IMG/VR virus record: IMGVR_UViG_3300019890_000003
Location: 13,682 to 77,681 of that record
DNA length: 64,000 bases
From: a virus
Direction: 5' to 3' (one strand)
Shown here: piece after piece, positions 1-64,000 of the stretch
Layout of the letters: each line of letters opens with the position of its first letter
Numbering within the stretch: the first letter of the stretch is position 1
Translations under genes and position numbers: made by a program
Notes under the pieces: model-generated
Told to the model about the DNA's origin: nothing
The model's input: the letters and a program-made list of their open reading frames with translations, nothing else
The model's database searches: none

Positions 1-3000
1 CAGCAATCCTAATAACCGCATCTTTATCGGCGCAAAGAACAATGATGTTGGTTTCGGTGCGGGTGCATTCAGTGTTGTCTATATATGATAGCGGATCGAA
101 TCTTACGGTTATAAACGGATTGAAGAATGGAACGCCGGTTACTGGAATAGGATAAAACGGAACGCGCTGCGGAACAATGAACCTGTCCCGATAGCGGCTA
201 TCGGCGAACGGCGCTCCGAGTAGAGATTGAACCTTCCCTTGGATTACCGTCGGTAGGAATGAGCTTGCCGGGTATTTTGTTGTGTCGCGATAGCTTTTAT
301 CGGCGAACGGAACGCCGAGCGCCCGCTGAACCGGCGGCTGAATAAGCCGTGGCAGGAACGGGTGCGGCGGATATTCAGAGGTATCCCGATATTTCCCGTC
401 GCTGAACGGAACACCGAGTTGGGACTGAACCTTGCCCTGGATTACGCCAGGGAGGAACGCATTCTTTAGACCGGCGGCAGTATCGAAATAGCCCTTGACG
501 TCGAACTTGACAACCGGGAATGGATTGAAGAACGGCGTCTGAACCACCGCTGGCGCAGGGAATAGACCCTGGTTGAGCGGATAGACGTAGCTGTCGCGGT
601 ACGCTTTGGCATTGAACAGTACGACATTCTCAATGAGATTTAAGAACGTCGAGGCCGGCGTTTGAATTATGGATGGAAGAAACGCATTATCGCCGACGTT
701 GGTCGGATCGCGAAATGCGAGTGCGTTAAACGGTGCGCCAAGCAGCGACTGGACCAACGGGAACGTTGTTGGTGGCGGATAGAGTTCGGTGTTCCTCGGA
801 TAGACGTATGTGTCCCGATACGTAGCCGAGTTAAACGGGGCGGCGTTCTCGACGAAATTCAGGAACGTCGATGTTGGCGTCTGAATGATATTCGGAAGGA
901 ATGCGTTGTCGCCGAAGTTAGCTAGATCACGGTATCCTAGCGCGTTAAACGGCGCCCCTAGATAAGCCTGAACCTTTCCTTGGATTGTAAACGGAAGGAA
1001 TGCGTTGGAGTCGAAACCCCTATCACGGTAGCTCTGCGTGCTGAAGACTGCCGGAAGAGCTTGCCCAAAGAACGGCGAGAAGACAACAGCCTGATATAAA
1101 TTATCGTTTACAGAGGTGGCGGACGAATCTCTGTAGCTTAAGGTATTGAATGGTATGGGCGGCGGTGGCGGTCCAATTAACGCGCCAACTGGCTCGCCAA
1201 TCGACGGTAAGAATGTAGCGTAAAGACTTCTGGATTCGTTTGCAACAAACGTCGGCGATAGATACGGATTTGGGAGCGCGAGATCGCCTCCCGCGTCATT
1301 GTAGACAGTTTCTGAGCTTGGATCAGCCCGAACAGTATCCGAATTAACTACGCTGAGGTACGCAAGCCAAACAACCTGCCCCGCGACAAACAACGGATTC
1401 GCGGTCGTGTTGATTGTATTCCAGGCGTCGTGGCTAGGGCCTCCTGTTGCCTGCGCTAGAAGACTGCCCGGCTTACCGGCTACGTCGGAATAAACAGCCA
1501 GGGATAGGGTTGAATTGCGGCCGGTTGAACAATTAACCGATATAGACTCGATTGTCCCAGAATTCGGCACGATATACGGGCCGTTCGCTACCGTAACCCC
1601 GACCAGGTTGTAAAGGGAACCTATTGAGGTAGTAGTATACCCTAGCTCAAACCCACGCGGCAAAAACGCGTTGAAGGTCTGATAGCCTAGCGGGTCGCGA
1701 TAGCTGACGTTATTGAACGGAACGGACGCAATCGGATTGAAGAACGGCGAGACAGTTGCTACCGGGAATAGACTCGGGTTCTCGCCACCGAGCGAATAAT
1801 CCCGATAATTTAGGCCGTTGAACGAAACTCCTAATAAGGACTGTACCGGATTCTGAATTGTGGCCGGCAAGAACGCATTAGCGTCAAACAGGCTATCTCG
1901 GTAGTTCAGCCCATTGAACGGCGCGCCAAGTTGAGATTGAATCTCTCCTTGAATAATGCTCGGCAGAAATGCGTTCGGGCTCGGATCAAAATTAGCCGGA
2001 TCACGATAGTTCAGGCCGCTAAACGGAAGAGGCGGCAGCGGGCTGAAGAATGGCGAACCTACTGGAGCCGGGAAGAGGCTTGGATTCCTAGTCCAAGTCG
2101 AAGAATCTCGATAGCTAAGGCTGTTGAACGGAACTCCCAGCAACGATTGCGCTGGGTTCTGGATCGTCTGCGGCAGGAACGCATTGGGACTTGGATCGAA
2201 ATTAGCTGGGTCGCGATAGCTCAGGCTGTTGAACGGCGCGCCGAGCAACGGCAGAATCGGGAATTGCAGTACCCGAGGAAGAAACGCGCTCCCATCAAAG
2301 AAACTGTCGCGGTAGTTAAGCCCGTTGAATGGTCCGCCGGTAAGGGACTGAATCTCTCCCTGAATGATGGACGGAAGAAATGCGTTGAATGTCTCATAAC
2401 CAAGCGTGTCGAGATACGTCTTGGCGTCGAACTTGGAAACATTCTCAATGAAATTGAGGAATGTCTCGACCGGCGTTTGTATGACGCTCGGCAGAAACGC
2501 GTTTTCGCCGAAATTGCTCGGATCGGCGTATTTCTGCGAACTAAACTGTGCCGCCGTCGCCGGATTGAAAAACGGCGTCGCAGCCGGCGGTGTGCTATAA
2601 AGGCTTAGATTTACCGGCGGTATGAAATAGTCGCGATAGCCAGCGCCGCCAGTGTAGCCAGCGACGTTTAAATCGGCGCTTTCTACGGCCGTCCCGCCAC
2701 CGGCTGGCACATACGTGATAACGATAAGGCCTGCGCCGCCGACGCCACCGGTGCCTGCTGTCGATGATGACCAACCACCGCCACCGCCGCCACCGCCATA
2801 AAGGCCGCCAGCTCCGCCATTACCAGCAGCGCTAGTGTCTGGGCTATTGCGCCCGCCACCGCCGCCACCGCCTCCACCAGAGCCTTTGGTGCCGTCTCCG
2901 ACGTCTAGGCCATTGCCACCCGCACCGCCGTTGCCAGCGACCGCTGCGCCATTGGTCGAGCCACCACCACCGCCACCAGATCCATTCGATCCTGTGCCGC

Positions 3001-3643
3001 CATTTACACCGGCACCGCCTCCTGAGCCGCCCGCCGTCGAGTCAACCGCCGCGCCACCTGGAGCCCCAGTGAACTGATCTACAAGCGGCGTGCCGCCTGT
3101 AGAGCCGCCGCCATTACCGCCGCCGCCGCCGCCGCCATTCTGGCTGAAGCCTGTACTCGCCCCTGAACTGCCGCCAGCCTTCCCAGCGCCGCCGGGGCCG
3201 CCAGCACCACCACCTGCCGATGCGCCGTTAACAGTGTTAGCTTCCGCGCCGCCGTTACCGCCATTGACGGCCGTGCCGATCGAGCCGGATGCAAGGCCGC
3301 CTGGGCCGAATGTCGCCCCAGTAGCGCCGCCGCCCGCTTTCGCGCCGCAGCTCGAGCCGCCGAGAGTCGTGCCGTTAAACCAAGTGTCGCCGCCAGTGGT
3401 GCCGATAGCGCCGCCGACGCCGACCGTATAAGTGGCCGTGCCACCAGGCGTTAGGTTGACATTGGCGATCTTGGAATATGCGCCACCACCGCCGCCAGCA
3501 CCTGTGGTATTGGTGCCTACAACACCGCTAGCCCCGCCGCCTCCAGCACCGACCGTCTCAACGCTATTGTTTAAAATATTGAAATCGGTCGGAACATTGA
3601 ATGTCGCGAGCGAGCCCGACGTCAGATAAATGACTACCGCCAT
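1..3643 (-). CDS. Large repeat protein (>1214 aa, 3' end outside window): Gly-rich domain, ~21 F-x4-YRD repeats, inserted beta-sandwich domain; putative fibre scaffold
   Basis: Hand translation from ATG 3643 (MAVVIYLTSGSLATFNVP...). Frame stays open to position 2 (...IIVLCADKDAVIRIA), which is why the ORF track omits it. Gly-rich part ends GGVGGAGLIVITY near 2710. Confidence 0.9.
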   Translation of the reverse strand, partial: MAVVIYLTSGSLATFNVPTDFNILNNSVETVGAGGGGASGVVGTNTTGAGGGGGAYSKIANVNLTPGGTATYTVGVGGAIGTTGGDTWFNGTTLGGSSCGAKAGGGATGATFGPGGLASGSIGTAVNGGNGGAEANTVNGASAGGGAGGPGGAGKAGGSSGASTGFSQNGGGGGGGNGGGSTGGTPLVDQFTGAPGGAAVDSTAGGSGGGAGVNGGTGSNGSGGGGGGSTNGAAVAGNGGAGGNGLDVGDGTKGSGGGGGGGGGRNSPDTSAAGNGGAGGLYGGGGGGGGWSSSTAGTGGVGGAGLIVITYVPAGGGTAVESADLNVAGYTGGAGYRDYFIPPVNLSLYSTPPAATPFFNPATAAQFSSQKYADPSNFGENAFLPSVIQTPVETFLNFIENVSKFDAKTYLDTLGYETFNAFLPSIIQGEIQSLTGGPFNGLNYRDSFFDGSAFLPRVLQFPILPLLGAPFNSLSYRDPANFDPSPNAFLPQTIQNPAQSLLGVPFNSLSYRDSSTWTRNPSLFPAPVGSPFFSPLPPLPFSGLNYRDPANFDPSPNAFLPSIIQGEIQSQLGAPFNGLNYRDSLFDANAFLPATIQNPVQSLLGVSFNGLNYRDYSLGGENPSLFPVATVSPFFNPIASVPFNNVSYRDPLGYQTFNAFLPRGFELGYTTTSIGSLYNLVGVTVANGPYIVPNSGTIESISVNCSTGRNSTLSLAVYSDVAGKPGSLLAQATGGPSHDAWNTINTTANPLFVAGQVVWLAYLSVVNSDTVRADPSSETVYNDAGGDLALPNPYLSPTFVANESRSLYATFLPSIGEPVGALIGPPPPPIPFNTLSYRDSSATSVNDNLYQAVVFSPFFGQALPAVFSTQSYRDRGFDSNAFLPFTIQGKVQAYLGAPFNALGYRDLANFGDNAFLPNIIQTPTSTFLNFVENAAPFNSATYRDTYVYPRNTELYPPPTTFPLVQSLLGAPFNALAFRDPTNVGDNAFLPSIIQTPASTFLNLIENVVLFNAKAYRDSYVYPLNQGLFPAPAVVQTPFFNPFPVVKFDVKGYFDTAAGLKNAFLPGVIQGKVQSQLGVPFSDGKYRDTSEYPPHPFLPRLIQPPVQRALGVPFADKSYRDTTKYPASSFLPTVIQGKVQSLLGAPFADSRYRDRFIVPQRVPFYPIPVTGVPFFNPFITVRFDPLSYIDNTECTRTETNIIVLCADKDAVIRIA
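80..2650 (-). repeat. Coding tandem repeat of ~32-36 aa, consensus PFNxLxYRDxxxxxxNAFLPxxIQxxVQSxLGA
   Basis: 10 units at ~2650-1660 and 11 units at ~1160-80, separated by a non-repeat domain. Conserved at protein level, degenerate at DNA level. Confidence 0.9.
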
Positions 3644-3691
3644 GGCGACCCTAATGGTATGTCGCCTTAGGCGTCGTATGTTAGCCGCTGG

Positions 3692-4204
3692 CTATGGTAG
3701 CACCTTCAATATCCACGTATTGATAAACGGCGTAATTCCAGGAGGAGGAGATAGGATCGCATTGTTGTAATCGGCACTGTCACGGTAACTCATACTGTTA
3801 AACGGCGCCCCGAGTTGCGACTGCACTTTCCCCTGAATTAGCTTCGGCAGGAACGCGCTACCGTCAAAGAAGCTATCACGATACGTGAACGCATTGAATG
3901 GCGCCGGAATAAACGGATTAGAAAATGGCGCCAGCGTGGCGCCAAGGTATTGAATTACGCCGATCGCATCCGCGAGTTCCATCGCGGTTGTGGGTAGAGT
4001 CGGCAAAAGGCCGTTGTCGCTCCAGCTATTTCTATCCTGGTAGCTTAAACTCTGAAACGGAATTATGGGGGTTAGACCAAAAAACGGTTTCGCAGCAGCG
4101 GCCGGAGGATATAAGCTTTTGTTTAGCGGGAGATCCGCAGGATCGAGATAATTATGGCCATCAAACTTCGGCGGTCTGTTAAGAGATGTGCCGTATCGCG
4201 CCAT
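3692..4204 (-). CDS. Short YRD-repeat protein (4 units)
   Basis: FDGHNYLD, FQSLSYQD, FNAFTYRDSFFDGSAFLPKLIQGKVQSQLGAP, FNSMSYRD: same repeat as 1..3643. Confidence 0.85.
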   Translation of the reverse strand: MARYGTSLNRPPKFDGHNYLDPADLPLNKSLYPPAAAAKPFFGLTPIIPFQSLSYQDRNSWSDNGLLPTLPTTAMELADAIGVIQYLGATLAPFSNPFIPAPFNAFTYRDSFFDGSAFLPKLIQGKVQSQLGAPFNSMSYRDSADYNNAILSPPPGITPFINTWILKVLP

Positions 4205-4228
4205 GAAGCCGGACCTCTCGGCTTATCC

Positions 4229-5044
4229 CTACAGCCATGCGTTTACGAATGGGTCCACAGCAGCCGGTGGAAGAAACGTCTGCAGATCGAACGCAGGTGA
4301 TGCGAAGATGCCGTACGGATCAGACTCCAGAAGCACAGCGTCTTGTTGGGTAAGCGCATGATCCCAAAAATAGATCGCCATCATCGCCGTGTCTGGCATG
4401 GCCTGGATCTCTAATGCGGCGGTTGATTGCGTACCGGCACCAGCAGAAACCCCCGTCGACGTCAGATATGATGCAGCATCCACCCAGACATTGCTGGTCA
4501 GTGGATTAATCTTAAGGGAGGCCAAAACACCATGAATTCCATTGCTTACTGCTGCGCCAGGACCGACAGTGGAGAACGCACCATAATAAAGGCAATGTAG
4601 GTTGCTGTTAGCTGAAGACGTGAGCGGCCCGAAGCCGATGGGGCTAGCAGTGTTCGCGGCGTCACGCACGAACATCATGCCGTTGGCGCTGGCAGTCGAG
4701 ACGCCTATCTGGCGATAACGTATATAGAACGATATTTGTGGGGTCCACGCCACGATGCGCGGTGAGAGCGCGCCAGCCGCCGTGCATAAGCCATACCCGG
4801 TGTTAACCGCAGTACCAATTACCGGCCCTTCCTGAGTGACAGCCGGTATCCCTGTGCAGGCGGCACCAGCATTTTGAACATCTACATAGAGAAAAGGCTT
4901 ATTGATGCCGGTATAATCCACCCAGGATATCCCAGGAAGATATGCACCAATCAGTCCATCCGCCAGCGGGTGAGTCCGGTTAATCGAAAGACTCGCCGGA
5001 CGCGGAACCTGTTTCAGGCGTTGTCGCAACAGCTTGATAGGCAT
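4229..5044 (-). CDS. LamG/concanavalin-A-like domain protein
   Basis: HPLADGLIGAYL start, VWVDA strand and IYFWDHALTQQDAVLLESDPY end resemble phage LamG-like proteins. No signal peptide. Confidence 0.6.
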   Translation of the reverse strand: MPIKLLRQRLKQVPRPASLSINRTHPLADGLIGAYLPGISWVDYTGINKPFLYVDVQNAGAACTGIPAVTQEGPVIGTAVNTGYGLCTAAGALSPRIVAWTPQISFYIRYRQIGVSTASANGMMFVRDAANTASPIGFGPLTSSANSNLHCLYYGAFSTVGPGAAVSNGIHGVLASLKINPLTSNVWVDAASYLTSTGVSAGAGTQSTAALEIQAMPDTAMMAIYFWDHALTQQDAVLLESDPYGIFASPAFDLQTFLPPAAVDPFVNAWL

Positions 5045-5051
5045 ATGCGCG

Positions 5052-5528
5052 CTATGTCATGCTTATGTTGTAGGTGCGATAGCTAGATGTATTGCCTGAC
5101 GCCGGCGTCGAGTTAGTACCTGTCCCGTTGAAAATAACAAACTTAAAAGAGCCAGGCGGTATGACAATTTGAGTTAGAGAGCCATTTGTCGCTGTCGTGG
5201 TCACTACTGGTAAAGCGATACTACCGACCGAATAGTTAGAGGCTGGCGGCCCGGCCGCAGCCGTGGCGAACCGGCCATCACCATATGTCGAGCCATCTTG
5301 GTTAAGCGGGTAGAGATAAACCCCCAAGAAGGGCGCACCAGTTGTCGTCATCGCCGCAATATGAACAGAGAAATCGCAGAACATATCAAGTGCCGTGCCG
5401 TTGGTGATGACGACAGAGCTAGCTATGGCGTCATTAATCGGAAGCGCCGTGGTAGTGAATTCCGTTCCGAACGCCGCCGTCCACGTTAGGCCTACGCCAC
5501 TGCCAGCGATCCAGTGTGAAGCTGTCAT
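5052..5528 (-). CDS. Small beta-rich putative virion structural protein
   Basis: 158 aa, Thr/Ala/Gly-rich, in operon. Confidence 0.6.
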   Translation of the reverse strand: MTASHWIAGSGVGLTWTAAFGTEFTTTALPINDAIASSVVITNGTALDMFCDFSVHIAAMTTTGAPFLGVYLYPLNQDGSTYGDGRFATAAAGPPASNYSVGSIALPVVTTTATNGSLTQIVIPPGSFKFVIFNGTGTNSTPASGNTSSYRTYNISMT

Positions 5529-5636
5529 TTTCTTTCTAGCCTGCTATTCCACGTTGACGAACGGGTTGTTTGACGGCGCGAAATCAGTGGTGAATGCCGC
5601 GCTTGCTCCCAACCAGCTAATAGAGGCAGAAGTGCA

Positions 5637-6683
5637 TCATGGCGGGCCATAGAAGCTAACACTGCTTGCTTGGATGGCATTGTCGATAGCGTCAGCCGTT
5701 TGCGACGCTACGATGTAGCCCTCATAAAAGGCGCCTGGAGAAGCATTACTTCCATCGCCGCCCTGCATCATAGCGATCCCCCCTTCAAGAAGCAGCGGGG
5801 TATGATCGCCTGGCAAAGCCACATTGTTATTCCAGGTTATTAAAGCCCCGGTTTGCGCATGTCCAGTTTTTCCTGTCCATACGGTTGCCCCATCTGTCTT
5901 CGCAATACCATTTTCGATAGTCGCACCCGCATAGCCGGTGCCAGACAAAAATAGGCCGCCATTCTCGATATCAATCGACTGCAATGGATTTGGATTTCCC
6001 CCCAGACCCAAGGCGAACATGTGACCGTTGCCGTTATCGGAATAAGTACTCTCGCCCTCGCCAAAATCAAAGCAGCAGTTGTTGACCGAAAAGGTGCCGT
6101 TAATCGTCCAATATTCCGTCACAGGAACGCTAGCACCAGTGACTGGTGTGCCTGGCATTCCGCCATTGTTTGGATCGCCATTCCGTGTCCCAGTGCTATA
6201 ACCAACCGCTGGCCGCTGAGGTCCATCTAATGTGCCGTTAAGCTCCTTCTCGGCATTGAAAACTATTTTGCCATTGGTAAGAACAATCCTGCGAACAAGC
6301 GCAGAGCTTCCTGTCGCTCCAAACCCAGTATTGGCAATAAAATCGAGATGGCTAGGCCCTTGGTCATAGAGCTTGGACATAAAGCAGGTTGTAGACGTGC
6401 AGAACGTGTCATAAGCCGCGTGATCTACGATGCCGTTGATCATGCCAATATCGAGAGTCGTGCTATCACTAGCCCGCACCGCTTGAAACAACTTACCGGT
6501 GTAGCTGTGGCTAAGAGCACGATTCAACGAATAAGCCACCACCGCCGGCTTGTTCGCCAAAGCCAGAATATCCATCGGCCACTTGTTTGTTTTGCTACCA
6601 TACTGATGAGTCATAATCGTAGCATGCGCGCCAACGCCAAGAATGCAGACTAGCAATATTAGAAGAAGGCTTCGCAGCTTCAT
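5637..6683 (-). CDS. Signal-peptide GH54 (alpha-L-arabinofuranosidase B catalytic-domain-like) protein
   Basis: YSLNRAL, KLYDQ, NNCCFDFGEGE, GHM, DIENG and EGGIAMMQGGDGSNASPGAFYEG match GH54 motifs. Leader MKLRSLLLILLVCILGVGAHA. Confidence 0.8.
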   Translation of the reverse strand: MKLRSLLLILLVCILGVGAHATIMTHQYGSKTNKWPMDILALANKPAVVAYSLNRALSHSYTGKLFQAVRASDSTTLDIGMINGIVDHAAYDTFCTSTTCFMSKLYDQGPSHLDFIANTGFGATGSSALVRRIVLTNGKIVFNAEKELNGTLDGPQRPAVGYSTGTRNGDPNNGGMPGTPVTGASVPVTEYWTINGTFSVNNCCFDFGEGESTYSDNGNGHMFALGLGGNPNPLQSIDIENGGLFLSGTGYAGATIENGIAKTDGATVWTGKTGHAQTGALITWNNNVALPGDHTPLLLEGGIAMMQGGDGSNASPGAFYEGYIVASQTADAIDNAIQASSVSFYGPP

Positions 6684-7270
6684 AGGATTGTTGCTGCTTC
6701 AAGCGTCATATCTGAGGTAGAGCCTGGGGTATTGGTCGAGGCAGCCTTCCCTATGATGACCGCAAAAAGCGATCCTGACGCCCCAGAAATCGCTTTACCG
6801 ATATTGTCAAGATTATAGATCGTCATCGTGCCAAAATCGCTATTCGCCACCGCCAGAGGATAAATTCCAAGCAAATTGGCCATATCGGCGCCATTCCATG
6901 TTGGAGCGGCATGATCAGCATATGTGCCATTTGATGGGGAAGCCTTGAAGATGGCTACGTCGAATTGAAGCGTTTGAATGCTGGCCTTAAATTTCAAGGT
7001 CAGACTGATCAATTCTCCGTCGAATGTCGTCGCGTTCAGGATATTGGCGATCGTAATAATGCCGCCCCATACAAAGCCGGAGGTATACGAGCTGGCTGTA
7101 ATAGTGGGGGTGACGGACACATCCATGATCTGGCCAACCACAGGAACTTGTGCTTGGTCAGAAGCGATAACTACGGGGTGACTATTGGCACTTGTATTTG
7201 ATCCGCTATTTTGAAGTGTGTTGATCGTTTGCCCTGAACCGGGCGTGACGGTGACTGTTGGCAACGCCAT
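6680..7270 (-). CDS. Beta-rich putative structural protein
   Basis: 196 aa; SANSHPVVIASDQ fibre-like motif; ATGA overlap with the GH54 start. Confidence 0.6.
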   Translation of the reverse strand: MALPTVTVTPGSGQTINTLQNSGSNTSANSHPVVIASDQAQVPVVGQIMDVSVTPTITASSYTSGFVWGGIITIANILNATTFDGELISLTLKFKASIQTLQFDVAIFKASPSNGTYADHAAPTWNGADMANLLGIYPLAVANSDFGTMTIYNLDNIGKAISGASGSLFAVIIGKAASTNTPGSTSDMTLEAATIL

Positions 7271-7304
7271 GTTATATCACCGTCACCGCTAGCCACATCA
7301 TCCG

Positions 7305-7820
7305 TCAGATCGTCTCGTAAACGATATGTCCACCGATAAGGCCTGCTGTACTGCCGGTGAACCCTGATAGAGATGCGTCTCCATTCGGCCCGGTAACGCC
7401 GACAAGTTTGAAGTACTCACCTGGATCCATTGCCGTCCAGCGCACGATGCCACCAAACGCATTGAAGGTAAGATTCAACCTGCCAAGCGTCACGACGTTA
7501 GACCTGGTTGGCTGCGTCGTTGCCGCAATATATCCTACAGCCGGCAACGCTAGTGCAGCGGCTGCTGGATCCATAGGACCATTCGATGACGTACCCGCAG
7601 CCAGAGCGGTAGGCGTGGCGCCAGCGGTCGAATCGCGCGACAAAACCATATACTGCGGCGCAGACGAAGTGGCTTGGCCGCCCATGTACACTTCGCTGAT
7701 GTCGTTACGCTGAGTGGCAGAGCCGCCACCAAGAGCCATATATGTACCGGTCGTTAGAACCGCGTTGTCGGCTGTCGCGGCAGTCGTGAAGCTGTTGGTG
7801 GAAAACGAATACTTGGTCAT
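7305..7820 (-). CDS. Small beta-rich putative structural subunit
   Basis: 171 aa, Ala/Thr/Gly-rich, no Cys, AAGGGG RBS-like sequence upstream. Confidence 0.65.
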   Translation of the reverse strand: MTKYSFSTNSFTTAATADNAVLTTGTYMALGGGSATQRNDISEVYMGGQATSSAPQYMVLSRDSTAGATPTALAAGTSSNGPMDPAAAALALPAVGYIAATTQPTRSNVVTLGRLNLTFNAFGGIVRWTAMDPGEYFKLVGVTGPNGDASLSGFTGSTAGLIGGHIVYETI

Positions 7821-7826
7821 AGCCCC

Positions 7827-8192
7827 TTATCCTTTTAGAAGCGGTGAGACAGACGTTAAGTTCGGGAGCGGGTTATATCCCGCCTCTTTTCTGAACGCCT
7901 GCTCTTGAAGGTGATCAAGCGTCTTAACAAAGGGAGTACATTCAGCGTGGCATGAAGGCTTGTCGCAGATGAACCGATCGCACTTCCGGCAATGGCCACG
8001 GGCTCGAACCCTGTACGGATTCATAATCACGACATCGTCGCAATGAGCGCAGGTTTGTGTAGGCGCCTCTAACACCTTGCCCTCTGGCACCGCCATGGTT
8101 GGATCGAGGCCAACGGCGAATAGCTCATCAGCGGTTATCCCTGGACTCGCGCGGTGATCGACGAGCAGGTGTCCTTCTTTTCTGCGCATCAT
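7827..8192 (-). CDS. Cys-rich putative Zn-binding protein
   Basis: CAHC...CRKCDRFICDKPSCHAEC. Confidence 0.65.
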   Translation of the reverse strand: MMRRKEGHLLVDHRASPGITADELFAVGLDPTMAVPEGKVLEAPTQTCAHCDDVVIMNPYRVRARGHCRKCDRFICDKPSCHAECTPFVKTLDHLQEQAFRKEAGYNPLPNLTSVSPLLKG

Positions 8193-8220
8193 TTCGCCAA
8201 ACCGTCACAGAGTGGTGATT

Positions 8221-8348
8221 AAAAAAGGTTGCCGATCGCAAATTTACCGACGAGGCGGATGGCGACTTAATCAGGCCGTTACTGGACGCAGGCGTTGCGG
8301 CGCCTTGCCCATACCTGAGGGGTACCAACCCGAAAATGCGATCGGCAA
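8221..8348 (-). other. 12-bp inverted repeat enclosing ~96 nt, followed by T6 on the minus strand (structured RNA or terminator candidate)
   Basis: TTGCCGATCGCA 8229-8240 / TGCGATCGGCAA 8337-8348; A6 at 8221-8226. Confidence 0.5.
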
Positions 8349-8349
8349 T

Positions 8350-9759
8350 TCAGTGCCACACACCGACCCAATCGACGAATAGGTCGTACTTCCCAGATGG
8401 AGGCGGGAGCGAAACCCACCCACCGCCGGATGCAAGCTCCAGCATCGGCGCCCATAGCGGCTTCACTGCGGAATTAGGGGAGCTGTATTGCGGAAATGAA
8501 TCGCATTTCAGCTGCACCTCGTCGAAATATTCACAGACAGTGCCGGTTGCGCTGCCAGAATTCGAAATCTTCATCCCGACAGTGTGCCAATCCCAGGTGA
8601 GATCCGCGCCCGACCCAAGAGGATACCCGGCATACCCGCCATTGGGGCTAGCTGGAAAGAACGCTGGCGCATATGCGTGCGTAAATGCCTGGTGATAATG
8701 GATGTCATTCCCGAACATTTCGGTCATGTCCATCTCCATGCCGCCATGAGTCTGATCGCTCAACTCAAGCATCCAGAAGGATGGCCACGTACCGCCTGAA
8801 CAGGTATTATCGCCTGGGACGTTACAGAAGGAGTTCGGGATCAGAATACGGGCGTCATAGTATCCGTCTGTTAGGCCAGGCGCAGAGGCTGATTTATCAG
8901 GATATCCTGTGCCGAGGATCCCACACCGTTGCTTACGGCCAAAGCCGTAGGGATCGACATAAGCAGGATCGAAAGTGTTGCGGATACGCAACCCGCCCTG
9001 TGGTAGAATGGTAAATGGATTGTACCCATTGACACTGTCGGTGTGCTCATTGGCGCAATCGCCGAAGTCTTGTCCGGTGAAGAGCCCTTCATACCATTTG
9101 AAACCATCAGATGCCGTTGGGGCAGTGCAGCTAGGCCACGTACCGGTGCCTGGCTTGCATGGTGTTGAGTTGAGCGTCGTGAAATGATCGCTGAAGGCGA
9201 GGGTCATTCCTGACGCTGGCGCAGGGGTTGGGATGGCAGGACGTGTGCCAGCTACAAAGAGCTTATACCTGCCCTGCAAATGGACTGTAGGACTACCGCC
9301 AGGCACGACATCGTAGGCATTGAATTCCACAGTGAGCGGGCCTGCTGGCTCGGCGGATAGGTCGAGCAGACCGGTGAACATGCTGCCTGAGCCTTGTGTA
9401 AGCCTCACGGCCATCGCACCATGCGTCCATACTTCGACATTGAGCGAGCCCAGCGCCTTGATAACGATCTGTTGCGGGCTGGCCGATACCGTCGCATTCG
9501 CGTCGGTGATGCCGAGATCCAACAAGGCTGGTGACGAAATCTGATTAGACGTCACGACATTGGGTGAGCAGGGTAAAATGATCCCCATCTGGTTGGTGGT
9601 GGCCGATGACGAGGAGCATGTTGGGACCGGCTGACAAAGCGGCACGGTGATCTGCGTATAGCCGCTAGAGCACTCGGCGTGCGCCTCAGGGAACGCGAAG
9701 AAATGAACATACCCCAGCGCTATGAGGAGGAATAAAACCGCGATGAAGTATTTCAGCAT
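8350..9759 (-). CDS. Signal-peptide GH16-like glycoside hydrolase
   Basis: Start reassigned to ATG 9759 (MLKYFIAVLFLL...AHA|ECSSGYT), overlapping the upstream stop. WPSFWML...EMDMTE matches the GH16 ExDxxE motif. Confidence 0.75.
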   Translation of the reverse strand: MLKYFIAVLFLLIALGYVHFFAFPEAHAECSSGYTQITVPLCQPVPTCSSSSATTNQMGIILPCSPNVVTSNQISSPALLDLGITDANATVSASPQQIVIKALGSLNVEVWTHGAMAVRLTQGSGSMFTGLLDLSAEPAGPLTVEFNAYDVVPGGSPTVHLQGRYKLFVAGTRPAIPTPAPASGMTLAFSDHFTTLNSTPCKPGTGTWPSCTAPTASDGFKWYEGLFTGQDFGDCANEHTDSVNGYNPFTILPQGGLRIRNTFDPAYVDPYGFGRKQRCGILGTGYPDKSASAPGLTDGYYDARILIPNSFCNVPGDNTCSGGTWPSFWMLELSDQTHGGMEMDMTEMFGNDIHYHQAFTHAYAPAFFPASPNGGYAGYPLGSGADLTWDWHTVGMKISNSGSATGTVCEYFDEVQLKCDSFPQYSSPNSAVKPLWAPMLELASGGGWVSLPPPSGKYDLFVDWVGVWH

Positions 9760-11408
9760 GTGTGCGGGCTCGATGGCGCCGTGCCAGTTTGGGGAATTAC
9801 GAAGCCAGGCGGTCCCCACGTCCGATCGAAGTCCGTGAAGCTCACTGGCGCGCTGAAGACTGGCGACGTCGGATCGATGACATACGACCAGCATGTCAAC
9901 TTCGGGTCTCCCGTGGTTGGGCTGGCATCGGTATAATTGCCGCCTGAGCTAAGCGTACCGCTCCCATAATTGTGATAGAAATTCGCCGTGATCGTCGGCG
10001 CGGTAGGCGGAGACCCACTCAGAATATTGTAGCCGCCACCGGCGGCGCCGCTGATGACGATGTTGTGCTCGACCTGATTGCCGTCCATGTTCGAATTAAC
10101 GGGGCATGTCGTGGTTTGAAACGCCACAATGCTCTGTCCGAGAGTCGATAGATCGATCAGGTTGTTGTTCACCCGAACGTTACGGCCGCCATGGAAGAGC
10201 ATGGCGGTATTCGAACCATTGCGCCCAGTGATAACATTCCCGGTCGCGAGGATGTCCGTGGCGCAGTCATCCGCATACATGGCCGAGCCGAAGCCCGAAC
10301 CGAGGGTGGCAAACGTGTTTGCGTCGCGGATGTAATTGTTGGTCCATTGGGCGCCGGTGCCGGTTTGCCTGGTGGCGTCGACTTGGTAGATCCCGCTACA
10401 ATCCGCCTGCGCGGTGCAGGTGTTCCAAATCGCCATGTGGTCGATGTGGGGATTGGTGAGGACGCTACCGCTGCCAGGGTTGGTTATGTTTATGCCCCAT
10501 GAATTGGTATCATGGATAACGCCATGCGAAATCGTCATGCCGACAGGACCGTAGAAGGATATTCCGCCTGGCGCTGAGAAGTTGGAGTTCGTGGCGTACT
10601 CGTTAAAGATGATGAAATCTTTGAGGATGACGTTCGTATCGCCGCCCGTCGAATGGAAGCCGCTGTGCTGGAAATCGTGCAGCGACAGGCCGTCGATCGT
10701 CACATTTGTGGTGTGATCGAAGTTGAAGATGAAATGCAGGCCGTTGCCGAAGGCCGTCGAGCCGCCCGTAAGGTCGGCGCTGTCATAGCCGTCCGGAGGA
10801 TAATAGGACCACGTCTCGCCACTATCGGCCGACGTGAGGGCTATCCCACAGGTAATGCCGGTGCCGCCGTCGCAATTCTGGACTGGCGTTGGGAAGCTGT
10901 AGCTGCCGGCGCGGATGTATGTGGTTAGGATCGTGCCGCTCGCGCGCATGGCCGCTTGGGCTTTGCTAAGCGTGGCGAATGGCGCAGCTAGAGTCCCAGC
11001 ATTGCTATCGCTGCCATTAGTGGCAACGTAGAACGCAGATGCCAAAGCTGGATTCACGGTCAAGGCAAGGGACGCCGTGCCTGTCCCGCCAGCGTTCGTC
11101 GCGCTCTCGGTCGTATTCGTGGTGCCGGTGACCGTGGGCGTGCCGGAAATAAGGCCGGTGCTGGTGTTGACTGACATGCCAACGGGCAGGGGCGATGCGC
11201 CCCAGCTCGTAGGGGTATTCGTGGCCGTGATCTGGAAACTGCACGAGGTGTTAACCGTGCAGCTTCCTGATGCCGGGCTCGTAATCACCGGCGCCGGCGT
11301 GCTGTTTAATTGGCACAACGGCACTGTGACCGCAGTGTATCCAGCCGCGCACTCGGCAAAGGCGGGGCCGGCTAGCGCAACAAGGAAGGCTGCGAGAATA
11401 CCTCTCAT
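9753..11408 (-). CDS. Signal-peptide protein: He_PIG-type Ig domain plus right-handed beta-helix (pectin-lyase-like fold)
   Basis: Start ATG 11408 (ATGA overlap). TGLISGTPT Ig motif; FYVATNGSDSNAGTLAAPFATLSKA; Asn-rich beta-helix coils. Confidence 0.8.
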   Translation of the reverse strand: MRGILAAFLVALAGPAFAECAAGYTAVTVPLCQLNSTPAPVITSPASGSCTVNTSCSFQITATNTPTSWGASPLPVGMSVNTSTGLISGTPTVTGTTNTTESATNAGGTGTASLALTVNPALASAFYVATNGSDSNAGTLAAPFATLSKAQAAMRASGTILTTYIRAGSYSFPTPVQNCDGGTGITCGIALTSADSGETWSYYPPDGYDSADLTGGSTAFGNGLHFIFNFDHTTNVTIDGLSLHDFQHSGFHSTGGDTNVILKDFIIFNEYATNSNFSAPGGISFYGPVGMTISHGVIHDTNSWGINITNPGSGSVLTNPHIDHMAIWNTCTAQADCSGIYQVDATRQTGTGAQWTNNYIRDANTFATLGSGFGSAMYADDCATDILATGNVITGRNGSNTAMLFHGGRNVRVNNNLIDLSTLGQSIVAFQTTTCPVNSNMDGNQVEHNIVISGAAGGGYNILSGSPPTAPTITANFYHNYGSGTLSSGGNYTDASPTTGDPKLTCWSYVIDPTSPVFSAPVSFTDFDRTWGPPGFVIPQTGTAPSSPHTC

Positions 11409-12682
11409 CTGAATGTCACGCCAATGCAAGTCATGGCGCCAGAATTACCAGCCGTGAACGTTTGCGCTACGGGAGCTGACGCAGGCGCGTAATCTCCCCA
11501 TCTATAAAAATCAGCGATCCCGCTTCCGGCTGTTACAACATGCGACAGCGTTGCCGGTGACAATGCCGTTGGAGAGCCGAGATCGTTCATCCCGACATAG
11601 AATGCCCACTCTCCTGACTGCCATGTTTCGCTTATTGCCGGCACGACGCATGTCGTTCCATTTGACGTGTTTGCCTTACTCGATACTGCCTTAACCGCAA
11701 TCGACCCAGACGACGTTTTGTAATTCCTGATATTCCCGTCAATTGCCGCATAGGCCAGACCGGAACCAGGCATCGTTACCGTGTAAGATGCAGGCTCAGA
11801 ACTTGCAGTACGAGAAAAGAGTGCTGTCGTGAAGTTCCCATAAACTGGATCAAGTGCATTAGCTAGGCGGGCAACCACCGTCCACCCTGCCGGGGTGTTT
11901 GGCGTCTCGACAGGATCGGTTAAGGCCGTCTGCGAAGTGACGACCATAAACATTAAATCGCCATTGGCGACGCCAGCAGGCGTGCTCAATACGACGGACT
12001 GCGAAGCCGAAGCATTATATCCGCCGTCAGCGCCGAAGGAAATTGTGCCAGAGCCGGCCGCCGCGATGGTCAACGCCAGGTTTTGAGTTCCCGTCCCCGC
12101 CCCATTGGTTGCACTAAGGCCGACGGTGCTCGAACTAGCTGCCGTTGGCGTACCGGAGATAGTACCGGTCGAAGTGTTAATCCCGAGAGGAGCCGGAAGA
12201 TTGCTTGCGCCATAGCTGGTCGGCATATTGGTTGCGGTAATATGATATGTAAATCCAGTGCCCACCGTGCCAGACGCCGTGGTGGGGCTGTTGATAACCG
12301 GTGGCGAGCCAGCGGCGGCGATAGTCAGGGCCAGCGTCTCATTGCCGGTGCCCGTCCCATTCGTCGCGCCTAGCGTGACGTTGCCGCTAAAGGGGGCAGT
12401 GGGAGTGCCTGATATGAGACCGGTCCCCGTATTGACCCCAAGGGGTGATGGAAGCCCGGTAGCACTGTAGCTAGTGGGCGAATTGGTTGCGGTAATCTGG
12501 TAGCTGAAGGCCATCCCGGCGGTGCCGCTAGCGGTTGACGGACTAGTGACGACGGGCGCGCCAGTGGTGTTTTGCTGGCAGGCAAAGACGTTACTCAGCT
12601 GCGTGTAACCCGTAGCGCACTGGGCATTTGCTCCCACCGTAAGCGCGATAAGTGCCGTGAAAGCAATGGCTAAGGACTTCAT
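11405..12682 (-). CDS. Signal-peptide protein with two He_PIG-type Ig domains and a C-terminal beta-sandwich
   Basis: Two PVxxSPxTASGT...TGxISGTPT units. LSTPAGVANGDLM...TPAGWT...SEPASYT domain. Leader ends ANA. Confidence 0.8.
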   Translation of the reverse strand: MKSLAIAFTALIALTVGANAQCATGYTQLSNVFACQQNTTGAPVVTSPSTASGTAGMAFSYQITATNSPTSYSATGLPSPLGVNTGTGLISGTPTAPFSGNVTLGATNGTGTGNETLALTIAAAGSPPVINSPTTASGTVGTGFTYHITATNMPTSYGASNLPAPLGINTSTGTISGTPTAASSSTVGLSATNGAGTGTQNLALTIAAAGSGTISFGADGGYNASASQSVVLSTPAGVANGDLMFMVVTSQTALTDPVETPNTPAGWTVVARLANALDPVYGNFTTALFSRTASSEPASYTVTMPGSGLAYAAIDGNIRNYKTSSGSIAVKAVSSKANTSNGTTCVVPAISETWQSGEWAFYVGMNDLGSPTALSPATLSHVVTAGSGIADFYRWGDYAPASAPVAQTFTAGNSGAMTCIGVTFR

Positions 12683-12716
12683 TGTGTAGATCCTTTGAGT
12701 AAACCGGAATTAGTAC

Positions 12717-12745
12717 TTGACTATCGAGGGCAAATGCCTTAGGTT
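12717..12745 (+). promoter_or_regulatory. Sigma70-like promoter with palindromic operator in the spacer
   Basis: TTGACT-17-TAGGTT; AGGGCAAATGCCTT at 12727-12740. Confidence 0.7.
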
Positions 12746-12827
12746 AGCATGAAGGCGGGGAAGCAGAGTCAACGAGGGCGGTTGCCGCCCCAAACACTCA
12801 GCCCCGTCGACAATTGGAGAAACGGAG

Positions 12828-13031
12828 ATGACTTTTCTTGAAACCCTCGAACCGCTTGTGCACGCGGCAGAGCGATATGCACAACTAACTGAAATCCGCG
12901 AACAGCGCGGCGCGGGAGATTTCGTCGAGAAAGATTCCGGCAAGCGTATAACTTTATGGACGGCTCAAAAAGAGGCAGCCGATGCGCTTTGTGCCGCTGC
13001 TATCGAATTCTCAAAATGGGGGAGGCAATGA
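12828..13031 (+). CDS. Hypothetical early protein
   Basis: GGAG RBS; ATGA overlap with next gene. Confidence 0.6.
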   Translation: MTFLETLEPLVHAAERYAQLTEIREQRGAGDFVEKDSGKRITLWTAQKEAADALCAAAIEFSKWGRQ

Positions 13032-13258
13032 CCCAATTTCATGAAGGCCAAGAGGTGGAAGTAGCGCCGTTATCCGAAATGTTTGGCGCGTGGCGCAAGG
13101 CAAAGATCGTTGAAGTTGATCAACGAGCCGTGCAAACCTCGCCGATAAAACATCTAGTCGAGTTCGCTGATGGTACGCGCGGCGTGTTCGATGCGGATCA
13201 CATCAGATCTCTTACCTACAGAGGTCTAACTGCCCGTAACACGACAGGCATTTACTGA
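13028..13258 (+). CDS. Small Tudor/SH3-like barrel protein
   Basis: GGAGG RBS; FHEGQEVEV...WRKAKIVEV...HLVEFADG. Confidence 0.55.
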   Translation: MTQFHEGQEVEVAPLSEMFGAWRKAKIVEVDQRAVQTSPIKHLVEFADGTRGVFDADHIRSLTYRGLTARNTTGIY

Positions 13259-13260
13259 GT

Positions 13261-13368
13261 TGACGTTTCGGCTTGCCGGGTTCTTAGCCTCGCCCGGCAA
13301 AGCGAAGCGCCAGAAACGGAGCCGCCCAAGACTGGGAGATTGCGCGGATAGTTTGCCCGCGACGCTTC
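13261..13368 (+). ncRNA. Candidate structured cis-RNA, copy 1 (partial copy 13747-13792; copy 3 at 14355-14442)
   Basis: TGACG[hairpin]GCGCCAGA in three intergenic gaps. GAAAYGGAGC and GCGCGGATA...TGCCCGCGACGCT shared by copies 1 and 3. Confidence 0.5.
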
Positions 13369-13470
13369 ACAACAAAGGCCGGACCGACGCGCCACGCGGA
13401 CAACGCATTAGCACCGCTAGCCGCAGCGCGCCGATCCGTAACTCAACGAAACTAGGAGATTAACAAGGAA

Positions 13471-13749
13471 ATGAAAACACGCGAACAAAAGTACGAAGCC
13501 ATTTGGGATCGGGCAATCATGCTCGACTCCAAAAACCAAACAGAGACATTCTTGGACCTTGCCAAATGGCTCAACAAGAATGGATTTCGTAACCAAGCGG
13601 GGAAGCCATATAGGCCAGTCCCGCGTGGTGTCGCTAAGGTTGTCGCCTCTGCATGGACATATGCAGCCGACAGGTTCGGAGAGAAGAAGGCGCTCCCGAT
13701 TGCAAATGCCTTCACTGGCTCAACCGGGGAATATTCTTGGACTGAGTGA
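13471..13749 (+). CDS. Small protein resembling the serine-recombinase 'recombinase' DNA-binding motif
   Basis: LAKWLNKNGFRNQAGKPY; AAGGA RBS. Confidence 0.5.
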   Translation: MKTREQKYEAIWDRAIMLDSKNQTETFLDLAKWLNKNGFRNQAGKPYRPVPRGVAKVVASAWTYAADRFGEKKALPIANAFTGSTGEYSWTE

Positions 13750-13876
13750 CGTTTCGGCCTGCCGCTTGTGGGCGGCAGAGCGAAGCGCCAGAGTTTCAAA
13801 ATCCGGCGGGCAATCTCCCTTGCGGATACAAGGCGGCGGAATCTTTGTCGCTTCACCTTAACCATAAGAGGAAATC

Positions 13877-14140
13877 ATGACAACCAAAACTAACGTACCA
13901 GCCGTACACCTAACCCCAAAGCAACAATCCGTCATGAACGGCGCGCTGAGGGACACGCTTCTCAGCGAGCGCGCCATTGCCCGTTTAGAGGCGGCTGCGG
14001 AGGCCGTACACGCCCAAGCCAATGGGGGACGGGGATTTCAGGCTGTCAGCTCAAAGGAGGGCTTCGCGGCCACTATTAAGCACGGCAAGACCCTAATCGA
14101 AATTCAGGGCGATAGCTTTGCTGTAAGGCAAACGGATTGA
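13877..14140 (+). CDS. Hypothetical protein
   Basis: GAGGA RBS, 87 aa. Confidence 0.6.
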   Translation: MTTKTNVPAVHLTPKQQSVMNGALRDTLLSERAIARLEAAAEAVHAQANGGRGFQAVSSKEGFAATIKHGKTLIEIQGDSFAVRQTD

Positions 14141-14150
14141 GGAGAAGAAC

Positions 14151-14354
14151 ATGAGCGACATGCGAGAGAAGATTTATCATGACCTTTTTGATGCTCAGCA
14201 TCTGCTGAAAGCGCTAAAGTTCATTCTCGATGAAACCGAGGAGGGCACCGATAGTGGGCTGATGATGTCCAGTGTCGCAGACGCGATCATGGCTAAATTG
14301 GAGCAGATCGAGATCCGTCTTGACGCGAAGACTGATATCAGCCTTGCAGCCTAA
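14151..14354 (+). CDS. Hypothetical acidic protein
   Basis: GAGGAG RBS, 67 aa. Confidence 0.6.
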   Translation: MSDMREKIYHDLFDAQHLLKALKFILDETEEGTDSGLMMSSVADAIMAKLEQIEIRLDAKTDISLAA

Positions 14355-14442
14355 TGACGCAAGCCCATGGGCATCATGGTGCCCATGCACGAGCGCCAGA
14401 AATGGAGCAGCTGATGCGCGGATAACAGTGCCCGCGACGCTC
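14355..14442 (+). ncRNA. Candidate structured cis-RNA, copy 3
   Basis: Same conserved blocks as 13261-13368 with a different inner hairpin (CATGGGCA/TGCCCATG). Confidence 0.5.
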
Positions 14443-14733
14443 GGCTTAAAACCCAGGCATCCACTGCAACGGGTGCCTGGGCGCCTAGCAAGCTAGGTCT
14501 TAATGCCCGACGGCCGGGGTACGATTCGCAAAACCGAAATTACGCTGTCGAATTATGGAATGTCGTAGCATTGATAACAACTTATGGAGCGATTCGGCGC
14601 TAGAGCGCAACGAAAAGCCACATCCACACGATATCGCTCATTGACATCCAGTTTGGCGGGGTTGCCGGTTAGCTACGCCGGTCCTACGCGGGCTCCCGCG
14701 CCGTGCTGCTCACACTACAACCCCAGATATAAA

Positions 14734-14976
14734 TTAATCCCCGCACTCGCGGCGATACAGCTCGCAATTGCCCTGGCCCTCTTCGCCTAGCTCATGCTTA
14801 TGGGCGCAAGCCGCGCGCAATTCCCGACACCTACCCTCGGCATGATCCCTGTGGTGTTCATGCTGTAATGGCTCAACTCTGAGCCCATTAGGGCCAATCT
14901 CAAATTCCTGTGAGAATGCCGACAGCGGGAAGGCAAACGCGGCAGCAAGGATCAGGGCGAGGGCGTATGAACGCAT
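14734..14976 (-). CDS. Small secreted Cys-containing protein
   Basis: Signal peptide; CRELRAAC...GEEGQGNCELYRREC. Confidence 0.7.
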   Translation of the reverse strand: MRSYALALILAAAFAFPLSAFSQEFEIGPNGLRVEPLQHEHHRDHAEGRCRELRAACAHKHELGEEGQGNCELYRRECGD

Positions 14977-15062
14977 GGATTATTTCCCAACAAATGGCGC
15001 GAGGGCGGCAACCAAAAAGCAGATTGCCGTAACCAAATACATGATATCTTGGAAGCGTTGCA

Positions 15063-15635
15063 CTACGCAGCCTTATCGGTTGCGATAATATGTTCCGGAT
15101 AAGCAATCGCATTCCATTTTGCTACCGGATCAACTAGCCAATCATCGCTCCAATGGCCAGGTGGATGCGGCAGCTTGATTTCGTTTATCGAACGCAACGC
15201 ACTGTGCGGTACAAAATAGGCGCCCTCGCGTTCGCCGTGAGAATGCAACCATTCCGCTCGGCGCGCGTCTTGCGCCATTATCCAGCCCCATACGATGAAC
15301 ATAGGGCCTGTGCCGGTTACGAGAGAGTAGGGACGATCTTTCGAATCTTTTCGTACAATCAACTGATATTCGTGTTGCGTCCTAGTTCTAACCTCAAAGT
15401 CACCGACGTCCGGATCATTAGGCCGATTAACTGATTTCCGCCATTGCAACCCTGTCGCTTTGGCAAAACAGCATTCGCCGCGCGCGCCTGTCCGATGCAA
15501 AAACTCGCCGCCCGTCGCGCCGTATTTATCCTCGCTATGAAGGCGCTCTGATTCGGCTTGCCTCAAATTACCGATCTCGTCGGCCTCCGACATCTCAGCA
15601 GGCGTAAGGCTCCAAGGCTGAGCAATGAATTTCAA
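15063..15635 (-). CDS. Phage protein, possible PD-(D/E)xK-like nuclease fold
   Basis: GARGECCFAK...PDVGDFEVRT. Confidence 0.5.
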   Translation of the reverse strand: MKFIAQPWSLTPAEMSEADEIGNLRQAESERLHSEDKYGATGGEFLHRTGARGECCFAKATGLQWRKSVNRPNDPDVGDFEVRTRTQHEYQLIVRKDSKDRPYSLVTGTGPMFIVWGWIMAQDARRAEWLHSHGEREGAYFVPHSALRSINEIKLPHPPGHWSDDWLVDPVAKWNAIAYPEHIIATDKAA

Positions 15636-15676
15636 ATTGGATGGGCTTTCTAAGGGCTTTTGCCCACCGGGAGGTC

Positions 15677-15707
15677 AAAAAAAGGCCCGCGTGTGAGATC
15701 GCGAGCC
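15677..15707 (-). terminator. Intrinsic terminator
   Basis: GGCTCGCG-8-CGCGGGCC followed by T7 on the minus strand. Confidence 0.7.
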
Positions 15708-16001
15708 ATAAGTTTGGCTTGGGAGGAAATCACGGAACGGCCAGCGCATCAAGCGCAAAGAGGCACGGTGCGTTTCTGACACAAAGCATAGGCAAAGGCC
15801 CATGTCAAGCGGTATCGATAGGCTTTTGCCCAACGTCATCAGATTTCACAATTACCGGGCGTTGCCGCCACGGGAATAGCTCTTGCTTGTAGGTTGCCGC
15901 CATAATCACAACCTTGGCTATTACGCCGAAGCACATGGCGGCAAAAGCCAACCCCATCAGAATGCCACAGCCGGCACCAACCAAAAAGCCAATGACGAAT
16001 T

Positions 16002-16271
16002 CTAGGTGCACGTTATCTGCTCGCGGAAGCTCTCAAGGTTTTTGCGCTCTGGCATGGTGAGCTTTTGGCGATCGCCTGAGCGCTTGTTCCGGATGTTGCA
16101 GCACACGTAGCAACTGCACGTTTGCGGCTGTTCCTTAAACCTCGCCATGGCCTTGGGATCGGTCCAGCACGGGCACGACAAATCCTCGTAATGCTGATTA
16201 CGATCTTCCTTCAGCCGCCGCCACATATGGCGGCTTTCCTGATGGCGCCTATATGAAATTTCCCTGGTCAT
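16002..16271 (-). CDS. Basic Cys-containing hypothetical protein
   Basis: CPC and CSCYVCCN motifs; overlaps neighbours. Confidence 0.55.
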   Translation of the reverse strand: MTREISYRRHQESRHMWRRLKEDRNQHYEDLSCPCWTDPKAMARFKEQPQTCSCYVCCNIRNKRSGDRQKLTMPERKNLESFREQITCT

Positions 16272-16577
16272 TCCTTAGGCCTCTCACCATAAAAGCCAGC
16301 AATAATTCTCATCAATTCGTGCGGAGTGAATTCCCCGTCCAGCGTTATTGATTTTTCATTGAAGCATATCCACGCGCCATCGCGAGATAGGTCTACCGTT
16401 GTCCCCTTTGGGACGGGGGCGTTAATAAATTCATCGAGAGTTGTTCTTGTCATCGCCGACCTATCCACATCGCCAAATCCAACACGACAGCTACTCCGAC
16501 GCAAATGACTGCCGCGCCAACAAGGATGGCCGCTAAGTCGAGGATGATGCCGCCGATGTTAACCACCCAATCGAGCA

Positions 16578-17108
16578 TCATCTCCGCCCCAATTTCTTCA
16601 ACAGTTGCGCAAGCGAAAACAAAATCTCGATCGCGTGCGGCTCGAGCAATGGATCGATCTCAGCCTCGTGCACCGTGAGCATGCGCAACGCGCTAAATCC
16701 GTAAATGCTTTGGCGCTTGAGAGGTTTCTCGAGGCGCTCGAGTTCCTCCTTGAGCTTGATCGCCTTCTCCTCGCTTACCCCAGCCCCAGAGCCAGAACCG
16801 CCATCCGATGTTGGTTGCGGAATGCCCTTAGCCGCATAGAATTGGCGCACCAATCCGCCATACTCGATCCCGCTGTCGTAAATCTCTCGCCTTAGCTTGT
16901 GCCGAAGACACATTCGCCCAAGCGGGGATTCGCACTCTTGAAGGTTGTCACCACGCCGATGCGGTTGCGATAACACTGTAATCATTTCGGCTATCCCAAC
17001 ATATTTGTCTCGATCGGCGGCAAGCAAGCGCTTCAAACGCCCGTTGGGCTCACGCGGGCCGAACTTTCGCTTGCGGCCGAGGCGGTTCATCTGCTCATTC
17101 GCCAGCAT
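16578..17108 (-). CDS. Phage protein at distal end of replication arm, possible late regulator
   Basis: GRKRKFGPREPNGRL N-terminus; function inferred from position only. Confidence 0.5.
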   Translation of the reverse strand: MLANEQMNRLGRKRKFGPREPNGRLKRLLAADRDKYVGIAEMITVLSQPHRRGDNLQECESPLGRMCLRHKLRREIYDSGIEYGGLVRQFYAAKGIPQPTSDGGSGSGAGVSEEKAIKLKEELERLEKPLKRQSIYGFSALRMLTVHEAEIDPLLEPHAIEILFSLAQLLKKLGRR

Positions 17109-17590
17109 TCGCGACTAACCAAAGGGCAATTGCAGCCCCCACGAACAAAGCTAGAACTGCGATTATCGTAACTTGCAACCAGTTCATTCCGCCGCCTCGC
17201 GCATCCGCTTTTTCCTCATGTAGTCACGCATATATCGGCGCATATACGCGTTGTACCTTTCGCGTGTACTCCAGTTCCCATTCTTCGATCCGCTCGCAGA
17301 AGTCTCAATGGGTTGCTCGTCATAAGCAATCTTGCCGCGATATAGCTTCATGCGGCCCATCGTCCTCGACAAACTCCACGCCACTCGACAAGCATTCCAA
17401 ACATATTTTCCTCGGCTTCGTGGAGATTGGCGGCTTCGACGGATCGCTCCAATCGATGCAATACCCGATTGCCGTGCGTTGTACGCCACAATAATCGCAA
17501 AATGGATGATTTTCTATCATTTTACCGACGTTCTATCCCATTTTCCTAGTGTTCTCGCGTATAAAGGGCAGTTATGTCAGCATTGCTGAC

Positions 17591-17842
17591 CTAACTATCC
17601 AGCCTCGCCGTCTCGGTTTCCACGCGGCGCACGCCCTCGACAAGCCATGCTTGCCGGAAAATCTTTTCATTATCGGCCATGCAAATTTCCAGGATCTCAT
17701 ACGGCACGCCTGGCAATGGCTTATCGTCTTTGTCGAGCGGTTGCCATTCGACATCGGCCTCGAAGCGCGCAACCGCTCGCACACCTTCCGGCGGCGACAA
17801 TCCATCTCGGCATCTAGCCAACACGTGAAATCTAATTTTCAT
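17591..17842 (-). CDS. Hypothetical protein
   Basis: ATGA-coupled chain of small ORFs. Confidence 0.55.
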   Translation of the reverse strand: MKIRFHVLARCRDGLSPPEGVRAVARFEADVEWQPLDKDDKPLPGVPYEILEICMADNEKIFRQAWLVEGVRRVETETARLDS

Positions 17843-18036
17843 ACTGGCGGCCTATCCCAATTAAATCCATCCTTCACAGATTGATTTAGCTCATTGATGA
17901 TTTCATCAATGTACATCTTGTCCTTGTAATCAACATCGACCCATACATAAGCAACATGTATCCATCCAATCGCGCTCTTTTGACACAACTCCAACATCAC
18001 TACGGACATGCGCTTAATTTGATCCATCACATTCAC
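17839..18036 (-). CDS. Hypothetical protein
   Basis: 4-nt overlaps on both sides. Confidence 0.5.
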   Translation of the reverse strand: MNVMDQIKRMSVVMLELCQKSAIGWIHVAYVWVDVDYKDKMYIDEIINELNQSVKDGFNWDRPPV

Positions 18037-18440
18037 CTCTTGCGGAAAACTTCCCGTGTGGCCCTATCCGGATCGATCGGCACACCAGAGCGCAAATCCG
18101 CCACCACTTTTTGGAAGCCGTCGATAATACGCTGCCTCGTTATGGCATCGTTCTGCGACGGCATGCTTGTCAACTCACGTGGCCGTCTTCGCTGCGCCTC
18201 GCGCGCGGCAAAAGCTTCCGCAGCTTGAAACAACTCGGCCGCCGTGGGCAAAAACCGCCCATCGCCAATTTTGCCCTTGGCCGCATACTCGCAGGCCTCG
18301 ATCACAAATCGCGGTTCCCGCTTCTCGAGAACCTCCCAATACGCCATCAATTTTCCCTTGCGCTCACTCTCGTCGCCACTCTGTGGGTAGCAAAGGAATA
18401 GTTTTGCCAGGGCCTTCTTCGCGTCCTGTTGTGTCATCAT
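18033..18440 (-). CDS. Putative helicase loader / replication accessory protein
   Basis: Directly after the initiator; LFLCYP...YWEVL...RFLPTAAEL pattern. Confidence 0.55.
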   Translation of the reverse strand: MMTQQDAKKALAKLFLCYPQSGDESERKGKLMAYWEVLEKREPRFVIEACEYAAKGKIGDGRFLPTAAELFQAAEAFAAREAQRRRPRELTSMPSQNDAITRQRIIDGFQKVVADLRSGVPIDPDRATREVFRKR

Positions 18441-19212
18441 CGCCCTCTAAAAATGCTTTCGTCGCGCCGCCAGATCCATTGCTTCGCCCATGCCCATTCG
18501 GGCTTGCGCGCGCCGGTTGATCCAACCATCGCTCTTGGTTCAGGAATGTTGCCGGGTTCAGCCAAGGACGGTCTGGAGGCTTGTCGCACCTGTAGCGCTC
18601 AATACCCAAAAGAATGGCTTGCTGATCGAAATCTGGTTGTTTGGCTATTCGCTCGAATGATTTCCGCGCCGCCGGCTTCCCAACTTTGTTCGGCCACATT
18701 TCCCAAAATTCATCAAAGCATCTGCTTACCGGCGAAGTCCGAGCTTGGCTTGGACAACTCTCAATAGAGGTACGATTCTTTATCGTTAAGGTAGGATCTA
18801 GATCTAGGTGTAGAGACTCTTTCCTAGATCCTAGATCAGGCGCGAGGCTTCGCGAGGCTTCGCGAGTCTTTCGCGAGGATTCGCGAGGGCCTGGTATTTT
18901 GGAAATCCCCGGATGGTCAATCTTTTGATGTTTCAACCAGTTACATATTTGCAAATATGAATCACCGTCAATCGTATATTTCTCAACACAACCGTTAGCA
19001 ACCAATTCATCCATCCAGCCGTCGAGAAGCTCTCGCGCATCATCGTCGTATGGAAAGAGAAGGCTCGCGAGCATTCGCGAGGCCGCGCGAGAACGTCCCG
19101 AATCGTCCGCAATCGTCCATAATTCAATGAATAAGAGCCGCGCATCGCGCGACAATTTCCCAATAGTTTCGGATTGAGGAAATTCCGGTTTGATGCTTCT
19201 GATGCGCGCCAT
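18364..19212 (-). CDS. Phage replication initiator protein
   Basis: MARIRSIKPEF...LWTIADDSGR N-terminus; FDEFWEMWPNKVGK...PATFLNQERWLD C-terminus; internal iterons. Confidence 0.85.
   Translation of the reverse strand: MARIRSIKPEFPQSETIGKLSRDARLLFIELWTIADDSGRSRAASRMLASLLFPYDDDARELLDGWMDELVANGCVEKYTIDGDSYLQICNWLKHQKIDHPGISKIPGPRESSRKTREASRSLAPDLGSRKESLHLDLDPTLTIKNRTSIESCPSQARTSPVSRCFDEFWEMWPNKVGKPAARKSFERIAKQPDFDQQAILLGIERYRCDKPPDRPWLNPATFLNQERWLDQPARASPNGHGRSNGSGGATKAFLEGDDDTTGREEGPGKTIPLLPTEWRRE
18792..18889. repeat. Putative replication origin inside the initiator gene
   Basis: Five (T)CGCGAG units at 10-11 bp spacing (18841-18889), next to CTAGATC repeats (18792-18838). Confidence 0.7.
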
Positions 19213-19218
19213 TACACA

Positions 19219-19731
19219 TCACCGGCCCAACAAAGCGACGATATCGGCGACAGCCGCCGCGCACTTTTCGTCTTTCTGCATCCTGTCCTTAACGCGCTTG
19301 ACAGAATGAATAACAGTGGCGTGATCTAAGCCAAAATAGCCGGCGATCCTTATAAAGGAAAACGGGACAAGCGCCATCTCATGTCCTTGATACCGAACTT
19401 GACGGCAAAACGTGCGCATAATGTACAACGCAACCTGTCGAGGCTTCACGATACGCGCTAGCTTCGTTCGGACTTTAATCTCATCCACAGATAGCCCATA
19501 GTACGCGGCCGTTACATGAATAACTGACTTCGGCGTAGCGCGGCCACCAAACAGGCGGTCGTTAATCTCTCGCCACCTGGCTGCTATTTCTTCAACAGCA
19601 GTAGGCGCCGTCTCTGGCTCAATATCTGGCAGTTCGACGCTCGGCATCGGCTCTGGCTCAGACGGTGGCAACATCCACAACCGCTCATGAACAGCAAGAT
19701 AGTGCGCCTTGAGTTCAGCATCGATGCTCAT
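19219..19731 (-). CDS. DnaA C-terminal HTH domain protein
   Basis: TAAYYGLSVDEI...IVKPRQVALY...IAGYFGLDHATVIHSVKRV. Confidence 0.85.
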   Translation of the reverse strand: MSIDAELKAHYLAVHERLWMLPPSEPEPMPSVELPDIEPETAPTAVEEIAARWREINDRLFGGRATPKSVIHVTAAYYGLSVDEIKVRTKLARIVKPRQVALYIMRTFCRQVRYQGHEMALVPFSFIRIAGYFGLDHATVIHSVKRVKDRMQKDEKCAAAVADIVALLGR

Positions 19732-20042
19732 TCCGCCGCATCCTCGTATAACATAGATCTTTCAGATACCCACTCGTCCGGCTCAATGGCTACAACCGGC
19801 AATTGCTTTGCTCTTTCTATCAAAGGCTCAAGCGGTTGCGGATGGCGCGGGCGCCAAAGCAAGGGCATGCTTTCTAATTCATTCCAAGGATTATTAATCG
19901 AACCTAATGTATCGCCAGTCCATTCGCCTAAATCAATGCGCCAACTTTTATTTGAATCCTCAACATACACGTCAACCCACACGCCAATAGGCGGCGGATT
20001 GTCGAATGTCTGCCAGCGATTCTTCTTCCCTTTTTTCGTCAT
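19728..20042 (-). CDS. Hypothetical protein
   Basis: WQTFDNPP...LLWRP small phage protein; coupled overlaps. Confidence 0.55.
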   Translation of the reverse strand: MTKKGKKNRWQTFDNPPPIGVWVDVYVEDSNKSWRIDLGEWTGDTLGSINNPWNELESMPLLWRPRHPQPLEPLIERAKQLPVVAIEPDEWVSERSMLYEDAAE

Positions 20043-20043
20043 A

Positions 20044-20475
20044 CTAGCTCCCGGTTAGCCTGATGCGTACACAATTCCAGTTTTCAAATAAGTACAGCAC
20101 TTCCTTCATTGTCCGGCAAACCGAATGCGGCACATTGTTCCGGATACACCAAAGCTGGAAGGCTTGTTGATCATCGGTGAGCTGCTCGCCTTCTCGTTTT
20201 AGTTCGAGGCAATGCATCTGTCCGGTTGGCGGCACTAGCACAAAGTCAGGCCAACCACGGCGCACACCCATTCTCTTCAACTTCGTTGCCGTCCGGACGT
20301 CCCTTAACTCGCCGCTTGCGATATGGGTCCATTGCCAATCAGGCAAACAATGCTCGCGAAGCACTTTCGCAACATCGTACTGCAGTACAATCTCTTTAGG
20401 CCTCGACGCCGCCGCCTTGCGTAAACGCGGTTTGCGGCCTTGGGCAAGCATAAGGAAGGGGAGGGTGGCTCTCAT
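20044..20475 (-). CDS. VRR-NUC family nuclease
   Basis: MGVRRGWPDF...CLELKREG...QQAF. Confidence 0.8.
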   Translation of the reverse strand: MRATLPFLMLAQGRKPRLRKAAASRPKEIVLQYDVAKVLREHCLPDWQWTHIASGELRDVRTATKLKRMGVRRGWPDFVLVPPTGQMHCLELKREGEQLTDDQQAFQLWCIRNNVPHSVCRTMKEVLYLFENWNCVRIRLTGS

Positions 20476-20816
20476 AATTTACGTGTCGGCGCAAATATGG
20501 TTTGCCGCTGCCCATACTCCGCCCTCAGATCCTCTAGGTGCCTGTCACATGCAGCCACTAAATCAAAAGAGCCAAGCGAGTTTTCTCGCAACTCTTTCGG
20601 CCCAGCATTATCGGCGTTTCTAAAATGCCGGCGCTGTGGTGGCCGCCTTGGTGGTGGCGGTTGGAATAGATAGACAACCGGGTCGCCGGCGCGGATGCGC
20701 CGCTTGACGCGCTTAACGGTACTAAGGTTGCAATTGAAGCGAATGGCAAGCTGCTGGTTCGTTAACTCACCGTTAACGAGAAGATTGCACTCGGACTTGG
20801 TAAGGGGCGTGCTCAT
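20472..20816 (-). CDS. HTH-containing protein
   Basis: TNQQLAIRFNCNLSTVKRVK. Confidence 0.6.
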   Translation of the reverse strand: MSTPLTKSECNLLVNGELTNQQLAIRFNCNLSTVKRVKRRIRAGDPVVYLFQPPPPRRPPQRRHFRNADNAGPKELRENSLGSFDLVAACDRHLEDLRAEYGQRQTIFAPTRKL

Positions 20817-20817
20817 T

Positions 20818-20979
20818 TTATTTGCGCAGATGTAGGAATTGACGGATAGTGTGTAGTTCGATCCCTACCCATACCGCCGCCCAAACTATCGCGGCAGATA
20901 TGGCGGCTGCGCCAAGGAAGAACCAATGCCCTAAACTATCGACATGTTCTATCAACTCGTGGAATTGGGCATCGTTCAT
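20818..20979 (-). CDS. 53-aa single-TM protein (not in ORF track)
   Basis: MNDAQFHELIEHVDSLGHWFFLGAAAISAAIVWAAVWVG...; ATGA overlap with the upstream paralog. Confidence 0.65.
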   Translation of the reverse strand: MNDAQFHELIEHVDSLGHWFFLGAAAISAAIVWAAVWVGIELHTIRQFLHLRK

Positions 20980-21149
20980 TTTCTCGATCTTTCATTCCAA
21001 AGCATTTCTAGCCACGCCAAGAGCAGAACAATCGCGAGAACGGCCAACATCATGCTGCCACCGAAAAGAATGGATTGCCATGTTGGGTTAATACGGAATG
21101 CAGAAGCGTCTACATGTTCAAGCAGTTCCTGGAATTGGGCATCAGTCAT
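20976..21149 (-). CDS. 57-aa single-TM protein (not in ORF track)
   Basis: AGGAGG RBS; MTDAQFQELLEHVDASAF...MLAVLAIVLLLAWL. Confidence 0.65.
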   Translation of the reverse strand: MTDAQFQELLEHVDASAFRINPTWQSILFGGSMMLAVLAIVLLLAWLEMLWNERSRK

Positions 21150-21353
21150 AGTGTGCCTCCTAAAGTAACCGCCTTATCGAGTTTCACGGGCATTATGAAC
21201 CCAGCCTAGCGGCTGCCGAAAGGAAGGAACCCGAACTCGATCTTGTAGCGCCTTGCACGCTTGCCCGTTGACGGTGCGGCTGCAGGTAAAGTACCCTCCT
21301 CGCGGGATCTTTGGATTCTATTGAAGATGTACCATCCGGCGATGTTGCCGCGC

Positions 21354-21662
21354 CTACTCCGCCGCCTTGGCTCGGCGCGAGCGCGCGGTTTTCATGTACG
21401 CGTCAATCTGCCTTGCAACATCGAGCTTTATCCCGCCGGTGCCCTTCTTGACGCCTAAACGGAGACGCGGGAGGAATTTCGAATTCTCGACGGCAAACGT
21501 GCCGAACTCGGTATCGATCAAGTGCGCGGCCCGGATGCGAGCTTCGCGTAGCGTCCGCGCCCGTTTCTTTTTGAGGATGGCTAAGGCGCGCTCTTCTAAT
21601 GGCGCCGTTTCGCGCAAGAATTCGTCGATTTGTTTAAGGAAGTCAGCTGCTGTCGGTATCAT
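21354..21662 (-). CDS. Cro-like regulator
   Basis: FLKQIDEFLRET...TEFGTFAVENSKFLPRLR...VARQIDAYM resembles alphaproteobacterial prophage Cro-like proteins; divergent from the repressor. Confidence 0.65.
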   Translation of the reverse strand: MIPTAADFLKQIDEFLRETAPLEERALAILKKKRARTLREARIRAAHLIDTEFGTFAVENSKFLPRLRLGVKKGTGGIKLDVARQIDAYMKTARSRRAKAAE

Positions 21663-21672
21663 GATAAGCCTA

Positions 21673-21701
21673 ATATAAAAGGCAATTGCCCTCTTTGTCA
21701 A
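21673..21701 (-). promoter_or_regulatory. Leftward promoter with operator
   Basis: Minus strand TTGACA-AAGAGGGCAATTGCCTT-TTATAT, ~10 nt before the cro ATG. Confidence 0.7.
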
Positions 21702-21908
21702 CGCAAAACGTCACCAATCCGGTATGTGCAGCGATGGCATTTGTGCTATGCGGCAACACAAAGTCTTTACCGCTCCCGCCCACGTTAGGTAATTGTACCT
21801 ATGGACCGCAGGGCATTTGTCCTGTAAGTGGGCGCGACATTTTGTCTCGTAAGAGATCGGCAACATTTGCCCTGTAATTTTTTATTTTAGAAATTTGGGA
21901 TTTTGCCC

Positions 21909-22328
21909 ATGCCAATATCTGACGCGCAGCGCGCTCGCTTTCGAGAAGAAATGGATAGGGTAGGCGTCGACAGTAAAAAGGCCGCCTCGGTTAAAGCTAG
22001 ATGGAAGAGCGGGCCGAAGGCCGGAAAGCCGTTGAGCGACAGTTACATAAGCCAAGCTTTAAACAAAGGCCGAGGCAGCTATCAAGGCATGGAGCTTATC
22101 TGCGAGGCGACAGGCGGGGATTGGCCATACGTGAAGGATGGGAAGCGCACGCCGCCGTTTATTAAAGGGCAAGGGCCACGCTCCGTCACCTCGCCGCCGC
22201 TTGATTTCGACGCGCTTCGTGACTTGATAGCGTCGGCGCTCGGGATAGCTGGGATGTCCCCACAAGACGCCGCGTCTCTGGCGAAAAGCGTCGTGAAAAC
22301 TTGGCGAGACAGGCAATCTCTCGATTGA
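21909..22328 (+). CDS. Putative repressor (HTH, no S24 peptidase domain)
   Basis: Divergent from cro across operators; LSDSYISQALNKGRGS...ICEATGGDWPYVKDG. Confidence 0.55.
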   Translation: MPISDAQRARFREEMDRVGVDSKKAASVKARWKSGPKAGKPLSDSYISQALNKGRGSYQGMELICEATGGDWPYVKDGKRTPPFIKGQGPRSVTSPPLDFDALRDLIASALGIAGMSPQDAASLAKSVVKTWRDRQSLD

Positions 22329-22664
22329 TTACCTTGCGTTTCGGTTCCGGACTAAAAATCAATTGACGCTTTAATTCATTGATTTGAGCCAACATTCCCC
22401 TCAATAAGACGCGGTCCCACAGCGCTCGGCGCGCGCGTTCACTCTGCATGGCGAAATCCCTATTATTAAGGTTGATCAGAAATTGGGAGGAGCGAAACGA
22501 AACAGGCTCGTTGCATTATTTGACACAAAACACACGCAAAACGAAACGGCATCGTTGCGTTACCAATAGCTAAGCACGTTTCCGGCCAGAACGTCCACTC
22601 ACGAAACATTAAATAAAAGTCAGGGTTGCCTAAGGAGTGGGCACAAAGATTTATATCCTGATCG

Positions 22665-22705
22665 AGGGCAATTGCCTTGACATCGGCGACATTTGCCCTT
22701 ACTAA
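22665..22705 (+). promoter_or_regulatory. Rightward promoter with operator and half-site
   Basis: AGGGCAATTGCCTT overlapping TTGACA at 22677; CATTTGCCCT in the spacer. Confidence 0.65.
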
Positions 22706-22742
22706 CGTGGCAACCATAGCAAATCAACTGATGAGGAAACAC

Positions 22743-23552
22743 ATGGAAGCCCACAAATTGGCCAATCTATTCCCACTCATGGACGAGCTGGAATTGAAAG
22801 GCTTGACTGAATCTATCCACATGAACGGCCAACGTGAACCGATCATCCTCTATGAGGACCAGATCCTGGATGGCCGTAACCGCTACGCGGCTTGCATCGC
22901 GGCCAACGTGGATCCCGTCTTTGCGCCATTCCCCGGTGGCGACCCACTCGACTTCATCGTCGATCACAATCTTCGTCGGAGGCATTTGACGCCGGCGCAA
23001 GCGCAATTGGCGGCTGCCGAATATGCGAACATGAAACGCGGCGCGCCAGTCGGAAATCAAAACGCTGCGACAACAAAGGTTCCAATTGGTCCTTTTGTTT
23101 CACCACAAGAAGATCAAGAGGTTACGTCAGTTAACCTAAAAACCGCAGCCGACAAAATGGGCGTGAGTCACACCTCGGTAAGGCGTGCGTCGGCAGTCAA
23201 AAATAGCGGGCGGACCGATTTGATCGAGGACATAAAGGCCGGCAAGCGCACGGTGTGGAATGCCTACGAAGAAATGCAGGGCAGGGAGCCAGGCGAAAAG
23301 AAGCCGTCTGCCGAGCGCAATGGTAATGGCAAGGCTCGGCCACGTCGAGCGCCTCTGCACGAGGAAATTGGCGTGACCATGTGGTCGCATCTCAAGGTGG
23401 CCCTCATGGCGCTGACTAATCTGCCGGCCGCCGATGAAGTTGCCGCCATCACCAAAAAGAATCCCAGAAGAGTCATGCTCGTCGATGCGCGCGTCTCTAG
23501 GGCAACCAAATGGTTGACGGAGTTTTCAAACGCATGGAACCAGGGAGCCTGA
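22743..23552 (+). CDS. ParB/Srx N-terminal domain protein with HTH
   Basis: HKLANLFPLM...GQREPIILYEDQILDGRNRYAAC...NLRRRHLT. Confidence 0.8.
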   Translation: MEAHKLANLFPLMDELELKGLTESIHMNGQREPIILYEDQILDGRNRYAACIAANVDPVFAPFPGGDPLDFIVDHNLRRRHLTPAQAQLAAAEYANMKRGAPVGNQNAATTKVPIGPFVSPQEDQEVTSVNLKTAADKMGVSHTSVRRASAVKNSGRTDLIEDIKAGKRTVWNAYEEMQGREPGEKKPSAERNGNGKARPRRAPLHEEIGVTMWSHLKVALMALTNLPAADEVAAITKKNPRRVMLVDARVSRATKWLTEFSNAWNQGA

Positions 23553-23553
23553 C

Positions 23554-24378
23554 ATGACTGCGCTTAAGAAAGTTGACTTTGGCCGTCGGATTATAACGCC
23601 GGCCGACGCACAAAAGCTGATCGAACACAATCAGCATAATCGCCCAATCCGCGACCGGCACGTCGCGCGCATTGCCAACGAAATAAAACTGGATCGATGG
23701 AAGTTCAATGGCGACACGATCAAACTCGCCGACACCGGAGACGTGCTCGACGGCCAGCATCGGCTTTGGGCCATCATCATGGCAGATAAGCCCGTTGAGA
23801 CGATCATTGTCAACGGGATCGCGCGCGACGCCTTTGCGACTATCGACACCATCAGGCAAGCGCGCACCGGATCCGATGTCTTGGCGTTGAACAACGTCAA
23901 GCGCTATCGCACCATCATGGCGTCTGGGCTCTCGTGGTTCATCCGCCTTCGCCGCAATGTGATGGTTGAGTGGAAGGCGCCCGAGAACAAGATCGAAAAC
24001 TCTGACATCGAGGCGGCGGCAATCGAGAATCCCGACTTCTATCTAGCCGTCGAACGTGTGATGTGTCTTCGCGGGCTCACCAACCCATCCATCTTCGCAT
24101 TTCTTTATTTCGTGCTTTCGAATCGGAACTACGATCTTGCAGAGAGAATGGTTAACACGCTCGAGAATCCAGAAGGGGTTGCACTGAGCGATCCGTTCTA
24201 CCGCTTGCGCTCCTACCTTACTTCCGATCACCACAAGCGCAAGGAGCCCTTGACGACGATCGCCATTGCAATCAAGGCAATCAATCTCGCCGACAAAGGG
24301 CAAAAAATCCAAGCCCTGGCATGGCGCAGCCAAGGCAAGAATGCCGAGGCTTTCCCAACACTCAACGTTAAAAAATAA
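23554..24378 (+). CDS. ParB-like DGQHR-motif protein
   Basis: ITPADAQKL...NRPI...WKFNGDTI...LDGQHRLWAI. Confidence 0.75.
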   Translation: MTALKKVDFGRRIITPADAQKLIEHNQHNRPIRDRHVARIANEIKLDRWKFNGDTIKLADTGDVLDGQHRLWAIIMADKPVETIIVNGIARDAFATIDTIRQARTGSDVLALNNVKRYRTIMASGLSWFIRLRRNVMVEWKAPENKIENSDIEAAAIENPDFYLAVERVMCLRGLTNPSIFAFLYFVLSNRNYDLAERMVNTLENPEGVALSDPFYRLRSYLTSDHHKRKEPLTTIAIAIKAINLADKGQKIQALAWRSQGKNAEAFPTLNVKK

Positions 24379-24409
24379 CGCCCGCATGCGAGGGGATGGC
24401 AAAATCCCC

Positions 24410-24439
24410 TTGACACGACGAGGGCAAATGCCCTAGAAT
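24410..24439 (+). promoter_or_regulatory. Promoter with operator having perfect inverted arms
   Basis: TTGACA-18-TAGAAT; AGGGCAAATGCCCT at 24421-24434. Confidence 0.75.
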
Positions 24440-24474
24440 GCCCCTATGAATTAGCTCTTGCCTGAGGAACCGCC

Positions 24475-24795
24475 ATGCTTACCGAAGCCGAAGTTGAGAC
24501 GAAAACCTTCGAGGCTATCGAAGCCGCGACCACCTATGCAGCCGAGTGTGCAATTCGAGTTAGGGCAAGGGATTTTGCCCTTTGCCCAGCTCTCCTCGAC
24601 AGCATCGAACCAGGTCTTTCGACGAAGTCACCGAGGCGCATGCGCGCGACCATCATGGGCTTCATTGGCGACGAGATGATGAAGCCTCGCCGCGACTTTT
24701 CTTTTGGCGGTTTTATTCCGTTGATCAACCTGAACGGCGCGCTGAATTACGCGAATCAATGCGTCGCGATCGAGAGCCGCGAGTTCGCGCGATGA
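24475..24795 (+). CDS. Hypothetical protein
   Basis: GAGGA RBS; first gene after the promoter. Confidence 0.55.
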   Translation: MLTEAEVETKTFEAIEAATTYAAECAIRVRARDFALCPALLDSIEPGLSTKSPRRMRATIMGFIGDEMMKPRRDFSFGGFIPLINLNGALNYANQCVAIESREFAR

Positions 24796-24874
24796 TATGG
24801 GCTTTTCTTATGACATTTCTCCTTGGCTTTATTGCTGGGGTTATCGTCTGCATAGCAATTGACGAGGCAAATCG

Positions 24875-25126
24875 ATGAGAAGCCCAACCCCTTGGGAATT
24901 TCAAATGCACGAGCTTCAAATAGGGTTTTCGTGCGCCGTTTATGACGCGACTGGAGTCCCCTTAGATCTCGGCCACCTAGATGAGGAGGACCTGCGCATA
25001 ATCTCCGCCGTCCATGATTTGCTGTCTGCAGCAAGGACAGCGGCCGCCATGATCGACGCGCAGGCCTATCCTGGCGTCGTCGCGAAACTGCAAATCGCCG
25101 TGGCTAAGGCAGAGGGACGCGAATGA
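24875..25126 (+). CDS. Hypothetical protein
   Basis: ISAVHDLLSAAR...AVAKAEG, a common small phage protein ending. Confidence 0.6.
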   Translation: MRSPTPWEFQMHELQIGFSCAVYDATGVPLDLGHLDEEDLRIISAVHDLLSAARTAAAMIDAQAYPGVVAKLQIAVAKAEGRE

Positions 25127-25305
25127 GCACTGAAACAGCCCCATGGAACGTCATCGATCATCTCAATACACCCGAGGCGATCGGCCAATACATCATCGCG
25201 GCATTTGAGGACGGAGATCCCGAGCTTATTTCCGCAGTTATCGGCGACGTGGCCCGCGCCATGAGTCGTCTTCTCGATGAAATGGAGCGCCACAGTGAGC
25301 CATGA
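25123..25305 (+). CDS. N-terminal half of a HI1420-type addiction-module antidote protein
   Basis: PWNVIDHLNTPEAIGQYIIAAFEDGDPELISAVIGDVARA; ends before the HTH. Confidence 0.65.
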   Translation: MSTETAPWNVIDHLNTPEAIGQYIIAAFEDGDPELISAVIGDVARAMSRLLDEMERHSEP

Positions 25306-25683
25306 ATCGCTAGTGCATTACAAGTTCGCCGTACTGAGCGCTACCGCGCTTTACGGCCCAACCATTGAGCGCAGCTTTGGGCGCCCGCTTATCGTCCGGT
25401 CGAAGAAAGCTGATGCGCTAGCGCGCGCACTCCCCGAGCCAGAGCGCACCGCCGTCGAGAAGCTCTTCGCGCTACTGCGCAATATCGTGGAGATGAAATG
25501 ACCAACATACTCGTGACTACCTATCTTCGTGATCTCGCGGAGCGCCTTATGATGATCTCGGGGAGTTGTGGCGTGGACGATACCGACGTCAAACAACTCC
25601 TAGATCTAGCCGACACACTAGATGAGGAGCGCGCTGGACGCCTGCTGAGGAGTACAAGCGCCAATGACCAAGTACCTTAGCCT

Positions 25684-26100
25684 ATGATGACGGAGGATAT
25701 CGAAAATCTCGCTATCCAATTGTGTGCTCTCGCTACGGCGCGCGGGAGAAGTATCGAGCTTGCGAATGCCGTCAGCTATTTGACAGATATTACCGCTCCG
25801 CACGTGCGAGTTTCGGACATTCAAGAGATAGTGGCTATGGAGTATGGCGTTACTGTACACGAAATGAAAGCCAGACGAGGCAGCCACGCAAAGATAGTTA
25901 GGCCTCGCCACATCGCTTATTTCATCGCTACCAAGTTAACTGCTCTATCGTTCAGCGCAATAGGTCATATCTTTGGGAACCGAGACAGGACTACAATCCT
26001 TTATGGCGTGCGCCGCGTTAAGGATCGAGTGGCGAGCGACACTGCATTTGCTGATGAAGTCGCGCTATTAATACGAAGAATCACAGGAGCAATAGAATGA
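25684..26100 (+). CDS. Second DnaA C-terminal HTH domain protein
   Basis: IQEIVAMEYGV...IVRPRHIAYF...SFSAIGHIFGNRDRTTILYGVRRV. Confidence 0.85.
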   Translation: MMTEDIENLAIQLCALATARGRSIELANAVSYLTDITAPHVRVSDIQEIVAMEYGVTVHEMKARRGSHAKIVRPRHIAYFIATKLTALSFSAIGHIFGNRDRTTILYGVRRVKDRVASDTAFADEVALLIRRITGAIE

Positions 26101-26306
26101 TCGACATAGAGAAGGGCATACCGTTCCCAGCTATTCGCTGCAGAAAGTATCCATTTGATAAAATGGAAAAGGGCGATTCCTTTTTTATCGCCACCGACAA
26201 ACTGAACTCGGTGCACAATTCCGCATCCGTTTGGGGACGGCGGCACAACATGAAGTTCGTGGTTAGAAAGGTAGACGACGGCGCTCGTGTCTGGCGAATC
26301 AAATAA
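26097..26306 (+). CDS. Conserved small phage protein
   Basis: IEKGIPFP...KYPFDKMEKGDSFF...ARVWRI. Confidence 0.7.
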   Translation: MIDIEKGIPFPAIRCRKYPFDKMEKGDSFFIATDKLNSVHNSASVWGRRHNMKFVVRKVDDGARVWRIK

Positions 26307-26459
26307 CAAGACTACCCGCCTAGGGTACCTCCCGGCAGCCGCTCCACCAACGGGCTATGTTTAAAGGACATTCAAGACAAAGTTCGGGTTCTTAGGCGGG
26401 TAATCTTATCATGCCTGTGAAACTTTGTAAGGTGGATACTTCAACAACGAGTGATACAC

Positions 26460-27392
26460 ATGACTATCAACGCCAAGATACTCGCCCCATCAGACCGCGA
26501 AGAATGGCTAGAGCAACGCCGCCGCGTAGTTGGCGCGAGCGAGATCGCCGTGTTGTTCGATAAATCGCCCTGGGTAAGCCCGTTCAAGCTGTCCGCAATC
26601 AAAGGCGGCCTAATTGAGGATGATGACGAAAATCAGAACATGCGGTGGGGACGCTTGCTTGAACCTATTGCCGTCCAACTTATTAAGGAAGAGCATCCGG
26701 ATTGGACCGTCCAATATAACACCCTCCCCAATCTGCAATATTTTGTAGATCCTGCTAATCGAATTGGCGCGACGCCGGATGCTTTCGTAAAAATTCCAGG
26801 GCGTGAGGGGCGCGGCATAATTCAAATAAAATCCGTCGATCAGTCTTCTTTCAGAAAGCGATGGCTTCAAAACGGCGGTGATATAGTGCCGCCTATTTAT
26901 GTCGCACTACAGGCAGCCATTGAGTGTGCCATTACTAATTCCCAATACGCTCTTGTCGCAGCACTGGTTATCAGAGAAGATTTACACTTAGAAGAAGTGC
27001 CGTTGACGCCAGGCCTCTATGCCGCCGCCGCCGCGCGCTCACTAGCATTTTGGGAGAAAGTTGATCGTGGAGAGACGTATGCGCCAGACTTCGAAAAAGA
27101 CGGAGATCTCATCCGCAACATCTACGCCGACGCGTCGGACGGGAAAGAGATCGATCTCAGCGGAGACAACGAAATTCTTGAATTGGCGGAAAACGATCGG
27201 GTCCTCATGGGCGTTGAATCAGAAGCCACAGCCGCCCGCAAAATCATCAAGAACAAACTCAAATTCAAAATGAAGGATGCCAACGTTGCGCTGTTTCGCG
27301 GGGATGTTATCGCGACGGCCACGACCGTGCATCGAAAACCGACAGCGGCCACGACCTACAGGCAATTTAAATTTAAGGAGAACAAGCAATGA
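26460..27392 (+). CDS. YqaJ/lambda-exonuclease-like viral recombination nuclease
   Basis: EEWLEQRRRVVGASEI, MRWGRLLEP, GATPDA, IQIKS. Confidence 0.9.
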   Translation: MTINAKILAPSDREEWLEQRRRVVGASEIAVLFDKSPWVSPFKLSAIKGGLIEDDDENQNMRWGRLLEPIAVQLIKEEHPDWTVQYNTLPNLQYFVDPANRIGATPDAFVKIPGREGRGIIQIKSVDQSSFRKRWLQNGGDIVPPIYVALQAAIECAITNSQYALVAALVIREDLHLEEVPLTPGLYAAAAARSLAFWEKVDRGETYAPDFEKDGDLIRNIYADASDGKEIDLSGDNEILELAENDRVLMGVESEATAARKIIKNKLKFKMKDANVALFRGDVIATATTVHRKPTAATTYRQFKFKENKQ

Positions 27393-27641
27393 GAAGGCTA
27401 GCGAAAAAGCTAATTATTCCAGTTGTAGGAGCATCAATCTTAGTGGTGGCAGTATGGATGCTAGTCGATGTTGGTTACCAACTCGGCAAGGCCACGCCAT
27501 GCGTCGACGAAGAGCAATTCGAAGTTCACCCTATGGAAGTTCCGCAATGAAATTCATCTTCCTCTATATCCTGCTCATCGCCCTGGTGCTCACGTCGGCG
27601 GCACTTGGCTTGATCGCCCTCGTTGCACACGCTCACGCATC

Positions 27642-27959
27642 ATGAAGCTAGTCAGCATCCAATCTCCATACGCAGGCAACATCGAGCGCAACGTCGCCTA
27701 TGCGCGGCGCGCGCTTCGCGACTCGCTTGATCTAGGAGAGGTGCCATTCGCCTCGCACTTGCTCTATACGCAGGTCCTTAGAGACGAGAGCCCGGAACGG
27801 CAACGCGCCCTTGAGTGCGATCATGCCTTTCTTGCCAAGTGCGACCTAGTCGCTTTCTATGCCGATTTTGGTATTTCCCCCGGCATGGACGAAGCCATGG
27901 CGAAGGCGGACGGCCTAAAAATTCAAATGACTATTCGCTATATTGGCAATTGCCCTTGA
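27642..27959 (+). CDS. Nucleoside-deoxyribosyltransferase-like (DUF4406-type) protein
   Basis: SPYAGNIERNVAYAR...PFASHLLYTQ...CDLVAFYADFGISPGM. Confidence 0.65.
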   Translation: MKLVSIQSPYAGNIERNVAYARRALRDSLDLGEVPFASHLLYTQVLRDESPERQRALECDHAFLAKCDLVAFYADFGISPGMDEAMAKADGLKIQMTIRYIGNCP

Positions 27960-27984
27960 CTTCCAAGGCATTTGCCCTCATATG
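27943..27984 (+). promoter_or_regulatory. Promoter with tandem operators
   Basis: TTGGCAATTGCCCT at 27943, TTGACT at 27956, AAGGCATTTGCCCT at 27965. Confidence 0.7.
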
Positions 27985-28020
27985 TATATTAAGCAATTCT
28001 GCTAACCGGAGGACTATGAA

Positions 28021-28707
28021 ATGGACGCCTGCATTTTTGTCTTAACTATCAACATGATGACGCCGGTTTATATGTCAGACCGCGCCACATACCTCACCGA
28101 TTTAACCGCTGGTGATAAAGTCTGCGTGATGGAAATTCTGCCGGACGAGTGGATGTCAATCCATTGGTCGGCTGGCGGCATTGGGCACACCGGCTTCCTG
28201 CATGGTGCAACCGTGCACAAGGAAGCAAAGCCAACTGAGCCCACGCCTTACGAAGAGCACGAGGCGTTACCGCCGCCGCAACCTATTGCGCCGCCCACAC
28301 CAAGTATGCCACCGCAACAGCAGCGTGGCTACCCAGGGCAGCCAATGCCCTCGCAAGAGCAACGCAGCGCCAGCACGCCGAATTTGCCACGCGTCTTGGC
28401 TATGACATGCCAGCCATCTGACATTGGCGCGCGCTCGTATGATGTCTTTTTTAAAGACGGCGATCCATCATTAAAAATCACCGGCTCTAACGTGCCACGT
28501 TGGTATCACGTAATCGACCGGCACGATAACAGCGGCGGCCACATTCTCTATGTTGCGGCCAAACGACAAGACCAAGAGCGCACACTCTATTTTGCCTTCG
28601 ATTATTCGCAAACAAACGGCGATGCGAGCGCGATCAGAGTGAAGGCGCCGAACGGCTACGACGCCAAGGATAAGTGCTGGATGGATTGGGAACAAACATC
28701 TTACTAG
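28021..28707 (+). CDS. SH3b-like domain, Pro/Gln linker and C-terminal domain
   Basis: LTAGDKVCV...EWMSI...TGFLH; GGAGG RBS. Confidence 0.5.
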   Translation: MDACIFVLTINMMTPVYMSDRATYLTDLTAGDKVCVMEILPDEWMSIHWSAGGIGHTGFLHGATVHKEAKPTEPTPYEEHEALPPPQPIAPPTPSMPPQQQRGYPGQPMPSQEQRSASTPNLPRVLAMTCQPSDIGARSYDVFFKDGDPSLKITGSNVPRWYHVIDRHDNSGGHILYVAAKRQDQERTLYFAFDYSQTNGDASAIRVKAPNGYDAKDKCWMDWEQTSY

Positions 28708-28970
28708 GAGAGTGAAATGGAAATGCTCTGGATGATAACGAAGATCATACTCGCCATTATCGTGGTCTCAAACGTCGCGCTAATCTGCCTCTTCGCGGTG
28801 GCGGCGTGGAGGAACGATCCATGACTCCTATGTACGCCATCCTGCTCGGCATTGTTATCTTTTGTGTGGTGATTTCTGCCTTCAAATGGTGAGCAAGATG
28901 AACGCGGCAAAGGGCAATCCTGTGACAAAAGTGGGCATTTGCCCTAATGGTGAGTGAACAAGGAGGAATT

Positions 28971-29282
28971 ATGAAGGACATCACTGCTAGGTACGAGAGA
29001 TACCGTTTTATGAGTCTCGTCGGATATGTCGGATCTCGTAGATGGGCAGAGGAAATTAACGCCGCTTATCTGGCGATGCGCAATCGTCCAAGGCGACTTG
29101 GAGACATGTCGGTAAATCAGCTTAGAGAGCACCTGGACCACACAGAACAGTTATATGACACATATGTTCAAGATGGATGTGAGAGAGGGCTAGGGTATGC
29201 CATCTATCTCGCGCAGAAGATGACCAGTCTTCGCGAACAAATCCAACTTAGTAATAGGAGATCAAAACATGCAAGCGATTAA
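28971..29282 (+). CDS. Hypothetical protein
   Basis: AGGAGG RBS; operator at 28932 upstream. Confidence 0.6.
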   Translation: MKDITARYERYRFMSLVGYVGSRRWAEEINAAYLAMRNRPRRLGDMSVNQLREHLDHTEQLYDTYVQDGCERGLGYAIYLAQKMTSLREQIQLSNRRSKHASD

Positions 29283-29499
29283 TACGAATGACCTGCGTGC
29301 GCAAATATTGCACGACCTAGACGACATAAGGGCTGGAAAATTAAGCAAGGGCGAGGCGCGCGTGATTATAGGCATGCACCGCAATCTCATTGAGACATTG
29401 AAGGTCGATCTTGCTTATGCAAACTCGCAAGTGCTCAACATCCGGCCAGTTGAAATTATTTTGAAGCACGCCTCCAAATTAGGTATCGCCGCAGAGTAG
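29269..29499 (+). CDS. Hypothetical protein
   Basis: AGGAG RBS. Confidence 0.6.
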   Translation: MQAINTNDLRAQILHDLDDIRAGKLSKGEARVIIGMHRNLIETLKVDLAYANSQVLNIRPVEIILKHASKLGIAAE

Positions 29500-29560
29500 A
29501 TGATGGTGACGGAGGCAGGGGCATTTGCCCTTAGGGTGGTTAGAACTTAGGGAGGTTGCT

Positions 29561-30544
29561 ATGAATGACATAGTCGCACGCGATGACAAAATTGCATCCA
29601 AAATCGACACCGAGGTCACCGGGAACTTGCCAGTCTCAAACAGCGCTGGCGGCGTGAATTTCGCCAACGCCGGGCAGGTTATGGAATTCGCTAAAATGTT
29701 ATCGGTATCGAACGTCGCCGTGCCGAAACACCTTCGGGGCAACCCCGGCGCTTGCTTGGGAATTGTCATGCAAGCGATCGAGTGGCGCATGAGCCCGTTC
29801 GCCGTCGCGAACAAATCCTATAGCGTCAGCGACAGGCTCGCATACGAAGCCCAGCTGATCCACGCGGTTGTCTTGCAACGCGCGCAGATTGTCGGCCGCA
29901 TCAAATTTGAATTTAGCGGAGATGGCGCGTCACGCACATGCCGCACATGGGCGCAGCTCAAAGGCTCTGACGAGATCGTGGATTACACCTCGCCCAGGAT
30001 CGGCGATATCAAAACCAAAAACTCGCCGTTGTGGGCGGCGGATCCGGACCAACAGCTAGGTTACTATTCTGTGCGCGCCTTTTGCCGCCGGAATTTCCCA
30101 GAAATTCTCATGGGCATTTATTCCAAGGACGAACTCGAGGAGTCGCCGCGCATCGGCCCGGAGGCCGCCAGGGACGTCACCCCCAAGAGATCCTTAGCCG
30201 ATAGGCTAGCATCAATCGCCGACAATAAGGACAATAGGTTCTATCGGCAGACGCCGGAAGCTATCGCGGAAGAACATGCCGCAGAGGCCAAGCACGATCC
30301 GGAGACAGGCGAGGTTGTTGATAAGGAGCATCAAGAGCATCCGCTTGAACATCCAGGTGTGAAGGGGATGACTGCAGAAACCGCCGAGGTAAAGCTCGCT
30401 GGGATGCTCGCCGCGAGGAATGGCCAAAAAGAGTTCACTAAGTGGTGGCGTAGACTCTCGCCGCCGGATGCCGAGCGCGCGGAGCCGTATATGGAAGAGT
30501 TCAACGCAATCCTAGCGGAACAAAGTGGTGCGCCTCGTGGCTAG
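29561..30544 (+). CDS. recT: RecT-family single-strand annealing protein
   Basis: VPKHLRGNPGACLGIVMQAIEWRMSPFAVA...SPLWAADPDQQLGY...RRNFPEILMGIY; pairs with YqaJ. Confidence 0.8.
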   Translation: MNDIVARDDKIASKIDTEVTGNLPVSNSAGGVNFANAGQVMEFAKMLSVSNVAVPKHLRGNPGACLGIVMQAIEWRMSPFAVANKSYSVSDRLAYEAQLIHAVVLQRAQIVGRIKFEFSGDGASRTCRTWAQLKGSDEIVDYTSPRIGDIKTKNSPLWAADPDQQLGYYSVRAFCRRNFPEILMGIYSKDELEESPRIGPEAARDVTPKRSLADRLASIADNKDNRFYRQTPEAIAEEHAAEAKHDPETGEVVDKEHQEHPLEHPGVKGMTAETAEVKLAGMLAARNGQKEFTKWWRRLSPPDAERAEPYMEEFNAILAEQSGAPRG

Positions 30545-30803
30545 CCTTAAAGAGATGAGGGCGCGAGCGATCGAGGTGATGGCGATGGCTATGTGTAATG
30601 TTCATGGCGGAGAAACTCCTTGGCAAGATCTAGTCGAGGGGGCGGGCGCTGCCTTTGATGCCCTCGGCGCGGCTGGGTTCATCGTCCTCGGGCCAAAGTA
30701 CACGGAAGAGCAGCTGCTAGCTGGGCTGAATTCCTATAGCGAGCCGCTAACAGCTTTCGAGACAATAGCCGCCGCAGGGGATCTCGCGAGGAAGCCGGAA
30801 TGA
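30537..30803 (+). CDS. Hypothetical protein (paralog A)
   Basis: DALGAAGF..GP...AGDLARKPE shared with the next gene. Confidence 0.65.
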   Translation: MASLKEMRARAIEVMAMAMCNVHGGETPWQDLVEGAGAAFDALGAAGFIVLGPKYTEEQLLAGLNSYSEPLTAFETIAAAGDLARKPE

Positions 30804-31069
30804 CACGAGAGGAATTTAGGACGAAGGCGCTCGATGTGATGGAGGGTGCTTATGAAGACGCGTTGCATGCTGGTGGCACAGTTAGAGACACCGTGACCGC
30901 CGCCCTCGACGCCCTCGGCGCCGCCGGGTTCAAAGTTGTAGGGCCGGAGGTGACGCGGGAAATGCTTGATGCCTCGCATATGCGTGGTGGATACGCTGCG
31001 CTCTTCGAGTCCATGGCCCTCTTCGAGGCCATGGCCCTCGCCGGAGATCTAGCAAGGAAGCCGGAATGA
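30800..31069 (+). CDS. Hypothetical protein (paralog B)
   Basis: Same motifs; ATGA overlaps. Confidence 0.65.
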   Translation: MTREEFRTKALDVMEGAYEDALHAGGTVRDTVTAALDALGAAGFKVVGPEVTREMLDASHMRGGYAALFESMALFEAMALAGDLARKPE

Positions 31070-31237
31070 CCGAAGAGTTCAATTACGAACGCGCCGCAAT
31101 TGAAGCTGGGTGGATGCCCCTTGGCACCGGCCGCTGGATCAAGCGCGGGGCTGGCGGTTGCTACGACGGGACGGCCAGGGAATTGTGCATGTTCCTCGGC
31201 ATCGGCCCGGAATGGGAGGCGTGGAAGGCAAAGCCAT

Positions 31238-31414
31238 ATGTCAAACCGTCCAGCTAGCTTTACCGAAGCCGATGCGAAGCGCGCATGCAGGGCCGCGCCG
31301 GATCGGGTCGTGGAGATCCATTTGCCGGATGGGACGGTGATCCGTATGATTCCAGGCGGCACGCAAGAAGCAGTTAAGTCCACGGTTGTGGAGAAAAAGG
31401 ACGTTAGGCTGTGA
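31238..31414 (+). CDS. Putative excisionase-like small protein
   Basis: MSNRPASFTEADAKRACRAA...VEIHLPDGTVIR, upstream of the integrase. Confidence 0.55.
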   Translation: MSNRPASFTEADAKRACRAAPDRVVEIHLPDGTVIRMIPGGTQEAVKSTVVEKKDVRL

Positions 31415-31629
31415 AAATTATAGTCGCAGCAGCGACCGTCGCCATCACCACGACTGGTGTGCCGCATGCCGATCCGCGTGGCCCTATTACCGACGATTTC
31501 AAGCGAGGGGCGTGCTACGTTCTCGATCTATGGAATCAGACACTTCGTATGCCTGACGGCACGAAGATGCAGGGAGATATCACGCTTTCTGGCAAAAACT
31601 CATTCACCTGCCCAATGGCTCCACAATGA
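31411..31629 (+). CDS. Small hypothetical protein between xis and int
   Basis: GTGA/ATGA overlaps on both sides. Confidence 0.5.
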   Translation: MKIIVAAATVAITTTGVPHADPRGPITDDFKRGACYVLDLWNQTLRMPDGTKMQGDITLSGKNSFTCPMAPQ

Positions 31630-32636
31630 TTCGCCCAATGCCGCCAAACCTTTACCTGGAACGCAACCGTCACGGGACGGCCGTGTTCTATGTTCGCGTC
31701 GGGAAGGGGCCACGGATACGTGTGCGTGGGGCTTACGGGTCATCTGAATTTGCCAGCAATTACAACACTGCCATCCTCGGCATAGCGCCACAGAGCGGCC
31801 CCGTGACGGCCACGGGCACCCTAGGATGGCTCATCGAGCGTTACGAGGATTCCAGCGCCTGGGAGAGGCTCTCCGCAGCCACAAAGAGGCAGAGGGGCTA
31901 TGTCTTCAAGACCGTGGCCAAGCGGGCAGGGGATACGCCGCTAAGTTCCATCACAGCGAAGGTTATACGGCAGGGCGTCGAGGATCGCGCCAAGACGCCA
32001 TTCGCCGCCAATGGTTTTCTGAAAACGATGCGCGTGCTGTTCCAATGGGCCAAGCGCGCGCAACACGTTGATGCGGATCCGACCGCAGGCGTAATGGGCT
32101 TTCCTAACAAAACTGAGGGACACCACACATGGACGGACGAGGAGATTTCGTGTTTCGAATCGCGGTGGCCAGTCGGGACCCGACAGCGATTGGCACTCTC
32201 TATTTTGCTCTTTACGGGGTTGCGCCGTGGGGATGCCGCAGTGCTAGGACGGCAACATATCAAGGGTGGTGTGATCTCATTGCGAACCACAAAGACCGGC
32301 CAGCAAGTCACTATCCCAATCCTCCCTCAGCTTGCCGAGATTATAAATGCGACGAAGACGGGTGACCTCGCCTTCATTGCGACGGCGGCCGGCCGGCCAA
32401 TGACGGCGGAGAGTTTCGGATCTTGGTTCCACGAGGCGTGCAAGGCGGCTGGGGTGCCAGGATCCGCGCATGGGTTGCGCAAGGCGGGCGCGACGCGCGC
32501 GGCGAACAACGGCGCGACGACGGCTCAATTGAATGCCATTTATGGATGGACTGGCGAGAAGATGGCGTCGCTCTATACGAGGAATGCCGATCGTGCGCGG
32601 TTGGCGCGGGACGCAATGAGGAAGCTAGTGAAATGA
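31626..32636 (+). CDS. int: Tyrosine integrase
   Basis: TGLRRGD, KT, HGLRK, GW, LYT catalytic motifs. Confidence 0.95.
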   Translation: MIRPMPPNLYLERNRHGTAVFYVRVGKGPRIRVRGAYGSSEFASNYNTAILGIAPQSGPVTATGTLGWLIERYEDSSAWERLSAATKRQRGYVFKTVAKRAGDTPLSSITAKVIRQGVEDRAKTPFAANGFLKTMRVLFQWAKRAQHVDADPTAGVMGFPNKTEGHHTWTDEEISCFESRWPVGTRQRLALSILLFTGLRRGDAAVLGRQHIKGGVISLRTTKTGQQVTIPILPQLAEIINATKTGDLAFIATAAGRPMTAESFGSWFHEACKAAGVPGSAHGLRKAGATRAANNGATTAQLNAIYGWTGEKMASLYTRNADRARLARDAMRKLVK

Positions 32637-32648
32637 AATGGCAACATT

Positions 32649-32866
32649 CGCCCGCACCGGATTTAACCCTAGCGCCCGCACCTCGTCCGAAGCCGAATAA
32701 AATCAACCTCAAAAATAAGCACTCGTGTCCCAGCCGGGAATGTCGGTTTAGTGTGAAAGACTAATAGAATCAATGATGGTGCGGGAAACTTCGAGGGGGG
32801 AATTTACTATAAAGGCTTAAATGGACGTTAAATTACACACCACATTCCCCGCACCTACCCCCGCAC
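32649..32866. other. Putative attP: arm-type CCCGCAC repeats around a tRNA-3'-like core (32725-32741)
   Basis: CCCGCAC-containing repeats at 32649, 32673, 32848, 32860 and inverted at 32778. Core reverse complement ATTCCCGGCTGGGACAC. Confidence 0.65.
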
Positions 32867-32880
32867 TTTGAGAGTTAATT

Positions 32881-33372
32881 ATGCCTAAGCCGCTGCCGCC
32901 TTATCTTCGCAAAGAAATCACGCGCCACGGACATGTTGTCTGGTACGTCCGCGTCCGTAAGGGTCCAAGAACACGAATCCGTGGAGAGTTTGGATCTGAA
33001 CATTTCATGAAGTCATATAGCGCGGCGATAGTCGGAGACCCGGTTCCGTCGCTGGCAGATGGCCATTCACAAATGATGCGGGTCGGCACCTCGCCGAAAC
33101 CGACGGGGCATATCTATTTCGCCAGCGACGGGCGTTATATTAAAATTGGGTTTGCTTCGAATGTCAAAAACAGAGTCGCAAGTCTGCAAACCGGGCATCA
33201 CAAAAAACTTGCTGTTCTCCGAGTTGAGAAGGGAACCATGGAGGATGAGGCCAAATTTCACGAACGATTTGCGACTCTTCGCGCTCGCGGTGAATGGTTT
33301 CGCCGAGAAGGCGAACTTGCTGAGTACGTCGGCATAGAGCCGATAACATTTCACAAGGACGTCAGGCTCTAA
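32881..33372 (+). CDS. Integrase-N-terminal-domain / GIY-YIG (T5orf172-like) fusion
   Basis: First 52 aa align with the Int N-terminus; GHIYF...YIKIGFA...RVASLQTG...RGEWF. Confidence 0.8.
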   Translation: MPKPLPPYLRKEITRHGHVVWYVRVRKGPRTRIRGEFGSEHFMKSYSAAIVGDPVPSLADGHSQMMRVGTSPKPTGHIYFASDGRYIKIGFASNVKNRVASLQTGHHKKLAVLRVEKGTMEDEAKFHERFATLRARGEWFRREGELAEYVGIEPITFHKDVRL

Positions 33373-33388
33373 TGGACACGGTGGAGAA

Positions 33389-33634
33389 ATGATATCTGAC
33401 GAAATGCTCAATCACATTGCCACGCTAGAAGAAGGCCAGAAGAGTGCATTAGACGATCATGAAGAGCGCATCGCCGAGCTGGAAGCCAAGATCGAGGCAC
33501 CTCATGCCAGGCTTGCAGCGTTATCGGCACGCATCGCTGAGCTTGAGGCCGCTATCGAAAAACTTTCCAAACACTATTGGGATCTTGAAACGGAAATGGA
33601 TGAGAAATTCGCCAAATTAGAGGCGCTGAAATGA
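33389..33634 (+). CDS. Coiled-coil protein
   Basis: RIAELEA repeated twice. Confidence 0.6.
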   Translation: MISDEMLNHIATLEEGQKSALDDHEERIAELEAKIEAPHARLAALSARIAELEAAIEKLSKHYWDLETEMDEKFAKLEALK

Positions 33635-33993
33635 GCTATTGTCGCTGGTCGTCAGACAATTGGAAGTGCGACTTGTACTGCTACGAGTATTGCGAAGGCG
33701 GGTGGACAACGCATGTCGCCGGCACTAGAATCGTAGGCGATGTCCCAGAAGTAAGGTGGGATGGCCCTAACTGGATGGATACCCATAAGGCCGTGGGTGA
33801 GTTTTTGAAATCAGCCGAGTACCGCAACATAGGGTTGCCCTACGACGGAAAGACTTTCAACGACCCGACACTTGAGACATTCCGAGATCGGCTATTGTAC
33901 CTTCGTGGAGTCGGCTATAATTTCCCGGATTATGTGCTTGAGAATATCAAGGAGGAAATCGCTGAGAGAGACGTGGAGGAGGTAGCGGAATGA
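33631..33993 (+). CDS. Conserved phage protein
   Basis: MSYCRWSSD...CDLYCYE...WTTHVA. Confidence 0.65.
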   Translation: MSYCRWSSDNWKCDLYCYEYCEGGWTTHVAGTRIVGDVPEVRWDGPNWMDTHKAVGEFLKSAEYRNIGLPYDGKTFNDPTLETFRDRLLYLRGVGYNFPDYVLENIKEEIAERDVEEVAE

Positions 33994-34509
33994 TCTGGGG
34001 CTTAGATGAAACCAACGCCTTCGTGCGCTGCTTTCGTTGCCATAAGCTCGTGGCGATCGAGTTTGACTACTGGTGCATAGATTGCGACGGATACCCACCA
34101 CCGTATTACGCTGGCGAATTGTGGGCCTATTGGGGTGCGTGATGACAATTATCACTATGCTTTTTTTCTTCGCATTTGGTTATATTGCGCGCAGCATCCT
34201 TGTCATTATTGGCTATGAACTAGATAGGCGCCGTGTGAGGCGCTCAAAATGCAGGGATGACAAATGACCGAAGTCGTATTTACACCAGCGGAAGATATGA
34301 CAGTGCAAGAGCTTTGTATCTTGCTGACTCCAATGTCTCGCGGGATGACGCCATGGAAGCCATGGACGTTATCTCCGGAATGGTGGAGCAGCATGCCGCC
34401 ACATCTCAAGCGGCACTTCGAGCTAACAGCAACCGGCAAAGAAAAAACACCGCCGCCGCAAGACTGACGCAAGCCAGCAAGCGACGGCGGCTAAGAGGAG
34501 CAATAGCGC

Positions 34510-34767
34510 ATGTTCAAGGTAGGTCAGAGAGTTTTGTGCATCATTGATAATTTCGATCCGGATGCGAGCCCTAATCCTCCTGCACATAAAGTTTTATGGC
34601 CTGTGAAGGGGTATGAATATACAGTTTCCTGGATCCGAGAAAGGCATGGTTGGGCATGGCCCAACCATTGTGAGCTAGGGTTGGTCTTAGAGGAACTACC
34701 TTACCATCTAGGATTCGATGCGCGCGCATTTACCACAGCGGTTAGTCATGATCGAAAATATCGATAG
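34510..34767 (+). CDS. Hypothetical protein
   Basis: GAGGAG RBS; FKVGQRVLCI. Confidence 0.6.
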   Translation: MFKVGQRVLCIIDNFDPDASPNPPAHKVLWPVKGYEYTVSWIRERHGWAWPNHCELGLVLEELPYHLGFDARAFTTAVSHDRKYR

Positions 34768-35004
34768 AGCATGAACGTGAGCCTGCCTGAGCACCTCGAG
34801 GTTGTGCTTGAACTTGATTAGCAATTCCTTGTCGTTATCTACCGACGAGCCAGCATTGCTAATGTAATACACCTCGAACCAGCTTCTTGATATGGTCCGC
34901 GTAGGCCGCGTCGATCGCGGCCTTTTCCATTTCCCATTTGCGCGGACCAGCTTCGATGCTCATCGGCTTCTCCGGAAATGGCCATTCGATATGGAATTTC
35001 TCCG

Positions 35005-35763
35005 TCATGCCTTGAAATGCGCCATGCGCTCCACGAGCACGGACAGGTCTAAATTCGCCGGTGACCGGCCCCTGTTGATCCATGACGCGATTAGCACCGC
35101 GTCGACTGAATCGAAATACGATTTCACCGCATCCAAGCTGACGGGCATCAGCTGGCCCCATGTCCACACATATAGATAATTCTCGTCATATTTTTCACAG
35201 CACACACAGTGGCCACCCCAACTTCCGGGCTTCCAATCTGCCGCGACGTAGTCGTTCGTTTGCCACTTGTTCATCGTCCAGCTATCCGCTGTCTGCCACG
35301 CCTTTGGCAACGAGACGCCGAGATCGACGCATCCAAACCAATCGATCGCGCGCTTAATATTTTGAGCGTCGCCAGGGTCGATTGAGGCCGTGCCGATGAA
35401 ATGATGCCCGAAGGCGCCATTGTTCATCACATATTTGAGAACGTCCTCGATCACGAGGCCGGTATCTTTGCCGCCTGTGAGCTTGTAATAAAGAGATAGC
35501 ACGTCGCGGGTTGTCGGATACCACTCTTTGCCGAAGGCTTCCTTCATGGCGCCGATGATAATGTTTGCAATCGCTGCACAAGTGCAATCGCCGACCGTAT
35601 CGTTTCCGAAAACAGGCCTGGACTTATCTCCATCCGTCCAATCTCGCGTTGGCTCAGGTGCCGGGAGATCGGTTCCAAAGACAGATGCAAATGACACACG
35701 CTTCGATTTATCCGCCGGATGCGGAGGAAGGCATCCTAGCTTTTTATTAGAATGATCAGGCAT
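35005..35763 (-). CDS. Papain-like (C1-type) cysteine peptidase
   Basis: RDW, GNDTVGDCTCAA, IKRAI, GGHCV, VWTWG. Confidence 0.7.
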   Translation of the reverse strand: MPDHSNKKLGCLPPHPADKSKRVSFASVFGTDLPAPEPTRDWTDGDKSRPVFGNDTVGDCTCAAIANIIIGAMKEAFGKEWYPTTRDVLSLYYKLTGGKDTGLVIEDVLKYVMNNGAFGHHFIGTASIDPGDAQNIKRAIDWFGCVDLGVSLPKAWQTADSWTMNKWQTNDYVAADWKPGSWGGHCVCCEKYDENYLYVWTWGQLMPVSLDAVKSYFDSVDAVLIASWINRGRSPANLDLSVLVERMAHFKA

Positions 35764-35833
35764 CAGGTCCCACCGCCGATTAAATAGAGAACAAAAAGCA
35801 CGAGAAGCACCGTCCACACGGTATCGACGAAGC

Positions 35834-36034
35834 TCATTTGATTTCCGGCTCGATCAGCGGGTAAACCCCGAGTTTGTTAGCTTTGAGGGCGGCGAGAAGC
35901 GCATCAATTAGGCCTGGAACATAGCCCTCAATCTCGCCCTCGAACCAGCCAGCGGCCGACGCATTGTCTCTGACATACTGCTTGCCGGCCTCTGTTAGGA
36001 TTGTCTTGATGTTATCAGCCGCCATTATCGCCAT
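35834..36034 (-). CDS. Hypothetical protein
   Basis: 66-aa ORF in late operon. Confidence 0.45.
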   Translation of the reverse strand: MAIMAADNIKTILTEAGKQYVRDNASAAGWFEGEIEGYVPGLIDALLAALKANKLGVYPLIEPEIK

Positions 36035-36439
36035 CCATGGTGATGGTAGGGGATGCCAATGCCGATCCCTATGCCGCCGTCGTCATCTGGGACGATCGCG
36101 CAAGCGCTTAGGACAAGCATGGCCAGGATCGATAATGCGAAGACGAATTTAACGGACGTTACCACCGTCGGAACTCCTATGAAGGACAAAGACAATAAAC
36201 CCGAAGATCGCGAAAATTATCAGATAGCCTACCATCGCAACCACATGGCGCGCGTCACCCCTCTGGAGGATCCGGCGCCTTTGTCTCTTCGGCAGTCTTA
36301 GCCAATGCCTTGAACGCATCTGAGAACTCATGGTGGATTTGCAAACTAATTCTGCCTTCTGACGTCTCTCCACGGAACCACGTAATGATGTGGATGAACA
36401 CGAGGATCCACACACCAAGGAACGTTAGGATCGCCAGCA

Positions 36440-37138
36440 TTATCGGATATCTCTATGCGCGGTGGTCACCGGCTTTCCGGCGTACGCCACGGAAAGATAG
36501 TTCAGCGCATACGTCATCCCGGTTTTAATAATCCCCTCGGCTTGTATGCGCCGGCCAGAAGCCGGCATCGCCATATCCCAAGCCCAGCATATTTTCCCGT
36601 GCTCGGCCACGCGTACCGCGAGATCGGTGTCCTCGCCGTAGAACTCGATCGATGTGTTGAAGCCGCCCGCGCGCTCAAGCGCGTCGCGCCGAACCGCGAA
36701 ATTCCCGCCTTGTAGCATCGCGCCGGTAATCCGATAAATCAGATAGGCATTCATGTTAAAGAACAGCGCCAAAACGCGTTGCCGTCTAGGCAAGTCATAG
36801 AAAAAGGATGGCCCAGTGACGGCCGCGATAGGCTCGCCGAAATGCTTCAGAAGCCGCGTAAACCAATAAGCTGGCATGCGCGTATCCGCATCGATGCAGC
36901 AGATGATGTCGCCCCTGGCCGCCTCGAAGCCCCTTTGCCTAGCAAAGGAGATTCCCTTCCGTGGCTCGTCTACCACAACCGCGCCGTAGGCAACGGCGCC
37001 CGTTCTGTCCGTGGAGGCGTTGTTAACGACAATAATTTCAATCTGACGGAAACAATTCTTGGCTGCGTCCTTAATCGCCGCAAGGCAATCAGGCAATTCC
37101 GCTTCTTCATTATATGCGGGGATAACGACGCTAATCAT
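36440..37138 (-). CDS. Glycosyltransferase family 2
   Basis: ISVVIPAYNEE, VVNNASTDRT, IDAD, GGF...YGEDTDL. Confidence 0.92.
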   Translation of the reverse strand: MISVVIPAYNEEAELPDCLAAIKDAAKNCFRQIEIIVVNNASTDRTGAVAYGAVVVDEPRKGISFARQRGFEAARGDIICCIDADTRMPAYWFTRLLKHFGEPIAAVTGPSFFYDLPRRQRVLALFFNMNAYLIYRITGAMLQGGNFAVRRDALERAGGFNTSIEFYGEDTDLAVRVAEHGKICWAWDMAMPASGRRIQAEGIIKTGMTYALNYLSVAYAGKPVTTAHRDIR

Positions 37139-37775
37139 GCGGAATTTGCATCCACAAGAACATGGCGCCAACAATGGCACAAACGAAAACAATTAGGATC
37201 AAAATTGAATTCATCGGCCACACCACCAATCTGATGGATGTATGACACATCCGACCACATAAATCGGCAGAAACAAAAGGCCAAACACCAGCACGAAGGC
37301 CACGATTGCTTTCACTTCGTGCACTTAACGGAGGTGGTGTGGATGCCCTCGGTGGTTTGTGTCGTCACCGGCTTATAGGAGCATGCGTTCTCGGACACAT
37401 AGCCGTGCTTTTCCATCACGGGCGTCCTGCAATAAGGCACGTATCCCGCACAAATAATCACAACAGCCGCGACGAGTTTCATTTGGGCACGCATATGGTG
37501 GCGGTCATTCCGCCTTGCTCGTAGGGACTCATCTTTGCAATTTCCACACGCGCGTTCTCACATGCGGCCTGCGAGCTGAACTCGGTGGAAAATCCCAATA
37601 GGGGATTGGTATTCCATATGAGAAAGATCAACACATACATCATTTGGTCTCCAGCGCGATCGCCGCGACGAGTTTCATCCTTTATCGCCCAACTTCCAAA
37701 TGAGGATAGAAACCGCCAAGGCAATCACTATAGCAACACCAATCGCGGTGGCCACTCCTATAAAAACACACTTCA

Positions 37776-38141
37776 TCACTTAGTCCAGTAGCCATAGATA
37801 GGCTTGCCATTCAGGTATCCAAGAATGACTGGCGCTGATGGAGATCCAACCGCCATTGCAAATTGTCTCCTGGACATGCCGGCCACTGGTTTCGGCGGGA
37901 TCAGGACTGAACACACTTGCGAGGCCACCATGGTTATTTGCGCCGCCGTGGGGTTCACGAGCCCGTCATCAGCCAAGACCGTCTCAAGGGAGGCAACGGT
38001 AGGCACAGCCCCGCATGCCGTGTCTATGGCGTTCCCAAGCGCGTCTAGGACCGATGCTGGCGTCACCCCAGGGAAGTCAGCCTGGAGGGTGGCGCAACCG
38101 GTGAGCGCGAGAAGCGCGCAAGCGGCAATAAGATTTTTCAT
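37776..38141 (-). CDS. Lipoprotein in lysis region (spanin candidate)
   Basis: Lipobox LTGC after a hydrophobic leader. Confidence 0.6.
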   Translation of the reverse strand: MKNLIAACALLALTGCATLQADFPGVTPASVLDALGNAIDTACGAVPTVASLETVLADDGLVNPTAAQITMVASQVCSVLIPPKPVAGMSRRQFAMAVGSPSAPVILGYLNGKPIYGYWTK

Positions 38142-38283
38142 TCCTTAGATTCCTCTGCAATGATTACGGCCAATCGGCGCTCGACTTCCCTTAGTTCGTC
38201 TAAGTCACAAAGGCGCAAGAGTGCCTCGATATCTTTGACCAATGCGTCTCCAGTGACTCTTTTCCAAACAGGGCTAAGGGCGC

Positions 38284-38703
38284 TCACGTGCGTAGCCCTG
38301 TGAAGATACCGGTGCGAGGATCGTAGAGAGACTGGCCCTTAGATGGCACGAACCCGCCTTTGCCATCCGGAACCATAGTTGATCCAACGCCTAGGACGAT
38401 CGGGACAAGGAACGTCGCGACGGCGAGCGCATCGGCTGGGACGGTTAGGGCCGGAATGAAAACGGCGCCAATCTTGAGGAACGTATCAATTAGCGACGCG
38501 CCAGCCTCGATCTCGCCTAGGACGTTATGATCCTTCCACGCAGCCTCGAAGCCGACCCAATCTCCGGACTTGAAGAACCCGAGGACCTTCTCGATATCCG
38601 CGATTTCAGCTTCGATGTTAGCTGGTAGGCCAATAGGCGCAACCGGTGTCGGCACTGGCGTGCTAGGGAAAAGGCTCCCGATCCAACCAAGAATGCCGCT
38701 CAT
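38284..38703 (-). CDS. Hypothetical membrane-associated lysis-region protein
   Basis: Coupled to the holin; hydrophobic C-terminal half. Confidence 0.55.
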   Translation of the reverse strand: MSGILGWIGSLFPSTPVPTPVAPIGLPANIEAEIADIEKVLGFFKSGDWVGFEAAWKDHNVLGEIEAGASLIDTFLKIGAVFIPALTVPADALAVATFLVPIVLGVGSTMVPDGKGGFVPSKGQSLYDPRTGIFTGLRT

Positions 38704-39008
38704 TTGCTAACGACCTTATCGTCTGGCGCGAACTGGGCGGAAGTGGCGATTTCCGGAGTTGTCACGATCGAATGCACCTCGGGGAGCGCACTCGCGGCGG
38801 CAATCGTGCCGCCTGTGGAATGCACCCAAAGGCCCCAGATAAAAGTGGCAATGCCCGGTGCTAACCCAAGAAGGAAAACCGTCAAAGCGCCGGCGGATGC
38901 CGTTGTCGCCCATCCCTTAGAAACAAGGACTCCAGAAATTACCGCAGAGGCATATGTGATCACCCAACGAATCGCCATTGTAATTTGGTCTTGTGTAATT
39001 CCTAACAT
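38700..39008 (-). CDS. Putative holin
   Basis: Two TM segments, directly after the endolysin. Confidence 0.65.
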   Translation of the reverse strand: MLGITQDQITMAIRWVITYASAVISGVLVSKGWATTASAGALTVFLLGLAPGIATFIWGLWVHSTGGTIAAASALPEVHSIVTTPEIATSAQFAPDDKVVSK

Positions 39009-39016
39009 CCCAACTC

Positions 39017-39484
39017 CTATGCTGCGGTTATTGCTGGCGGCGAGGCCCCACGAACGGCCTCAATGGCAATCCCGGCCCAATGGATGCGGCTAGGCATGTT
39101 GATGATGCCGGCGCGCTCATAGCCGCGCTCAAAGGCCACCGTGGCGGCTTTCAGATTAGGCGCCTTGGCGACAGCGGCGACCGTGGCACCATCTTGGTGA
39201 AGCTCTTTTACGAGATAGCCGTAATTCGCTGCCTCGGAATGCCAATCGAGCTTGACGACTTCGCAATAGTGCAAAAATTCTCGCGCGCGCGGGCCGGTCC
39301 ATTGCGCCCAACCAAAGCCGCCGCGATTTGGCTTCGCGCCGATCTCCCGCAATTCTAGAAGGCCATCACTCTCGTGGCCGAGGTTGCCCATGCAGCCGGC
39401 GGCCTGGAAGTCTTCCCAATCAAACTCTGTCATGAGCTTTGGGATGACGAGGCGGCAGGTATCTTGGAAAAGAATCGTCGACAT
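39017..39484 (-). CDS. Endolysin, phage-tail-lysozyme-like fold
   Basis: QAAGCMGNLGHES, GFGWAQWTGPR, FERGYERAG; GAGG RBS before ATG 39484. Confidence 0.8.
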   Translation of the reverse strand: MSTILFQDTCRLVIPKLMTEFDWEDFQAAGCMGNLGHESDGLLELREIGAKPNRGGFGWAQWTGPRAREFLHYCEVVKLDWHSEAANYGYLVKELHQDGATVAAVAKAPNLKAATVAFERGYERAGIINMPSRIHWAGIAIEAVRGASPPAITAA

Positions 39485-39554
39485 CGCCGCCTCGCTGTGA
39501 ACGCGCTGGTGACGGTGTCTTAGAGGGCTTTTGCCCGCGTTGTCAAGGGCATGC

Positions 39555-39719
39555 CTATATGAAAGGTATCCCGGCGAAAAACACCGCCAACACACTTCCA
39601 AACAATATGCCGCCTTCACACGCATCTCCGAGGGAAGCGTCATCCTCCTTCGAAAAAATGTACCCGCCAATCAGAACGGCGGTGCCGGTAAAAAAGATCG
39701 GCGAAAATGTTTCTAACAT
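39555..39719 (-). CDS. 54-aa two-TM protein (not in ORF track)
   Basis: MLETFSPIFFTGTAVLIGGYIF...GILFGSVLAVFFAGIPFI. Confidence 0.45.
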   Translation of the reverse strand: MLETFSPIFFTGTAVLIGGYIFSKEDDASLGDACEGGILFGSVLAVFFAGIPFI

Positions 39720-39736
39720 CTCTCACCCCATCACCG

Positions 39737-39841
39737 TTAAGGTTGCGACAGCCACACAATACAAGCGCCGAAAACGAGGCCCACAATGGCGCCGGAAAGA
39801 GCGGCGCCGAAGATAGCGATAAGGAACGGTCTGTTATCCAT
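39737..39841 (-). CDS. 34-aa single-TM protein (not in ORF track)
   Basis: MDNRPFLIAIFGAALSGAIVGLVFGACIVWLSQP. Confidence 0.45.
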   Translation of the reverse strand: MDNRPFLIAIFGAALSGAIVGLVFGACIVWLSQP

Positions 39842-39867
39842 AGCGACACCCATACCAGCGAAGGCCG

Positions 39868-39896
39868 CATGATACGGGGCAAATGCCTTTTGTCAA
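39868..39896 (-). promoter_or_regulatory. Promoter with operator upstream of lysis region
   Basis: Minus strand TTGACA-AAAGGCATTTGCCCCG-TATCAT; a second TTGACA plus operator at 39546-39524. Confidence 0.65.
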
Positions 39897-39999
39897 GAGG
39901 CAAAAGCCTATTATGGTTGGGCGATGGCGGCAAGGGCGAGCGCTAATATGGTCATCGAAACGCCGATTGCAATCGCGAGGATCTCAGGCCAATGCTCGC

Positions 40000-40716
40000 C
40001 TAGCAATGGGTGACCAAGCCGGCGTTGACTGTAAAGAATGGGGTTGGCGGTCCGAAGCATGACACCGCCATGGTGCCTTTGACGTTTACGCTCCCGACGT
40101 CTAGTGTAAGCATACCTGAGCTGTGGATGTGGAAGTCGCTAGGCCATTGTTGTAGCCATGCGCTTGATCCATCTGGCGCTTCCCACCAAATGTAATCGTA
40201 CACCGGCATGCCTATCGCGGCGCCCGCCTCGAGCGCGCCGTTGGCGAAGACAATTCCGGTTTTGTATTGCTGGGTGTTTGGGGCGATGGCCAAGGCCGTT
40301 CCACACTCATGCTCATTTGCCTGCCCGTTCCCGCAATCGATCAGGAGATTGGTGTTCGTGACTGGATTCCAATTGTATGGGGCACGCCCGGCCACCACCG
40401 GCCCTTGGTTGACAAGGGAGTTTTCCTCGTCGATCAGGCGGCCGGAGCTACCCGGCGTGATGACGCCAAGCGTGTAACGCGCCCAGGCGTTCCCAGAGCC
40501 GCCGCCGCTGTTGAGCATCGCGATCGCGGTGTCGGCGACGGTGTAATTGTTGATGGTTCCCAAAGTTTGCGTGGCGGCCACACTACCGCTCCCCGCCGCC
40601 GCGCCAAAATACGCTCCGACGAAGGACGGTACCGTGTTGCAAACCGGGGCCACGCATGTTTGTGCGGACGCCGCCGAGCTGAAGAGAGCGGCGAGTAAGA
40701 CAAAATAACTTCGCAT
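40000..40716 (-). CDS. Signal-peptide fibre/spike-like protein
   Basis: Leader ends ASA|QTCVAPVC; C-terminus VSCFGPPTPFFTVNAGLVTHC. Confidence 0.7.
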   Translation of the reverse strand: MRSYFVLLAALFSSAASAQTCVAPVCNTVPSFVGAYFGAAAGSGSVAATQTLGTINNYTVADTAIAMLNSGGGSGNAWARYTLGVITPGSSGRLIDEENSLVNQGPVVAGRAPYNWNPVTNTNLLIDCGNGQANEHECGTALAIAPNTQQYKTGIVFANGALEAGAAIGMPVYDYIWWEAPDGSSAWLQQWPSDFHIHSSGMLTLDVGSVNVKGTMAVSCFGPPTPFFTVNAGLVTHC

Positions 40717-40721
40717 TGCGA

Positions 40722-41099
40722 TTAACTACACGTAACGGTGATAGTCGTTGGGGCCGAGGTGCCGGTCGAACTTATCGCGTAGAGCACAAACGTATAGGTC
40801 CCTGCCGTTCCCGCGCTCATATAAAACAAGCTTGTATTTGGACCGGGATTGGACGCAGTAAAAAGCGGCGGACTCCCTCCGCTAGTGCTGTACCCATAAA
40901 ACGACGTAACGTTACCGGAAGCCGTGGCTTGATATGTGTTATTAATCCCGCCAACCACACAATTTGATGTCGTCAAAGGGCTCGTGATCACCGGATTCGT
41001 TTGTTGACACACCGGAAGCGCCGGACCAGCCACGCATTGAGCAAAAGCGGAGGCTGGGGCAAAGAAAAATAGAATTAGCAGACGACACAGTTTCGTCAT
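40722..41099 (-). CDS. Signal-peptide single-Ig-domain protein, related to the N-terminus of 11405..12682
   Basis: AFA|QCVAGPALPVCQQTNPVITSP...YQATA. Confidence 0.7.
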   Translation of the reverse strand: MTKLCRLLILFFFAPASAFAQCVAGPALPVCQQTNPVITSPLTTSNCVVGGINNTYQATASGNVTSFYGYSTSGGSPPLFTASNPGPNTSLFYMSAGTAGTYTFVLYAISSTGTSAPTTITVTCS

Positions 41100-41109
41100 C
41101 ACCACCGCC

Positions 41110-43629
41110 TCATAGTTCCGCCGCCGTAGTTGAAACATTTGTAATACTACAAGTTCCTCCTGCACCGCCTGCGGATAATTGAACATCAAACCAAAGAGCT
41201 GTTGATAGGGTTCTTCCAGTTGTGACTCCAGAAAGAGAAAAAACGCTTATCTGATCTGTGGCGAACGTCGTCTGTTCTGACGCTCCAAGAACCGTTCCAG
41301 TAGTGGCCGCTCCGAGTGTTGGGGCGGTACCAGTTCCGAACCGAAGAGCCACAAAACATCTGTCGTTCGTAAGTGTGTTCGCTACAGAACCGTTTACAAT
41401 AAATAAGACCGTGCCGGTTTTTGTCGGAGTGATTGCGCCCGCAAGGCCCTCCATCACTGCTGTTACACTAGAATTCCCACTAGCTGGATTTGATGGGGCG
41501 GCCGTACCACCAGAGGTGGCCAAACTGCATGTCGAGCCAAGGGTACAGGTGACGCCGTTAACTGTCGTGCTAGGATTCGCCAGCTTGGTGTTCGTGACGG
41601 CAGCAGAACCTATCGTTGTCGCGCACGAGCCAGCCGATGTTGTGACATCTCCAGTCAACGCTGGTGTCTGCCCGCAAGCAAGTGAACTCGCAATATTGGA
41701 AAACGCTAATGGCGATCCGCCGATTTGATACGTGCCAGAAGCTAGATTGAGACCGCCGCCAGTGGAAAGCGTAAGCAGCGCGCCATAACCGCCGCCATTA
41801 ACCTGGCCGCTCCAAACCAGATTGCCGCTTGGACTAATTGCCCCTTGAACAGGTTGCAGTTCTTCGATCACGTCGACGGTCTGGCTACCGGCGGTCGCGT
41901 TGGTCTTCCAACCTTGGCCCGTGAAGTGCACGCGCGGCGACCATTTCTGAGCACCAACCGTCGCCGCCGTAATATCCGTCAAGAGCAAACCATCGGTGCT
42001 AGTGGCAGCGATCGCTTGCGTGCCAGTGATAGCACCAGAGGTCCCTAGGCTCGTTAAAGTGCCCAAACTCGTCAGGGACGATGCCGTGACGCCGGCCGCC
42101 AGAGTGGCACCTGTCAACGTGCCTGCCGGAGCTATAACCGCGTTCGAGCCTGCCGAGACAATCAACCCCTTCCCGTTAACATTGAAGTTAGGGATAGAAG
42201 TCGATGAGCCGAAGGAACCCACATTCGTGTTAACCGTGGCCAACGTTGTGGCGCAACCAACGGACGTGACATCACCTGTTAATGTACCGCACGCTCCAAT
42301 GGCAGCGGTGGTCATAGCGGTAACAAGACCCTTGCCGTTTACCGTTATAACTGGGACAAGCGAGGAGCTTCCGAAGGTGCCTGTATTGGCGTTGACCGTG
42401 TTCAACGTGGTAACAAAACTATTCGCCGGCGTCGTGAGATCCCCGGACATCGCCGCCGTTTGTAAATTAGTTCCTGAGAATGCGAGCGTCGCCCCGAGCG
42501 CCACCGCTCCCGCATTGCCGATCGAACCGGAAGAATTCCCTACCAGGCTGCTTGCAGCAACCGTTTGAAACTTGCCATAGGTTACGGCGTTCGCCGCGAT
42601 CGTCGTGGCGCATGAGCCAGCGCTCGACGTGACGTCACCCGTATTGGCTGGCTCACTAGCGCAAGCGACATTGAATCCAGATGCGGTGGTGCCGCTCGCC
42701 AACGTGCCGGTGCCGGTAATGTTAGCCTGGGTCGCCGCTGGGATTGTCGATGAAATCGACGGGACTCCGCCAGCGCCCGTAATGAGCACGCCGTTGTTCG
42801 CCGTCGCAAGCCCGACGACGGTTGTCCCGGCCGCGTTGTACCAAGCGAGCTGATTGATCAATGCAGACGTTACGGTGCCGCCACCGCCGCCAACCGTGCA
42901 AGCGCCACCGGCATCGATGAAATTGCCGCTTGCATCGATCGAGACGCAGTGACCGCTGGTAAGGGTGCCTGTCGCTGTAGCAAAGGTGGTCGTGCTACCA
43001 GAGCGCGTGCCAAAAGCGACATTCGAAGTTCCCGCCCCAATCAATGGGGCATTAGCCGTCAGAGTCGCGAGACCGGTGCCGCCATTAGCAACGGAAACCT
43101 GCCCTGTCAGATCGGTGGCCGGGATCGCCGGAAGATCGGCATTGACGAGCGCGCGGAATGTGGGCGTCCCTGTCGAGCCACTCGGCGCGGCGAACACCTT
43201 GTTTGTTGTCTGTGTTGCGAGCGATACGGCAAACGTGCCAGCGCCGGTAATAGGGGATCCGCCGACGGCCATAATAGACGGGACCGTCATAGCAACGGAT
43301 GTTACAGTGCCGCCGCCTGTAAGGGATATGCACCCAAGAACTCCGCCATTGTTGTATAAGCCAAATCCGTTCGTGCAAGCGCCGGTGATCGGGCTCCCAA
43401 CCGTCAGGCCAACGGCTGATCCATTTACGAAGAAGCCGCCCGAAACATTTATGGTGCCGATACCCTTTTGGCCGCCAGTCGGCGCGCCCATAGTAAGGCC
43501 GCCATTGTTGTAAAAAAGAGATAGCGACGGCCCGTAATTCCAAGGGTCCGGCGGCGGACCAGGGCCGGTCTGCGCATAGACAGCGCTAGAGAGCGCCGCG
43601 AATCCTAGGATTGCGAGGACACGTTTCAA
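41110..43629 (-). CDS. Long tail-fibre-like protein with signal peptide
   Basis: GGTVTSV, VANGGTG, LTGDVT and NGKGL fibre motifs; leader MKRVLAILGFAALSSAVYA; 14 Cys. Confidence 0.8.
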   Translation of the reverse strand: MKRVLAILGFAALSSAVYAQTGPGPPPDPWNYGPSLSLFYNNGGLTMGAPTGGQKGIGTINVSGGFFVNGSAVGLTVGSPITGACTNGFGLYNNGGVLGCISLTGGGTVTSVAMTVPSIMAVGGSPITGAGTFAVSLATQTTNKVFAAPSGSTGTPTFRALVNADLPAIPATDLTGQVSVANGGTGLATLTANAPLIGAGTSNVAFGTRSGSTTTFATATGTLTSGHCVSIDASGNFIDAGGACTVGGGGGTVTSALINQLAWYNAAGTTVVGLATANNGVLITGAGGVPSISSTIPAATQANITGTGTLASGTTASGFNVACASEPANTGDVTSSAGSCATTIAANAVTYGKFQTVAASSLVGNSSGSIGNAGAVALGATLAFSGTNLQTAAMSGDLTTPANSFVTTLNTVNANTGTFGSSSLVPVITVNGKGLVTAMTTAAIGACGTLTGDVTSVGCATTLATVNTNVGSFGSSTSIPNFNVNGKGLIVSAGSNAVIAPAGTLTGATLAAGVTASSLTSLGTLTSLGTSGAITGTQAIAATSTDGLLLTDITAATVGAQKWSPRVHFTGQGWKTNATAGSQTVDVIEELQPVQGAISPSGNLVWSGQVNGGGYGALLTLSTGGGLNLASGTYQIGGSPLAFSNIASSLACGQTPALTGDVTTSAGSCATTIGSAAVTNTKLANPSTTVNGVTCTLGSTCSLATSGGTAAPSNPASGNSSVTAVMEGLAGAITPTKTGTVLFIVNGSVANTLTNDRCFVALRFGTGTAPTLGAATTGTVLGASEQTTFATDQISVFSLSGVTTGRTLSTALWFDVQLSAGGAGGTCSITNVSTTAAEL

Positions 43630-43644
43630 CGGCCTTCTCCAGGC

Positions 43645-43959
43645 TTAATAAACGACGACAGTGAATTTGTGATTGCTCGTGGCGGCGTTCACGAGCGTCG
43701 CGGTGACTTGGCCTGGAATTAGGTTCCAACTCTGCCCCGGTTGGAGCGCAATGGCCGTTCCATTCGCATTCAAGCCTGGAGACACGCCAGTCGGGTCTAC
43801 GATAAGCGGCTCTGCCGTGCCGATACCTTGATCAGAGGCCGTGAGCGGATTCACGATATATCCGCCATTATAGCCAGCCGGCAAGGCGAAGGCGGCAGTT
43901 ACCGCCGTCCCGCCGGTTGTGATAAAACTGTGGGCGCCTGCGACTGGTGTTACGGTCAT
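43645..43959 (-). CDS. Small structural protein, paralog of the N-terminal domain of 45764..46873
   Basis: GGYIVNPLTASDQGI...VNAATSNHKFT. Confidence 0.75.
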   Translation of the reverse strand: MTVTPVAGAHSFITTGGTAVTAAFALPAGYNGGYIVNPLTASDQGIGTAEPLIVDPTGVSPGLNANGTAIALQPGQSWNLIPGQVTATLVNAATSNHKFTVVVY

Positions 43960-43968
43960 GTTCAGGTC

Positions 43969-45135
43969 CTATTGGTATTGACAACCGGATCCTGATGTAC
44001 CGGCGACGCTTCCTGGATAGTAGTTCAAGTTACCGCCGGATAGTGTTTCGATAACGCCGTTCAGGACGCAATCGAATTTCCCCCCGGTCACATTTCCAGC
44101 GCCGGTTATCGACGGAAGTATTAGACCTTCAAAACCGGCACCTCGAGCGACTACAAAATATTGCACGGTTATTGGAGTCGTTATTACCATCGACGTAGTA
44201 CCGGCGATAAATCCACCGTAATTTGCATCAAACACCGCACCGCATCCAGGATTGCATGCCTGACCAGTACTGGATCCAGAGACAGAAATTGTCCCAGAAC
44301 CTACATTAACACTGGATTGCTGCGCGAAAACCCCATCCCCGTAGCATGTTCCAAAAATGATATTGGTAATCGTCAATGCTGTTTGTTGCTGTGCAAAAAT
44401 ACATGCGCCGAGACTGTCTGCGGGTGTCGAATCGGTCTGTATTAGGGTAAATCCGTTAAACGATTGGCCTGTGACTCCTGTAGCCGTAATGGTAGATGTC
44501 GTGCTTGACGAAATTACCACAAGGGATGGAGTGCTGACGTTTCCTATCCAATTTACAAACCCATTCCCGCCAACCGGAAGTAGAACGACAGGAGCGTATG
44601 TGCCGGTGCCGACATTGATGGTGATGGTGAATCCATTAGCATTGTATTTGCTGATGAACGTTGCGGCATGTTGCAAGGTTAGCCAACAGTTAGGTGACAC
44701 CCCCGTGTTTGAATCGTTTCCGCTTGTCGCAACACAGAATGTCGTGGGGGCAAAAAGTATCGGTTGAGGTGAGATAGTGCTATCGAGCACATACTCTGTG
44801 CCGTCATACACCAATACCGTCAACTGACCGGCAACCATCTCTTGGCCGCCAAGAACAGTCAGACCGCTCTGAGTTGCCTTTTTAATCGCGGTAGCTGCCG
44901 TACCACCAACGGCCGCAGTTGCCGCCCCCGTGTTCGTCGCCGATGGGAGGAACCGGATAGGGACGCCAACCAAATCGGCGATAGAGGAAACGTTTGGAAT
45001 GCCGATTACGATAGCGTTCGCCGTGCCGGTGGTTGTCGCCTGCCACGTTTGCTGCGATATGAATTGCGCGCTCGCCGGTATCGACGCCGCGAAGACAAGC
45101 GCGAGGCAAACTAAAATATTCCTTATGGTCCGCAT
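43969..45135 (-). CDS. Tail-fibre/tailspike-like protein (beta-helix) with signal peptide
   Basis: TGTANAI...TNTGAAT fibre N-domain; VATSGNDSNTG...LTLQHA; leader ends ASA. Confidence 0.75.
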   Translation of the reverse strand: MRTIRNILVCLALVFAASIPASAQFISQQTWQATTTGTANAIVIGIPNVSSIADLVGVPIRFLPSATNTGAATAAVGGTAATAIKKATQSGLTVLGGQEMVAGQLTVLVYDGTEYVLDSTISPQPILFAPTTFCVATSGNDSNTGVSPNCWLTLQHAATFISKYNANGFTITINVGTGTYAPVVLLPVGGNGFVNWIGNVSTPSLVVISSSTTSTITATGVTGQSFNGFTLIQTDSTPADSLGACIFAQQQTALTITNIIFGTCYGDGVFAQQSSVNVGSGTISVSGSSTGQACNPGCGAVFDANYGGFIAGTTSMVITTPITVQYFVVARGAGFEGLILPSITGAGNVTGGKFDCVLNGVIETLSGGNLNYYPGSVAGTSGSGCQYQ

Positions 45136-45767
45136 CAGTAAACGCCTCCGACGTCCCAGAAATTACTACCGTAATAGGTGAATGACGCCTTCATGTGGTT
45201 GACATTCAAGACAATGAACGATTGATTTGAAATCGTCATCCCAGCCGGTGCATTGATCGTAACCGGGAAGCCCTGAAAATTTCCGATTAGATCGGAATAT
45301 GTGATCATTTGGCCGATCGACGCGCCGCCAGGCAATGTCGTCGACGAGTTTGCTATGGATGTTGTTCGCTGCAGTCCTATCGCGCCATCGGTTGAGTTCG
45401 TTGTGAACACGCCGCTAAGCGTGATAATGCGCGGCGTGGCCGGGCTGGCGACAGATTGAAGAAAGGACGTCATCTGGCCGGCGGTGAGTTGGTGGATGAA
45501 GAAATCTCCAGCCAACCAATTTAGGGGCGTCGTGCCCTCTTGGCCACGTAGCATCGTAACGGTGTCCGTTGCGATGGCGGTTACCTGAACAATTTCATTG
45601 AGAGTTTGCGTTGCGGCGTCGATAAGAGTGGCTGCGAAAACCTGTCCGGTACTTGGGACCGGGAACTCAATCCCCGATCCAGGCGCTAAATTCGCGGTGA
45701 CAGCTACGTTTGTTATTGCTCCAGCAAGAGTCGAGTTTGCGTTGTTTTTGAATATAAAGGTGGTCAT
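45135..45767 (-). CDS. Baseplate-proximal tail fibre / adaptor
   Basis: NNANSTLA...EIVQVTA...RGQEGTT. Confidence 0.75.
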   Translation of the reverse strand: MTTFIFKNNANSTLAGAITNVAVTANLAPGSGIEFPVPSTGQVFAATLIDAATQTLNEIVQVTAIATDTVTMLRGQEGTTPLNWLAGDFFIHQLTAGQMTSFLQSVASPATPRIITLSGVFTTNSTDGAIGLQRTTSIANSSTTLPGGASIGQMITYSDLIGNFQGFPVTINAPAGMTISNQSFIVLNVNHMKASFTYYGSNFWDVGGVY

Positions 45768-46873
45768 GCGAACTCGCCTTTTGCATAGATGTGAACTATA
45801 ACGGGAGAGAATTGAAATGGCATCTCAAGCGCACCTGTATCTACTGCCTCTTTAAAGATAGTTGATAGTGGCGGAACCACTTCGCTAACGAATGTTGATG
45901 TCACTGAATTGTATGGCCCAAAGTGATCGTTGTATGCGGCGCCTGGGATTGGGTTATAAACGTGCGATTTTGTGATTGTACGGAAGCCGGAGATAATAGT
46001 TATATTCAACTGCTGATTCACGCCAAACGTGACACTAATCGAATATGTCGGGCCGTCAAAGTCCGCTCCGTTCTCTCCGAATAAGAACCTTATGATTCTG
46101 GCCTTTAGCCACAATGGCGAAAAATACTTCCCATCACCCTTAAAGAAGTGCCACGTGATGATGCGCTTGAAAATATCATCTGTAGTCGTGGCGACATTGC
46201 TAGAGCCAATAAACTGAAACCCGTTGTAGGGGTTCTTCTGATTAAAATATTGTGTGTTGTACGGGCCGACAGAGTGAAAAGTGCCGGATGACAGAACTGG
46301 GCGCGCGAGCCCATAGATTCCAGCAGCGACCCAATCGAGGAGGGCGCCAAAGATTTGCGGTTGGGTGTAAATCGGAAGATTGATGGAATTGAACCAATCC
46401 ACGAACTCTTGTGCATACGTGTTGTATGCGAGCACAAAAGCCTGGAGGTCGTCATCATCCGTGTATTGCTGATACAGGTAGCTTGGGAGGGCGGTTGTCA
46501 GACCGGTCGGACCTGACGGCGGGAATGATCCAACAAGAGGAGTAAAGAACGGAGGCGCCGGTTGCCACAGAATGGAAGTGAACTGATGACCACTCGTCGC
46601 CGCATTGACATAAATGCTGTTCGTACTGTTCGGCGTGGCAAAATAGAATTGGCCTGGGAGAAGTTCAAACGTCGTTTGGTTGGCGATAAGCCCAGGCGGC
46701 CCAACCTCGCTTACATATATGGCCTCCGGGATTGCGATGCCCTGATCGCTTGCATTTAGCGGGTTCCAGATAACGCCGCCGGACAACAAGGCATGGATTG
46801 CGACAACCGGCGTGCCGCCAGTTATAATCGCGCTTGCGTTCCCGTGGAACAGATTGACGGGCGCAGACGTCAT
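45764..46873 (-). CDS. Baseplate wedge protein with extra N-terminal domain
   Basis: YLYQQYTDDDDLQAF...LLDWVAAGIYG...DDIFKRIITW; follows baseplate J. Confidence 0.75.
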   Translation of the reverse strand: MTSAPVNLFHGNASAIITGGTPVVAIHALLSGGVIWNPLNASDQGIAIPEAIYVSEVGPPGLIANQTTFELLPGQFYFATPNSTNSIYVNAATSGHQFTSILWQPAPPFFTPLVGSFPPSGPTGLTTALPSYLYQQYTDDDDLQAFVLAYNTYAQEFVDWFNSINLPIYTQPQIFGALLDWVAAGIYGLARPVLSSGTFHSVGPYNTQYFNQKNPYNGFQFIGSSNVATTTDDIFKRIITWHFFKGDGKYFSPLWLKARIIRFLFGENGADFDGPTYSISVTFGVNQQLNITIISGFRTITKSHVYNPIPGAAYNDHFGPYNSVTSTFVSEVVPPLSTIFKEAVDTGALEMPFQFSPVIVHIYAKGEFA

Positions 46874-48306
46874 TAACCCTGTCCGATAACGACAAGCGTG
46901 GGATTAGTGAAAAAGAACGATTCAGGATCCCCAGCGATTATCCCAGTGCCGCCGATCGGCGACGTGCCAATTCCATTGATCGACACGGCAAACACCATGC
47001 GGGTTAGAAGAGCTGGCGGCAGAACCGATTCAATCGCAGTCTGGAATGTCGCTTGCAACTCAAACAGGTTCATCGGTTGCCCGACCGAAATCGAATTGAC
47101 ATAGGTGACTAGAGCGGGGTTCCCGAGCTGCTCCACAGCAGCACCGCCGACGAAATTTACGGCCGATGTATTCCATGTGACGACGACGGCCACCGTTTGC
47201 TGTGGTGGACTAACGTAGATAATATTATAGGTGTCCGGAAAGTCGACTATCGATACGGAATTGTTGCGTAGATTCGGTGTGAGATAGCCGCCGCCGATGT
47301 AAACGCTATATCCGACAGACGTATCTAGCCCCGTGCTGAAATTCTTCTCATCAATCACCGTCACTGTGAGCGGAACGCCGTTGATTTGGTACATCCCAAG
47401 GACATTAAAGGCGGTAACGATCTGTCCGTTGGAATAGCCGTGATTTAGTGCCGTCGTGACAACGGCGGGATTTGCCTGCGTGATGTTTGTGATCGACATC
47501 ACCGATCCAACAATCGTCGATGGATCGCCAATGGCTTGGAAAATCGCGAGCGCGACTTGGAAAGTGTCGCCACCGCCAACAATGACCTCCCATCCACCAG
47601 TTGTCTGCTGAAGGACAGAGATCAAATTTTGTTGAACGCCAGGGACATTTCCAACAAGCGTTTTCAGGAAGCGTGGCATTCCCTGACTTGCCGCGAGCCC
47701 AGCTTGGAGAACACGCGTGCGAAATTCCGACTCGGTTTCAGCCGCGAGGCCAGGCGTTCCTGGAGCGGGATTGGTAACGGTTACATTAAAGCCGGATGGA
47801 ACCGACGTCACAAGTTGTGTGACCGTTCCGGCTAGAACCGCCCATGATCCAGAGACAGTTCCAAAAGCCGTGACAGGAAGTGAATTTCCGGTGACGGCGC
47901 CTATAATTGCCGCTTCTTGGACAGAATATTGGAACGTGCCGTCTGTGACGAGAAACCCGATGGGGATGATATATCCAGCAGGCCCGCTAAACACCACGTT
48001 GACGCTTGTGACGGTAGAACCATGAAGGCCCGCATTGTTCCCTAGATATATCTGCCCAAGCTGATTACAGAGGAAAGCGTTTGCACCGAACGGTGTAATT
48101 GAATTAAGCAACTCGACGCGGAACGAATCCATTTCGACGATGGCGGCAACATCGGTGCTGCTGATATCCTCAATAAGCGTGCCAGGCAGGTTCGCCGTGT
48201 ATCCAGGATTCGTCGCGGAGACTGATGCGACGAGGTTTTGTTCGATTGTCGTTGGCGGTATCGGCTGAAGGCCTGATGGAGCCATGACTGTGGGGAGTTC
48301 TGCCAT
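46873..48306 (-). CDS. Baseplate J-like protein
   Basis: VVFSGPAGYIIPIG, PGLAAETESEFRTRV, VGNVPGV. Confidence 0.85.
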   Translation of the reverse strand: MAELPTVMAPSGLQPIPPTTIEQNLVASVSATNPGYTANLPGTLIEDISSTDVAAIVEMDSFRVELLNSITPFGANAFLCNQLGQIYLGNNAGLHGSTVTSVNVVFSGPAGYIIPIGFLVTDGTFQYSVQEAAIIGAVTGNSLPVTAFGTVSGSWAVLAGTVTQLVTSVPSGFNVTVTNPAPGTPGLAAETESEFRTRVLQAGLAASQGMPRFLKTLVGNVPGVQQNLISVLQQTTGGWEVIVGGGDTFQVALAIFQAIGDPSTIVGSVMSITNITQANPAVVTTALNHGYSNGQIVTAFNVLGMYQINGVPLTVTVIDEKNFSTGLDTSVGYSVYIGGGYLTPNLRNNSVSIVDFPDTYNIIYVSPPQQTVAVVVTWNTSAVNFVGGAAVEQLGNPALVTYVNSISVGQPMNLFELQATFQTAIESVLPPALLTRMVFAVSINGIGTSPIGGTGIIAGDPESFFFTNPTLVVIGQG

Positions 48307-49464
48307 TTATCCAGCTATCCAATTGGTGCCATTGCAGAACGCAGGGCATACGACGCCGCCGCCGCCGGCATCAATCAACGTTGACCCGAAAGTGGCGACA
48401 GAAGTGTTCGTCACGTAACCCCTCAGGCCTCGATGGCTCGCTGGTGGATATGCCGCGTTAAGCCCCGTAACGGTATATGGATTGGTAAGCACGGTGTCGG
48501 CCGCCGACACGCCGGTTATCGCGGCGCTCGTGCCGCTCACGGCGCCTGATGGAGATATCCCACCACCACCGCCACCACCACCGCCTGAAAACATCCCTCC
48601 GAGCGCGCTTAGGATCCCGGTAACATTGGTGTTGCCGCCGATATTCGTATTGCCGGAAATGTTGGTGGTTGGACTATTGATGTCGGTTTTCGGGGCAGTG
48701 ACGTTTACCTGCGCCGACGAGGTAATCTGATGACCGCTTTGGCCAATCGCATGGGTGTGCTTGCCGCCGAACATAGATAGCAACAGGCCGATAGGGCCAG
48801 AACCGCCTTGAGGAACAATAGACTGGGTATGATCACCATTTTGTTGATCCTTGATCGTATGCAGCAACCCGTTCAAGGGATGCAACAAAGATGTCATATT
48901 GTAAGTTGGGTTGGACGTCGGTCCAGTCTGTCCCTGCGCGCCGGTCGAACTTGTTACGCCGTTCGTCGGATGAACGATATGCTTGGCTTTTTTGTTCGTG
49001 TCCCGATGGACTGTACCTGTCGGGCCGTATCCCATGAGCGCCGTTTGATCGTCAGTCGGCGTGAAGTTCTGATTCCCAATCGGGGCGAAAACCAACGGGC
49101 TTAGGTTCCCTGGGTAGGTGAAGTTCGCTGGCGTGCTTGCCCCTAACCCAGAAATATTTCCCAGGTTCGCGGCGCCAGATGAAAGGACGCCCTTATCGCC
49201 AGGGGTGTCTCCGCTTGCTGGCTTGATCGGATACCGAATGTATTCTGGCCCCCAGAGCGGCATTGTTACGTTTGGCAGCGTCCAGGGACCTAGCGCCGTC
49301 CCCTGCGTCTCAAACTTCAGCGTCATGATCGTATTGGACTTATCGATCTTTACGACCGAGGCTGGCAAGTCCTTTGGATAGTTTTGGATGCGGCCGGCGG
49401 CTTGCTTATTTGCGCCGGTATTCTGCTTGACGCCAAAATTATGTTTCTGGACGTCATTGGCCAT
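48307..49464 (-). CDS. Baseplate central spike protein
   Basis: OB-like N-terminus (LPASVVKI...PEYIRYPIK...GDKG); beta-repeat C-terminal half. Confidence 0.7.
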   Translation of the reverse strand: MANDVQKHNFGVKQNTGANKQAAGRIQNYPKDLPASVVKIDKSNTIMTLKFETQGTALGPWTLPNVTMPLWGPEYIRYPIKPASGDTPGDKGVLSSGAANLGNISGLGASTPANFTYPGNLSPLVFAPIGNQNFTPTDDQTALMGYGPTGTVHRDTNKKAKHIVHPTNGVTSSTGAQGQTGPTSNPTYNMTSLLHPLNGLLHTIKDQQNGDHTQSIVPQGGSGPIGLLLSMFGGKHTHAIGQSGHQITSSAQVNVTAPKTDINSPTTNISGNTNIGGNTNVTGILSALGGMFSGGGGGGGGGISPSGAVSGTSAAITGVSAADTVLTNPYTVTGLNAAYPPASHRGLRGYVTNTSVATFGSTLIDAGGGGVVCPAFCNGTNWIAG

Positions 49465-50422
49465 TAGATGTACCCGGATTCAGAAGCGCCTCAATAATAG
49501 TCACCCAGGCGTCACCAGATGGTTGGCGAAAATTGCCTACATGCCGAATTGAGTTGATTGTGAACGTGCCTTGGAATGTAAGAGGAGTGTTTAAGCCTTG
49601 TTGTGCTTCGAACGTCGATATTACCGGAGTTGGCGGCAGCGTAACTTGATCGCCTGTTTTCAAATCACCGCGCATCACGGTTTTGATTGATATTTTTTTC
49701 TGCTCGATCCAAGTCGGCTGGCCAACTAGATCGATGAATTGGATCATCTTTGCGCCGGGCGGCGATGTCCCGTCATGCACGGTTATCTCGCCCTGTTGCA
49801 TACAAAGGCCGACGCCTGGATAGTTCTGCTGCCCAATCATTATTTGTTGGCTAATAGGGCGCAGGATCTTATTAAGCTCTTCCAAAGTGCCGCAATAATG
49901 AATCGTGTCCTGCGGCGCGACAAGTTGCGAGCTGATGTTGATGTTTGCTGTTTGGTCTGGGTAAGCAGTCTGCAAAGTCTGTTGCAGGGCTTCGCTAAGG
50001 GTCTGCCCCTTTTTCCAATTAACCACAATATTTTTAGGCGGTGGGTTCTGCGCGTTTGGTTGCGCCGGCGGGTCGGGTGCCGTTCCTGGGAAAACAACAA
50101 AATTCAAGGTCATATCAGTCATGACCCAATTACCCCAGCTTGAATAGACATATCCCTTAATTAGCGTTCCGTACTCAGACGATTGCGCAGTCGCCAGCGG
50201 TAGGCCTGGTGCCATCCCAGCCGACATGGTGAATGGTTGGTTTATAAATTGCGTGCCCTGGCTTATTGTCTCGAGCGCCTCGCCCCAAATTGTGATCTCG
50301 GCTGGCTTGAAAGTGTCCGCGTCGATAACCGTGATATCCAACTCAATATTCAAGGCATTTGGATCGCCATGGCTGTCCCAGCTTTTAGAGCCGGCCGTAA
50401 CCGTATATGCCCTTTCCGTCAC
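49454..50422 (-). CDS. Baseplate hub protein
   Basis: DLVGQPTWI...MRGDLKTGD...IRHVGNFRQP...W. Confidence 0.75.
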   Translation of the reverse strand: MTERAYTVTAGSKSWDSHGDPNALNIELDITVIDADTFKPAEITIWGEALETISQGTQFINQPFTMSAGMAPGLPLATAQSSEYGTLIKGYVYSSWGNWVMTDMTLNFVVFPGTAPDPPAQPNAQNPPPKNIVVNWKKGQTLSEALQQTLQTAYPDQTANINISSQLVAPQDTIHYCGTLEELNKILRPISQQIMIGQQNYPGVGLCMQQGEITVHDGTSPPGAKMIQFIDLVGQPTWIEQKKISIKTVMRGDLKTGDQVTLPPTPVISTFEAQQGLNTPLTFQGTFTINSIRHVGNFRQPSGDAWVTIIEALLNPGTSNGQ

Positions 50423-50919
50423 GGCGACACTTCGAACTGCTGAGTCGCTTCACGGAACACGAACGTCGACGTCGTAAAATATCCACCGGCGATGTTGATA
50501 TCGTGGCCGATATTCCCATTAACGGTTGCATCACTACCAGGGTCGATCGCGAGCGGGAATGTCAAAGTCGACGGAGCCGTCACGAACATGCTCCATATCC
50601 CATTATACGCCGATGGCGAGACACCTACGACTGTGAGCTGCGCTGTAACGCCAAGCGGTATCCCATGCGGTACGGCGGTGGTCACCGTCACGAGATTCTG
50701 AACGCCGCTCCAAGTAAGAGCCGCAGTTTGGATAGCAGTTGGAGAACCGATAATTGGAAGGTAGAAAATGAGATTGCCAGTCTGATCAAAAAGGTTGATG
50801 TACCACCTTTGACCAGACAATCCCCACGTAATCTTGGCTTGATATTGGGTGCCATCCAAAATTGGCGAGAATGAAAACGGCACAGTCGCCGATGGTGAAA
50901 ATATCGTAAACGTCGTCAT
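50419..50919 (-). CDS. Small baseplate protein
   Basis: FSPILDGTQY...WGLSGQRWYINL; position. Confidence 0.7.
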   Translation of the reverse strand: MTTFTIFSPSATVPFSFSPILDGTQYQAKITWGLSGQRWYINLFDQTGNLIFYLPIIGSPTAIQTAALTWSGVQNLVTVTTAVPHGIPLGVTAQLTVVGVSPSAYNGIWSMFVTAPSTLTFPLAIDPGSDATVNGNIGHDINIAGGYFTTSTFVFREATQQFEVSP

Positions 50920-51644
50920 TGCTGACCAGCGACGCCAGAACTGGCAGATAGTTGCGCGGCCGGCGCGATATTTGGAGTCGCGAGGCTCGGCGGGACGCCG
51001 ACTGTCGGCGGCAGGCCGAAGCCAGCCCCAGACGTTTGGACGCCGGATGACAGCTGTTGCATCATTGAGTTAAGGGCAAATTGGGCCGCCGCTGCGGCTT
51101 GCAATGATACGAGCGGCTGAATGAAGTCCAACTTCCATTGAATTTGCGCCTGTTTCGAATCGCTGCTGGAAATGTCGTGCATGCCTGTCATGACGCAATT
51201 CGTATAAAAGTAGCTAGGCGTCGCGATCGTATATGTGCCTCCAGTCGTATTATGCTGATGCAAAGTGTTTTGGACAGACGTCATATTTGATAGTTTGGTT
51301 ATGTACCCGCCTGCATCGCGCACAGGAACAGTCATAAGCATCGTGACTGCCAACGGCTGGACGATGATAGCGTTTGCCGCAACTGTTTGGTTGGCGAATG
51401 GATACATGCCGATCTGCTGGTCGATTAACGACGAGCCTGGAAGCGGGTAGAAATATGCAAAGAAGTCGTCGAGGCCGATATCCTCGCTGCCGCTAATAAG
51501 TCCTGTGTCGAAACTCTGCGCTTGTGTAAGCGAGAGGATCGGCAACATGCCGCCAGGAATATTGAGCGCCACCCCACCTGTAAGAGTGATCGGGCTGATC
51601 TCAAAGTTCAGCTTGAATTGAGCTTCGCCTGCAGAGTATGGCAT
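50916..51644 (-). CDS. Tail-tube initiator / distal tail protein
   Basis: YPFANQTVAANA...TIATPSYFYTNC...WKLDFIQP; follows the tape measures. Confidence 0.7.
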   Translation of the reverse strand: MPYSAGEAQFKLNFEISPITLTGGVALNIPGGMLPILSLTQAQSFDTGLISGSEDIGLDDFFAYFYPLPGSSLIDQQIGMYPFANQTVAANAIIVQPLAVTMLMTVPVRDAGGYITKLSNMTSVQNTLHQHNTTGGTYTIATPSYFYTNCVMTGMHDISSSDSKQAQIQWKLDFIQPLVSLQAAAAAQFALNSMMQQLSSGVQTSGAGFGLPPTVGVPPSLATPNIAPAAQLSASSGVAGQQ

Positions 51645-51659
51645 TTGCTACTATTTCCC

Positions 51660-51683
51660 TTGACACGCGAGGGCATTTGCCCT
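51660..51683 (+). promoter_or_regulatory. Moron promoter with operator having perfect inverted arms
   Basis: TTGACA at 51660; AGGGCATTTGCCCT at 51670-51683. Confidence 0.7.
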
Positions 51684-51711
51684 ACAAGGGCAGTAACAAG
51701 AGGAGCCAGAT

Positions 51712-52023
51712 ATGCACATCCTGCTTTTTTTCGTACTGATCGCACTGATCTTTCCGGGTCTGATGCGATTCCTCATGTCCTTGGTTGGGCTCGCGATCCT
51801 TTGCGTAATTATTGTGGCTTCCGCGCACGCTAGCGATACCGCCTGCGAACATGCAGCAGCGTATCAAGTCTCTGGCGAGCCAGGCATGCACCAATGCCTC
51901 GCACACACCCCTATGACGGCAGACTGCCATGCCGTCATGATGGCGTCGATGAACAAGAGAATTCATGAATGCCAAGCTACAAGAAGATTCCTGCAAACTG
52001 GCGATAAGAGGTGGCTGAAATGA
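51712..52023 (+). CDS. Membrane/secreted Cys-containing moron protein
   Basis: GAGGAG RBS; two hydrophobic segments ending AHA. Confidence 0.65.
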   Translation: MHILLFFVLIALIFPGLMRFLMSLVGLAILCVIIVASAHASDTACEHAAAYQVSGEPGMHQCLAHTPMTADCHAVMMASMNKRIHECQATRRFLQTGDKRWLK

Positions 52024-52262
52024 CAAAATTAATGATCATTCTCGCCGCTATGATGCTTGCGAGTCCAGCCGTGGCAGCAGATATATACTCCCATGAAATA
52101 TGTCTTACGGATGGCGGGCGCGCCTTAGCGCACTGCGAACGTTACGGGAACCACTATCTGTGCGACTTTCGTGCGAATCCGCGCGGGAGCGATAAGGGCA
52201 CTGAAATTTGTTACAAGCACGGGGAATGCTTCGCTTGTGACGAATCCACATTGCGTTATTAA
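52020..52262 (+). CDS. Small secreted 6-Cys moron protein
   Basis: ATGA overlap; signal peptide MTKLMIILAAMMLASPAVA. Confidence 0.65.
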   Translation: MTKLMIILAAMMLASPAVAADIYSHEICLTDGGRALAHCERYGNHYLCDFRANPRGSDKGTEICYKHGECFACDESTLRY

Positions 52263-54388
52263 GCAACCGACCAGCTGCCAGGACCTTCAAGTGCAATCTC
52301 TATCTCTGGCTTCCGATGCCTCAGAGCGACCTCTGCCGGATGCTTTCCAAGCGAGACCTGTTTCTCCCGTTTTCGTTCCACAGGGCGGCGGATTTGTGCC
52401 GTGCCTGGATCCGCGTAGTCATGAATCTCAACGTGATCTCCATAATCACCAGAGATCTCTGGCAAGACCCATTTTCCACGCCTTAGCTCTGGTGGACCTG
52501 CAGCTATACCAACATGCCCAGAAGCACCCTGATGCGGCGCAGTCTTATGTCGCCCTTCTACAATAACATCGCCGCGCTTAATATCTTTCCATCCGACCGG
52601 CGCGCCAAACTTCAAATAGTCGGTCGCCATTCTAGTATGCAGCGAACTGTACCCAGCATGATCCAATGCGGCACCGACAAAATCTGCGCACCATAGGCTA
52701 GATGGATGGCCTCTGCCAGTTTCCGATATATATTGCTGAACTTCTCCCGATTGAATCTTCCTGCCTGCAAGAGCCGAAGCCGAATCGGCGATCGTGCCTA
52801 TTTCGCCAGCTTCAGGCGTTGGCAACCCCTGCGATTTATCCGACACTCGCTGAAGAGGCGAACTTTGGCTTCCTGGGCCGCCTGGTGTCTGTGTCCGCGC
52901 TCCCTCTATTGCCGCGCGCTCGTTCTGTGACGGAGTCGGCTGGCCAAACGATTGCTTCGTTGGTGGCGTGCCGCCGCTCTCGGCAGCCTCTTTCTGATGC
53001 TTTGTTAATTGCCCTCCGCCAGGCTTATAGACATCCTCAGGCCTGCCAGGCCGATTTTGCTCTTGCGGAGTTTGCGTTTGCGGCTCTGTGCCGCCAGGCT
53101 TAGTGCTTGTTATTTTATAATCAGAAGGATCGGCTGGTTTCGCTCCCTCCAAAAAGGTGTCTTTAACCCCAGAGAACGCGTTCCAATCCTTGCCATACCG
53201 TTGTTCGATATCGGCACGCGACGCATCCATGCCGCGTTGCATGCCGGCAAAGATATCCTTAAGACTCATATGTGTTATGCGTTCGACGGCATGAATAAGC
53301 GCGGTCGAGTCACGGAGAACGTTGGAAACGCCTTGCTTGAATCCACGGCTTCCCATCGACTTAGCGAGACTATCTATGCCGTCTCCAAGTCTGTCGATCC
53401 ATCCTTTTATCGGGCTTCCGTCCTTCAAAAGATTTTCAACCAGGTGAATGAAAGCATTCGATAAATCTGTCAGACCAGGAATAAGAGTCTTGAGATTTTC
53501 GCCAAAAACCTTCTCCAGCTCGCGCCCAGCCGATTCCATTTGGGTTGTGAAATCTACCCATTTCTGAGCCGTCGCCGGATCTAGACCAAGAGCGTTTTCA
53601 GTCCTGCCTTCGCGGTAACCCTTAACACGCTCTTCGATTTCCTCGCGCGGGATTCCTCGGATGGCCCTAGCCTGTTCGACACCGAGGCCAAGTTTCGTAT
53701 ATCCCAGCGCCTCAAGCCGAGGCTCGAGTTGCTCGTCAGGCGTCCTCTCGACAAAATCTTTGAATTTTGGGAGCGCCTCTACCGCCGCCTCAGCCGCGTC
53801 GCCAGTTGGCTGGTGGCCGATCAAATGCGCGATCTGCGCCTTGCCGACGGGAGTCGAGAGGCCCTCACTGAAACCCTTCAGAATGGCCTCAGGATTGCCC
53901 AAGCGGCGGAAGTTCGTAAGGAAGCTAGCTTGCTCCCCATAGGAGACGCCGAGGCCCATGGCGGACGCTCTTTGGCCAGCTACAGAGGCGGCCATTCGAT
54001 CAATGCCAAAAAGGCCGCCTGCGCCAATAACCCCGGCAAACACCGAGGTCAATTTCGTCCACTTCATCAATGATTGGGTGGATCGAACGATATTTGAAGC
54101 GAACAGTTTCCCTTGGGTGCCAATCAAGCCGAGCGACACCGCAGCGCCATCCAGGAGCTTGCCGACACCGTCTTGCGCCTTCTCGACGATTGTTGATGCG
54201 TCGCCAGTCGCAGCTAGCTTCGCGCTAATCCTTTCGAAGTTAGTTTTCTGTTTTTCAACTTCCTGACCGGCAGCCGTCCAATACGATGGTAGCGCCTTCA
54301 TAACCTCTTTATGTTCATTGAACTTTTGCATAAAATCCTGGAATGCGGAATCGTCAATTTCAATTTCCAGGATCTGACGGTTGACCAT
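52259..54388 (-). CDS. Tape-measure-like protein 2 with C-terminal CHAP/NlpC-P60-like domain
   Basis: WCADFVGAAL...RGDVIV...GHVGI. Confidence 0.8.
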   Translation of the reverse strand: MVNRQILEIEIDDSAFQDFMQKFNEHKEVMKALPSYWTAAGQEVEKQKTNFERISAKLAATGDASTIVEKAQDGVGKLLDGAAVSLGLIGTQGKLFASNIVRSTQSLMKWTKLTSVFAGVIGAGGLFGIDRMAASVAGQRASAMGLGVSYGEQASFLTNFRRLGNPEAILKGFSEGLSTPVGKAQIAHLIGHQPTGDAAEAAVEALPKFKDFVERTPDEQLEPRLEALGYTKLGLGVEQARAIRGIPREEIEERVKGYREGRTENALGLDPATAQKWVDFTTQMESAGRELEKVFGENLKTLIPGLTDLSNAFIHLVENLLKDGSPIKGWIDRLGDGIDSLAKSMGSRGFKQGVSNVLRDSTALIHAVERITHMSLKDIFAGMQRGMDASRADIEQRYGKDWNAFSGVKDTFLEGAKPADPSDYKITSTKPGGTEPQTQTPQEQNRPGRPEDVYKPGGGQLTKHQKEAAESGGTPPTKQSFGQPTPSQNERAAIEGARTQTPGGPGSQSSPLQRVSDKSQGLPTPEAGEIGTIADSASALAGRKIQSGEVQQYISETGRGHPSSLWCADFVGAALDHAGYSSLHTRMATDYLKFGAPVGWKDIKRGDVIVEGRHKTAPHQGASGHVGIAAGPPELRRGKWVLPEISGDYGDHVEIHDYADPGTAQIRRPVERKREKQVSLGKHPAEVALRHRKPEIEIALEGPGSWSVA

Positions 54389-56256
54389 TACGGGCTCCCA
54401 GCCGCTGCTGCATTAGCCGCGTCAACAGTGTTCCCACCAGGATTGTTACGGATCGTTACTTTTGGCTTGTCCGTGGCCGACTTATTGTATGATTCTAACA
54501 TTCGTCTAGAATCTTGCTCGCGCCGTTTCTGGATACCGCCAGCATATCCCTCAAAACTATAGCCGTATCTGTTGCCTTCCTCTATCGAATGCGTCTGACG
54601 CCAGCCGGCTTCCGAGCCTCCGCTGCCTTTGTGCGTCTTTATCTCCTCGCTATAGAAATCCAGTTCATGATGAACGGTATCTCCACCGTGCTCGGATAGA
54701 TAGTTTTTAAGCGCAGTGTTTCGCCCTTCTCTCCATTGAAACAATCCGTGAGCTTCTTTTCCAGGCCCAAGGTTTTTGTCTCCGCCTACTCCTGAGCTAG
54801 CAAGGGCAAAGGACGGATCCTCTGTAAGGATTTGACCAACTGCTGTCGCGGCACCCTCTGGAGTAAATCCCTTCTCCTTTATTAAATAATTCATGGCGTC
54901 CTGAGCAGCTTCTGTGTTCTGCTTATTTATACCACTGCCGCCGCCTCCAAGGTCACTGCGGCCCGCGCCATGATGACCTAATGCCCCAGGCTTGGCATCG
55001 CCGCCACCGTCACCCACATCTTTGCCGCCGCCATGTAGGGAAAGGCCCGGAGCGCTACTAAACCCGCTACTGTCGGATTTCCCCACAACGGCGCTGACAC
55101 CGCCGCCAAACATACCGCTAGTGTCAACCCCCAGCCAGTTAGCGAATTTGAGCAGGCCTGTTAGAAGGCCGCCGAGACTCGATGCAAGGCGCCCAACTTC
55201 TTCGAAGAACGAATTCACATCTTCTCGGAATTCCTTCTTATCGATCTCGCCGGCGAGCCACTTTATACCCTCAGCAAGATCCCCTATGAGTGCGTCAAGC
55301 GGCCCATCCTTGGACATTAGCATCGCGACGAGTTTTACGACTTCCTTAGAAAGATTCCTCAGTGGATCGGCAAGCCTAACGAGGCCCTCGACGAAGATTT
55401 TCTCGATAGAGCGCGAGGCGCTTTCCATCTGTGTGGTGAAATCTGTGTAGGCCTTCAGGGCTTCCGGCGACAAACCATATTTGTTTGCCTTACGTTCCTC
55501 CTGGAATTGCGCAATCTTCTTCTCAATTTGCTCTTCCGATAGATCGCGGCCCATCATCCTCTGTTCATGCGTGAACATCTTGAGGTGCGGATCTGTATCA
55601 AGATTCTCCAGCCTGTCGGCCTTCGCAATCTTGGACATACGCCGCCATGCCGCAATCGCGACATCAGCAGGATCACCTTTGATCTGCTCTCTCGTAAGGC
55701 CTAGAGTTATAAGATCGCGACCCTGGTTCGCCTGCGCTTCGCTAATTGTCGAAAGCAACCCTTCTGGGTCACCGACAACGCTTCTCATATTAGTCAGAAA
55801 AGAAGCGCGGGCTCCATAATCTCCGCCGGTGCTTAGCGCCGCAGTGCGTTGGCTCGCGACAGAATGGGCGAGCCGATCGAAGCCGAACAACCCAGCTCCG
55901 CCCGTAACGAGTCCAAGAATGCCGGACCATTTAAGGAGGGATTCGGTGGCGGCGACAATGTTCTTTGCAACACCGCCAGTTGTAAGCGACAGCTCCTTCC
56001 AATAGCGCGTGGTCGATATCGTGATCTGATGAAAATCTTTTGCGGAACCGTGGATCGCGGCCATACTGCCGGCTACCACACCGGTAGAAGCCGCCGTCTC
56101 CTCAAACTTAGTTTTTACAACGCCAGCCGATTGCCCAGCTTTCTTCCATAGATCCGGCACCGTCGCGAGCAGGGCCGCATACTTCGCGAATTTATCCGTG
56201 AAGGCCTGAAATTCAGCCGAGTTAACATCGACGTCAATTTGTGTCTTACCGGCCAC
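54388..56256 (-). CDS. Tape-measure-like protein 1 with C-terminal tail-lysozyme-like domain
   Basis: GFTPEGAATAVGQILTE...AHGLFQWREGR. Confidence 0.8.
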   Translation of the reverse strand: MAGKTQIDVDVNSAEFQAFTDKFAKYAALLATVPDLWKKAGQSAGVVKTKFEETAASTGVVAGSMAAIHGSAKDFHQITISTTRYWKELSLTTGGVAKNIVAATESLLKWSGILGLVTGGAGLFGFDRLAHSVASQRTAALSTGGDYGARASFLTNMRSVVGDPEGLLSTISEAQANQGRDLITLGLTREQIKGDPADVAIAAWRRMSKIAKADRLENLDTDPHLKMFTHEQRMMGRDLSEEQIEKKIAQFQEERKANKYGLSPEALKAYTDFTTQMESASRSIEKIFVEGLVRLADPLRNLSKEVVKLVAMLMSKDGPLDALIGDLAEGIKWLAGEIDKKEFREDVNSFFEEVGRLASSLGGLLTGLLKFANWLGVDTSGMFGGGVSAVVGKSDSSGFSSAPGLSLHGGGKDVGDGGGDAKPGALGHHGAGRSDLGGGGSGINKQNTEAAQDAMNYLIKEKGFTPEGAATAVGQILTEDPSFALASSGVGGDKNLGPGKEAHGLFQWREGRNTALKNYLSEHGGDTVHHELDFYSEEIKTHKGSGGSEAGWRQTHSIEEGNRYGYSFEGYAGGIQKRREQDSRRMLESYNKSATDKPKVTIRNNPGGNTVDAANAAAAGSP

Positions 56257-56581
56257 CGAGCGCCTCCGCGATTTGCCTCAGAGACCCAATAATCGCGCGC
56301 TCTCTAAATTCCCGTGCCGAGCGGTACTCGTAGCCAAGTTCCCGCATAACAAGCGAGAATCCCTCAGTTGCCGCCCATGCTAGGCAGGTATCTGTGATCG
56401 GCGCCTCGTGTGCTCTTGCGGTTTGGCTGCCGAATTTGCGATCGCCGTCGATCTCGACAATGAAGCGCAAAACTCCGAACAGCTCAATGATTCTAAGCGC
56501 GCACCCCACAGTCTCGAGGCCCCGTCGAGAATCCCTCTCCGATCCGCTTTCCGATGCATGTGACAAGCGACAGAAAAAAAA
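56246..56581 (-). CDS. Probable -1 frameshift extension of the tail assembly chaperone
   Basis: -1 frame is open from the T8 run (56581-56574) to 56246 and overlaps the tape-measure start. Confidence 0.5.
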   Translation of the reverse strand, partial: FFFCRLSHASESGSERDSRRGLETVGCALRIIELFGVLRFIVEIDGDRKFGSQTARAHEAPITDTCLAWAATEGFSLVMRELGYEYRSAREFRERAIIGSLRQIAEALGGR

Positions 56582-56973
56582 GCTAGCGCGTTTTCCACCT
56601 CTGACATGTCGTCTTCATCAATGTGGCCTTTCGCAATGGCCTCATGGATCGGTATTGTTTCCCATCCGTTGTCAGTCAAAACTAGCACGTTGGTCAAGCG
56701 GCGGATTTCATTCATCAGCCCGCGTTCGACGCCCTCTGGACCATCCCAGACGCCCATCTCTATCGCAGTATCCTTGATGACCATCGAGGCCACGCGCGGC
56801 CCCGACATGATTCCAAGGCCACCGCTGTAGATCGTATTAAACGCCTTCGCCATCACCATGTAATATCTCTCGAACACAGCGCGAGAAATTGGAATAGCGT
56901 ACACATGAACTGTCGTGCCGTTTTCCCGTTCAATTGGCATTACAAAGTTTAGCGTGTTTTTATCTATTTGCAT
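56380..56973 (-). CDS. Tail assembly chaperone
   Basis: Between tube and tape measure; TAATG coupling at 56973. Confidence 0.7.
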   Translation of the reverse strand: MQIDKNTLNFVMPIERENGTTVHVYAIPISRAVFERYYMVMAKAFNTIYSGGLGIMSGPRVASMVIKDTAIEMGVWDGPEGVERGLMNEIRRLTNVLVLTDNGWETIPIHEAIAKGHIDEDDMSEVENALAFFSVACHMHRKADRRGILDGASRLWGARLESLSCSEFCASLSRSTAIANSAAKPQEHTRRRSQIPA

Positions 56974-57416
56974 TATGGCCACAACGCAGAGTTGATCTGA
57001 TATTGCCCCATCACGGTCACGACGAAGCCGGCCTCTCGTCCGCTATAATTAAGCGTATTCAGGTTTGTGATTGCGGCATTATCGATAAGGAATGGAGGCA
57101 GATTTGCCTGCGGCACATCTGGCCGTACCGTCGCAGGTCCCAGCAGTGTCGACTGTTCCCATACAACTTTATATGCTGCGGCCAAACTCTGCGACCGAAC
57201 CATATGGATGACTAGACGAATTGGCATCCAAGGCTCTGGCGATGTCACAAACCCAGTCATGGCTGGCAGCATCGTCGTCATAACGCCCTCGAGCGTCATG
57301 TCAATTCCTTCCGGCGCAAGATACGACGGCGTGACATTCAACGCCGGAAAATTATTCCACACAACCGAGGCAAGAAGCCTATTAATTGTGCCAAGGGGGA
57401 TATTCGGATTAGCCAT
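56973..57416 (-). CDS. Tail tube protein
   Basis: 147 aa directly after the sheath. Confidence 0.75.
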   Translation of the reverse strand: MANPNIPLGTINRLLASVVWNNFPALNVTPSYLAPEGIDMTLEGVMTTMLPAMTGFVTSPEPWMPIRLVIHMVRSQSLAAAYKVVWEQSTLLGPATVRPDVPQANLPPFLIDNAAITNLNTLNYSGREAGFVVTVMGQYQINSALWP

Positions 57417-57430
57417 TTTCTATAGCCTCT

Positions 57431-58810
57431 TTAGGTTATCACAAACTGGCTAACGACCAGATTGAAGACGATATTGCGGAAGCCGCGAGACGGCGTGTAG
57501 ATAACTGAGAACCCGGCGTATCGTCCGATCTTGTAATCGCTCGGGTTCTCTTGGCTATAGGTGATGAACGGAACCGCATTGACGATCGTAAAGCCTACGA
57601 AATCCTGATCGCCAAGTGCGGTATCAAGAATCGGGCCGTCGAGGGCAACTTGGATGGATGGGAACAGCGCCAACCCGAACGTAACCGCAGAATTCATCGT
57701 ACTCGCAATGACGCTCTGCAATACGTTGATGCCAGCTTGATTGTAGTACAGCGGATTGACAGGGTTGTTAGACCCGTTGATGATCGCGTTAGACACATTC
57801 AGGTCGACGTTAATCTGAACCCAATCCACCGAGTACCAGTAGCTGAAGTCGTTCCCGTCCATGGCCGTGCCATAGAGAAGGATCGCCTCGGCAATACCGC
57901 CTTCGGCACCGGTCCCGACAACATTAACAAAGGCATTCGAGTACGTCGTCAAGAGCGCCGAATTACCCATGGTCGGATAAGGCGTGACACCAAACAGGAA
58001 GTCAAAAGCGAACGGAGTCACCTTGTTGGTTGTGCTTGGCAACTGATGCAGCACACCCCAGAACGCGGCTGCGTTGCTAAATTCAGTCGATGGTATGCCG
58101 GGCGCCTCGATCAAACCAAACACGCTCTTCATCAAATTGGAATACAGCGTGTAATTGGCGTTCGTCATCGTAACGAAGAAATACGTCTTCGCTGTCGCCG
58201 CCTCGAAATTGGTTGCCATCGTCACGAAGGTTGGCGCGCTCGCCCATGACCGTGGAACCAGATAGGCGTAGAAGAATTGCGGGGTGTTGATGATCCAGTT
58301 ATTCAGATACGTCACGCCGTCAGCCGCGTTTCCTGGCCCAATCTCAAGGACATAGACGGCTTGCGCCGCGCCCTGAGCAAAGAAGGTCGTGGCCATCGCG
58401 TTCAACTCTGCGACGTCCTCGAGGGTGTAGGTGCCGACCGAGGATGTGCTACCCGGGTTGACGACGAGCGGATATGTGAACGTGCTCGCGCCGGTGATGG
58501 TGGCCGTGAACGTTCCGTTATATCCGCTGGGGACAGCCCCAACGATCGTAACCAGCAGCGTGTCCGCAATGGTGAACCCGTGCGGCGCCGTGGTCGTTAC
58601 GGTCGCAACGCTCGACGCCCATGAAATGGTTGTGATGGCATGAGCGCCGTTTATGATCGGCGTCAGATCCGATAGTTGGGTGAGAAGCGACATCGTGCCA
58701 GGGGCCGTCGTGGTTGCCCCCTGGGAAATGAACGCGCCTGTCTGTTGAAGCTTGCTCGGAGTCGGCGCTACTAACTGCGAGACATTTACTGTAACGATAG
58801 GAGTCGTCAT
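57431..58810 (-). CDS. Tail sheath protein
   Basis: ~459 aa; YWYSVDWVQIN...LYYNQAGIN...NPSDYKIGRYAG. Confidence 0.85.
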   Translation of the reverse strand: MTTPIVTVNVSQLVAPTPSKLQQTGAFISQGATTTAPGTMSLLTQLSDLTPIINGAHAITTISWASSVATVTTTAPHGFTIADTLLVTIVGAVPSGYNGTFTATITGASTFTYPLVVNPGSTSSVGTYTLEDVAELNAMATTFFAQGAAQAVYVLEIGPGNAADGVTYLNNWIINTPQFFYAYLVPRSWASAPTFVTMATNFEAATAKTYFFVTMTNANYTLYSNLMKSVFGLIEAPGIPSTEFSNAAAFWGVLHQLPSTTNKVTPFAFDFLFGVTPYPTMGNSALLTTYSNAFVNVVGTGAEGGIAEAILLYGTAMDGNDFSYWYSVDWVQINVDLNVSNAIINGSNNPVNPLYYNQAGINVLQSVIASTMNSAVTFGLALFPSIQVALDGPILDTALGDQDFVGFTIVNAVPFITYSQENPSDYKIGRYAGFSVIYTPSRGFRNIVFNLVVSQFVIT

Positions 58811-58828
58811 TGGCGCGTCCATCCGTGC

Positions 58829-58857
58829 AAAAAAAAGCCCGCCAAGTTGGGGCGGGC
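58829..58857 (-). terminator. Intrinsic terminator
   Basis: GCCCGCC-7-GGCGGGC followed by T8. Confidence 0.75.
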
Positions 58858-58886
58858 AGGCGAATGATATTCGTTATGTGGATTTG

Positions 58887-59225
58887 TTAGGCGTAATCCA
58901 CCGTGATGTTCCCAGAGGTAGTCCCGACGATAACCGCGAACAATCCGGTTTTAAACGTGACCGGGTTTGGGCGAAGTTGGATTGTCGCAAGCGTGCTGAA
59001 CACTCCGATAACTGGACCGGCCGTGCTCGTCCCATCATAAAGGGTTATGGATGACGCAACCGTCCCAGCGACATTGACATACACCGCAAAGAACGTTCCT
59101 TGGCCTAATTTGATTTGAGTTCCAGCAGTGTTCGCCGTAAAATTCGCATACTTTGTAGTAAGGAATTTTGCAGCGAAGTCGGTAACGGCAACGGCTGTTT
59201 GCGGCATTGCATTGATCCCTATCAA
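58887..59225 (-). CDS. Small beta-rich structural protein (paralog B)
   Basis: ANTAGTQ, ITLYDGTSTAGP, TGLF, GNITV shared with the neighbour. Confidence 0.75.
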   Translation of the reverse strand: MIGINAMPQTAVAVTDFAAKFLTTKYANFTANTAGTQIKLGQGTFFAVYVNVAGTVASSITLYDGTSTAGPVIGVFSTLATIQLRPNPVTFKTGLFAVIVGTTSGNITVDYA

Positions 59226-59548
59226 AGATAAACGACGGTGATGTTGCCAGACGTCGTGGTTCCGGTCAGAGCAACAAACAACCCAGTAACAAACGCTATC
59301 GGGTTGATGTCGAAAACGCCTGCCGGAGTCGTGGCAAATACGCCAATGATCGGACCGGCCGTGCTGGTTCCGTCATACAGCGTGATGACATTGGCGCCGC
59401 CGGTTCCGGCGGTATTGATGTTCAACCCGAGGAGCGTGCCAGCGGTGGCCTTAACCTGCGTGCCAGCGGTGTTAGCCGCGAAGTTGGCAAAATTCCCGGC
59501 GACATCCTCCGGGACCGTATTTTTAATGCCGATCGGTCCTTGTACCAT
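59222..59548 (-). CDS. Small beta-rich structural protein (paralog A)
   Basis: Same motifs as paralog B. Confidence 0.75.
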   Translation of the reverse strand: MVQGPIGIKNTVPEDVAGNFANFAANTAGTQVKATAGTLLGLNINTAGTGGANVITLYDGTSTAGPIIGVFATTPAGVFDINPIAFVTGLFVALTGTTTSGNITVVYL

Positions 59549-59561
59549 TTTAGAAGTCCTT

Positions 59562-60650
59562 TCAGGGGCTCTCTGGATCGTAACTGTGGAACTCAGCCGG
59601 GACCGTGATAAAGGACGGTAGCGCCTGGCCTATGATTTGACGCGCGATATGACGCGCGCGCAGTTGGTAATAGCTAATCTCGTATTCGATGGTTTTTTTC
59701 TGCGCGATAATCCCAAGCTCGTTCTGAGACATCTTCTCGTCGCGCATAATCGGAACGTTCATCAATCCAAAATAATCATAGTCAGCACTGTACTGATTAA
59801 CAGCATCAACGAAATCCATAGCGTAGCTATTACCGAGTCCATAGATCGTTACCTTCACGCGCTCTCTGGTGAGCTGCTGATGGGATGATCGAAAACCGAT
59901 GCGAGGCGTGCTAGCGAGCGCCTGCGTGCTGTCCGGATAGATATGCACCGAGGCGAATGGCGGTGGAGTGTTTGGTTGGACTAGGTGGGAGGGAAACAAC
60001 GGCATCATCGTGTTGCCGAAACCATAGGACGGCAACGTCGGGGTGTAATTGTTAAGCTTCAACCAAAGCGGCAGGCTGTTCGACACTATCTGTGCGCCGG
60101 TGTTGATTTGCGCCGCGTTGTCGATAATCTGCGAATCCATGAATGGATAGATCGCGTCGCCGATATAGTGCCAGATATCCGCTTGCCGGTAGAAATTTTC
60201 CCTGTTCGAGAACGCGAACCTGATGCCATCGCAACGATCGCTTATCGTCCCGATATAAATCATATTGGTGTTGATGCGGCTGAAATCCTGGTGAAGCGGC
60301 TCCTCGCTCGTGAAGGTGATTTTGTTGATCCCGTAGGATTCGGTTTCGTCCTGAATCTTCTGAGACGCGAAATGAAGCGAGCCCTTGGCGACGATCGTCT
60401 TGGCGGCCGTCGTTATCGTTGGCTGCCCGTTGAGAATCTCGGAGTTGTATGGCGAGAGAGCCGAATTGAATATCGCCGACGGGCTGAGCAAGTCAGCCTT
60501 CACCCAGAACACGAATTGATCAAGCGGCAATATCACCTTGACGTATTGCGTAAAGGTCACAGTCTGTTGGGCCGATAACGACTCTATTCCTGCCCTGAGG
60601 TCCGAACTCAGCGGTGTTGGTGCAAAGCTTGCCTCAGCCGCTGTCGGCAT
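59562..60650 (-). CDS. Neck / tail-completion protein
   Basis: 362 aa between neck genes and sheath; positional call. Confidence 0.6.
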   Translation of the reverse strand: MPTAAEASFAPTPLSSDLRAGIESLSAQQTVTFTQYVKVILPLDQFVFWVKADLLSPSAIFNSALSPYNSEILNGQPTITTAAKTIVAKGSLHFASQKIQDETESYGINKITFTSEEPLHQDFSRINTNMIYIGTISDRCDGIRFAFSNRENFYRQADIWHYIGDAIYPFMDSQIIDNAAQINTGAQIVSNSLPLWLKLNNYTPTLPSYGFGNTMMPLFPSHLVQPNTPPPFASVHIYPDSTQALASTPRIGFRSSHQQLTRERVKVTIYGLGNSYAMDFVDAVNQYSADYDYFGLMNVPIMRDEKMSQNELGIIAQKKTIEYEISYYQLRARHIARQIIGQALPSFITVPAEFHSYDPESP

Positions 60651-61212
60651 ATCCGGCCCTCTGGTTGTCTAACCATACCGCTGGATGGAAATCTCGCTTG
60701 GAATAATTGCATGCGGCGCATAGCCATTGAAGATTTTCAATGCTATTTGATCCACCTAGTTTGATAGGAATTATATGGTCGATATGACGTTTCTCATTCC
60801 ACAAATTCGCTTTGCAGTATGGATTTGCGCAGATGTGATGCTGACTAACCAGCAGTTCTTTTGTCTGCGCGGCAGTATGAGCACCATTAGATCCGCTAAT
60901 TCTTGCGCGCCTATTTCTTGTGTCAGCTCTGACAGCTTCAGGATTTTTCTTTTTCCACAATTTTGCTCTTAACTTCACACTATCGGAATTTCTCCGATAC
61001 CAATCTGCCCTCTCAGCTTTGGATTTCTCTAAATCGGCGTAATACACATCTTCTGATTTTCTCTTAATCTTCTCAGAATTACGTGCATAATAATTCGCGC
61101 CGGCGATAGACACGCACTCCTTGCATTCAGGACGAAGTCCATCCTTGCTCCTTACGCGTCTATGAAAACGATCTAGAGGTTTAGCAGATTTGCAGATTAC
61201 GCAAATTTTCAT
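60634..61212 (-). CDS. HNH endonuclease
   Basis: CVIC...CKEC; HIDHIIPIKLGGSNSIENLQWLCAACN; AT-richer than its flanks. Confidence 0.9.
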   Translation of the reverse strand: MKICVICKSAKPLDRFHRRVRSKDGLRPECKECVSIAGANYYARNSEKIKRKSEDVYYADLEKSKAERADWYRRNSDSVKLRAKLWKKKNPEAVRADTRNRRARISGSNGAHTAAQTKELLVSQHHICANPYCKANLWNEKRHIDHIIPIKLGGSNSIENLQWLCAACNYSKRDFHPAVWLDNQRAGYADSG

Positions 61213-61628
61213 CAGTCAATCCAGCAGACCATGCTGCTCTGATAGAGGCCGGTGTCGATAAACGATGGGCGAGGCGATCCCTTGTTAATTTTCATCCGAT
61301 GGTTCACGCCATTAAGCGCGGCGGCGGTTGGAACGCCTGGGTATCCGAGCGAATCCATCTCTGCCTCGCTAAGGAACCGTCTAAACCTGTCCTCGATCGA
61401 GGACTCGGCGCTGCCAAACGGTTTGTTTGGCGGTGGCGATCCTGCCATCATATTTTCAAGTTGGCCGACGATGGCGCTTTCTAAGTCCGCAGCAACATCA
61501 TCTTTATGCTGCTCATAGAAAACTTGCATGATGTGGTATTTGTCTTCCAGGATTTCCGCGACGTCCCCAGTTGTCTGGGTGCCTTCCGCATATGGGATGT
61601 CGGTTACGCCGAGGTGGATTACGGGCAT
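61212..61628 (-). CDS. Neck protein
   Basis: RPSFIDTGLYQSS motif. Confidence 0.7.
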   Translation of the reverse strand: MPVIHLGVTDIPYAEGTQTTGDVAEILEDKYHIMQVFYEQHKDDVAADLESAIVGQLENMMAGSPPPNKPFGSAESSIEDRFRRFLSEAEMDSLGYPGVPTAAALNGVNHRMKINKGSPRPSFIDTGLYQSSMVCWID

Positions 61629-61924
61629 TAGTAATAGGACACGTTTAGAATTGTTCCTGCCACGGCATTAATAAACTTCACCGTCGACAGGTTTGAACTA
61701 AAGGCCAGCGGCGTGCCTACAGGCTGCAACATCCCTACAGCTGCCGTTGGCGCCGTTCCATCATCGCGCCACCGGACGGCCTGCGCCTCTGGAAGCACGA
61801 TTGCTACAGTAGCGCCGGCAGGGACAGTCAAGCCAGTAGACGCGACCAAGGTAGCCGCCAATATCTGCTGATAGCCGAGCGGCTTGCCGCCCGCGCCGCT
61901 TATAGTAGGGCCAGGTGCCGACAT
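61628..61924 (-). CDS. Small structural (decoration-type) protein
   Basis: VRWRDDGTAPTAAVGM. Confidence 0.65.
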   Translation of the reverse strand: MSAPGPTISGAGGKPLGYQQILAATLVASTGLTVPAGATVAIVLPEAQAVRWRDDGTAPTAAVGMLQPVGTPLAFSSNLSTVKFINAVAGTILNVSYY

Positions 61925-62469
61925 TAGCTAATTCCCCACAATGGACCCCAATTCTGAGCAAGCGCGAGATATTGCCGCCCGAATGGATCTTTCAAAAGCT
62001 GAAGCTCCGATAGATTTAAATTCTTTGCGTAATCTGGAACAATCATCGACTCGCTTGTCGAGACGTCGCTGGACGATTGAATCGTACCAGATACATATCC
62101 AAGGATATTCCATTTATCTCTTAGATATAGAAAGAATGGTTTCCCGTTTTGGTACACTGGCGCGCCAGCTTGATCACTCGCAAAATTGATGACGTTGGAA
62201 CCGGCGAGATTGTACACGGCCAAGGTGTAAATCGCCGGCGACGTGCAAGCCAAAAACTGGTTGACGACGTTCAGCGCCACCGTGAACGCCATGCAAACCA
62301 CGGGATCGGTCGGCGGAAGGATCGTGTTGCTGATCCCCATCACATTTACGATGAACGCCTGGAAGCCCTCGATGGTCGGCGGTTGGATACCTTGGCACGG
62401 ACCTGCTGGAGGCGGAGGCGATGGCGGCGTGCCTTCAAGGCAGATTCCGTCATAGACAACGATAGCCAT
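61924..62469 (-). CDS. Head-tail adaptor protein
   Basis: AVYNLA...GTIQSSSD...KDPFGRQYLALA. Confidence 0.7.
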   Translation of the reverse strand: MAIVVYDGICLEGTPPSPPPPAGPCQGIQPPTIEGFQAFIVNVMGISNTILPPTDPVVCMAFTVALNVVNQFLACTSPAIYTLAVYNLAGSNVINFASDQAGAPVYQNGKPFFLYLRDKWNILGYVSGTIQSSSDVSTSESMIVPDYAKNLNLSELQLLKDPFGRQYLALAQNWGPLWGIS

Positions 62470-62472
62470 GGG

Positions 62473-62673
62473 TCACCGCCTAACTTCAAATCCTACCAGG
62501 CTTGCACTTTTTGGCTCTTCGATAAACCCGGCGACGCATTTGCATTCGACATACCGACCGTCGCGTAAGGCATAATATTTGTGCTTCCATAGCACGATCT
62601 CGGCATCCCACGGGATTGAAACCGTCGCCACGAGATCCCCGGTCGTGGCAAATAATTGAACTTGAGAAGCCAT
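62473..62673 (-). CDS. Hypothetical protein
   Basis: Fills the gap in the operon. Confidence 0.5.
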   Translation of the reverse strand: MASQVQLFATTGDLVATVSIPWDAEIVLWKHKYYALRDGRYVECKCVAGFIEEPKSASLVGFEVRR

Positions 62674-62676
62674 GGG

Positions 62677-63234
62677 CTAGCCCTTCTTCCGCCCGCGAGG
62701 CGACGGTTCGGAACTGGAAACCCTGATACCGCCAGCCGCATGCTTGCCATCCCGGAAGAAGTTTGTCTTTGCCGGCACGCCGCTTGAGCTTTCCTCGGTA
62801 ATGCTGATCTCTAGATCGCCAATCGCCGGAATCGGGCGCCTGGCGTCGCGAGCCATTTTTTCTACGTTGCCCTCTAGCAATTGGCTGTTTGCTAAGGCGG
62901 TCGCCTTCAGGGTGTCTTCCGCTCGCTCTTCCAACACTTCCTGATTATGAATCATAAGCTTTTGAATCTTCATAGCCGGAATCGGCTTATCGACTGAATA
63001 GCACAAGCCGACGAATGGCTTGGCGCGATCGATCTCGTCGACAGGAATCAGGCCATAGACGGTATGCTGACCAACAATGTAATCGACAGCCTCGGGCTGC
63101 AACTCTCCGCTGATCTGGATCTGGCCGCCTTCTTTAATTGGCTGCGCGCGAAGGCCAGTCGCTTCAGGGACGCGGTAGAGGAAATGATGTACCTGCTTAG
63201 AACAATTCGCGATGAATAACTTCATTAGTCCCAT
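62677..63234 (-). CDS. Conserved post-capsid protein
   Basis: MKLFIANCSKQ...GLCYSVDKPI; GGAG RBS. Confidence 0.7.
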   Translation of the reverse strand: MGLMKLFIANCSKQVHHFLYRVPEATGLRAQPIKEGGQIQISGELQPEAVDYIVGQHTVYGLIPVDEIDRAKPFVGLCYSVDKPIPAMKIQKLMIHNQEVLEERAEDTLKATALANSQLLEGNVEKMARDARRPIPAIGDLEISITEESSSGVPAKTNFFRDGKHAAGGIRVSSSEPSPRGRKKG

Positions 63235-63330
63235 TCTCCATTAGGGATGCAGTCCCGGCTTTTCTTCCGCGCACAGCCGGGAGCGCGGCGAAGGGGCAGG
63301 GGGGAGGCCCCGCCCAGGAAGTTAGGCGAC

Positions 63331-63352
63331 AAAAAACCCGCCGATTGGCGGG
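63331..63352 (-). terminator. Intrinsic terminator after the capsid gene
   Basis: CCCGCC-AATC-GGCGGG followed by T6. Confidence 0.75.
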
Positions 63353-63380
63353 CATCCGTCTCTACTAAGTTTAGAAACGA

Positions 63381-64000
63381 TTACTGATATTGCATCGATA
63401 CGATCGTCAACGCCTCGGGACGGATTGGCCATCCAGAAGAAATGCGCCATTCAGAAAGCGTATCGACAGCGCCACCGGCGAGAGGTGCGGTGATCTCACG
63501 CGGAGCGGCCATATCGCAATACTGGAGATTGCAAGCGTCAATCCCGGGTGCGAGTTTGGCGAACTCGTTGGTGTTGATCGCCATGCCCTGCGGTTTGGTA
63601 ACCTCCGGCATGGTGATGATCACGGCGTCGTTGCCGCCAGCGCCTTGGCCGATAAGCGTGTCGTCGTAGACCCAGAAGACCTCGTCGTCGTTATCTTCCA
63701 GGACATTTTTGACAACGCCCGCCGTCGATGACGTGCCAGCGCCAACCCTTTGGAACTGGACAAGCTGGACGACATTATACTCGAACGCCACGCCGATCCT
63801 CTGCGGCATTAGAATGACGAACTTCTTGCCGATCCCTAGTTGATTGGTGCGGCTCTTAATCGCACTAATCTGGGATAGCAGGAAGAATGCCATCTGGCCG
63901 TTGTCATAGGTGACAACGGTCGTGTCGCCATTGGTGTCCGCCGGAAGGTTGACCGAAGAAGCGCCGTTGGCATTCAACATCCCTTCGCCGTTCGCCGGGT
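63381..64000 (-). CDS. Major capsid protein (C-terminal part)
   Basis: GEGMLNA...SSGWPIRPEA ending; upstream of adaptor/neck genes; followed by a terminator. Confidence 0.75.
   Translation of the reverse strand, partial: PANGEGMLNANGASSVNLPADTNGDTTVVTYDNGQMAFFLLSQISAIKSRTNQLGIGKKFVILMPQRIGVAFEYNVVQLVQFQRVGAGTSSTAGVVKNVLEDNDDEVFWVYDDTLIGQGAGGNDAVIITMPEVTKPQGMAINTNEFAKLAPGIDACNLQYCDMAAPREITAPLAGGAVDTLSEWRISSGWPIRPEALTIVSMQYQ

Follow-up and report, generated by a model that had tools for sequence, protein, structure and literature searches.

What might be the function of a long protein carrying 21 Pro/Phe-rich units that a soil phage encodes beside several small proteins sharing the same motif? 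The window, i.e., the whole stretch of 64,000 nucleotides analysed here, corresponds to C1:13682-77681 on one contig that measures 77,681 bp, and the genome to which the gene belongs is that of a temperate myovirus from soil, circular and about 77.5 kb long. The best explanation that we can offer, held tentatively and at somewhat less than an even chance, is that the repeat protein (P0003) is a long modular virion adhesin, fibre-like in function and built on a non-globular stalk.

Extent and domain map of the repeat protein

The earlier note described an ORF starting at 3643, leaving the window and longer than 1214 aa. Indeed, within the window the frame (2..3643, minus strand) covers 1214 aa and is open at the edge, the last 76 residues lying outside; on the contig it is complete (L001:13452-17324) and codes for 1290 aa. 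The features of the locus are collected in Table 1.

Table 1. Features of the repeat locus (window positions, unless a contig coordinate is given).
Feature	Position	Strand	Basis or remark
P0003 gene, 1290-aa repeat protein	1..3643	-	runs on for 229 nt beyond the window's left edge, as far as contig position 13452
Putative TNF-like and glycine-rich N-terminal domain, residues 1-315	2699..3643	-	phmmer against 7yfw and composition
Repeat units 1-9, residues 339-650	1694..2629	-	motif hits and unit boundaries
Unit 10, residues 651-839, broken by a globular insert	1127..1693	-	unit boundaries
DUF4082-like beta-sandwich insert in unit 10, residues ~665-815	1199..1651	-	similarity hits
Repeat units 11-20, residues 840-1189	77..1126	-	unit boundaries
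Start of the conserved C-terminal module, residues 1190-1290	1..76	-	remainder beyond the window; kept in all homologs
P0002, 170-aa partner	3692..4204	-	four units, ends in half-unit tag TPFINTW...
271-aa orphan protein	4229..5044	-	C-terminal residues form the half-unit tag (...FLPPAAVDPFVNAWL)
121-aa Zn-ribbon-like and 171-aa gene pair	7305..8192	-	conserved; upstream bound of the variable locus
101-aa one-unit gene	L001:13150-13455 (outside the window)		follows P0003, ATGA overlap

The globular insert of about 150 aa, already noticed within the array, can now be placed inside unit 10, where it sits between two FLP motifs (the peptide quoted in the earlier note reads LSLAVYSDVAGKPGSLLAQ). 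About 105 of the 116 similarity hits of P0003 cover this insert alone. It matches residues 535-676 of P0020, and P0020 in turn matches PF13313 at residues 555-620 (E 9.1e-10); no direct Pfam match of P0003 was found, so that the DUF4082 link is transitive only. The last unit of the protein also holds an inserted beta domain, of about 55 aa, whose strands are predicted at low confidence only. The inserted and fused domains belong to the kinds that surface and secreted proteins carry, where they occur together with fn3, He_PIG and beta-helix domains.

The repeat unit and its predicted structure

In P0003 there are 21 matches to the loose motif F-x4-[YF]-x-[DE], spaced by 32-38 aa except for two gaps of 189 and 91 aa. 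This is the number of repeats previously estimated (about 21), while the proposed description in two variants of 32-36 aa has to be amended to three types of 32-38 aa, namely A (NAFLPxxIQGxVQSxLGAPFNxLxYRD), A' (IIQTPxxTFLNFxEN...) and B (NPxLYPxPxxxPFFNPxxxVPFxxxxYRD). In a six-frame translation of the whole genome, the strict form F-x4-YRD was found 15 times in P0003 and twice in P0002, and nowhere outside these two proteins. About two thirds of the unit positions are conserved; within the last 12 residues, F and D are present in 20/20 units, Y in 19/20 and R in 16/20. At the DNA level identity between copies is as low as 60-85%, and no array was detected by Tandem Repeats Finder; these are therefore old repeats maintained at the protein level and not a recent slippage artefact. 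The steady unit length and the conserved positions, in spite of the divergence of the DNA, point to selection on a periodic structural element.

The failure of the earlier note to recognise this family appears justified, since no described family matches it. No model of Pfam-A, NCBIfam or PHROGs matches the repeat region, and neither P0003 (with no hit at all in PHROGs) nor P0002, P0005 and P0006 gave meaningful hits; 33 four-unit windows compared with Pfam at E <= 10 touched 12 families, in scattered, chance-like hits only. No match to P0003 was obtained by tblastn in 50,697 phage records, the repeat array had no usable hit in the ESM Atlas, and a literature search on the motif returned nothing relevant. 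The carriers of the repeat amount to about a dozen among more than 1 billion proteins, all of them from related soil phage contigs. We regard the repeat protein as a well-defined new family, confined to one phage lineage, whose function we infer from its architecture and surroundings.

The structure predictions suggest that the array is not compact. AlphaFold2 gave a pLDDT of 28.9 for residues 330-1290 (961 aa, 8 alignment rows), and a pLDDT of 54 and a pTM of 0.18, with almost no secondary structure, for four units modelled on a shallow 33-row in-register alignment (a half-overlapping four-unit set whose register was checked). These models are consistent with an extended chain rather than a self-folding solenoid, as had been supposed, although with alignments so shallow the absence of a fold is unproven.

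Partner proteins and genomic surroundings

The four-repeat partner proposed at 3692-4204 is confirmed, as P0002 (of which P0012 is the orthologue) contains four loose and two strict motifs. A half copy of the unit, PFVNxW, forms a terminal tag in at least 10 small proteins having at least four unrelated N-terminal parts, and these tag-bearing proteins adjoin the large repeat gene wherever the context is known; among them, the 271-aa protein has no relative among 5.8 billion proteins. Proteins of the system carry 1, 2, 4 or 18-25 units. The variation in repeat number that the earlier note had proposed to look for does exist, the loose motif being hit between 19 and 25 times in the full-length homologs of P0003. 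In P0005, P0006 and P0007 the P0003-type head is replaced by an unrelated beta domain of about 190 aa, and the array and the C-terminal module are retained; a variable N-end and a constant C-end are what is expected if the former meets a target and the latter a constant partner. The possibility that the 271-aa gene, P0002 and P0003 are fused by read-through or frameshifting was considered and rejected: the three share the same frame, but at least two in-frame stops separate each pair. Similarly, the C-terminus of the long form would not be restored by a -1 shift leading into the 101-aa ORF.

The earlier note interpreted the array as a chain of docking sites that might template the polymerisation of the small beta proteins encoded nearby (171, 196 and 158 aa), display enzymes as in a cellulosome, or act as a ruler. 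Short conserved motifs, regularly spaced and with no detectable autonomous fold, and the presence of enzyme genes in the vicinity would fit such a chain; nevertheless, we judge it very unlikely. The search for co-occurring genes singled out only the small proteins with P0003-type units or the half-unit tag as specific companions of the large protein, and not the partners that had been proposed. Indeed, the 121/171-aa cassette is present in 80 other viral loci, none of which has the repeat or the tag, and the pair is context, outside the repeat system; the 196-aa and 158-aa genes are missing from all related contigs, and the 348-aa gene, like them, from those that do encode the repeat protein. 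PDB sequence searches with the 171-, 196-, 158- and 271-aa neighbours returned nothing meaningful, and the ESM Atlas placed the 171-aa protein in unnamed viral clusters only. The neighbouring enzymes bear an N-terminal Cys-loop motif and not the unit tag. A ruler role is unlikely because the unit number varies among homologs and tape-measure-like genes lie elsewhere (52259-56256); the identification of P0003 as a phage tape measure was also discarded for its location outside the tail tube and baseplate region and for its lack of a PHROGs hit.

The stretch from the 171-aa gene to the SLT-like gene is variable between related phage contigs that are otherwise syntenic (TerL identity 77-78%), and a variable locus in syntenic phages is usual for host-range determinants. 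The genes that run from the 271-aa gene past the repeat gene and up to the SLT-like gene are spaced by only -4 to 48 nt, a packing that suggests one transcription unit; promoter and terminator scans gave no excess over the shuffled expectation. As for the host, no relative was found in 185,579 species genomes, and a TerL scan yielded only a partial 55% match to a Proteobacteria MAG, so that no host was identified. The sequencing runs with matching sequence are soil metagenome DNA only, from two studies, with no RNA among those listed.

Some of the neighbours have signal-peptide-like N-termini and glycanase-like domains and are possibly not virion parts, a setting that counts against the adhesin. 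The block includes a protein matching PF09206 (arabinofuranosidase-like, 2.4e-45), one of beta-helix/He_PIG type and a GH16-like match that is weak, and it lies directly upstream of the SLT-like gene and the terminase, a region where lambdoid phages carry accessory genes. On these grounds, P0003 might be a non-virion accessory protein, made late together with the glycanase-like proteins next to it and released at lysis as a tether that binds host exopolysaccharide or a cell-wall polymer through the aromatic and polar residues of its units; the conserved F, Y, R, D, N and Q would be typical of sugar-binding sites. We consider this unlikely. P0003, P0002 and the 271-aa protein, unlike the neighbouring enzymes, have no signal-peptide-like N-terminus; moreover, the head resembles a fibre tip, and the constant C-end and the common tags suggest assembly with protein partners.

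Candidate functions and known systems

A modular adhesin would account for these observations as follows. The TNF-like/glycine-rich head would be the target-binding tip, and the 21 Pro/Phe-rich units would form a long non-globular stalk with no compact solenoid, on which the DUF4082-like and the small beta domain would be further binding-type side knobs. The conserved C-terminal module (the beta domain and the terminal B-type unit) would be the end attached to the rest of the assembly, which the small neighbour proteins would enter by means of common units or of the half-unit C-terminal tag. In this picture the domain map, the repeat and its rarity, the exchange of the N-domain at a constant C-end and the common tag are observations; the association with the virion, the polarity, the stalk and the part played by the tag are what we infer.

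The closest known counterpart of the head is found in the fibre protein gp24 of cyanophage Pam3 (7yfw/7ypx), to which the S16 gp38 adhesin and ALK-type TNF-like/glycine-rich domains are related. The phmmer comparison with 7yfw gave an E of 1.8e-4, a match that speaks for the adhesin, its weakness and the compositional bias of the sequences speaking against it; residues 5-85 and 205-312 of P0003 align with residues 83-158 and 162-275 of the gp24 chain, so that the whole TNF-like and glycine-rich part is covered. Both proteins have GGGGxGG-type runs and a terminal G..G.I.I.Y strand; Gly makes up 37.9% of residues 1-330 of P0003 and 39% of the domain rich in glycine in gp24, whose TNF-like and glycine-rich part is the receptor-binding tip (PMC9608196). 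In spite of the weak and biased match, the N-terminus would qualify, on sequence grounds, as a domain of the gp24 type. However, gp24 carries the domain at its C-terminus, on a helical anchor of 82 residues, whereas in P0003 it is N-terminal and about 975 further residues follow; nor was a Tfa-like chaperone gene recognised near P0003.

In its general plan, a long protein and short adjacent products sharing motifs, the P0003 system resembles the T4 long tail fibre set. In gp34-gp37, a very long protein and short adjacent products have common repeated motifs and make up an elongated adhesin with globular nodules. No sequence similarity between P0003 and this set was found. In contrast to the T4 fibres, the P0003 gene lies away from the baseplate genes (46873-50422), some 40 kb away from the region that encodes baseplate and fibres (41110-51644), and the variable end is the N-terminal one, the C-terminus being conserved, a polarity reverse to that of ordinary tail fibres. 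These two points weigh against the adhesin and led us to reject a canonical tail fibre. If the adhesin reading is true, it would mean that long phage adhesins can be built in a new manner, with an undescribed stalk of Pro/Phe-rich units, domains inserted within units, an N-terminal binding head and a short half-unit tag through which unrelated cargo domains can be added. The pair of tag and unit would then help to read the host-range loci of soil phages that have not been cultured, and it could find use as a modular connector in display.

A different kind of likeness concerns the array. The unit profile A4 matches the Toxoplasma protein SPM1 (7tnq, 7miz; E 2.2e-5), and in both proteins PF...YR(D)xF...LP anchors recur in tandem Pro/aromatic-rich units of about 32 aa. 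SPM1 itself is a non-globular, filamentous protein, its 32-residue repeats running linearly along the protofilament, and in the Mn-motif a short helix is delimited by T/S at position 6 and F/Y at position 12 (PMC8144581). This parallel raises the possibility that the phage array is a staple or decoration, ordered only along a periodic surface (the tail sheath, encoded at 57431-58822, or another particle or host polymer) with one unit per lattice repeat, the globular domains facing outward and the small proteins anchoring on the same lattice by their few units. Any number of units from 1 to 25 could be used as an anchor in this way, in agreement with the unit counts of the system, and the lack of a tertiary fold in the 33-row AlphaFold2 model would also be expected. 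Nonetheless, we find it rather unlikely, as the full-length profile A3 did not give the match to SPM1 again, the PF-to-YRD spacing of the phage unit is one residue shorter, no Mn-motif or SAXO-type model is among the 12 Pfam families touched by the unit windows, the similarity may derive from a periodic Pro/Phe-rich composition, and a chain running along a contractile sheath would have to withstand its contraction. SPM1, unlike the phage array, is eukaryotic and tubulin-binding, and its weak match was seen in one direction only; the relationship with SPM1/SAXO/MAP6 is almost certainly one of analogy, not homology. If a periodic lattice is indeed the only place where the array becomes ordered, the protein would be the viral equivalent of the extended lattice binders known from microtubules.

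The last comparison concerns the tag. Cellulosome scaffoldin/dockerin systems and multi-tailspike phages likewise combine unrelated cargo domains, bearing one short terminal tag, with a long repeat protein. However, a scaffoldin partner uses a complementary domain, whereas the tag of the phage proteins reproduces one half of the very unit that is repeated; no cohesin or dockerin module was found in P0003 or in any neighbour, and the neighbouring enzymes are without the tag, so that a cellulosome-type scaffoldin, and with it the enzyme display mentioned above, was set aside. The small proteins of the system end in the first half-unit (a Pro-rich stretch and PFVNxW), and the arrays open with the second half only (...x4-Y-R/L-D); in three phages the two tags equal the two array starts in number, in the order tag-bearing cargo protein, short connector, long protein. 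It is conceivable, although improbable in our estimate, that the unit of 32-38 aa represents a new assembly module, non-globular and used split, each tag completing the open half unit of the next protein and chaining three gene products into a branched adhesin, or else that the units fasten the chain to a periodic lattice of the virion. Such a completion of a split unit can be likened to donor-strand complementation in pili.

The repeat protein and its genome

On a single contig of 77,681 bp, the window occupies positions 13682-77681. The two ends of this contig carry the same 132 nt apart from one mismatch, so the genome is complete, about 77.5 kb long and either circular or terminally redundant. 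Genes for the terminase large subunit, the portal, and head morphogenesis lie immediately downstream of the locus of the long repeat protein (P0003), and the tail region encodes a tail sheath, baseplate hub and wedge, two tape-measure-like proteins and a tail-fibre N-terminal domain. The set of sheath, baseplate and tape-measure genes indicates a myovirus. According to a search of sequencing runs, the DNA is present in soil metagenome runs of two studies, and all the relatives found are on metagenomic or viral contigs, none of them from isolate genomes.

The reading frame that the earlier note saw running off the window with about 21 repeats is real: it is complete on the contig (1290 aa) and holds 21 copies of the loose motif F-x4-[YF]-x-[DE], spaced by 32-38 aa save for two larger gaps. 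Cutting at the motif ends delimited 21 units of three types, namely A (NAFLPxxIQGxVQSxLGAPFNxLxYRD), A' (with IIQTPxxTFLNFxEN in the middle) and B (NPxLYPxPxxxPFFNPxxxVPFxxxxYRD), where the earlier note gave two variants. In the last 12 residues of the units, F and D are present in 20 of 20, Y in 19 and R in 16. A six-frame translation of the entire genome contains the strict form F-x4-YRD at 17 places, 15 of them in P0003 and the other two in the adjacent 170-aa partner (P0002). The repeat part is compositionally unusual, with 13.0% Pro, 10.6% Phe, 4.9% Tyr and 3.6% Lys plus Glu, and neither Cys nor Met. At the DNA level the copies share no more than 60-85% identity, and Tandem Repeats Finder reported no array; the repeat is therefore old, and it is the protein sequence that has been maintained.

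The repeat has no match in Pfam, NCBIfam or PHROGs. Among 5.8 billion clustered proteins the only other long matches were P0005, P0006 and P0007; an exhaustive HMMER search added a few short proteins (P0008, P0009, P0012, P0015, P0021 and P0074), and the repeat protein turned up in none of 50,697 phage records or 185,579 species genomes. The repeat is an undescribed family, so far confined to one lineage of soil myoviruses.

Coordinates of the features discussed (C1 and L001, the phage contig; L007, a 1.7-kb soil contig with a homolog)
Feature	Reference	Coordinates	Strand	Description
Contig ends	C1	1-132 and 77550-77681		duplicated
P0003	L001	13452-17324	-	repeat protein
101-aa ORF	L001	13150-13455	-	left of the window; start codon and P0003 stop overlap (ATGA)
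SLT-like gene	L001	12629-13141	-	170 aa; signal-peptide-like start, FGPFQL motif, C-terminal tail HHWHHWHHWHH
97-aa protein	L001	10315-10608	-	Gly/His-rich (GGGGHEHGGGGGWHGGH...), hydrophobic N-terminus
121/171-aa pair	window	7305-8192	-	cassette
Three consecutive proteins	window	8350-12682	-	514, 558 and 425 aa; signal-peptide-like start, then A(E/Q)C(A/S)xGYTx..CQ
Tail genes	window	45135-58822		sheath to tail fibre
Adjacent paralogs	window	52259-56256	-	709 and 622 aa, both matching phrog_7694; one also matches a baseplate hub/tail lysozyme family, the other a tape-measure family
HNH / endonuclease VII gene	window	60634-61212	-	between head and tail genes, within the structural block
Frame change	L007	1190-1210		single shift at the junction of array and C-terminal module; assembly error or genuine frameshift

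Domains of the array and the half-unit ends

The head of P0003 (residues 5-312) aligns to the part of tail fibre gp24 of cyanophage Pam3 that is TNF-like plus glycine-rich (7yfw, E 1.8e-4); the aligned stretch begins at the first strand and extends to the G..G.I.I.Y strand at the close. A first insert of about 150 aa sits in unit 10, flanked by two FLP motifs. When 1.84 billion representative proteins were searched with P0003, about 105 of 116 matches covered this insert alone, and one of them (P0020) has a PF13313 (DUF4082) match across the same segment; the insert is therefore probably a widespread DUF4082-like accessory domain, and its relatives adjoin fn3, He_PIG and beta-helix domains. 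A second insert, a beta domain of about 55 aa, lies within the last unit. The C-terminus exists in a short form with this domain alone (P0003 and P0005) and in a long form, to which a second small domain is added (P0006, P0007 and the homolog of locus L005). The 101-aa ORF corresponds to that second domain and a further terminal unit, which in the long-form homologs (L002, L003 and L005) are fused to the repeat protein. The last residues of P0003, of the 101-aa ORF and of P0002 are ..ILP or ..VLP.

It is the unit itself that accompanies the large protein. Four units are present in both P0002 and its orthologue P0012, and P0015, P0074 and a 130-aa protein of L003 have a 60-aa N-domain followed by two to three units; all five terminate in the leading half of a B unit, ...PNPFVNxW(L/I)xxR. 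This tail also closes the orphan 271-aa protein (...DPFVNAWL), the beta-sandwich proteins of about 190 aa in L003 and L006, and three stand-alone DUF4082-like proteins (P0017, P0066 and P0078), most others of this kind terminating at the domain end without it. All arrays open with the second half of a unit only (e.g., ...GGAGYRD, ...TANSFRD, ...FDGHNYLD), and P0003 and the 101-aa ORF each finish with a full B unit plus about 10 residues. The unit or half-unit thus acts like a portable end-piece, carried by at least four unrelated cargo domains. This candidate split-unit tag would be the most unusual feature of the repeat system.

The locus in related phages and the role of P0003

Related contigs, whose TerL is 77-78% identical, share a gene order of beta-helix protein, 121-aa Zn-ribbon-like protein, 171-aa protein, variable stretch, repeat protein, SLT-like protein and terminase. 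The SLT-like gene, whose product has no Pfam match, is conserved immediately downstream of that of the repeat protein in each of them. The content of the variable stretch differs from phage to phage: here it comprises the 196-, 348-, 158-, 271- and 170-aa genes, the 348-aa product being arabinofuranosidase-like (PF09206, 2.4e-45), and in L003 and L006 it holds the beta-sandwich protein of about 190 aa, a 382-aa protein and a two-unit protein of about 130 aa.

The earlier note proposed, on the strength of the regularly spaced motifs, that P0003 could be a ruler, or a scaffold of docking sites for the co-encoded small beta proteins. The 121/171-aa pair is a widespread and well conserved viral cassette (about 55% identity); the 171-aa protein has at least 419 relatives, and the two genes occur together in 77 of the 80 viral loci fetched, on myovirus-like and podovirus-like contigs, followed by very variable genes and, in the podovirus-like ones, often near portal, major head or tail tubular genes. 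Neither the repeat nor the tag is present in any of these 80 loci, which makes the 171-aa gene non-specific to the repeat protein, and conservation is lacking for the 196- and 158-aa genes; co-occurrence with the small beta proteins of the earlier note therefore fails. Since loose motif counts also spread from 19 to 25 among full-length homologs, the scaffold or ruler role is contradicted, and we consider it very improbable.

Our preferred, although tentative, reading is that P0003 is a putative modular adhesin of the particle, because of its fibre-tip-type head, the exchange of N-domains among homologs as opposed to their constant C-end, the variable locus and the binding-type extra domains. 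The N-terminus would be distal and attachment would be through the C-terminal module, with the array as a long stalk that is not globular. Against this stand the distance of about 40 kb between the P0003 gene and the baseplate and fibre genes, and the character of its neighbours: their starts are signal-peptide-like, their domains glycanase-like, and they may not belong to the virion. A matrix-binding accessory protein released at lysis appears quite unlikely as an alternative. As for the three consecutive proteins at window 8350-12682, they differ in cargo: one carries a weak GH16-like match, another He_PIG together with beta-helix, and another He_PIG repeats. In L003 their shared N-terminal motif is also found on a 212-aa and a 629-aa protein.

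Fold of the array and resemblance to known proteins

An AlphaFold2 model of residues 330-1290 from an eight-row alignment reached a pLDDT of 28.9. With an in-register alignment of 33 four-unit windows, whose register was checked offline, the values were pLDDT 54 and pTM 0.18, and the model contained only one-turn helices, located on the N-x-L-x segment that separates the anchor F from YRD, without tertiary packing. A self-folding solenoid receives no support from this model; the alignment being shallow, disorder is not proven by it either.

Searched against all PDB sequences, the four-unit profile matched Toxoplasma SPM1 (E 2.2e-5), a filamentous protein in which six Mn-motif repeats of 32 residues run in a line along a microtubule protofilament (PMC8144581). 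The phage units share with it the PF...YR(D)xF...LP anchors and the period; however, the alignment requires a one-residue shift, the full-length profile does not reproduce the match, and no Mn-motif/SAXO-type model is among the 12 Pfam families matched by unit windows. We accordingly regard the match as an analogy worth testing and not as homology. As a role for P0003, that of a chain like SPM1, stapled onto a periodic surface, is unlikely, though conceivable. Long phage adhesins, the kind of protein to which P0003 would belong, are already known; the undescribed part is the repeat family.

Follow-up and report, generated by a model that had tools for sequence, protein, structure and literature searches.

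Eight late proteins of a temperate contractile-tailed phage carry predicted secretion signals and paired cysteines, among them the putative distal part of a split tail fibre

To our knowledge, the cytoplasm has been regarded as the place where every part of a tailed phage is made and put together. Sec-exported and SAR endolysins, such as Lys44 of fOg44 and Lyz of P1, are exported before lysis and act when the holin fires (PMC6116005), and SignalP leaders are found on about 5% of prophage CAZymes, according to a survey that left out tail fibres and structural genes (PMC13507307). The MAT fibres of Bdellovibrio bacteriovorus are phage-tail-fibre-like trimers with Sec leaders, variable tips and, in some of these tips, disulfides; a conserved ~130-aa beta-rich domain directly follows the leader (PMC10769870). 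The record of the cultured Cellulophaga phage phi18:3 (NC_021794) annotates the leader-bearing proteins gp085, gp086 and gp087 as virion or tail proteins on the basis of MS/MS. Our literature search found the exported endolysins, prophage CAZymes and Bdellovibrio fibres, but no paper that describes tailed phages whose tail fibres bear leaders.

The phage analysed here has a 78-kb genome and a contractile tail (a myovirus), is temperate, as judged from its integrase, and encodes eight late proteins with secretion signals and paired Cys residues. A sequence-only reading of a 64,000-nt stretch of this genome (hereafter the window, to which all coordinates refer) had listed the eight ORFs, and all of them were found on the minus strand where that reading had placed them. 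They appear to fall into two classes: fibre-derived host-recognition proteins encoded in the tail-fibre slot, namely SP-388, SP-839 and two small partners, and a glycan-binding or glycan-cutting cluster with He_PIG Ig domains, a beta-helix, a GH16-like domain and a GH54 domain. The phage also encodes a GT2 glycosyltransferase of the type typical of surface-sugar conversion. Its lysis cassette, with a likely o-spanin, points to a diderm host; the single genome match of a baseplate protein was to a Rhodopila MAG, and a profile of SP-388 run against 401 sampled Alphaproteobacteria genomes matched only leaderless, Cys-poor prophage fibres.

Each of the eight proteins starts with K or R, followed by a hydrophobic run without charged residues and then a small-x-small site, as expected of Sec leaders cleaved by signal peptidase I (positive n-region, uncharged h-region of ~8–17 residues, small residues at −3/−1). 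A home-made rule-based heuristic, used in place of SignalP, flagged all eight, which bears out the basic residue, hydrophobic stretch and AxA/VxA site first noticed by eye. Genome-wide, it flagged 11 of the 101 ORFs, against 0.97 expected from shuffled proteins. Besides the eight, it picked out the o-spanin lipoprotein 37776-38141, one small ORF and one of 102 aa that lies beyond the window. Leaders were also looked for, and found, in homologues: these start at the corresponding leader, which holds for the TTG start of 41110-43629 too, and the position and character of the leader are kept at 61–79% identity while its sequence drifts. The start positions are supported as well, with two leader-ORF starts overlapping the stop codon of the previous gene and SD-like motifs lying upstream of 11405-12682, 41110-43629 and 43969-45135. 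The next in-frame starts lie 10–55 codons further down and no better ribosome-binding site was seen there; miscalled starts were rejected on these grounds and on the conservation of the leaders. Tat routing was rejected since the N-termini have no RR motif, and lipoprotein routing since there is no conserved lipobox: among the flagged ORFs only 37776-38141 has one (LTGC), and where the SP-388 leader has a Cys, its homologues have G, S, L, F or A.

The even Cys counts claimed for the mature chains were reproduced on recounting: 4, 12, 12, 4, 6, 4, 14 and 8, in coordinate order from 5637-6683, with one further Cys within the leader in three of the proteins. Most of these residues form local pairs spaced by 4–20 residues. 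The sheath, the tube and the products of 6680-7270, 7305-7820 and 3692-4204 have neither leader nor Cys, again as claimed. Among the long ORFs of the genome, the median is 2.0 Cys per 100 aa in those with a leader and 0.6 in those without (p = 0.013). The best 120 homologues of SP-839 show the same trend, with 1.29 Cys per 100 aa in the 55 that carry a leader versus 0.11 in the 65 that do not, a roughly 12-fold difference (p = 5e-14); the mature count is even in 42 of these 55 (p = 1e-4). Cys residues are gained and lost as pairs, since 134/150 and 294/298 of SP-388 and 447/459 of SP-839 each vanish together in homologues. The conserved leaders, the covarying Cys pairs and the Cys density that tracks the leader across 120 homologues thus strongly support the proposed export and periplasmic disulfide formation. 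We consider it highly probable, judging by these sequence patterns, that all eight proteins are exported and oxidised, and it is very probable that some of the host-recognition apparatus folds in the periplasm, away from the cytoplasmic assembly of the particle.

SP-388 (43969-45135, minus strand) consists of a leader with predicted cleavage at ~23/24 (ASA/QF), a shoulder domain (~36–121) and a right-handed beta-helix (~131–388); the 8 Cys residues of its mature chain form four local pairs, and its close homologues all retain the leader and 8 Cys. The structure model (pLDDT 82) matched pectin methylesterase, Pel9A and tailspike beta-helices in the PDB, so that the predicted fold is a tailspike-type beta-helix. 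There was no match to SP-388 in the cultured-phage collection. Directly upstream, with its stop overlapping the SP-388 start, lies the gene for a leaderless, Cys-free stub of 210 aa (45135-45767, minus strand) that matches only the N-terminal part of phrog_8469 (tail fiber). Stub residues 1–108 correspond to the particle anchor common to whole fibres, with 62% identity to the N-terminus of the unsplit leaderless fibre P0134, and residues 113–209 form an extra 97-aa domain. Residues 24–388 of SP-388 align to the post-anchor part of P0133, P0134, P0135, P0138, P0144 and the L030 fibre, and P0134 and L030 consist of the anchor plus the SP-388 body. Both SP-388 and SP-839 are homologous to the bodies and receptor-binding tips of known fibres, and in SP-388 the N-terminal anchor of phrog_8469-type fibres is absent, the leader standing in its place. 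A sister phage has the same fibre unsplit and leaderless; L028 and L030 have baseplate proteins that are 62% identical, the L030 fibre being whole and that of L028 consisting of a stub and a leader-bearing body. As judged by these alignments, the product of 43969-45135 is a predicted tail-fibre body whose particle anchor has been swapped for a leader, which is a new observation.

The 97-aa C-domain of the stub was found in four distinct sequence contexts, which include two unrelated anchor types; in each it lies immediately upstream of an SP-388 homologue that has a leader, and it was absent from every other locus examined. It is conserved to the same degree as the anchor and is 53% identical to the C-domain of the L028 stub, whose anchor differs. 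We propose that this domain (residues 113–209) may be a docking socket for SP-388. The alignment-based structure model of the stub has a mean pLDDT of 38, too low to be of use, and an Atlas look-up of the C-domain returned unnamed viral clusters, with sub-threshold leads (0.88–0.89) to the T4 gp9/10 N-terminal domain, Mtd_N and Phage_depo_C.

The other large fibre-class protein, SP-839 (41110-43629, minus strand), has a TTG start, a leader ending at VYA/QT, a conserved GPGPxPDPW motif at the mature N-terminus, and a long fibre body with DUF5907-type repeats and 14 Cys in seven pairs. Its body and repeats match annotated tail fibres of cultured phages, the repeat matches being short, and the leader together with GPGPxPDPW recurs in P0001–P0004 and in the tail modules of the related phages L007, L012 and L026/L029; a search of viral contigs returned distant leaderless relatives only. 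Just upstream, both here and in L026/L029, is the gene for a leaderless, Cys-free 104-aa protein (43645-43959, minus strand) that repeats, as a separate polypeptide, the N-terminal domain of the 369-aa protein 45764-46873 (47% identity, E = 8e-20). In L007, too, a protein of similar size precedes the GPGP fibre. The two small partners are a 125-aa protein (40722-41099, minus strand) with a leader, a Cys-loop tag (QC-x8-CQQ), one Ig-like domain (a weak, PKD-like Pfam match only) and 4 mature Cys, and a 238-aa protein (40000-40716, minus strand) with a leader, a short Cys loop (QTC-x4-C), a domain with no family assignment and 6 mature Cys; the latter gene is the last one ahead of the lysis cassette.

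The glycanase/Ig cluster occupies 5637-12682, also on the minus strand. Its 425-aa protein (11405-12682) has a leader, a Cys-loop tag (C-x2-GYT-x8-CQ), two He_PIG Ig domains (Pfam, 2.7e-15), a C-terminal domain and 4 Cys, and matches phrog_8763 (tail protein, 4.9e-21). A homologue search with this protein was dominated by the He_PIG repeats of giant bacterial proteins, and none of the 150 best matches had the Cys-loop tag near its N-terminus. The 551-aa protein (9753-11408) combines a leader, the tag, He_PIG and a Pel9A-like beta-helix with 12 Cys, and the 469-aa protein (8350-9759) has a long leader (AHA/EC), the tag, 12 Cys and a GH16-like domain. The last assignment is a lead, not membership: language-model features in the Atlas scored 0.92 to Glyco_hydro_16 clusters, and the protein gave no match to PF00722 or any other Pfam family even at E = 1, nor any PDB sequence match. 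The 348-aa protein (5637-6683; leader AHA/T, 4 mature Cys including a vicinal pair) is a predicted member of GH54, with an alpha-L-arabinofuranosidase B catalytic domain that aligns to positions 1–310 of the 315 in PF09206 (E = 2.4e-45, 155.4 bits versus a cut-off of 25). PDB sequence searches with four of the proteins returned nothing meaningful. The Cys-loop tag directly follows the cleavage site in five of the eight proteins, from both the fibre and the glycanase classes. The cluster was not found in three complete relatives.

The claim that four of the eight proteins follow the baseplate genes was confirmed by gene order and PHROG matches. The baseplate block (45764-51644, minus strand), which includes a J-like wedge (46873-48306) and a hub (49454-50422), encodes leaderless proteins with 0–2 Cys and lies directly upstream of the fibre genes, which are co-oriented with it and joined by overlaps or gaps of 6–16 nt. 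Promoter- and terminator-like sites showed no excess over chance. This layout supports late co-expression of the leader genes with the baseplate genes. Directly downstream of the fibre block is the lysis cassette (37776-39670, minus strand), with an endolysin (39017-39670; Phage_lysozyme2, 1.7e-18; no leader by the rule-based test), a holin-like protein (weak Pfam match), a 139-aa protein and the lipoprotein 37776-38141, the likely o-spanin; this cassette would supply the envelope breach that docking calls for.

These observations suggest the following route. The cleavable leaders would direct the eight products out of the cytoplasm in late infection and the mature chains would be oxidised in the periplasm, while Cys-poor, leaderless heads, tails and baseplates would assemble in the cytoplasm. 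The fibre would be made in two pieces, a leaderless stub holding the baseplate anchor and the 97-aa end domain, and a separate body with its beta-helix tip. After the envelope has been opened by holin, endolysin and spanin, the oxidised distal fibres would meet the stub-bearing particles and dock on the stub C-terminal domain, and the glycanases would be let out at the same moment, free or docked through the Cys-loop tag. Fibreless T4 particles can acquire their tail fibres in vitro. Docking of fibre-derived proteins at lysis is plausible, a little short of an even call on the comparative evidence. Support for joining after the breach is specific to SP-388, through the leaderless stub whose C-domain is found only beside SP-388 homologues; for SP-839, such joining is plausible by homology to tail fibres. 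The whole explanation, from export through periplasmic oxidation to a split fibre docking at lysis, is tentative, and we would give it slightly less than an even chance. We think it possible, though slightly more doubtful, that phages of this group complete their particles outside the cytoplasm, Sec-exported and Dsb-locked distal fibres and perhaps tagged glycanases snapping onto the 97-aa socket of the leaderless stubs at the breach, and that this route arose from the split of an ordinary fibre gene and recurs in many soil and marine phage lineages.

Several considerations speak against docking. The stub C-domain and SP-388 could occur together as a recombination cassette rather than through binding, and dilution at lysis would oppose efficient docking. 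Relatives G001, G002, G003 and L040 have a full-length leaderless fibre alongside the proteins with leaders, so that fibres other than the exported ones may also be in use. A serious alternative, to which we would give a sizeable minority of the weight, is that the proteins are exported and never enter the particle: the enzymes and binders would act alone, first in the periplasm and then, once the cell has lysed, around it, cutting or masking host surface polysaccharide from within and stripping the matrix of neighbours, so that progeny are not lost on debris and could get to new hosts, and the stub C-domain could itself be the small receptor-binding tip of the particle. Secretion is ordinary for enzymes of the GH54 and GH16 types, and the glycoside-hydrolase and beta-helix folds, the secreted minority of prophage CAZymes, the whole fibre kept in relatives, the accessory nature of a glycanase block missing from three complete relatives and the GT2 glycosyltransferase all fit this reading. 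For the cluster 5637-12682, exported non-virion enzymes are at least as likely as virion parts. SP-388, however, keeps the whole post-anchor architecture, including the shoulder, which adjoins the anchor in unsplit fibres and would be superfluous in a free enzyme. The stub C-domain matches the anchor in conservation, whereas a receptor tip would evolve fast, and it travels with SP-388 across two anchor types; the coupling to baseplate genes is tight. Display on the outside of the host cell, whether infected or lysogenic, where the proteins would serve as adhesins or as decoys or blocks against other phages, is improbable: the Bdellovibrio fibres are precedents for Sec-exported, disulfide-bearing trimers on a cell surface (PMC10769870) and the phage is temperate, but no module for crossing the outer membrane or for anchoring in it was recognised, the genes lie within the late tail operon with no sign of promoters of their own, and lipid anchoring is disfavoured by the lipobox results above. 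That the hydrophobic N-termini are miscalled starts, membrane anchors or trimerisation segments of proteins folding in the cytoplasm is very improbable, despite the heuristic nature of the leader test and the long h-region (about 20 aa) of 8350-9759, given the conserved leaders and starts and a Cys density and parity that track the leader.

If host-recognition parts are as a rule exported and oxidised first, virion assembly would include a stage during or after lysis, the Sec and Dsb functions of the host would become host-range factors, annotation pipelines would err in setting aside proteins with leaders as non-structural, and recombinant production of such receptor-binding proteins would need periplasmic expression. 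The split fibre provides a defined pair, stub residues 105–210 and mature SP-388, with which the question can be tested directly without culturing the phage.

The described systems each share part of this arrangement. Like the proteins studied here, the Sec-exported endolysins are late phage proteins that use Sec, but they are lysis enzymes rather than recognition or structural proteins. The secreted prophage CAZymes are a fitting parallel for 5637-6683 (GH54) and 8350-9759 (GH16-like), whereas the enzymes here lie on the late strand and the Cys-loop tag is common to them and the fibre-module proteins. The MAT fibres, likened by description only, belong to a cellular genome and are displayed on the predator cell, not encoded in a phage tail operon. 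The phi18:3 proteins gp085–gp087 are large, have predicted Sec-type leaders followed by Gln and adjoin lysis and packaging genes, as here; that phage, however, is a podovirus of a Bacteroidota host, its three proteins have few Cys (0–3), and the likeness drawn here is one of size, leader and gene position. The leaderless fibres P0134 (582 aa), L030 (510 aa) and those of the related phages L004, L007, L015 and L024 share the anchor or the body with the stub and SP-388 (anchors 42–62% identical to stub residues 1–108, bodies 34–40% identical to mature SP-388) and occupy the same slot after the baseplate genes, but each is a single cytoplasmic polypeptide, whereas the phage described here has the leader, the 97-aa C-domain on its stub and three further pairs of Cys.

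All eight leader-bearing ORFs of the sequence-only reading were found on the minus strand, with N-termini that match its description; four form the glycanase block (5637-12682) and four the fibre block (40000-45135), which includes the genes of SP-839 (41110-43629) and SP-388 (43969-45135). Leaders, i.e. predicted Sec-type signal peptides, were recognized with a home-written rule-based heuristic that has four requirements: the residues preceding the hydrophobic stretch carry a net positive charge; the h-region has 8-17 consecutive uncharged residues whose Kyte-Doolittle values average 1.8 or more; positions -3 and -1 hold small residues; and the predicted cleavage site precedes residue 41. Of 101 called ORFs, 11 passed this test, where shuffled proteins would give 0.97. 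They comprise all eight ORFs of the sequence-only reading, the lipoprotein assigned as spanin, one small ORF and a 102-aa ORF outside the window. The last of these (G000:C1:10605-10913 on the source contig, minus strand) lies between a block of repeat proteins and the terminase genes and has a Thr-rich mature chain with no Cys. Several observations support the assigned starts: homologues begin at the same leader, even for the TTG start of 41110-43629, and there are stop/start overlaps and SD-like motifs.

The even Cys counts that had been claimed for the mature chains (4, 12, 12, 4, 6, 4, 14 and 8) were reproduced, with three further Cys located within leaders, and so was their arrangement in local pairs (in SP-839, 85/100, 228/244, 323/340, 447/459, 652/669 and 695/701). 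The sheath, the tube and the products of 6680-7270, 7305-7820 and 3692-4204 carry neither Cys nor leader, as had been stated. In five of the eight proteins the cleavage site is directly followed by a short Cys loop with two invariant Cys, C-x2-GYT-x6-8-CQ or an abbreviated version of it, a motif that connects the fibre block with the glycanase block. Amid the leader-bearing genes there are also leaderless Cys-rich small proteins, encoded at 7827-8192 (7 Cys in 121 aa) and, on the related contig L026, at 6489-6935 (10 Cys in 148 aa), which may be zinc-binding.

Analysis of the homologues showed that the leaders are conserved. All ten close SP-388 homologues (61-74% identity) have a hydrophobic leader ending in A-x-A and followed by QF-x-AQ(Q/E)TWQ, and their mature chains contain eight Cys in nine cases and six in one; the four closest homologues of SP-839 have a leader followed by GPGPxPDPW. 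Of the 120 best SP-839 homologues, leaders are present in 55 and absent from 65, with median Cys contents of 1.29 and 0.11 per 100 aa, respectively (Mann-Whitney p = 5e-14), and 42 of the 55 leader-bearing proteins have an even number of mature Cys (p = 1e-4). In both families Cys are gained and lost pairwise: SP-388 pairs 134/150 and 294/298 are jointly missing in the leaderless relatives and in two divergent leader-bearing ones, as is SP-839 pair 447/459 in two homologues. DsbA-type oxidation is periplasmic, and this combination of Cys density, parity and paired gain and loss is, as read from the sequences, the pattern expected for disulfides formed outside the cytoplasm. The leader-bearing proteins are very probably exported and oxidised in the periplasm.

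What the window adds is a split tail fibre with a domain specific to one of its two parts. Distant homologues of SP-388 are whole tail fibres without a leader. In one of them, P0134 (582 aa), residues 1-108 show 62% identity to the N-terminus of the stub, a leaderless 210-aa protein encoded at 45135-45767, and residues 304-582 show 39% identity to SP-388 residues 121-387; the mature N-terminus of SP-388 aligns with the shoulder domain that comes after the anchor in whole fibres. Thus, SP-388 is a fibre body with a leader in place of the particle anchor, which remains on the stub; the stop codon of the stub gene and the start of SP-388 overlap. In the predicted structure of SP-388 (pLDDT 82), the leader forms an N-terminal helix, followed by a beta domain and a right-handed beta-helix; the structures matched in the PDB are those of pectin methylesterases, Pel9A and phage tailspikes.

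Residues 113-209 of the stub form an extra domain that is missing from whole fibres. Across all loci fetched, every copy of this C-domain was encoded immediately upstream of a leader-bearing SP-388 homologue, namely in the window, L025/L026/L029, L027 and L028; in nine relatives with leaderless fibres, these fibres have the anchor in common with the stub, but not the C-domain. The L028 stub has another, P2-like kind of anchor: residues 1-134 of this stub share 69% identity with the N-terminus of the 510-aa unsplit fibre of L030, and residues 142-237 have 53% identity to the window C-domain. The baseplate proteins of L028 and L030 are 62% identical, and the L030 fibre body shows 40% identity to the leader-bearing 392-aa protein of L028. 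Therefore, one tail lineage occurs in two forms, one with a whole cytoplasmic fibre and one with the fibre divided into a stub and an exported body. Most simply, the C-domain would serve as the re-attachment site for the exported body; a weaker reading is that stub domain and exported protein move as a cassette, with the stub domain itself a small receptor-binding tip. The stub and SP-388 provide a defined pair for testing.

The repeats of SP-839 match annotated tail fibres of cultured phages. Directly upstream of this GPGP-type exported fibre, in the window and in L026/L029, is a leaderless 104-aa protein (43645-43959), a free-standing copy of the N-terminal domain (47% identity, E = 8e-20) of the 369-aa protein encoded at 45764-46873, after the J-like baseplate gene; L007 has a similar-sized protein at the same position. 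The 104-aa protein and the GPGP-type fibre may constitute a second adaptor/exported-fibre pair.

The source IMG/VR record (77,681 bp; bases 13682-77681 make up the window) is rated complete. Head and packaging genes occupy the contig start, and the late operon includes an HNH/endonuclease VII-type gene (60634-61212) inserted between head-completion genes. The contractile tail encoded within the window comprises the sheath (57431-58822), the tube (56973-57416), baseplate hub and wedge genes (45764-51644) and two adjacent tape-measure-like paralogues (52259-54388 and 54388-56256), both matching phrog_7694 and one also phrog_1259 (baseplate hub/tail lysozyme). The lysis cassette (37776-39670) encodes an endolysin, a holin-like protein and a lipoprotein that is likely the o-spanin; downstream of it are a family-2 glycosyltransferase (36440-37192; Pfam 4.9e-27), which looks like a surface-polysaccharide conversion gene, consistent with a glycan receptor, and an adjoining small hydrophobic ORF (36255-36440). 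The contractile tail, the spanin-like lipoprotein of the lysis cassette and a tyrosine integrase (31626-32636) therefore indicate a temperate myovirus of a diderm host. Its nearest cultured phages are Klebsiella phage Chronis and the Yersinia vB_YenM phages (sheath ~44% identical), and a Rhodopila MAG is the single genome match to the baseplate protein.

In three complete relatives (65-70 kb, with a baseplate protein at 54-58% identity), the stretch from the tail-fibre gene to the lysis cassette contains genes for one to three leader-bearing proteins. The metagenome contigs L026 and L029 have the gene order of the window: J-like protein, 372-aa protein, 210-aa stub, leader-bearing 390-aa protein, 104-aa protein, Cys-rich small protein and three leader-bearing proteins (365, 825 and 279 aa). 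Such proteins are also found in unrelated tail modules, namely L035, with a leader-bearing 845-aa fibre (14 Cys) behind the tail-tip genes, and L040, where a leaderless 480-aa fibre accompanies a P2-like baseplate and three leader-bearing proteins (789, 254 and 591 aa) come next. None of this type were found in the high-GC relatives L002-L006, L008 and L018.

We tentatively favour a chain in which the fibre-derived proteins would be exported and oxidised and, once holin, endolysin and spanin breach the envelope, would dock onto stub-bearing particles. Docking is favoured because of the split-fibre anatomy, the tight coupling to baseplate genes and the precedent of Cellulophaga phage phi18:3. 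In the main rival reading, which has a substantial though lesser chance of being correct, the proteins would work as free molecules and would cut or mask surface polysaccharide, both in the periplasm and once released. It agrees with the leaders reported for ~5% of prophage CAZymes (PMC13507307) and with the retention of a whole leaderless fibre by relatives, and it best fits the glycanase block, which encodes a GH54 arabinofuranosidase domain (5637-6683; Pfam E = 2.4e-45), a protein that is GH16-like by language-model features alone (8350-9759), He_PIG with a Pel9A-like beta-helix (9753-11408) and two He_PIG Ig domains (11405-12682), and was not found in three complete relatives. A large leaderless protein closes the block; its gene (window 2-3643) continues past the window edge and encodes 1290 aa on the full contig. 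This protein, whose N-terminal domain is Gly-rich, has no match in Pfam or PHROG and could be another fibre-like protein, in this case a cytoplasmic one. Cell-surface display, by analogy with the MAT fibres of Bdellovibrio (PMC10769870), is possible but improbable, and the window has no feature in its support. That the leaders are non-functional is very unlikely.

Sec-exported and SAR endolysins (PMC6116005), prophage-encoded secreted CAZymes and the fibres of Bdellovibrio have been described, and we found no description of leader-bearing tail fibres of tailed phages in the searchable literature. In the cultured Cellulophaga phage phi18:3 (NC_021794, 32891-38583), gp085-087 have Sec-type leaders by the rule-based test, followed by Gln, and are virion proteins from MS/MS according to the GenBank annotation, in a record that makes no mention of leaders.

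Follow-up and report, generated by a model that had tools for sequence, protein, structure and literature searches.

A candidate module of exported glycan-active proteins in a temperate soil phage

Phage glycanases are usually seen as depolymerases borne on the tail or else, when soil viromes are surveyed, as "auxiliary" genes of metabolism that are counted from annotations alone, and the locus described here raises the question of what a cluster of glycan-active proteins does for a phage when it is encoded apart from the tail genes. The locus lies in a window of 64,000 nucleotides, which is the whole stretch of DNA analysed, taken from the virus record IMGVR_UViG_3300019890_000003 (77.7 kb, rated 100% complete), and consists of seven co-oriented ORFs on the minus strand, from 12682 to 5637 (Table 1). 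A sequence-only reading had described one co-oriented block with overlapping start and stop codons, upstream of a repeat protein and far from the baseplate, which on a circular map would lead into the packaging and head genes. This layout was confirmed: stop and start codons overlap at three junctions (4 nt at 11405-11408, 7 nt at 9753-9759 and 4 nt at 6680-6683), the gene of a 1290-aa repeat protein lies downstream of the block, tail genes occupy 41-60 kb with about 30 kb between the block and the baseplate genes, and the circular map leads through approximately 5 kb of small ORFs to the terminase and portal genes. Four of the seven genes encode glycan proteins, all with export signals and paired cysteines, and the other three (121, 171 and 196 aa) gave no carbohydrate-active match in any search. 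The DNA of the block had no blastn match among 50,697 GenBank phage records.

Table 1. Coordinates of the block, its candidate control elements and its downstream neighbours in the window
Feature	Position	Strand	Description
Palindrome copy	12727-12740		14-bp palindrome AGGGCAWWTGCCCT with 1 mismatch; 45 nt upstream of the ATG of the first gene
gpA	11405-12682	-	425 aa; Sec signal peptide, Cys-loop leader, two He_PIG domains, C-terminal tandem beta-sandwich
gpB	9753-11408	-	551 aa; signal peptide, Cys-loop leader, single He_PIG domain, probable right-handed parallel beta-helix with a candidate PL9-type N-terminal cap
gpC	8350-9759	-	469 aa, 12 Cys; signal peptide, Cys-loop leader, conserved beta-rich N-domain, GH16 glycanase
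Intergenic gap	8193-8349	-	157 nt; 12-bp perfect long-range stem, ~95-nt loop, then CCUUUUUU
p121	7827-8192	-	Cys-rich small protein, no signal peptide; first of a conserved phage gene pair
p171	7305-7820	-	Eight-stranded jelly-roll, virus-only family, no signal peptide
p196	6680-7270	-	Virus-only family; stop codon overlaps the GH54 start codon (ATGA)
GH54 protein	5637-6683	-	348 aa; GH54-type alpha-L-arabinofuranosidase catalytic domain, signal peptide, no CBM42
p158 and p271	4229-5528 (p271 4229-5044)	-	Downstream neighbours, no signal peptides

Three carbohydrate-active folds had been proposed for the block, and profile searches back all of them (GH54, GH16 and a right-handed beta-helix). 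The GH54 protein matched PF09206 (E = 2.4e-45; 155.4 bits against a cut-off of 25), its residues 36-342 covering positions 1-310 of the 315 in the profile, and it matched the Aspergillus AbfB structures 6sxt and 1wd3 with E of about 2e-26. The catalytic domain aligns with AbfB over its full length, and both catalytic residues (nucleophile Glu and acid/base Asp) are kept, as are the positions of the vicinal and the FC...C disulfides: D238 and E240 stand in the nucleophile motif D-x-E-N, D310 in GGD-x-SN and the vicinal pair at C203-C204, with E240 (together with D238) and D310 falling in the catalytic columns of the alignment. In AkAbfB, E221 is the catalytic nucleophile and D297 the acid/base. 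Unlike AbfB, to which it is ~30% identical, the phage protein is phage-borne, begins with a bacterial signal peptide and is without CBM42 (there was no PF05270 match, and the chain stops 6 residues past the catalytic domain); its activity is predicted by homology. Canonical AbfB carries a C-terminal CBM42, which is a feature of the architecture and not of the catalytic family. The nearest GH54 relatives are 36-37% identical, none above 37% being within reach of a word-based search, and tblastn returned no match in the 50,697 GenBank phage records.

gpC gave no Pfam match by itself at E <= 0.1, but a profile built from 21 of its homologues matched 27 PDB sequences, almost all of them named GH16 enzymes, with laminarinases as the best match (E = 1.4e-13). 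PF00722 is carried by 9 of the 28 proteins listed, and the catalytic motif E342-x-D344-x-x-E347 of gpC corresponds to an ExDxxE that is invariant in the 21 sequences and in P0029, a signal-less protein of another phage. The closest relatives (P0002-P0008) are 56-84% identical to gpC. The NCBIfam model of the endo-1,3-1,4-beta-glycanase EglC (NF052454) was matched by 18 of the 21 family members (best E 2.8e-19), at scores far below its 700-bit equivalog cut-off (21.8 bits for gpC). By sequence, EglC, a rhizobial exopolysaccharide endoglycanase of the EglC/ExoK/ExsH type, is the nearest curated relative of gpC and not its orthologue. By tblastn, gpC was not similar to any of the 50,697 GenBank phage records, and single-protein scans of viral contigs returned nothing with either GH16 or GH54.

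gpB is predicted to be a beta-helix enzyme with a PL9-type cap: its match to PF22842 (22.3 bits, below the cut-off of 25.2) is limited to the cap, gpB matched PelN at E = 1.5e-10, and the family profile matched 9rx2, 5mqp and the PL9 structure 5olq, the last over only ~60 residues. Most of the full-length homologues listed at 40-55% identity carry PF13229 and/or PF22842, and some homologues have ricin or CBM domains. Ten other viral contigs contain beta-helix homologues; in the 50,697 GenBank phage records, tblastn found only a 48-residue match to the cap.

The sequence-only reading had also named Ig spacers and a LamG-like lectin. The spacers are present as He_PIG domains (PF05345, cut-off 24), two in gpA (E = 2.7e-15, 57 bits) and one in gpB (32.6 bits). 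The only candidate for the lectin within the block is gpA residues 207-425, an AlphaFold2-modelled tandem beta-sandwich (pLDDT 90.9), for which no LamG entry appeared among the matches listed. This C-domain instead resembles a phage "minor tail protein" type: of its 77 BFVD matches at E <= 0.001, which reach a TM of 0.75, many that have names are mycobacteriophage minor tail proteins. The best Z in structure comparison was 6.2, to unrelated beta-rich domains, Foldseek found nothing significant in the PDB, and no Pfam family was matched across 27 members. gpA also matched phrog_8763, a "tail protein" family, at E = 4.9e-21. No search makes gpA an enzyme, and we regard it as a predicted binding module.

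The idea of a dedicated glycan module stands as far as these profiles and catalytic residues go; the block itself, judged from its gene families, is a mosaic in which p121, p171 and p196 are conserved phage genes unrelated to the glycanases. None of these three middle genes has a signal peptide. p121, which probably binds zinc, matched no family in Pfam, PHROG or other profile searches, and its homologue lies directly upstream of a p171 homologue in all eight viral contigs (8/8). The atlas clusters of p171 are 88-92% viral; its AlphaFold2 model (pLDDT 73) has the HFTV1 turret protein as its best PDB match (Z 8.3), among generic jelly rolls, its BFVD matches are uncharacterised phage proteins throughout, and tblastn found nothing in the 50,697 GenBank phage records. 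The p196 clusters are 86-94% viral and have no Pfam family. We detected no relationship between p171 and p196, and no similarity between p196 and a 197-aa protein at the same position in contig L017. The gap between gpC and p121 divides the block, folds with an MFE of -55.7 kcal/mol (z -2.0) and ends in a U-run, and is a candidate terminator or sub-operon boundary. It had no Rfam match, nothing was found with Rfam over 3000-14000, and scans for promoter and terminator consensus sequences gave counts not above chance.

What sets the four glycan proteins apart is their N-termini. Signal peptides were identified by eye and with a simple heuristic; gpA, gpB, gpC and the GH54 protein have canonical Sec signal peptides with an n-h-c layout and AxA-type cleavage sites, and the mature chains have even numbers of cysteines. 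These features together suggest that the four proteins are exported and not assembled in the cytoplasm, and most likely act outside it as free enzymes, not as tail parts. Homologues from bacteria are secreted enzymes that stand alone, with ordinary chromosomal genes around them. Exactly at the predicted cleavage site, gpA, gpB, gpC and a fourth protein of this phage (40722-41099) carry a Cys-loop leader, [EQ]-C-x2-G-x(5-12)-C-[QV], which also occurs in three proteins of contig L010 and in two of L012 (three copies), but in only 11 of the 261 homologues collected. The leaders are alike as peptide and not as DNA, and their DNA identity of only ~52% rules out a recombination scar. A lipoprotein signal is likewise ruled out, the cysteine being at +2 after the AxA site with no lipobox.

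It is conceivable that these are ordinary tail-fibre or depolymerase genes whose products are assembled in the cytoplasm, the hydrophobic N-termini not being cleaved signal peptides. Phage depolymerases are usually virion-borne beta-helix proteins, and the He_PIG repeats match the PHROG "tail protein" family. However, the canonical n-h-c layout with AxA sites, the lack of a recognisable virion-anchor domain and the fact that the closest bacterial relatives belong to secreted monomeric enzyme families speak against such an arrangement, as do the conserved cysteine pairs that are missing from the signal-less form, and we consider it very unlikely. The last point comes from the GH16 family, where all 21 signal-peptide forms have C64, C201 and C211, and a phage subclade has three extra Cys pairs. 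In P0029, an 893-aa protein that passes the PF00722 cut-off and whose GH16 domain is encoded between gp25-like and Baseplate_J-like genes, only 2 cysteines are present, and F, V and G replace C64, C201 and C211. The GH16 family provides an internal evolutionary control, with cysteines kept alongside the signal peptide and missing in the baseplate-module form, and this contrast could serve as a sequence rule for telling exported from virion-borne phage CAZymes in metagenomes.

A further possibility is that the proteins are exported and nevertheless become parts of the virion, folding oxidatively in the periplasm and docking onto finished particles at lysis through the Cys-loop leader. The leader is conserved as a peptide on unrelated cargo domains, including in the cluster that follows the baseplate genes, and the gpA C-domain has a minor-tail-protein fold. 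A 388-aa protein with a signal peptide, encoded after the baseplate genes, shares homology with the distal part of a 562-aa protein that lacks a signal peptide and occupies the tail-fibre position in another phage, and in L010 the beta-helix gene clusters with homologues of the post-baseplate signal-peptide proteins. On the other hand, we found no docking partner, and in L010 and L011 another N-terminal segment, possibly a virion anchor, is common to a distinct class of proteins without signal peptides. To our knowledge, there is no precedent for tailed-phage parts that are added after Sec export. We rate this explanation as quite unlikely, and see only a slim chance that, in this phage and the scattered soil phages sharing the leader, some of the host-recognition apparatus is made outside the cytoplasm, as Sec-exported enzymes and fibre-like proteins that form disulfides in the periplasm and join the tail at lysis by the Cys-loop.

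The enzyme families are mainly bacterial, and the GC3 of gpB (0.72) is above that of most neighbours, as might be expected if the block were host DNA or an assembly chimera. This is extremely improbable, however, as phage genes flank the block on both sides in a record rated complete, ten other viral contigs have beta-helix homologues, and a relative that shares early-region genes with this phage has the GH16 gene in the same place. The promoter region of the block also contains a phage palindrome, which has 14 matches in the window (<=2 mismatches) against 0.9 expected, other copies being located upstream of the early, lysis and baseplate operons. The copy in front of gpA may serve as a regulatory site in the promoter of the block itself and, being common to other phage operons, points to phage-controlled expression. 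Sheath, baseplate, tape-measure, terminase, portal, integrase and RecT genes are all present, and there are no tRNA genes in the window. An argument for a diderm (two-membrane) host is a lipobox protein encoded ~0.9 kb from the lysozyme; searching bacterial genomes with the terminase gave only one partial match, in a proteobacterial MAG. The modules of the block recur in other phages with no match to the terminase of this phage, although the empty result for terminase in five module-sharing viral records is weak evidence.

The explanation that we prefer, and to which we give an even chance, is an accessory module of exported free enzymes that acts on envelope or matrix polysaccharide of the host. 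The module would belong to a temperate, contractile-tailed soil phage of a diderm host, and Sec would export a beta-glucanase-type GH16 endoglycanase, a beta-helix enzyme, a furanosidase-type GH54 enzyme and a binding protein made of Ig domains and a beta-sandwich. These proteins would form disulfide bonds while folding in the periplasm and, as free and stable enzymes, might then attack the host's own polysaccharide, cutting it either in transit or after release at lysis. With receptor or exopolysaccharide stripped, progeny phage would not be trapped and neighbouring cells would become accessible. p121, p171 and p196, interleaved and signal-less, are conserved phage genes that run in the same direction of transcription. 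A bacterial target is in keeping with published work: a periplasmic beta-helix lyase is able to degrade capsule during export (PMC6003464), and in the Sinorhizobium phages PhiM9 and PhiM12 the baseplate cluster is reported to encode ExsH-like GH16 glycanases, the PhiM12 homologue being abundant in the PhiM12 proteome (PMC4621102).

Several points count against an action of exported free enzymes on the host surface. The minor-tail fold of the gpA C-domain and the baseplate-adjacent signal-peptide proteins, whose homologues are true fibre parts elsewhere, are hints of virion association. GH54, laminarinase-type GH16 and PL9-like enzymes are, together, a textbook combination against the cell walls of plants and fungi, and Sec export by itself gets no further than the periplasm in a diderm cell. 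An alternative explanation is a nutritional role or lysogenic conversion, in which the prophage would give its host secreted enzymes for obtaining carbon from plant or fungal polysaccharides, the substrates being arabinan or arabinoxylan, beta-1,3-glucan and pectin. Such a role would agree with a temperate phage (integrase), with family activities typical of plant and fungal wall breakdown and with bacterial homologues that are stand-alone and secreted, some with ricin or CBM modules; moreover, CAZymes of soil prophages have been catalogued, 5% of them with signal peptides (PMC13507307). Yet the promoter region shares its palindrome with the lysis and baseplate operons, conserved phage genes stand among the glycan genes, and the latter come with no genes for transport or catabolism. 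In another phage, a baseplate-module protein contains a GH16 domain of the same family. A soil-virome study has also argued for a role of most viral CAZymes in core viral functions (bioRxiv 10.1101/2024.12.20.629349). We thus consider the nutritional role possible but unlikely. As to the targets suggested by the sequence-only reading, the bacterial ones (exopolysaccharide, biofilm) fare better than the plant and fungal glycans, because a GH16 domain occurs in a baseplate-module protein and EglC is the nearest curated relative.

Both CAZymes of soil viruses and GH16 glycanases of rhizobiophages have been described before. The GH16 proteins of PhiM9 (ORF 121) and PhiM12 are, like gpC, phage-encoded and laminarinase-type, are kin to host exopolysaccharide endoglycanases and have been proposed to cleave host EPS (PMC4621102); their genes lie within the baseplate and neck structural cluster, as the signal-less P0029 lies in a baseplate cluster, whereas gpC, with its Sec signal peptide and six Cys pairs, is encoded far from the tail genes. 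Virion-borne depolymerases (tailspikes and tail fibres) similarly direct beta-helix or glycanase domains, swapped as modules, against host surface polysaccharide, but they bind the particle through an N-terminal domain, lack a signal peptide and are encoded in the tail module, in contrast to the signal peptides, Cys-loop N-termini and separate gene block seen here. VexL of Burkholderiales is a Sec-exported right-handed beta-helix Vi-antigen lyase that degrades the cell's own capsule in the periplasm (PMC6003464); it is a bacterial capsule-assembly gene and not a phage gene, and we compare it with no claim of sequence relationship. Reports on soil viruses and prophages (PMC13507307; bioRxiv 10.1101/2024.12.20.629349) likewise include glycoside hydrolases such as GH16, a minority with signal peptides, but as catalogue-level single genes, whereas the present locus adds a co-oriented cluster whose products share a leader, along with cysteines gained and lost in step with export and a candidate regulated promoter. 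The locus also contributes an orphan GH54 of phage origin and a mobile leader peptide not described before, and it may represent a concrete third case, a phage-regulated battery of exported, disulfide-stabilised enzymes. If these enzymes cut host exopolysaccharide, they could become stable reagents for degrading the matrix of soil Alphaproteobacteria or Acidobacteriota.

Downstream of the block, p158 and p271 had no Pfam or PHROG match; a similar pair also lies upstream of a signal-peptide beta-helix gene in viral contig L019, with p158 39% identical to a 165-aa protein (E = 7e-18) and p271 weakly similar to the N-terminus of a 1402-aa protein (E = 0.003).

The glycanase block comprises seven ORFs, all co-oriented on the minus strand. 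When gene starts are placed at the ATG overlapping the preceding stop, the gaps between them are, in order, -4, -7, +157, +6, +34 and -4 nt; the overlapping start and stop codons described in the sequence-only reading are thus present at three of six junctions (4, 7 and 4 nt). Beyond the GH54 gene, the string runs on through p158, p271 and p170 to the 1290-aa repeat protein (gaps of 108, 7, 24 and 48 nt), and the tail genes lie at 41-60 kb, in agreement with the placement of the block upstream of the repeat protein and apart from the baseplate. Upstream of gpA the minus-strand run is broken by small plus-strand genes; therefore, transcription has to begin anew at about 12.7 kb. The window contains 14 copies of the palindrome AGGGCAWWTGCCCT versus 0.9 expected, one of them 45 nt upstream of gpA and others ahead of early, lysis and baseplate operons. 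As a candidate regulatory site common to the block and the phage operons, it ties the block, on sequence grounds, to the phage's own programme and not to an autonomous 'moron' promoter.

Coordinates of the block genes and other features in the window
Feature	Position	Strand	Remark
gpA	11405-12682	minus	425 aa
gpB, beta-helix protein	9753-11408	minus	551 aa
gpC, GH16 protein	8350-9759	minus	469 aa
structured intergenic gap	8193-8349	minus	157 nt; 12-bp perfect long-range inverted repeat
p121	7827-8192	minus	Cys-rich
p171	7305-7820	minus
p196	6680-7270	minus
GH54 protein	5637-6683	minus	348 aa
small genes diverging from the block	12828-13258	plus	one weakly Agenet/Tudor-like (E 4e-4)
lipobox protein	37776-38141		~0.9 kb from lysozyme gene
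lysozyme gene	39017-39670
four post-baseplate proteins	40000-45135	minus	signal peptides
small leader-bearing protein	40722-41099		post-baseplate cluster
small ORF(s), heuristic scan	51712-52262	plus	signal-peptide-like N-terminus

The repeat in the intergenic gap encloses a structured RNA of ~95 nt, followed by CCUUUUUU, a U-run (MFE -55.7, z -2.0); the element has no match in Rfam. It may split the block in two, and may be a terminator or processing site separating the leader-bearing genes from the remaining block. Three paralogues of the Agenet/Tudor-like gene lie upstream of a signal-peptide GH16 gene in IMGVR_UViG_3300020580_000001 (L003 5437-7060), a record without a detected match to this phage's terminase, so a small synteny is conserved.

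The source record, of which the window covers bases 13682-77681, is a 77,681-bp IMG/VR virus record with a completeness rating of 100%. Terminase, portal and head-morphogenesis genes occupy its first 8 kb on the minus strand, and PHROG matches place the sheath, two tape-measure-like genes, baseplate hub and wedge within the minus-strand tail region. The integrase and RecT at 29.5-32.6 kb mark the phage as temperate, and the lipobox protein near the lysozyme gene points to a diderm (two-membrane) host.

The GH54-like fold proposed earlier is borne out by a PF09206 match along the whole protein (E 2.4e-45) and by Aspergillus AbfB structures (E about 2e-26), with retention of the D-x-E-N nucleophile motif (D238, E240), the GGD-x-SN acid/base (D310), the vicinal C203-C204 and the FC...C pair; CBM42 is absent, and the closest relatives in a search of 5.8 billion proteins are just 36-37% identical. 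The gpC protein alone has no direct Pfam match; of the 28 homologues listed, 9 contain PF00722 and one, from a Methylocella MAG, is named GH16. Its GH16-like fold is nonetheless supported at the family level: a 21-sequence profile matches laminarinase structures (E 1.4e-13), and E342-x-D344-x-x-E347 is invariant in that alignment. The sole NCBIfam match of the family, the endo-1,3-1,4-beta-glycanase EglC (18/21 members), scores far below cut-off. No relatives of GH54, GH16 or p171 were detectable by tblastn in 50,697 GenBank phage records.

The gpB protein carries one He_PIG domain and a Pel9A-like cap scoring below threshold. Most of its many homologues (40-55% identity) contain PF13229 and/or PF22842, which ricin or CBM modules accompany in some, and its profile reaches into PL9 as well as other enzymes with a beta-helix; these matches support the beta-helix fold and fit more than one enzyme class. 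Two He_PIG domains in gpA, together with that in gpB, account for the predicted Ig spacers. They precede a C-terminal domain of 210 residues, mostly found by itself in proteins of about 220 aa and belonging to no Pfam family (27 members searched). The proposed LamG-like lectin found no support: the domain was modelled as a tandem beta-sandwich (pLDDT 91) with nothing convincing in the PDB (best Z 6.2), and predicted viral structures gave 77 matches (E <= 0.001), where minor tail proteins of mycobacteriophages account for many of those with a name. In a 497-aa homologue, P0164, the gpA-type beta-sandwich is fused to Pro/Phe-rich repeats resembling those of the 1290-aa repeat protein, linking two neighbouring gene products.

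All four glycan proteins (gpA, gpB, gpC and GH54) have predicted signal peptides, in which a basic residue at the N-terminus is followed by a hydrophobic core and a cleavage site of the AxA type. The first mature residues of gpA, gpB and gpC form a conserved loop, [EQ]-C-x2-G-x(5-12)-C-[QV]. This leader is also carried by the small post-baseplate protein, by three proteins encoded on the viral contig L010 and, in three copies, by two L012 proteins, and each time it sits precisely where cleavage is predicted; only 11 of 261 collected homologues have it, on cargo of the GH16, beta-helix and gpA types. Conservation is seen at the peptide level, the DNA of the leaders being only about 52% identical, which points to selection on the peptide and argues against a recent recombination scar.

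Other exported candidates were seen. For one of the four post-baseplate signal-peptide proteins, of 388 aa, the homologue in L002 is a 562-aa protein at the tail-fibre position that lacks a signal peptide; the homology covers the distal 350 residues of that protein. In this phage, the 210-aa gene ahead of the 388-aa gene has no signal peptide and overlaps its start. A heuristic scan also flags small ORFs with signal-peptide-like N-termini at window 51712-52262 and at G000:C1 10316-13141 (record coordinates; L005), and on this basis the exported proteome of the phage seems unusually large. Several signal-less proteins in phages of 46-48 kb (L010 1410-5725; L011 4976-9776) have a common N-terminal segment, NPYG.DNPLP.TGLP...FELT..FDS, which may be a common virion anchor of multiple receptor-binding proteins and differs from the signal-peptide/Cys-loop class of the same genomes.

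The cysteines of the GH16 family follow predicted export. C64, C201 and C211 are kept without exception in the 21 members with a signal peptide, and a phage subclade (P0001-P0008) has three additional Cys pairs. IMGVR_UViG_3300020580_000001 encodes both a 456-aa member with a signal peptide and P0029, a signal-less 893-aa protein whose gene is flanked by gp25-like and Baseplate_J-like genes, with two tape-measure-like genes upstream. P0029 scores above the PF00722 cut-off and retains ExDxxE, whereas the three invariant columns hold F, V and G, and just two Cys occur among its 893 residues. This contrast would be expected if folding takes place in an oxidising compartment for the signal-peptide forms and in the cytoplasm for the baseplate-module form. 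The position of P0029 also shows that the GH16 family is employed in phage tail modules, a sign that its target may lie on the host surface.

As a prediction, it is well supported that the block encodes CAZymes and a binding protein that are exported, disulfide-bonded and controlled by the phage. We favour the view that they act as free enzymes on host envelope or matrix polysaccharide, because the GH16 family is encoded in a baseplate gene cluster elsewhere, because the nearest curated GH16 relative is a rhizobial EPS endoglycanase, because rhizobiophage GH16 glycanases have been proposed to cut host EPS (PMC4621102), and because a periplasmic beta-helix lyase can strip capsule during export (PMC6003464). 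Nutritional use on plant or fungal glycans is a serious rival. Post-lysis docking of the exported proteins onto particles is an unusual possibility, compatible with the minor-tail type of fold in gpA and with the signal-peptide homologues of fibre proteins. One atlas lists 133 GH16 genes of soil viruses (bioRxiv 10.1101/2024.12.20.629349), signal peptides are reported in about 5% of soil prophage CAZymes (PMC13507307), and ExsH-like phage glycanases were described in 2015 (PMC4621102). What appears to be new is the clustering of the exported set, the leader in common, the gain and loss of cysteines in step with export, and GH54 on a phage.

The locus comparison fits the cassette swapping raised in the sequence-only reading, with block genes recurring in differing combinations. 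Beta-helix homologues occur on ten viral contigs; in L010-L012 the gene lies amid signal-peptide proteins homologous to the post-baseplate proteins of this phage and to an inserted domain of the repeat protein, and in L017 a signal-less version comes ahead of homologues of p121 and p171, close to the terminase on its upstream side. Genes from the early region of this phage recur in L037 at 65% and 54% identity; there, the GH16 gene follows a p176 homologue and one small ORF, with gpA and gpB absent. Such differing gene content marks the set as a variable cassette. This phage's terminase was matched in 0/5 tested records, an empty answer that is weak evidence by the tool's own warning. The GH16 homologues of Methylocella and Bryobacteraceae MAGs have ordinary chromosomal surroundings.

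The middle genes p121, p171 and p196 lack signal peptides and glycan-related matches. Both p171 and p196 belong to virus-only families, the p171 model is a generic jelly roll, and p121 adjoins p171 in all eight viral contigs found with p171. In small phage genomes (L025 2148-5520; L017 11339-15495), the pair is located either between the terminase and portal genes or shortly ahead of them, flanked by variable proteins of 200-570 aa; it may therefore be a conserved module beside a variable host-recognition gene.
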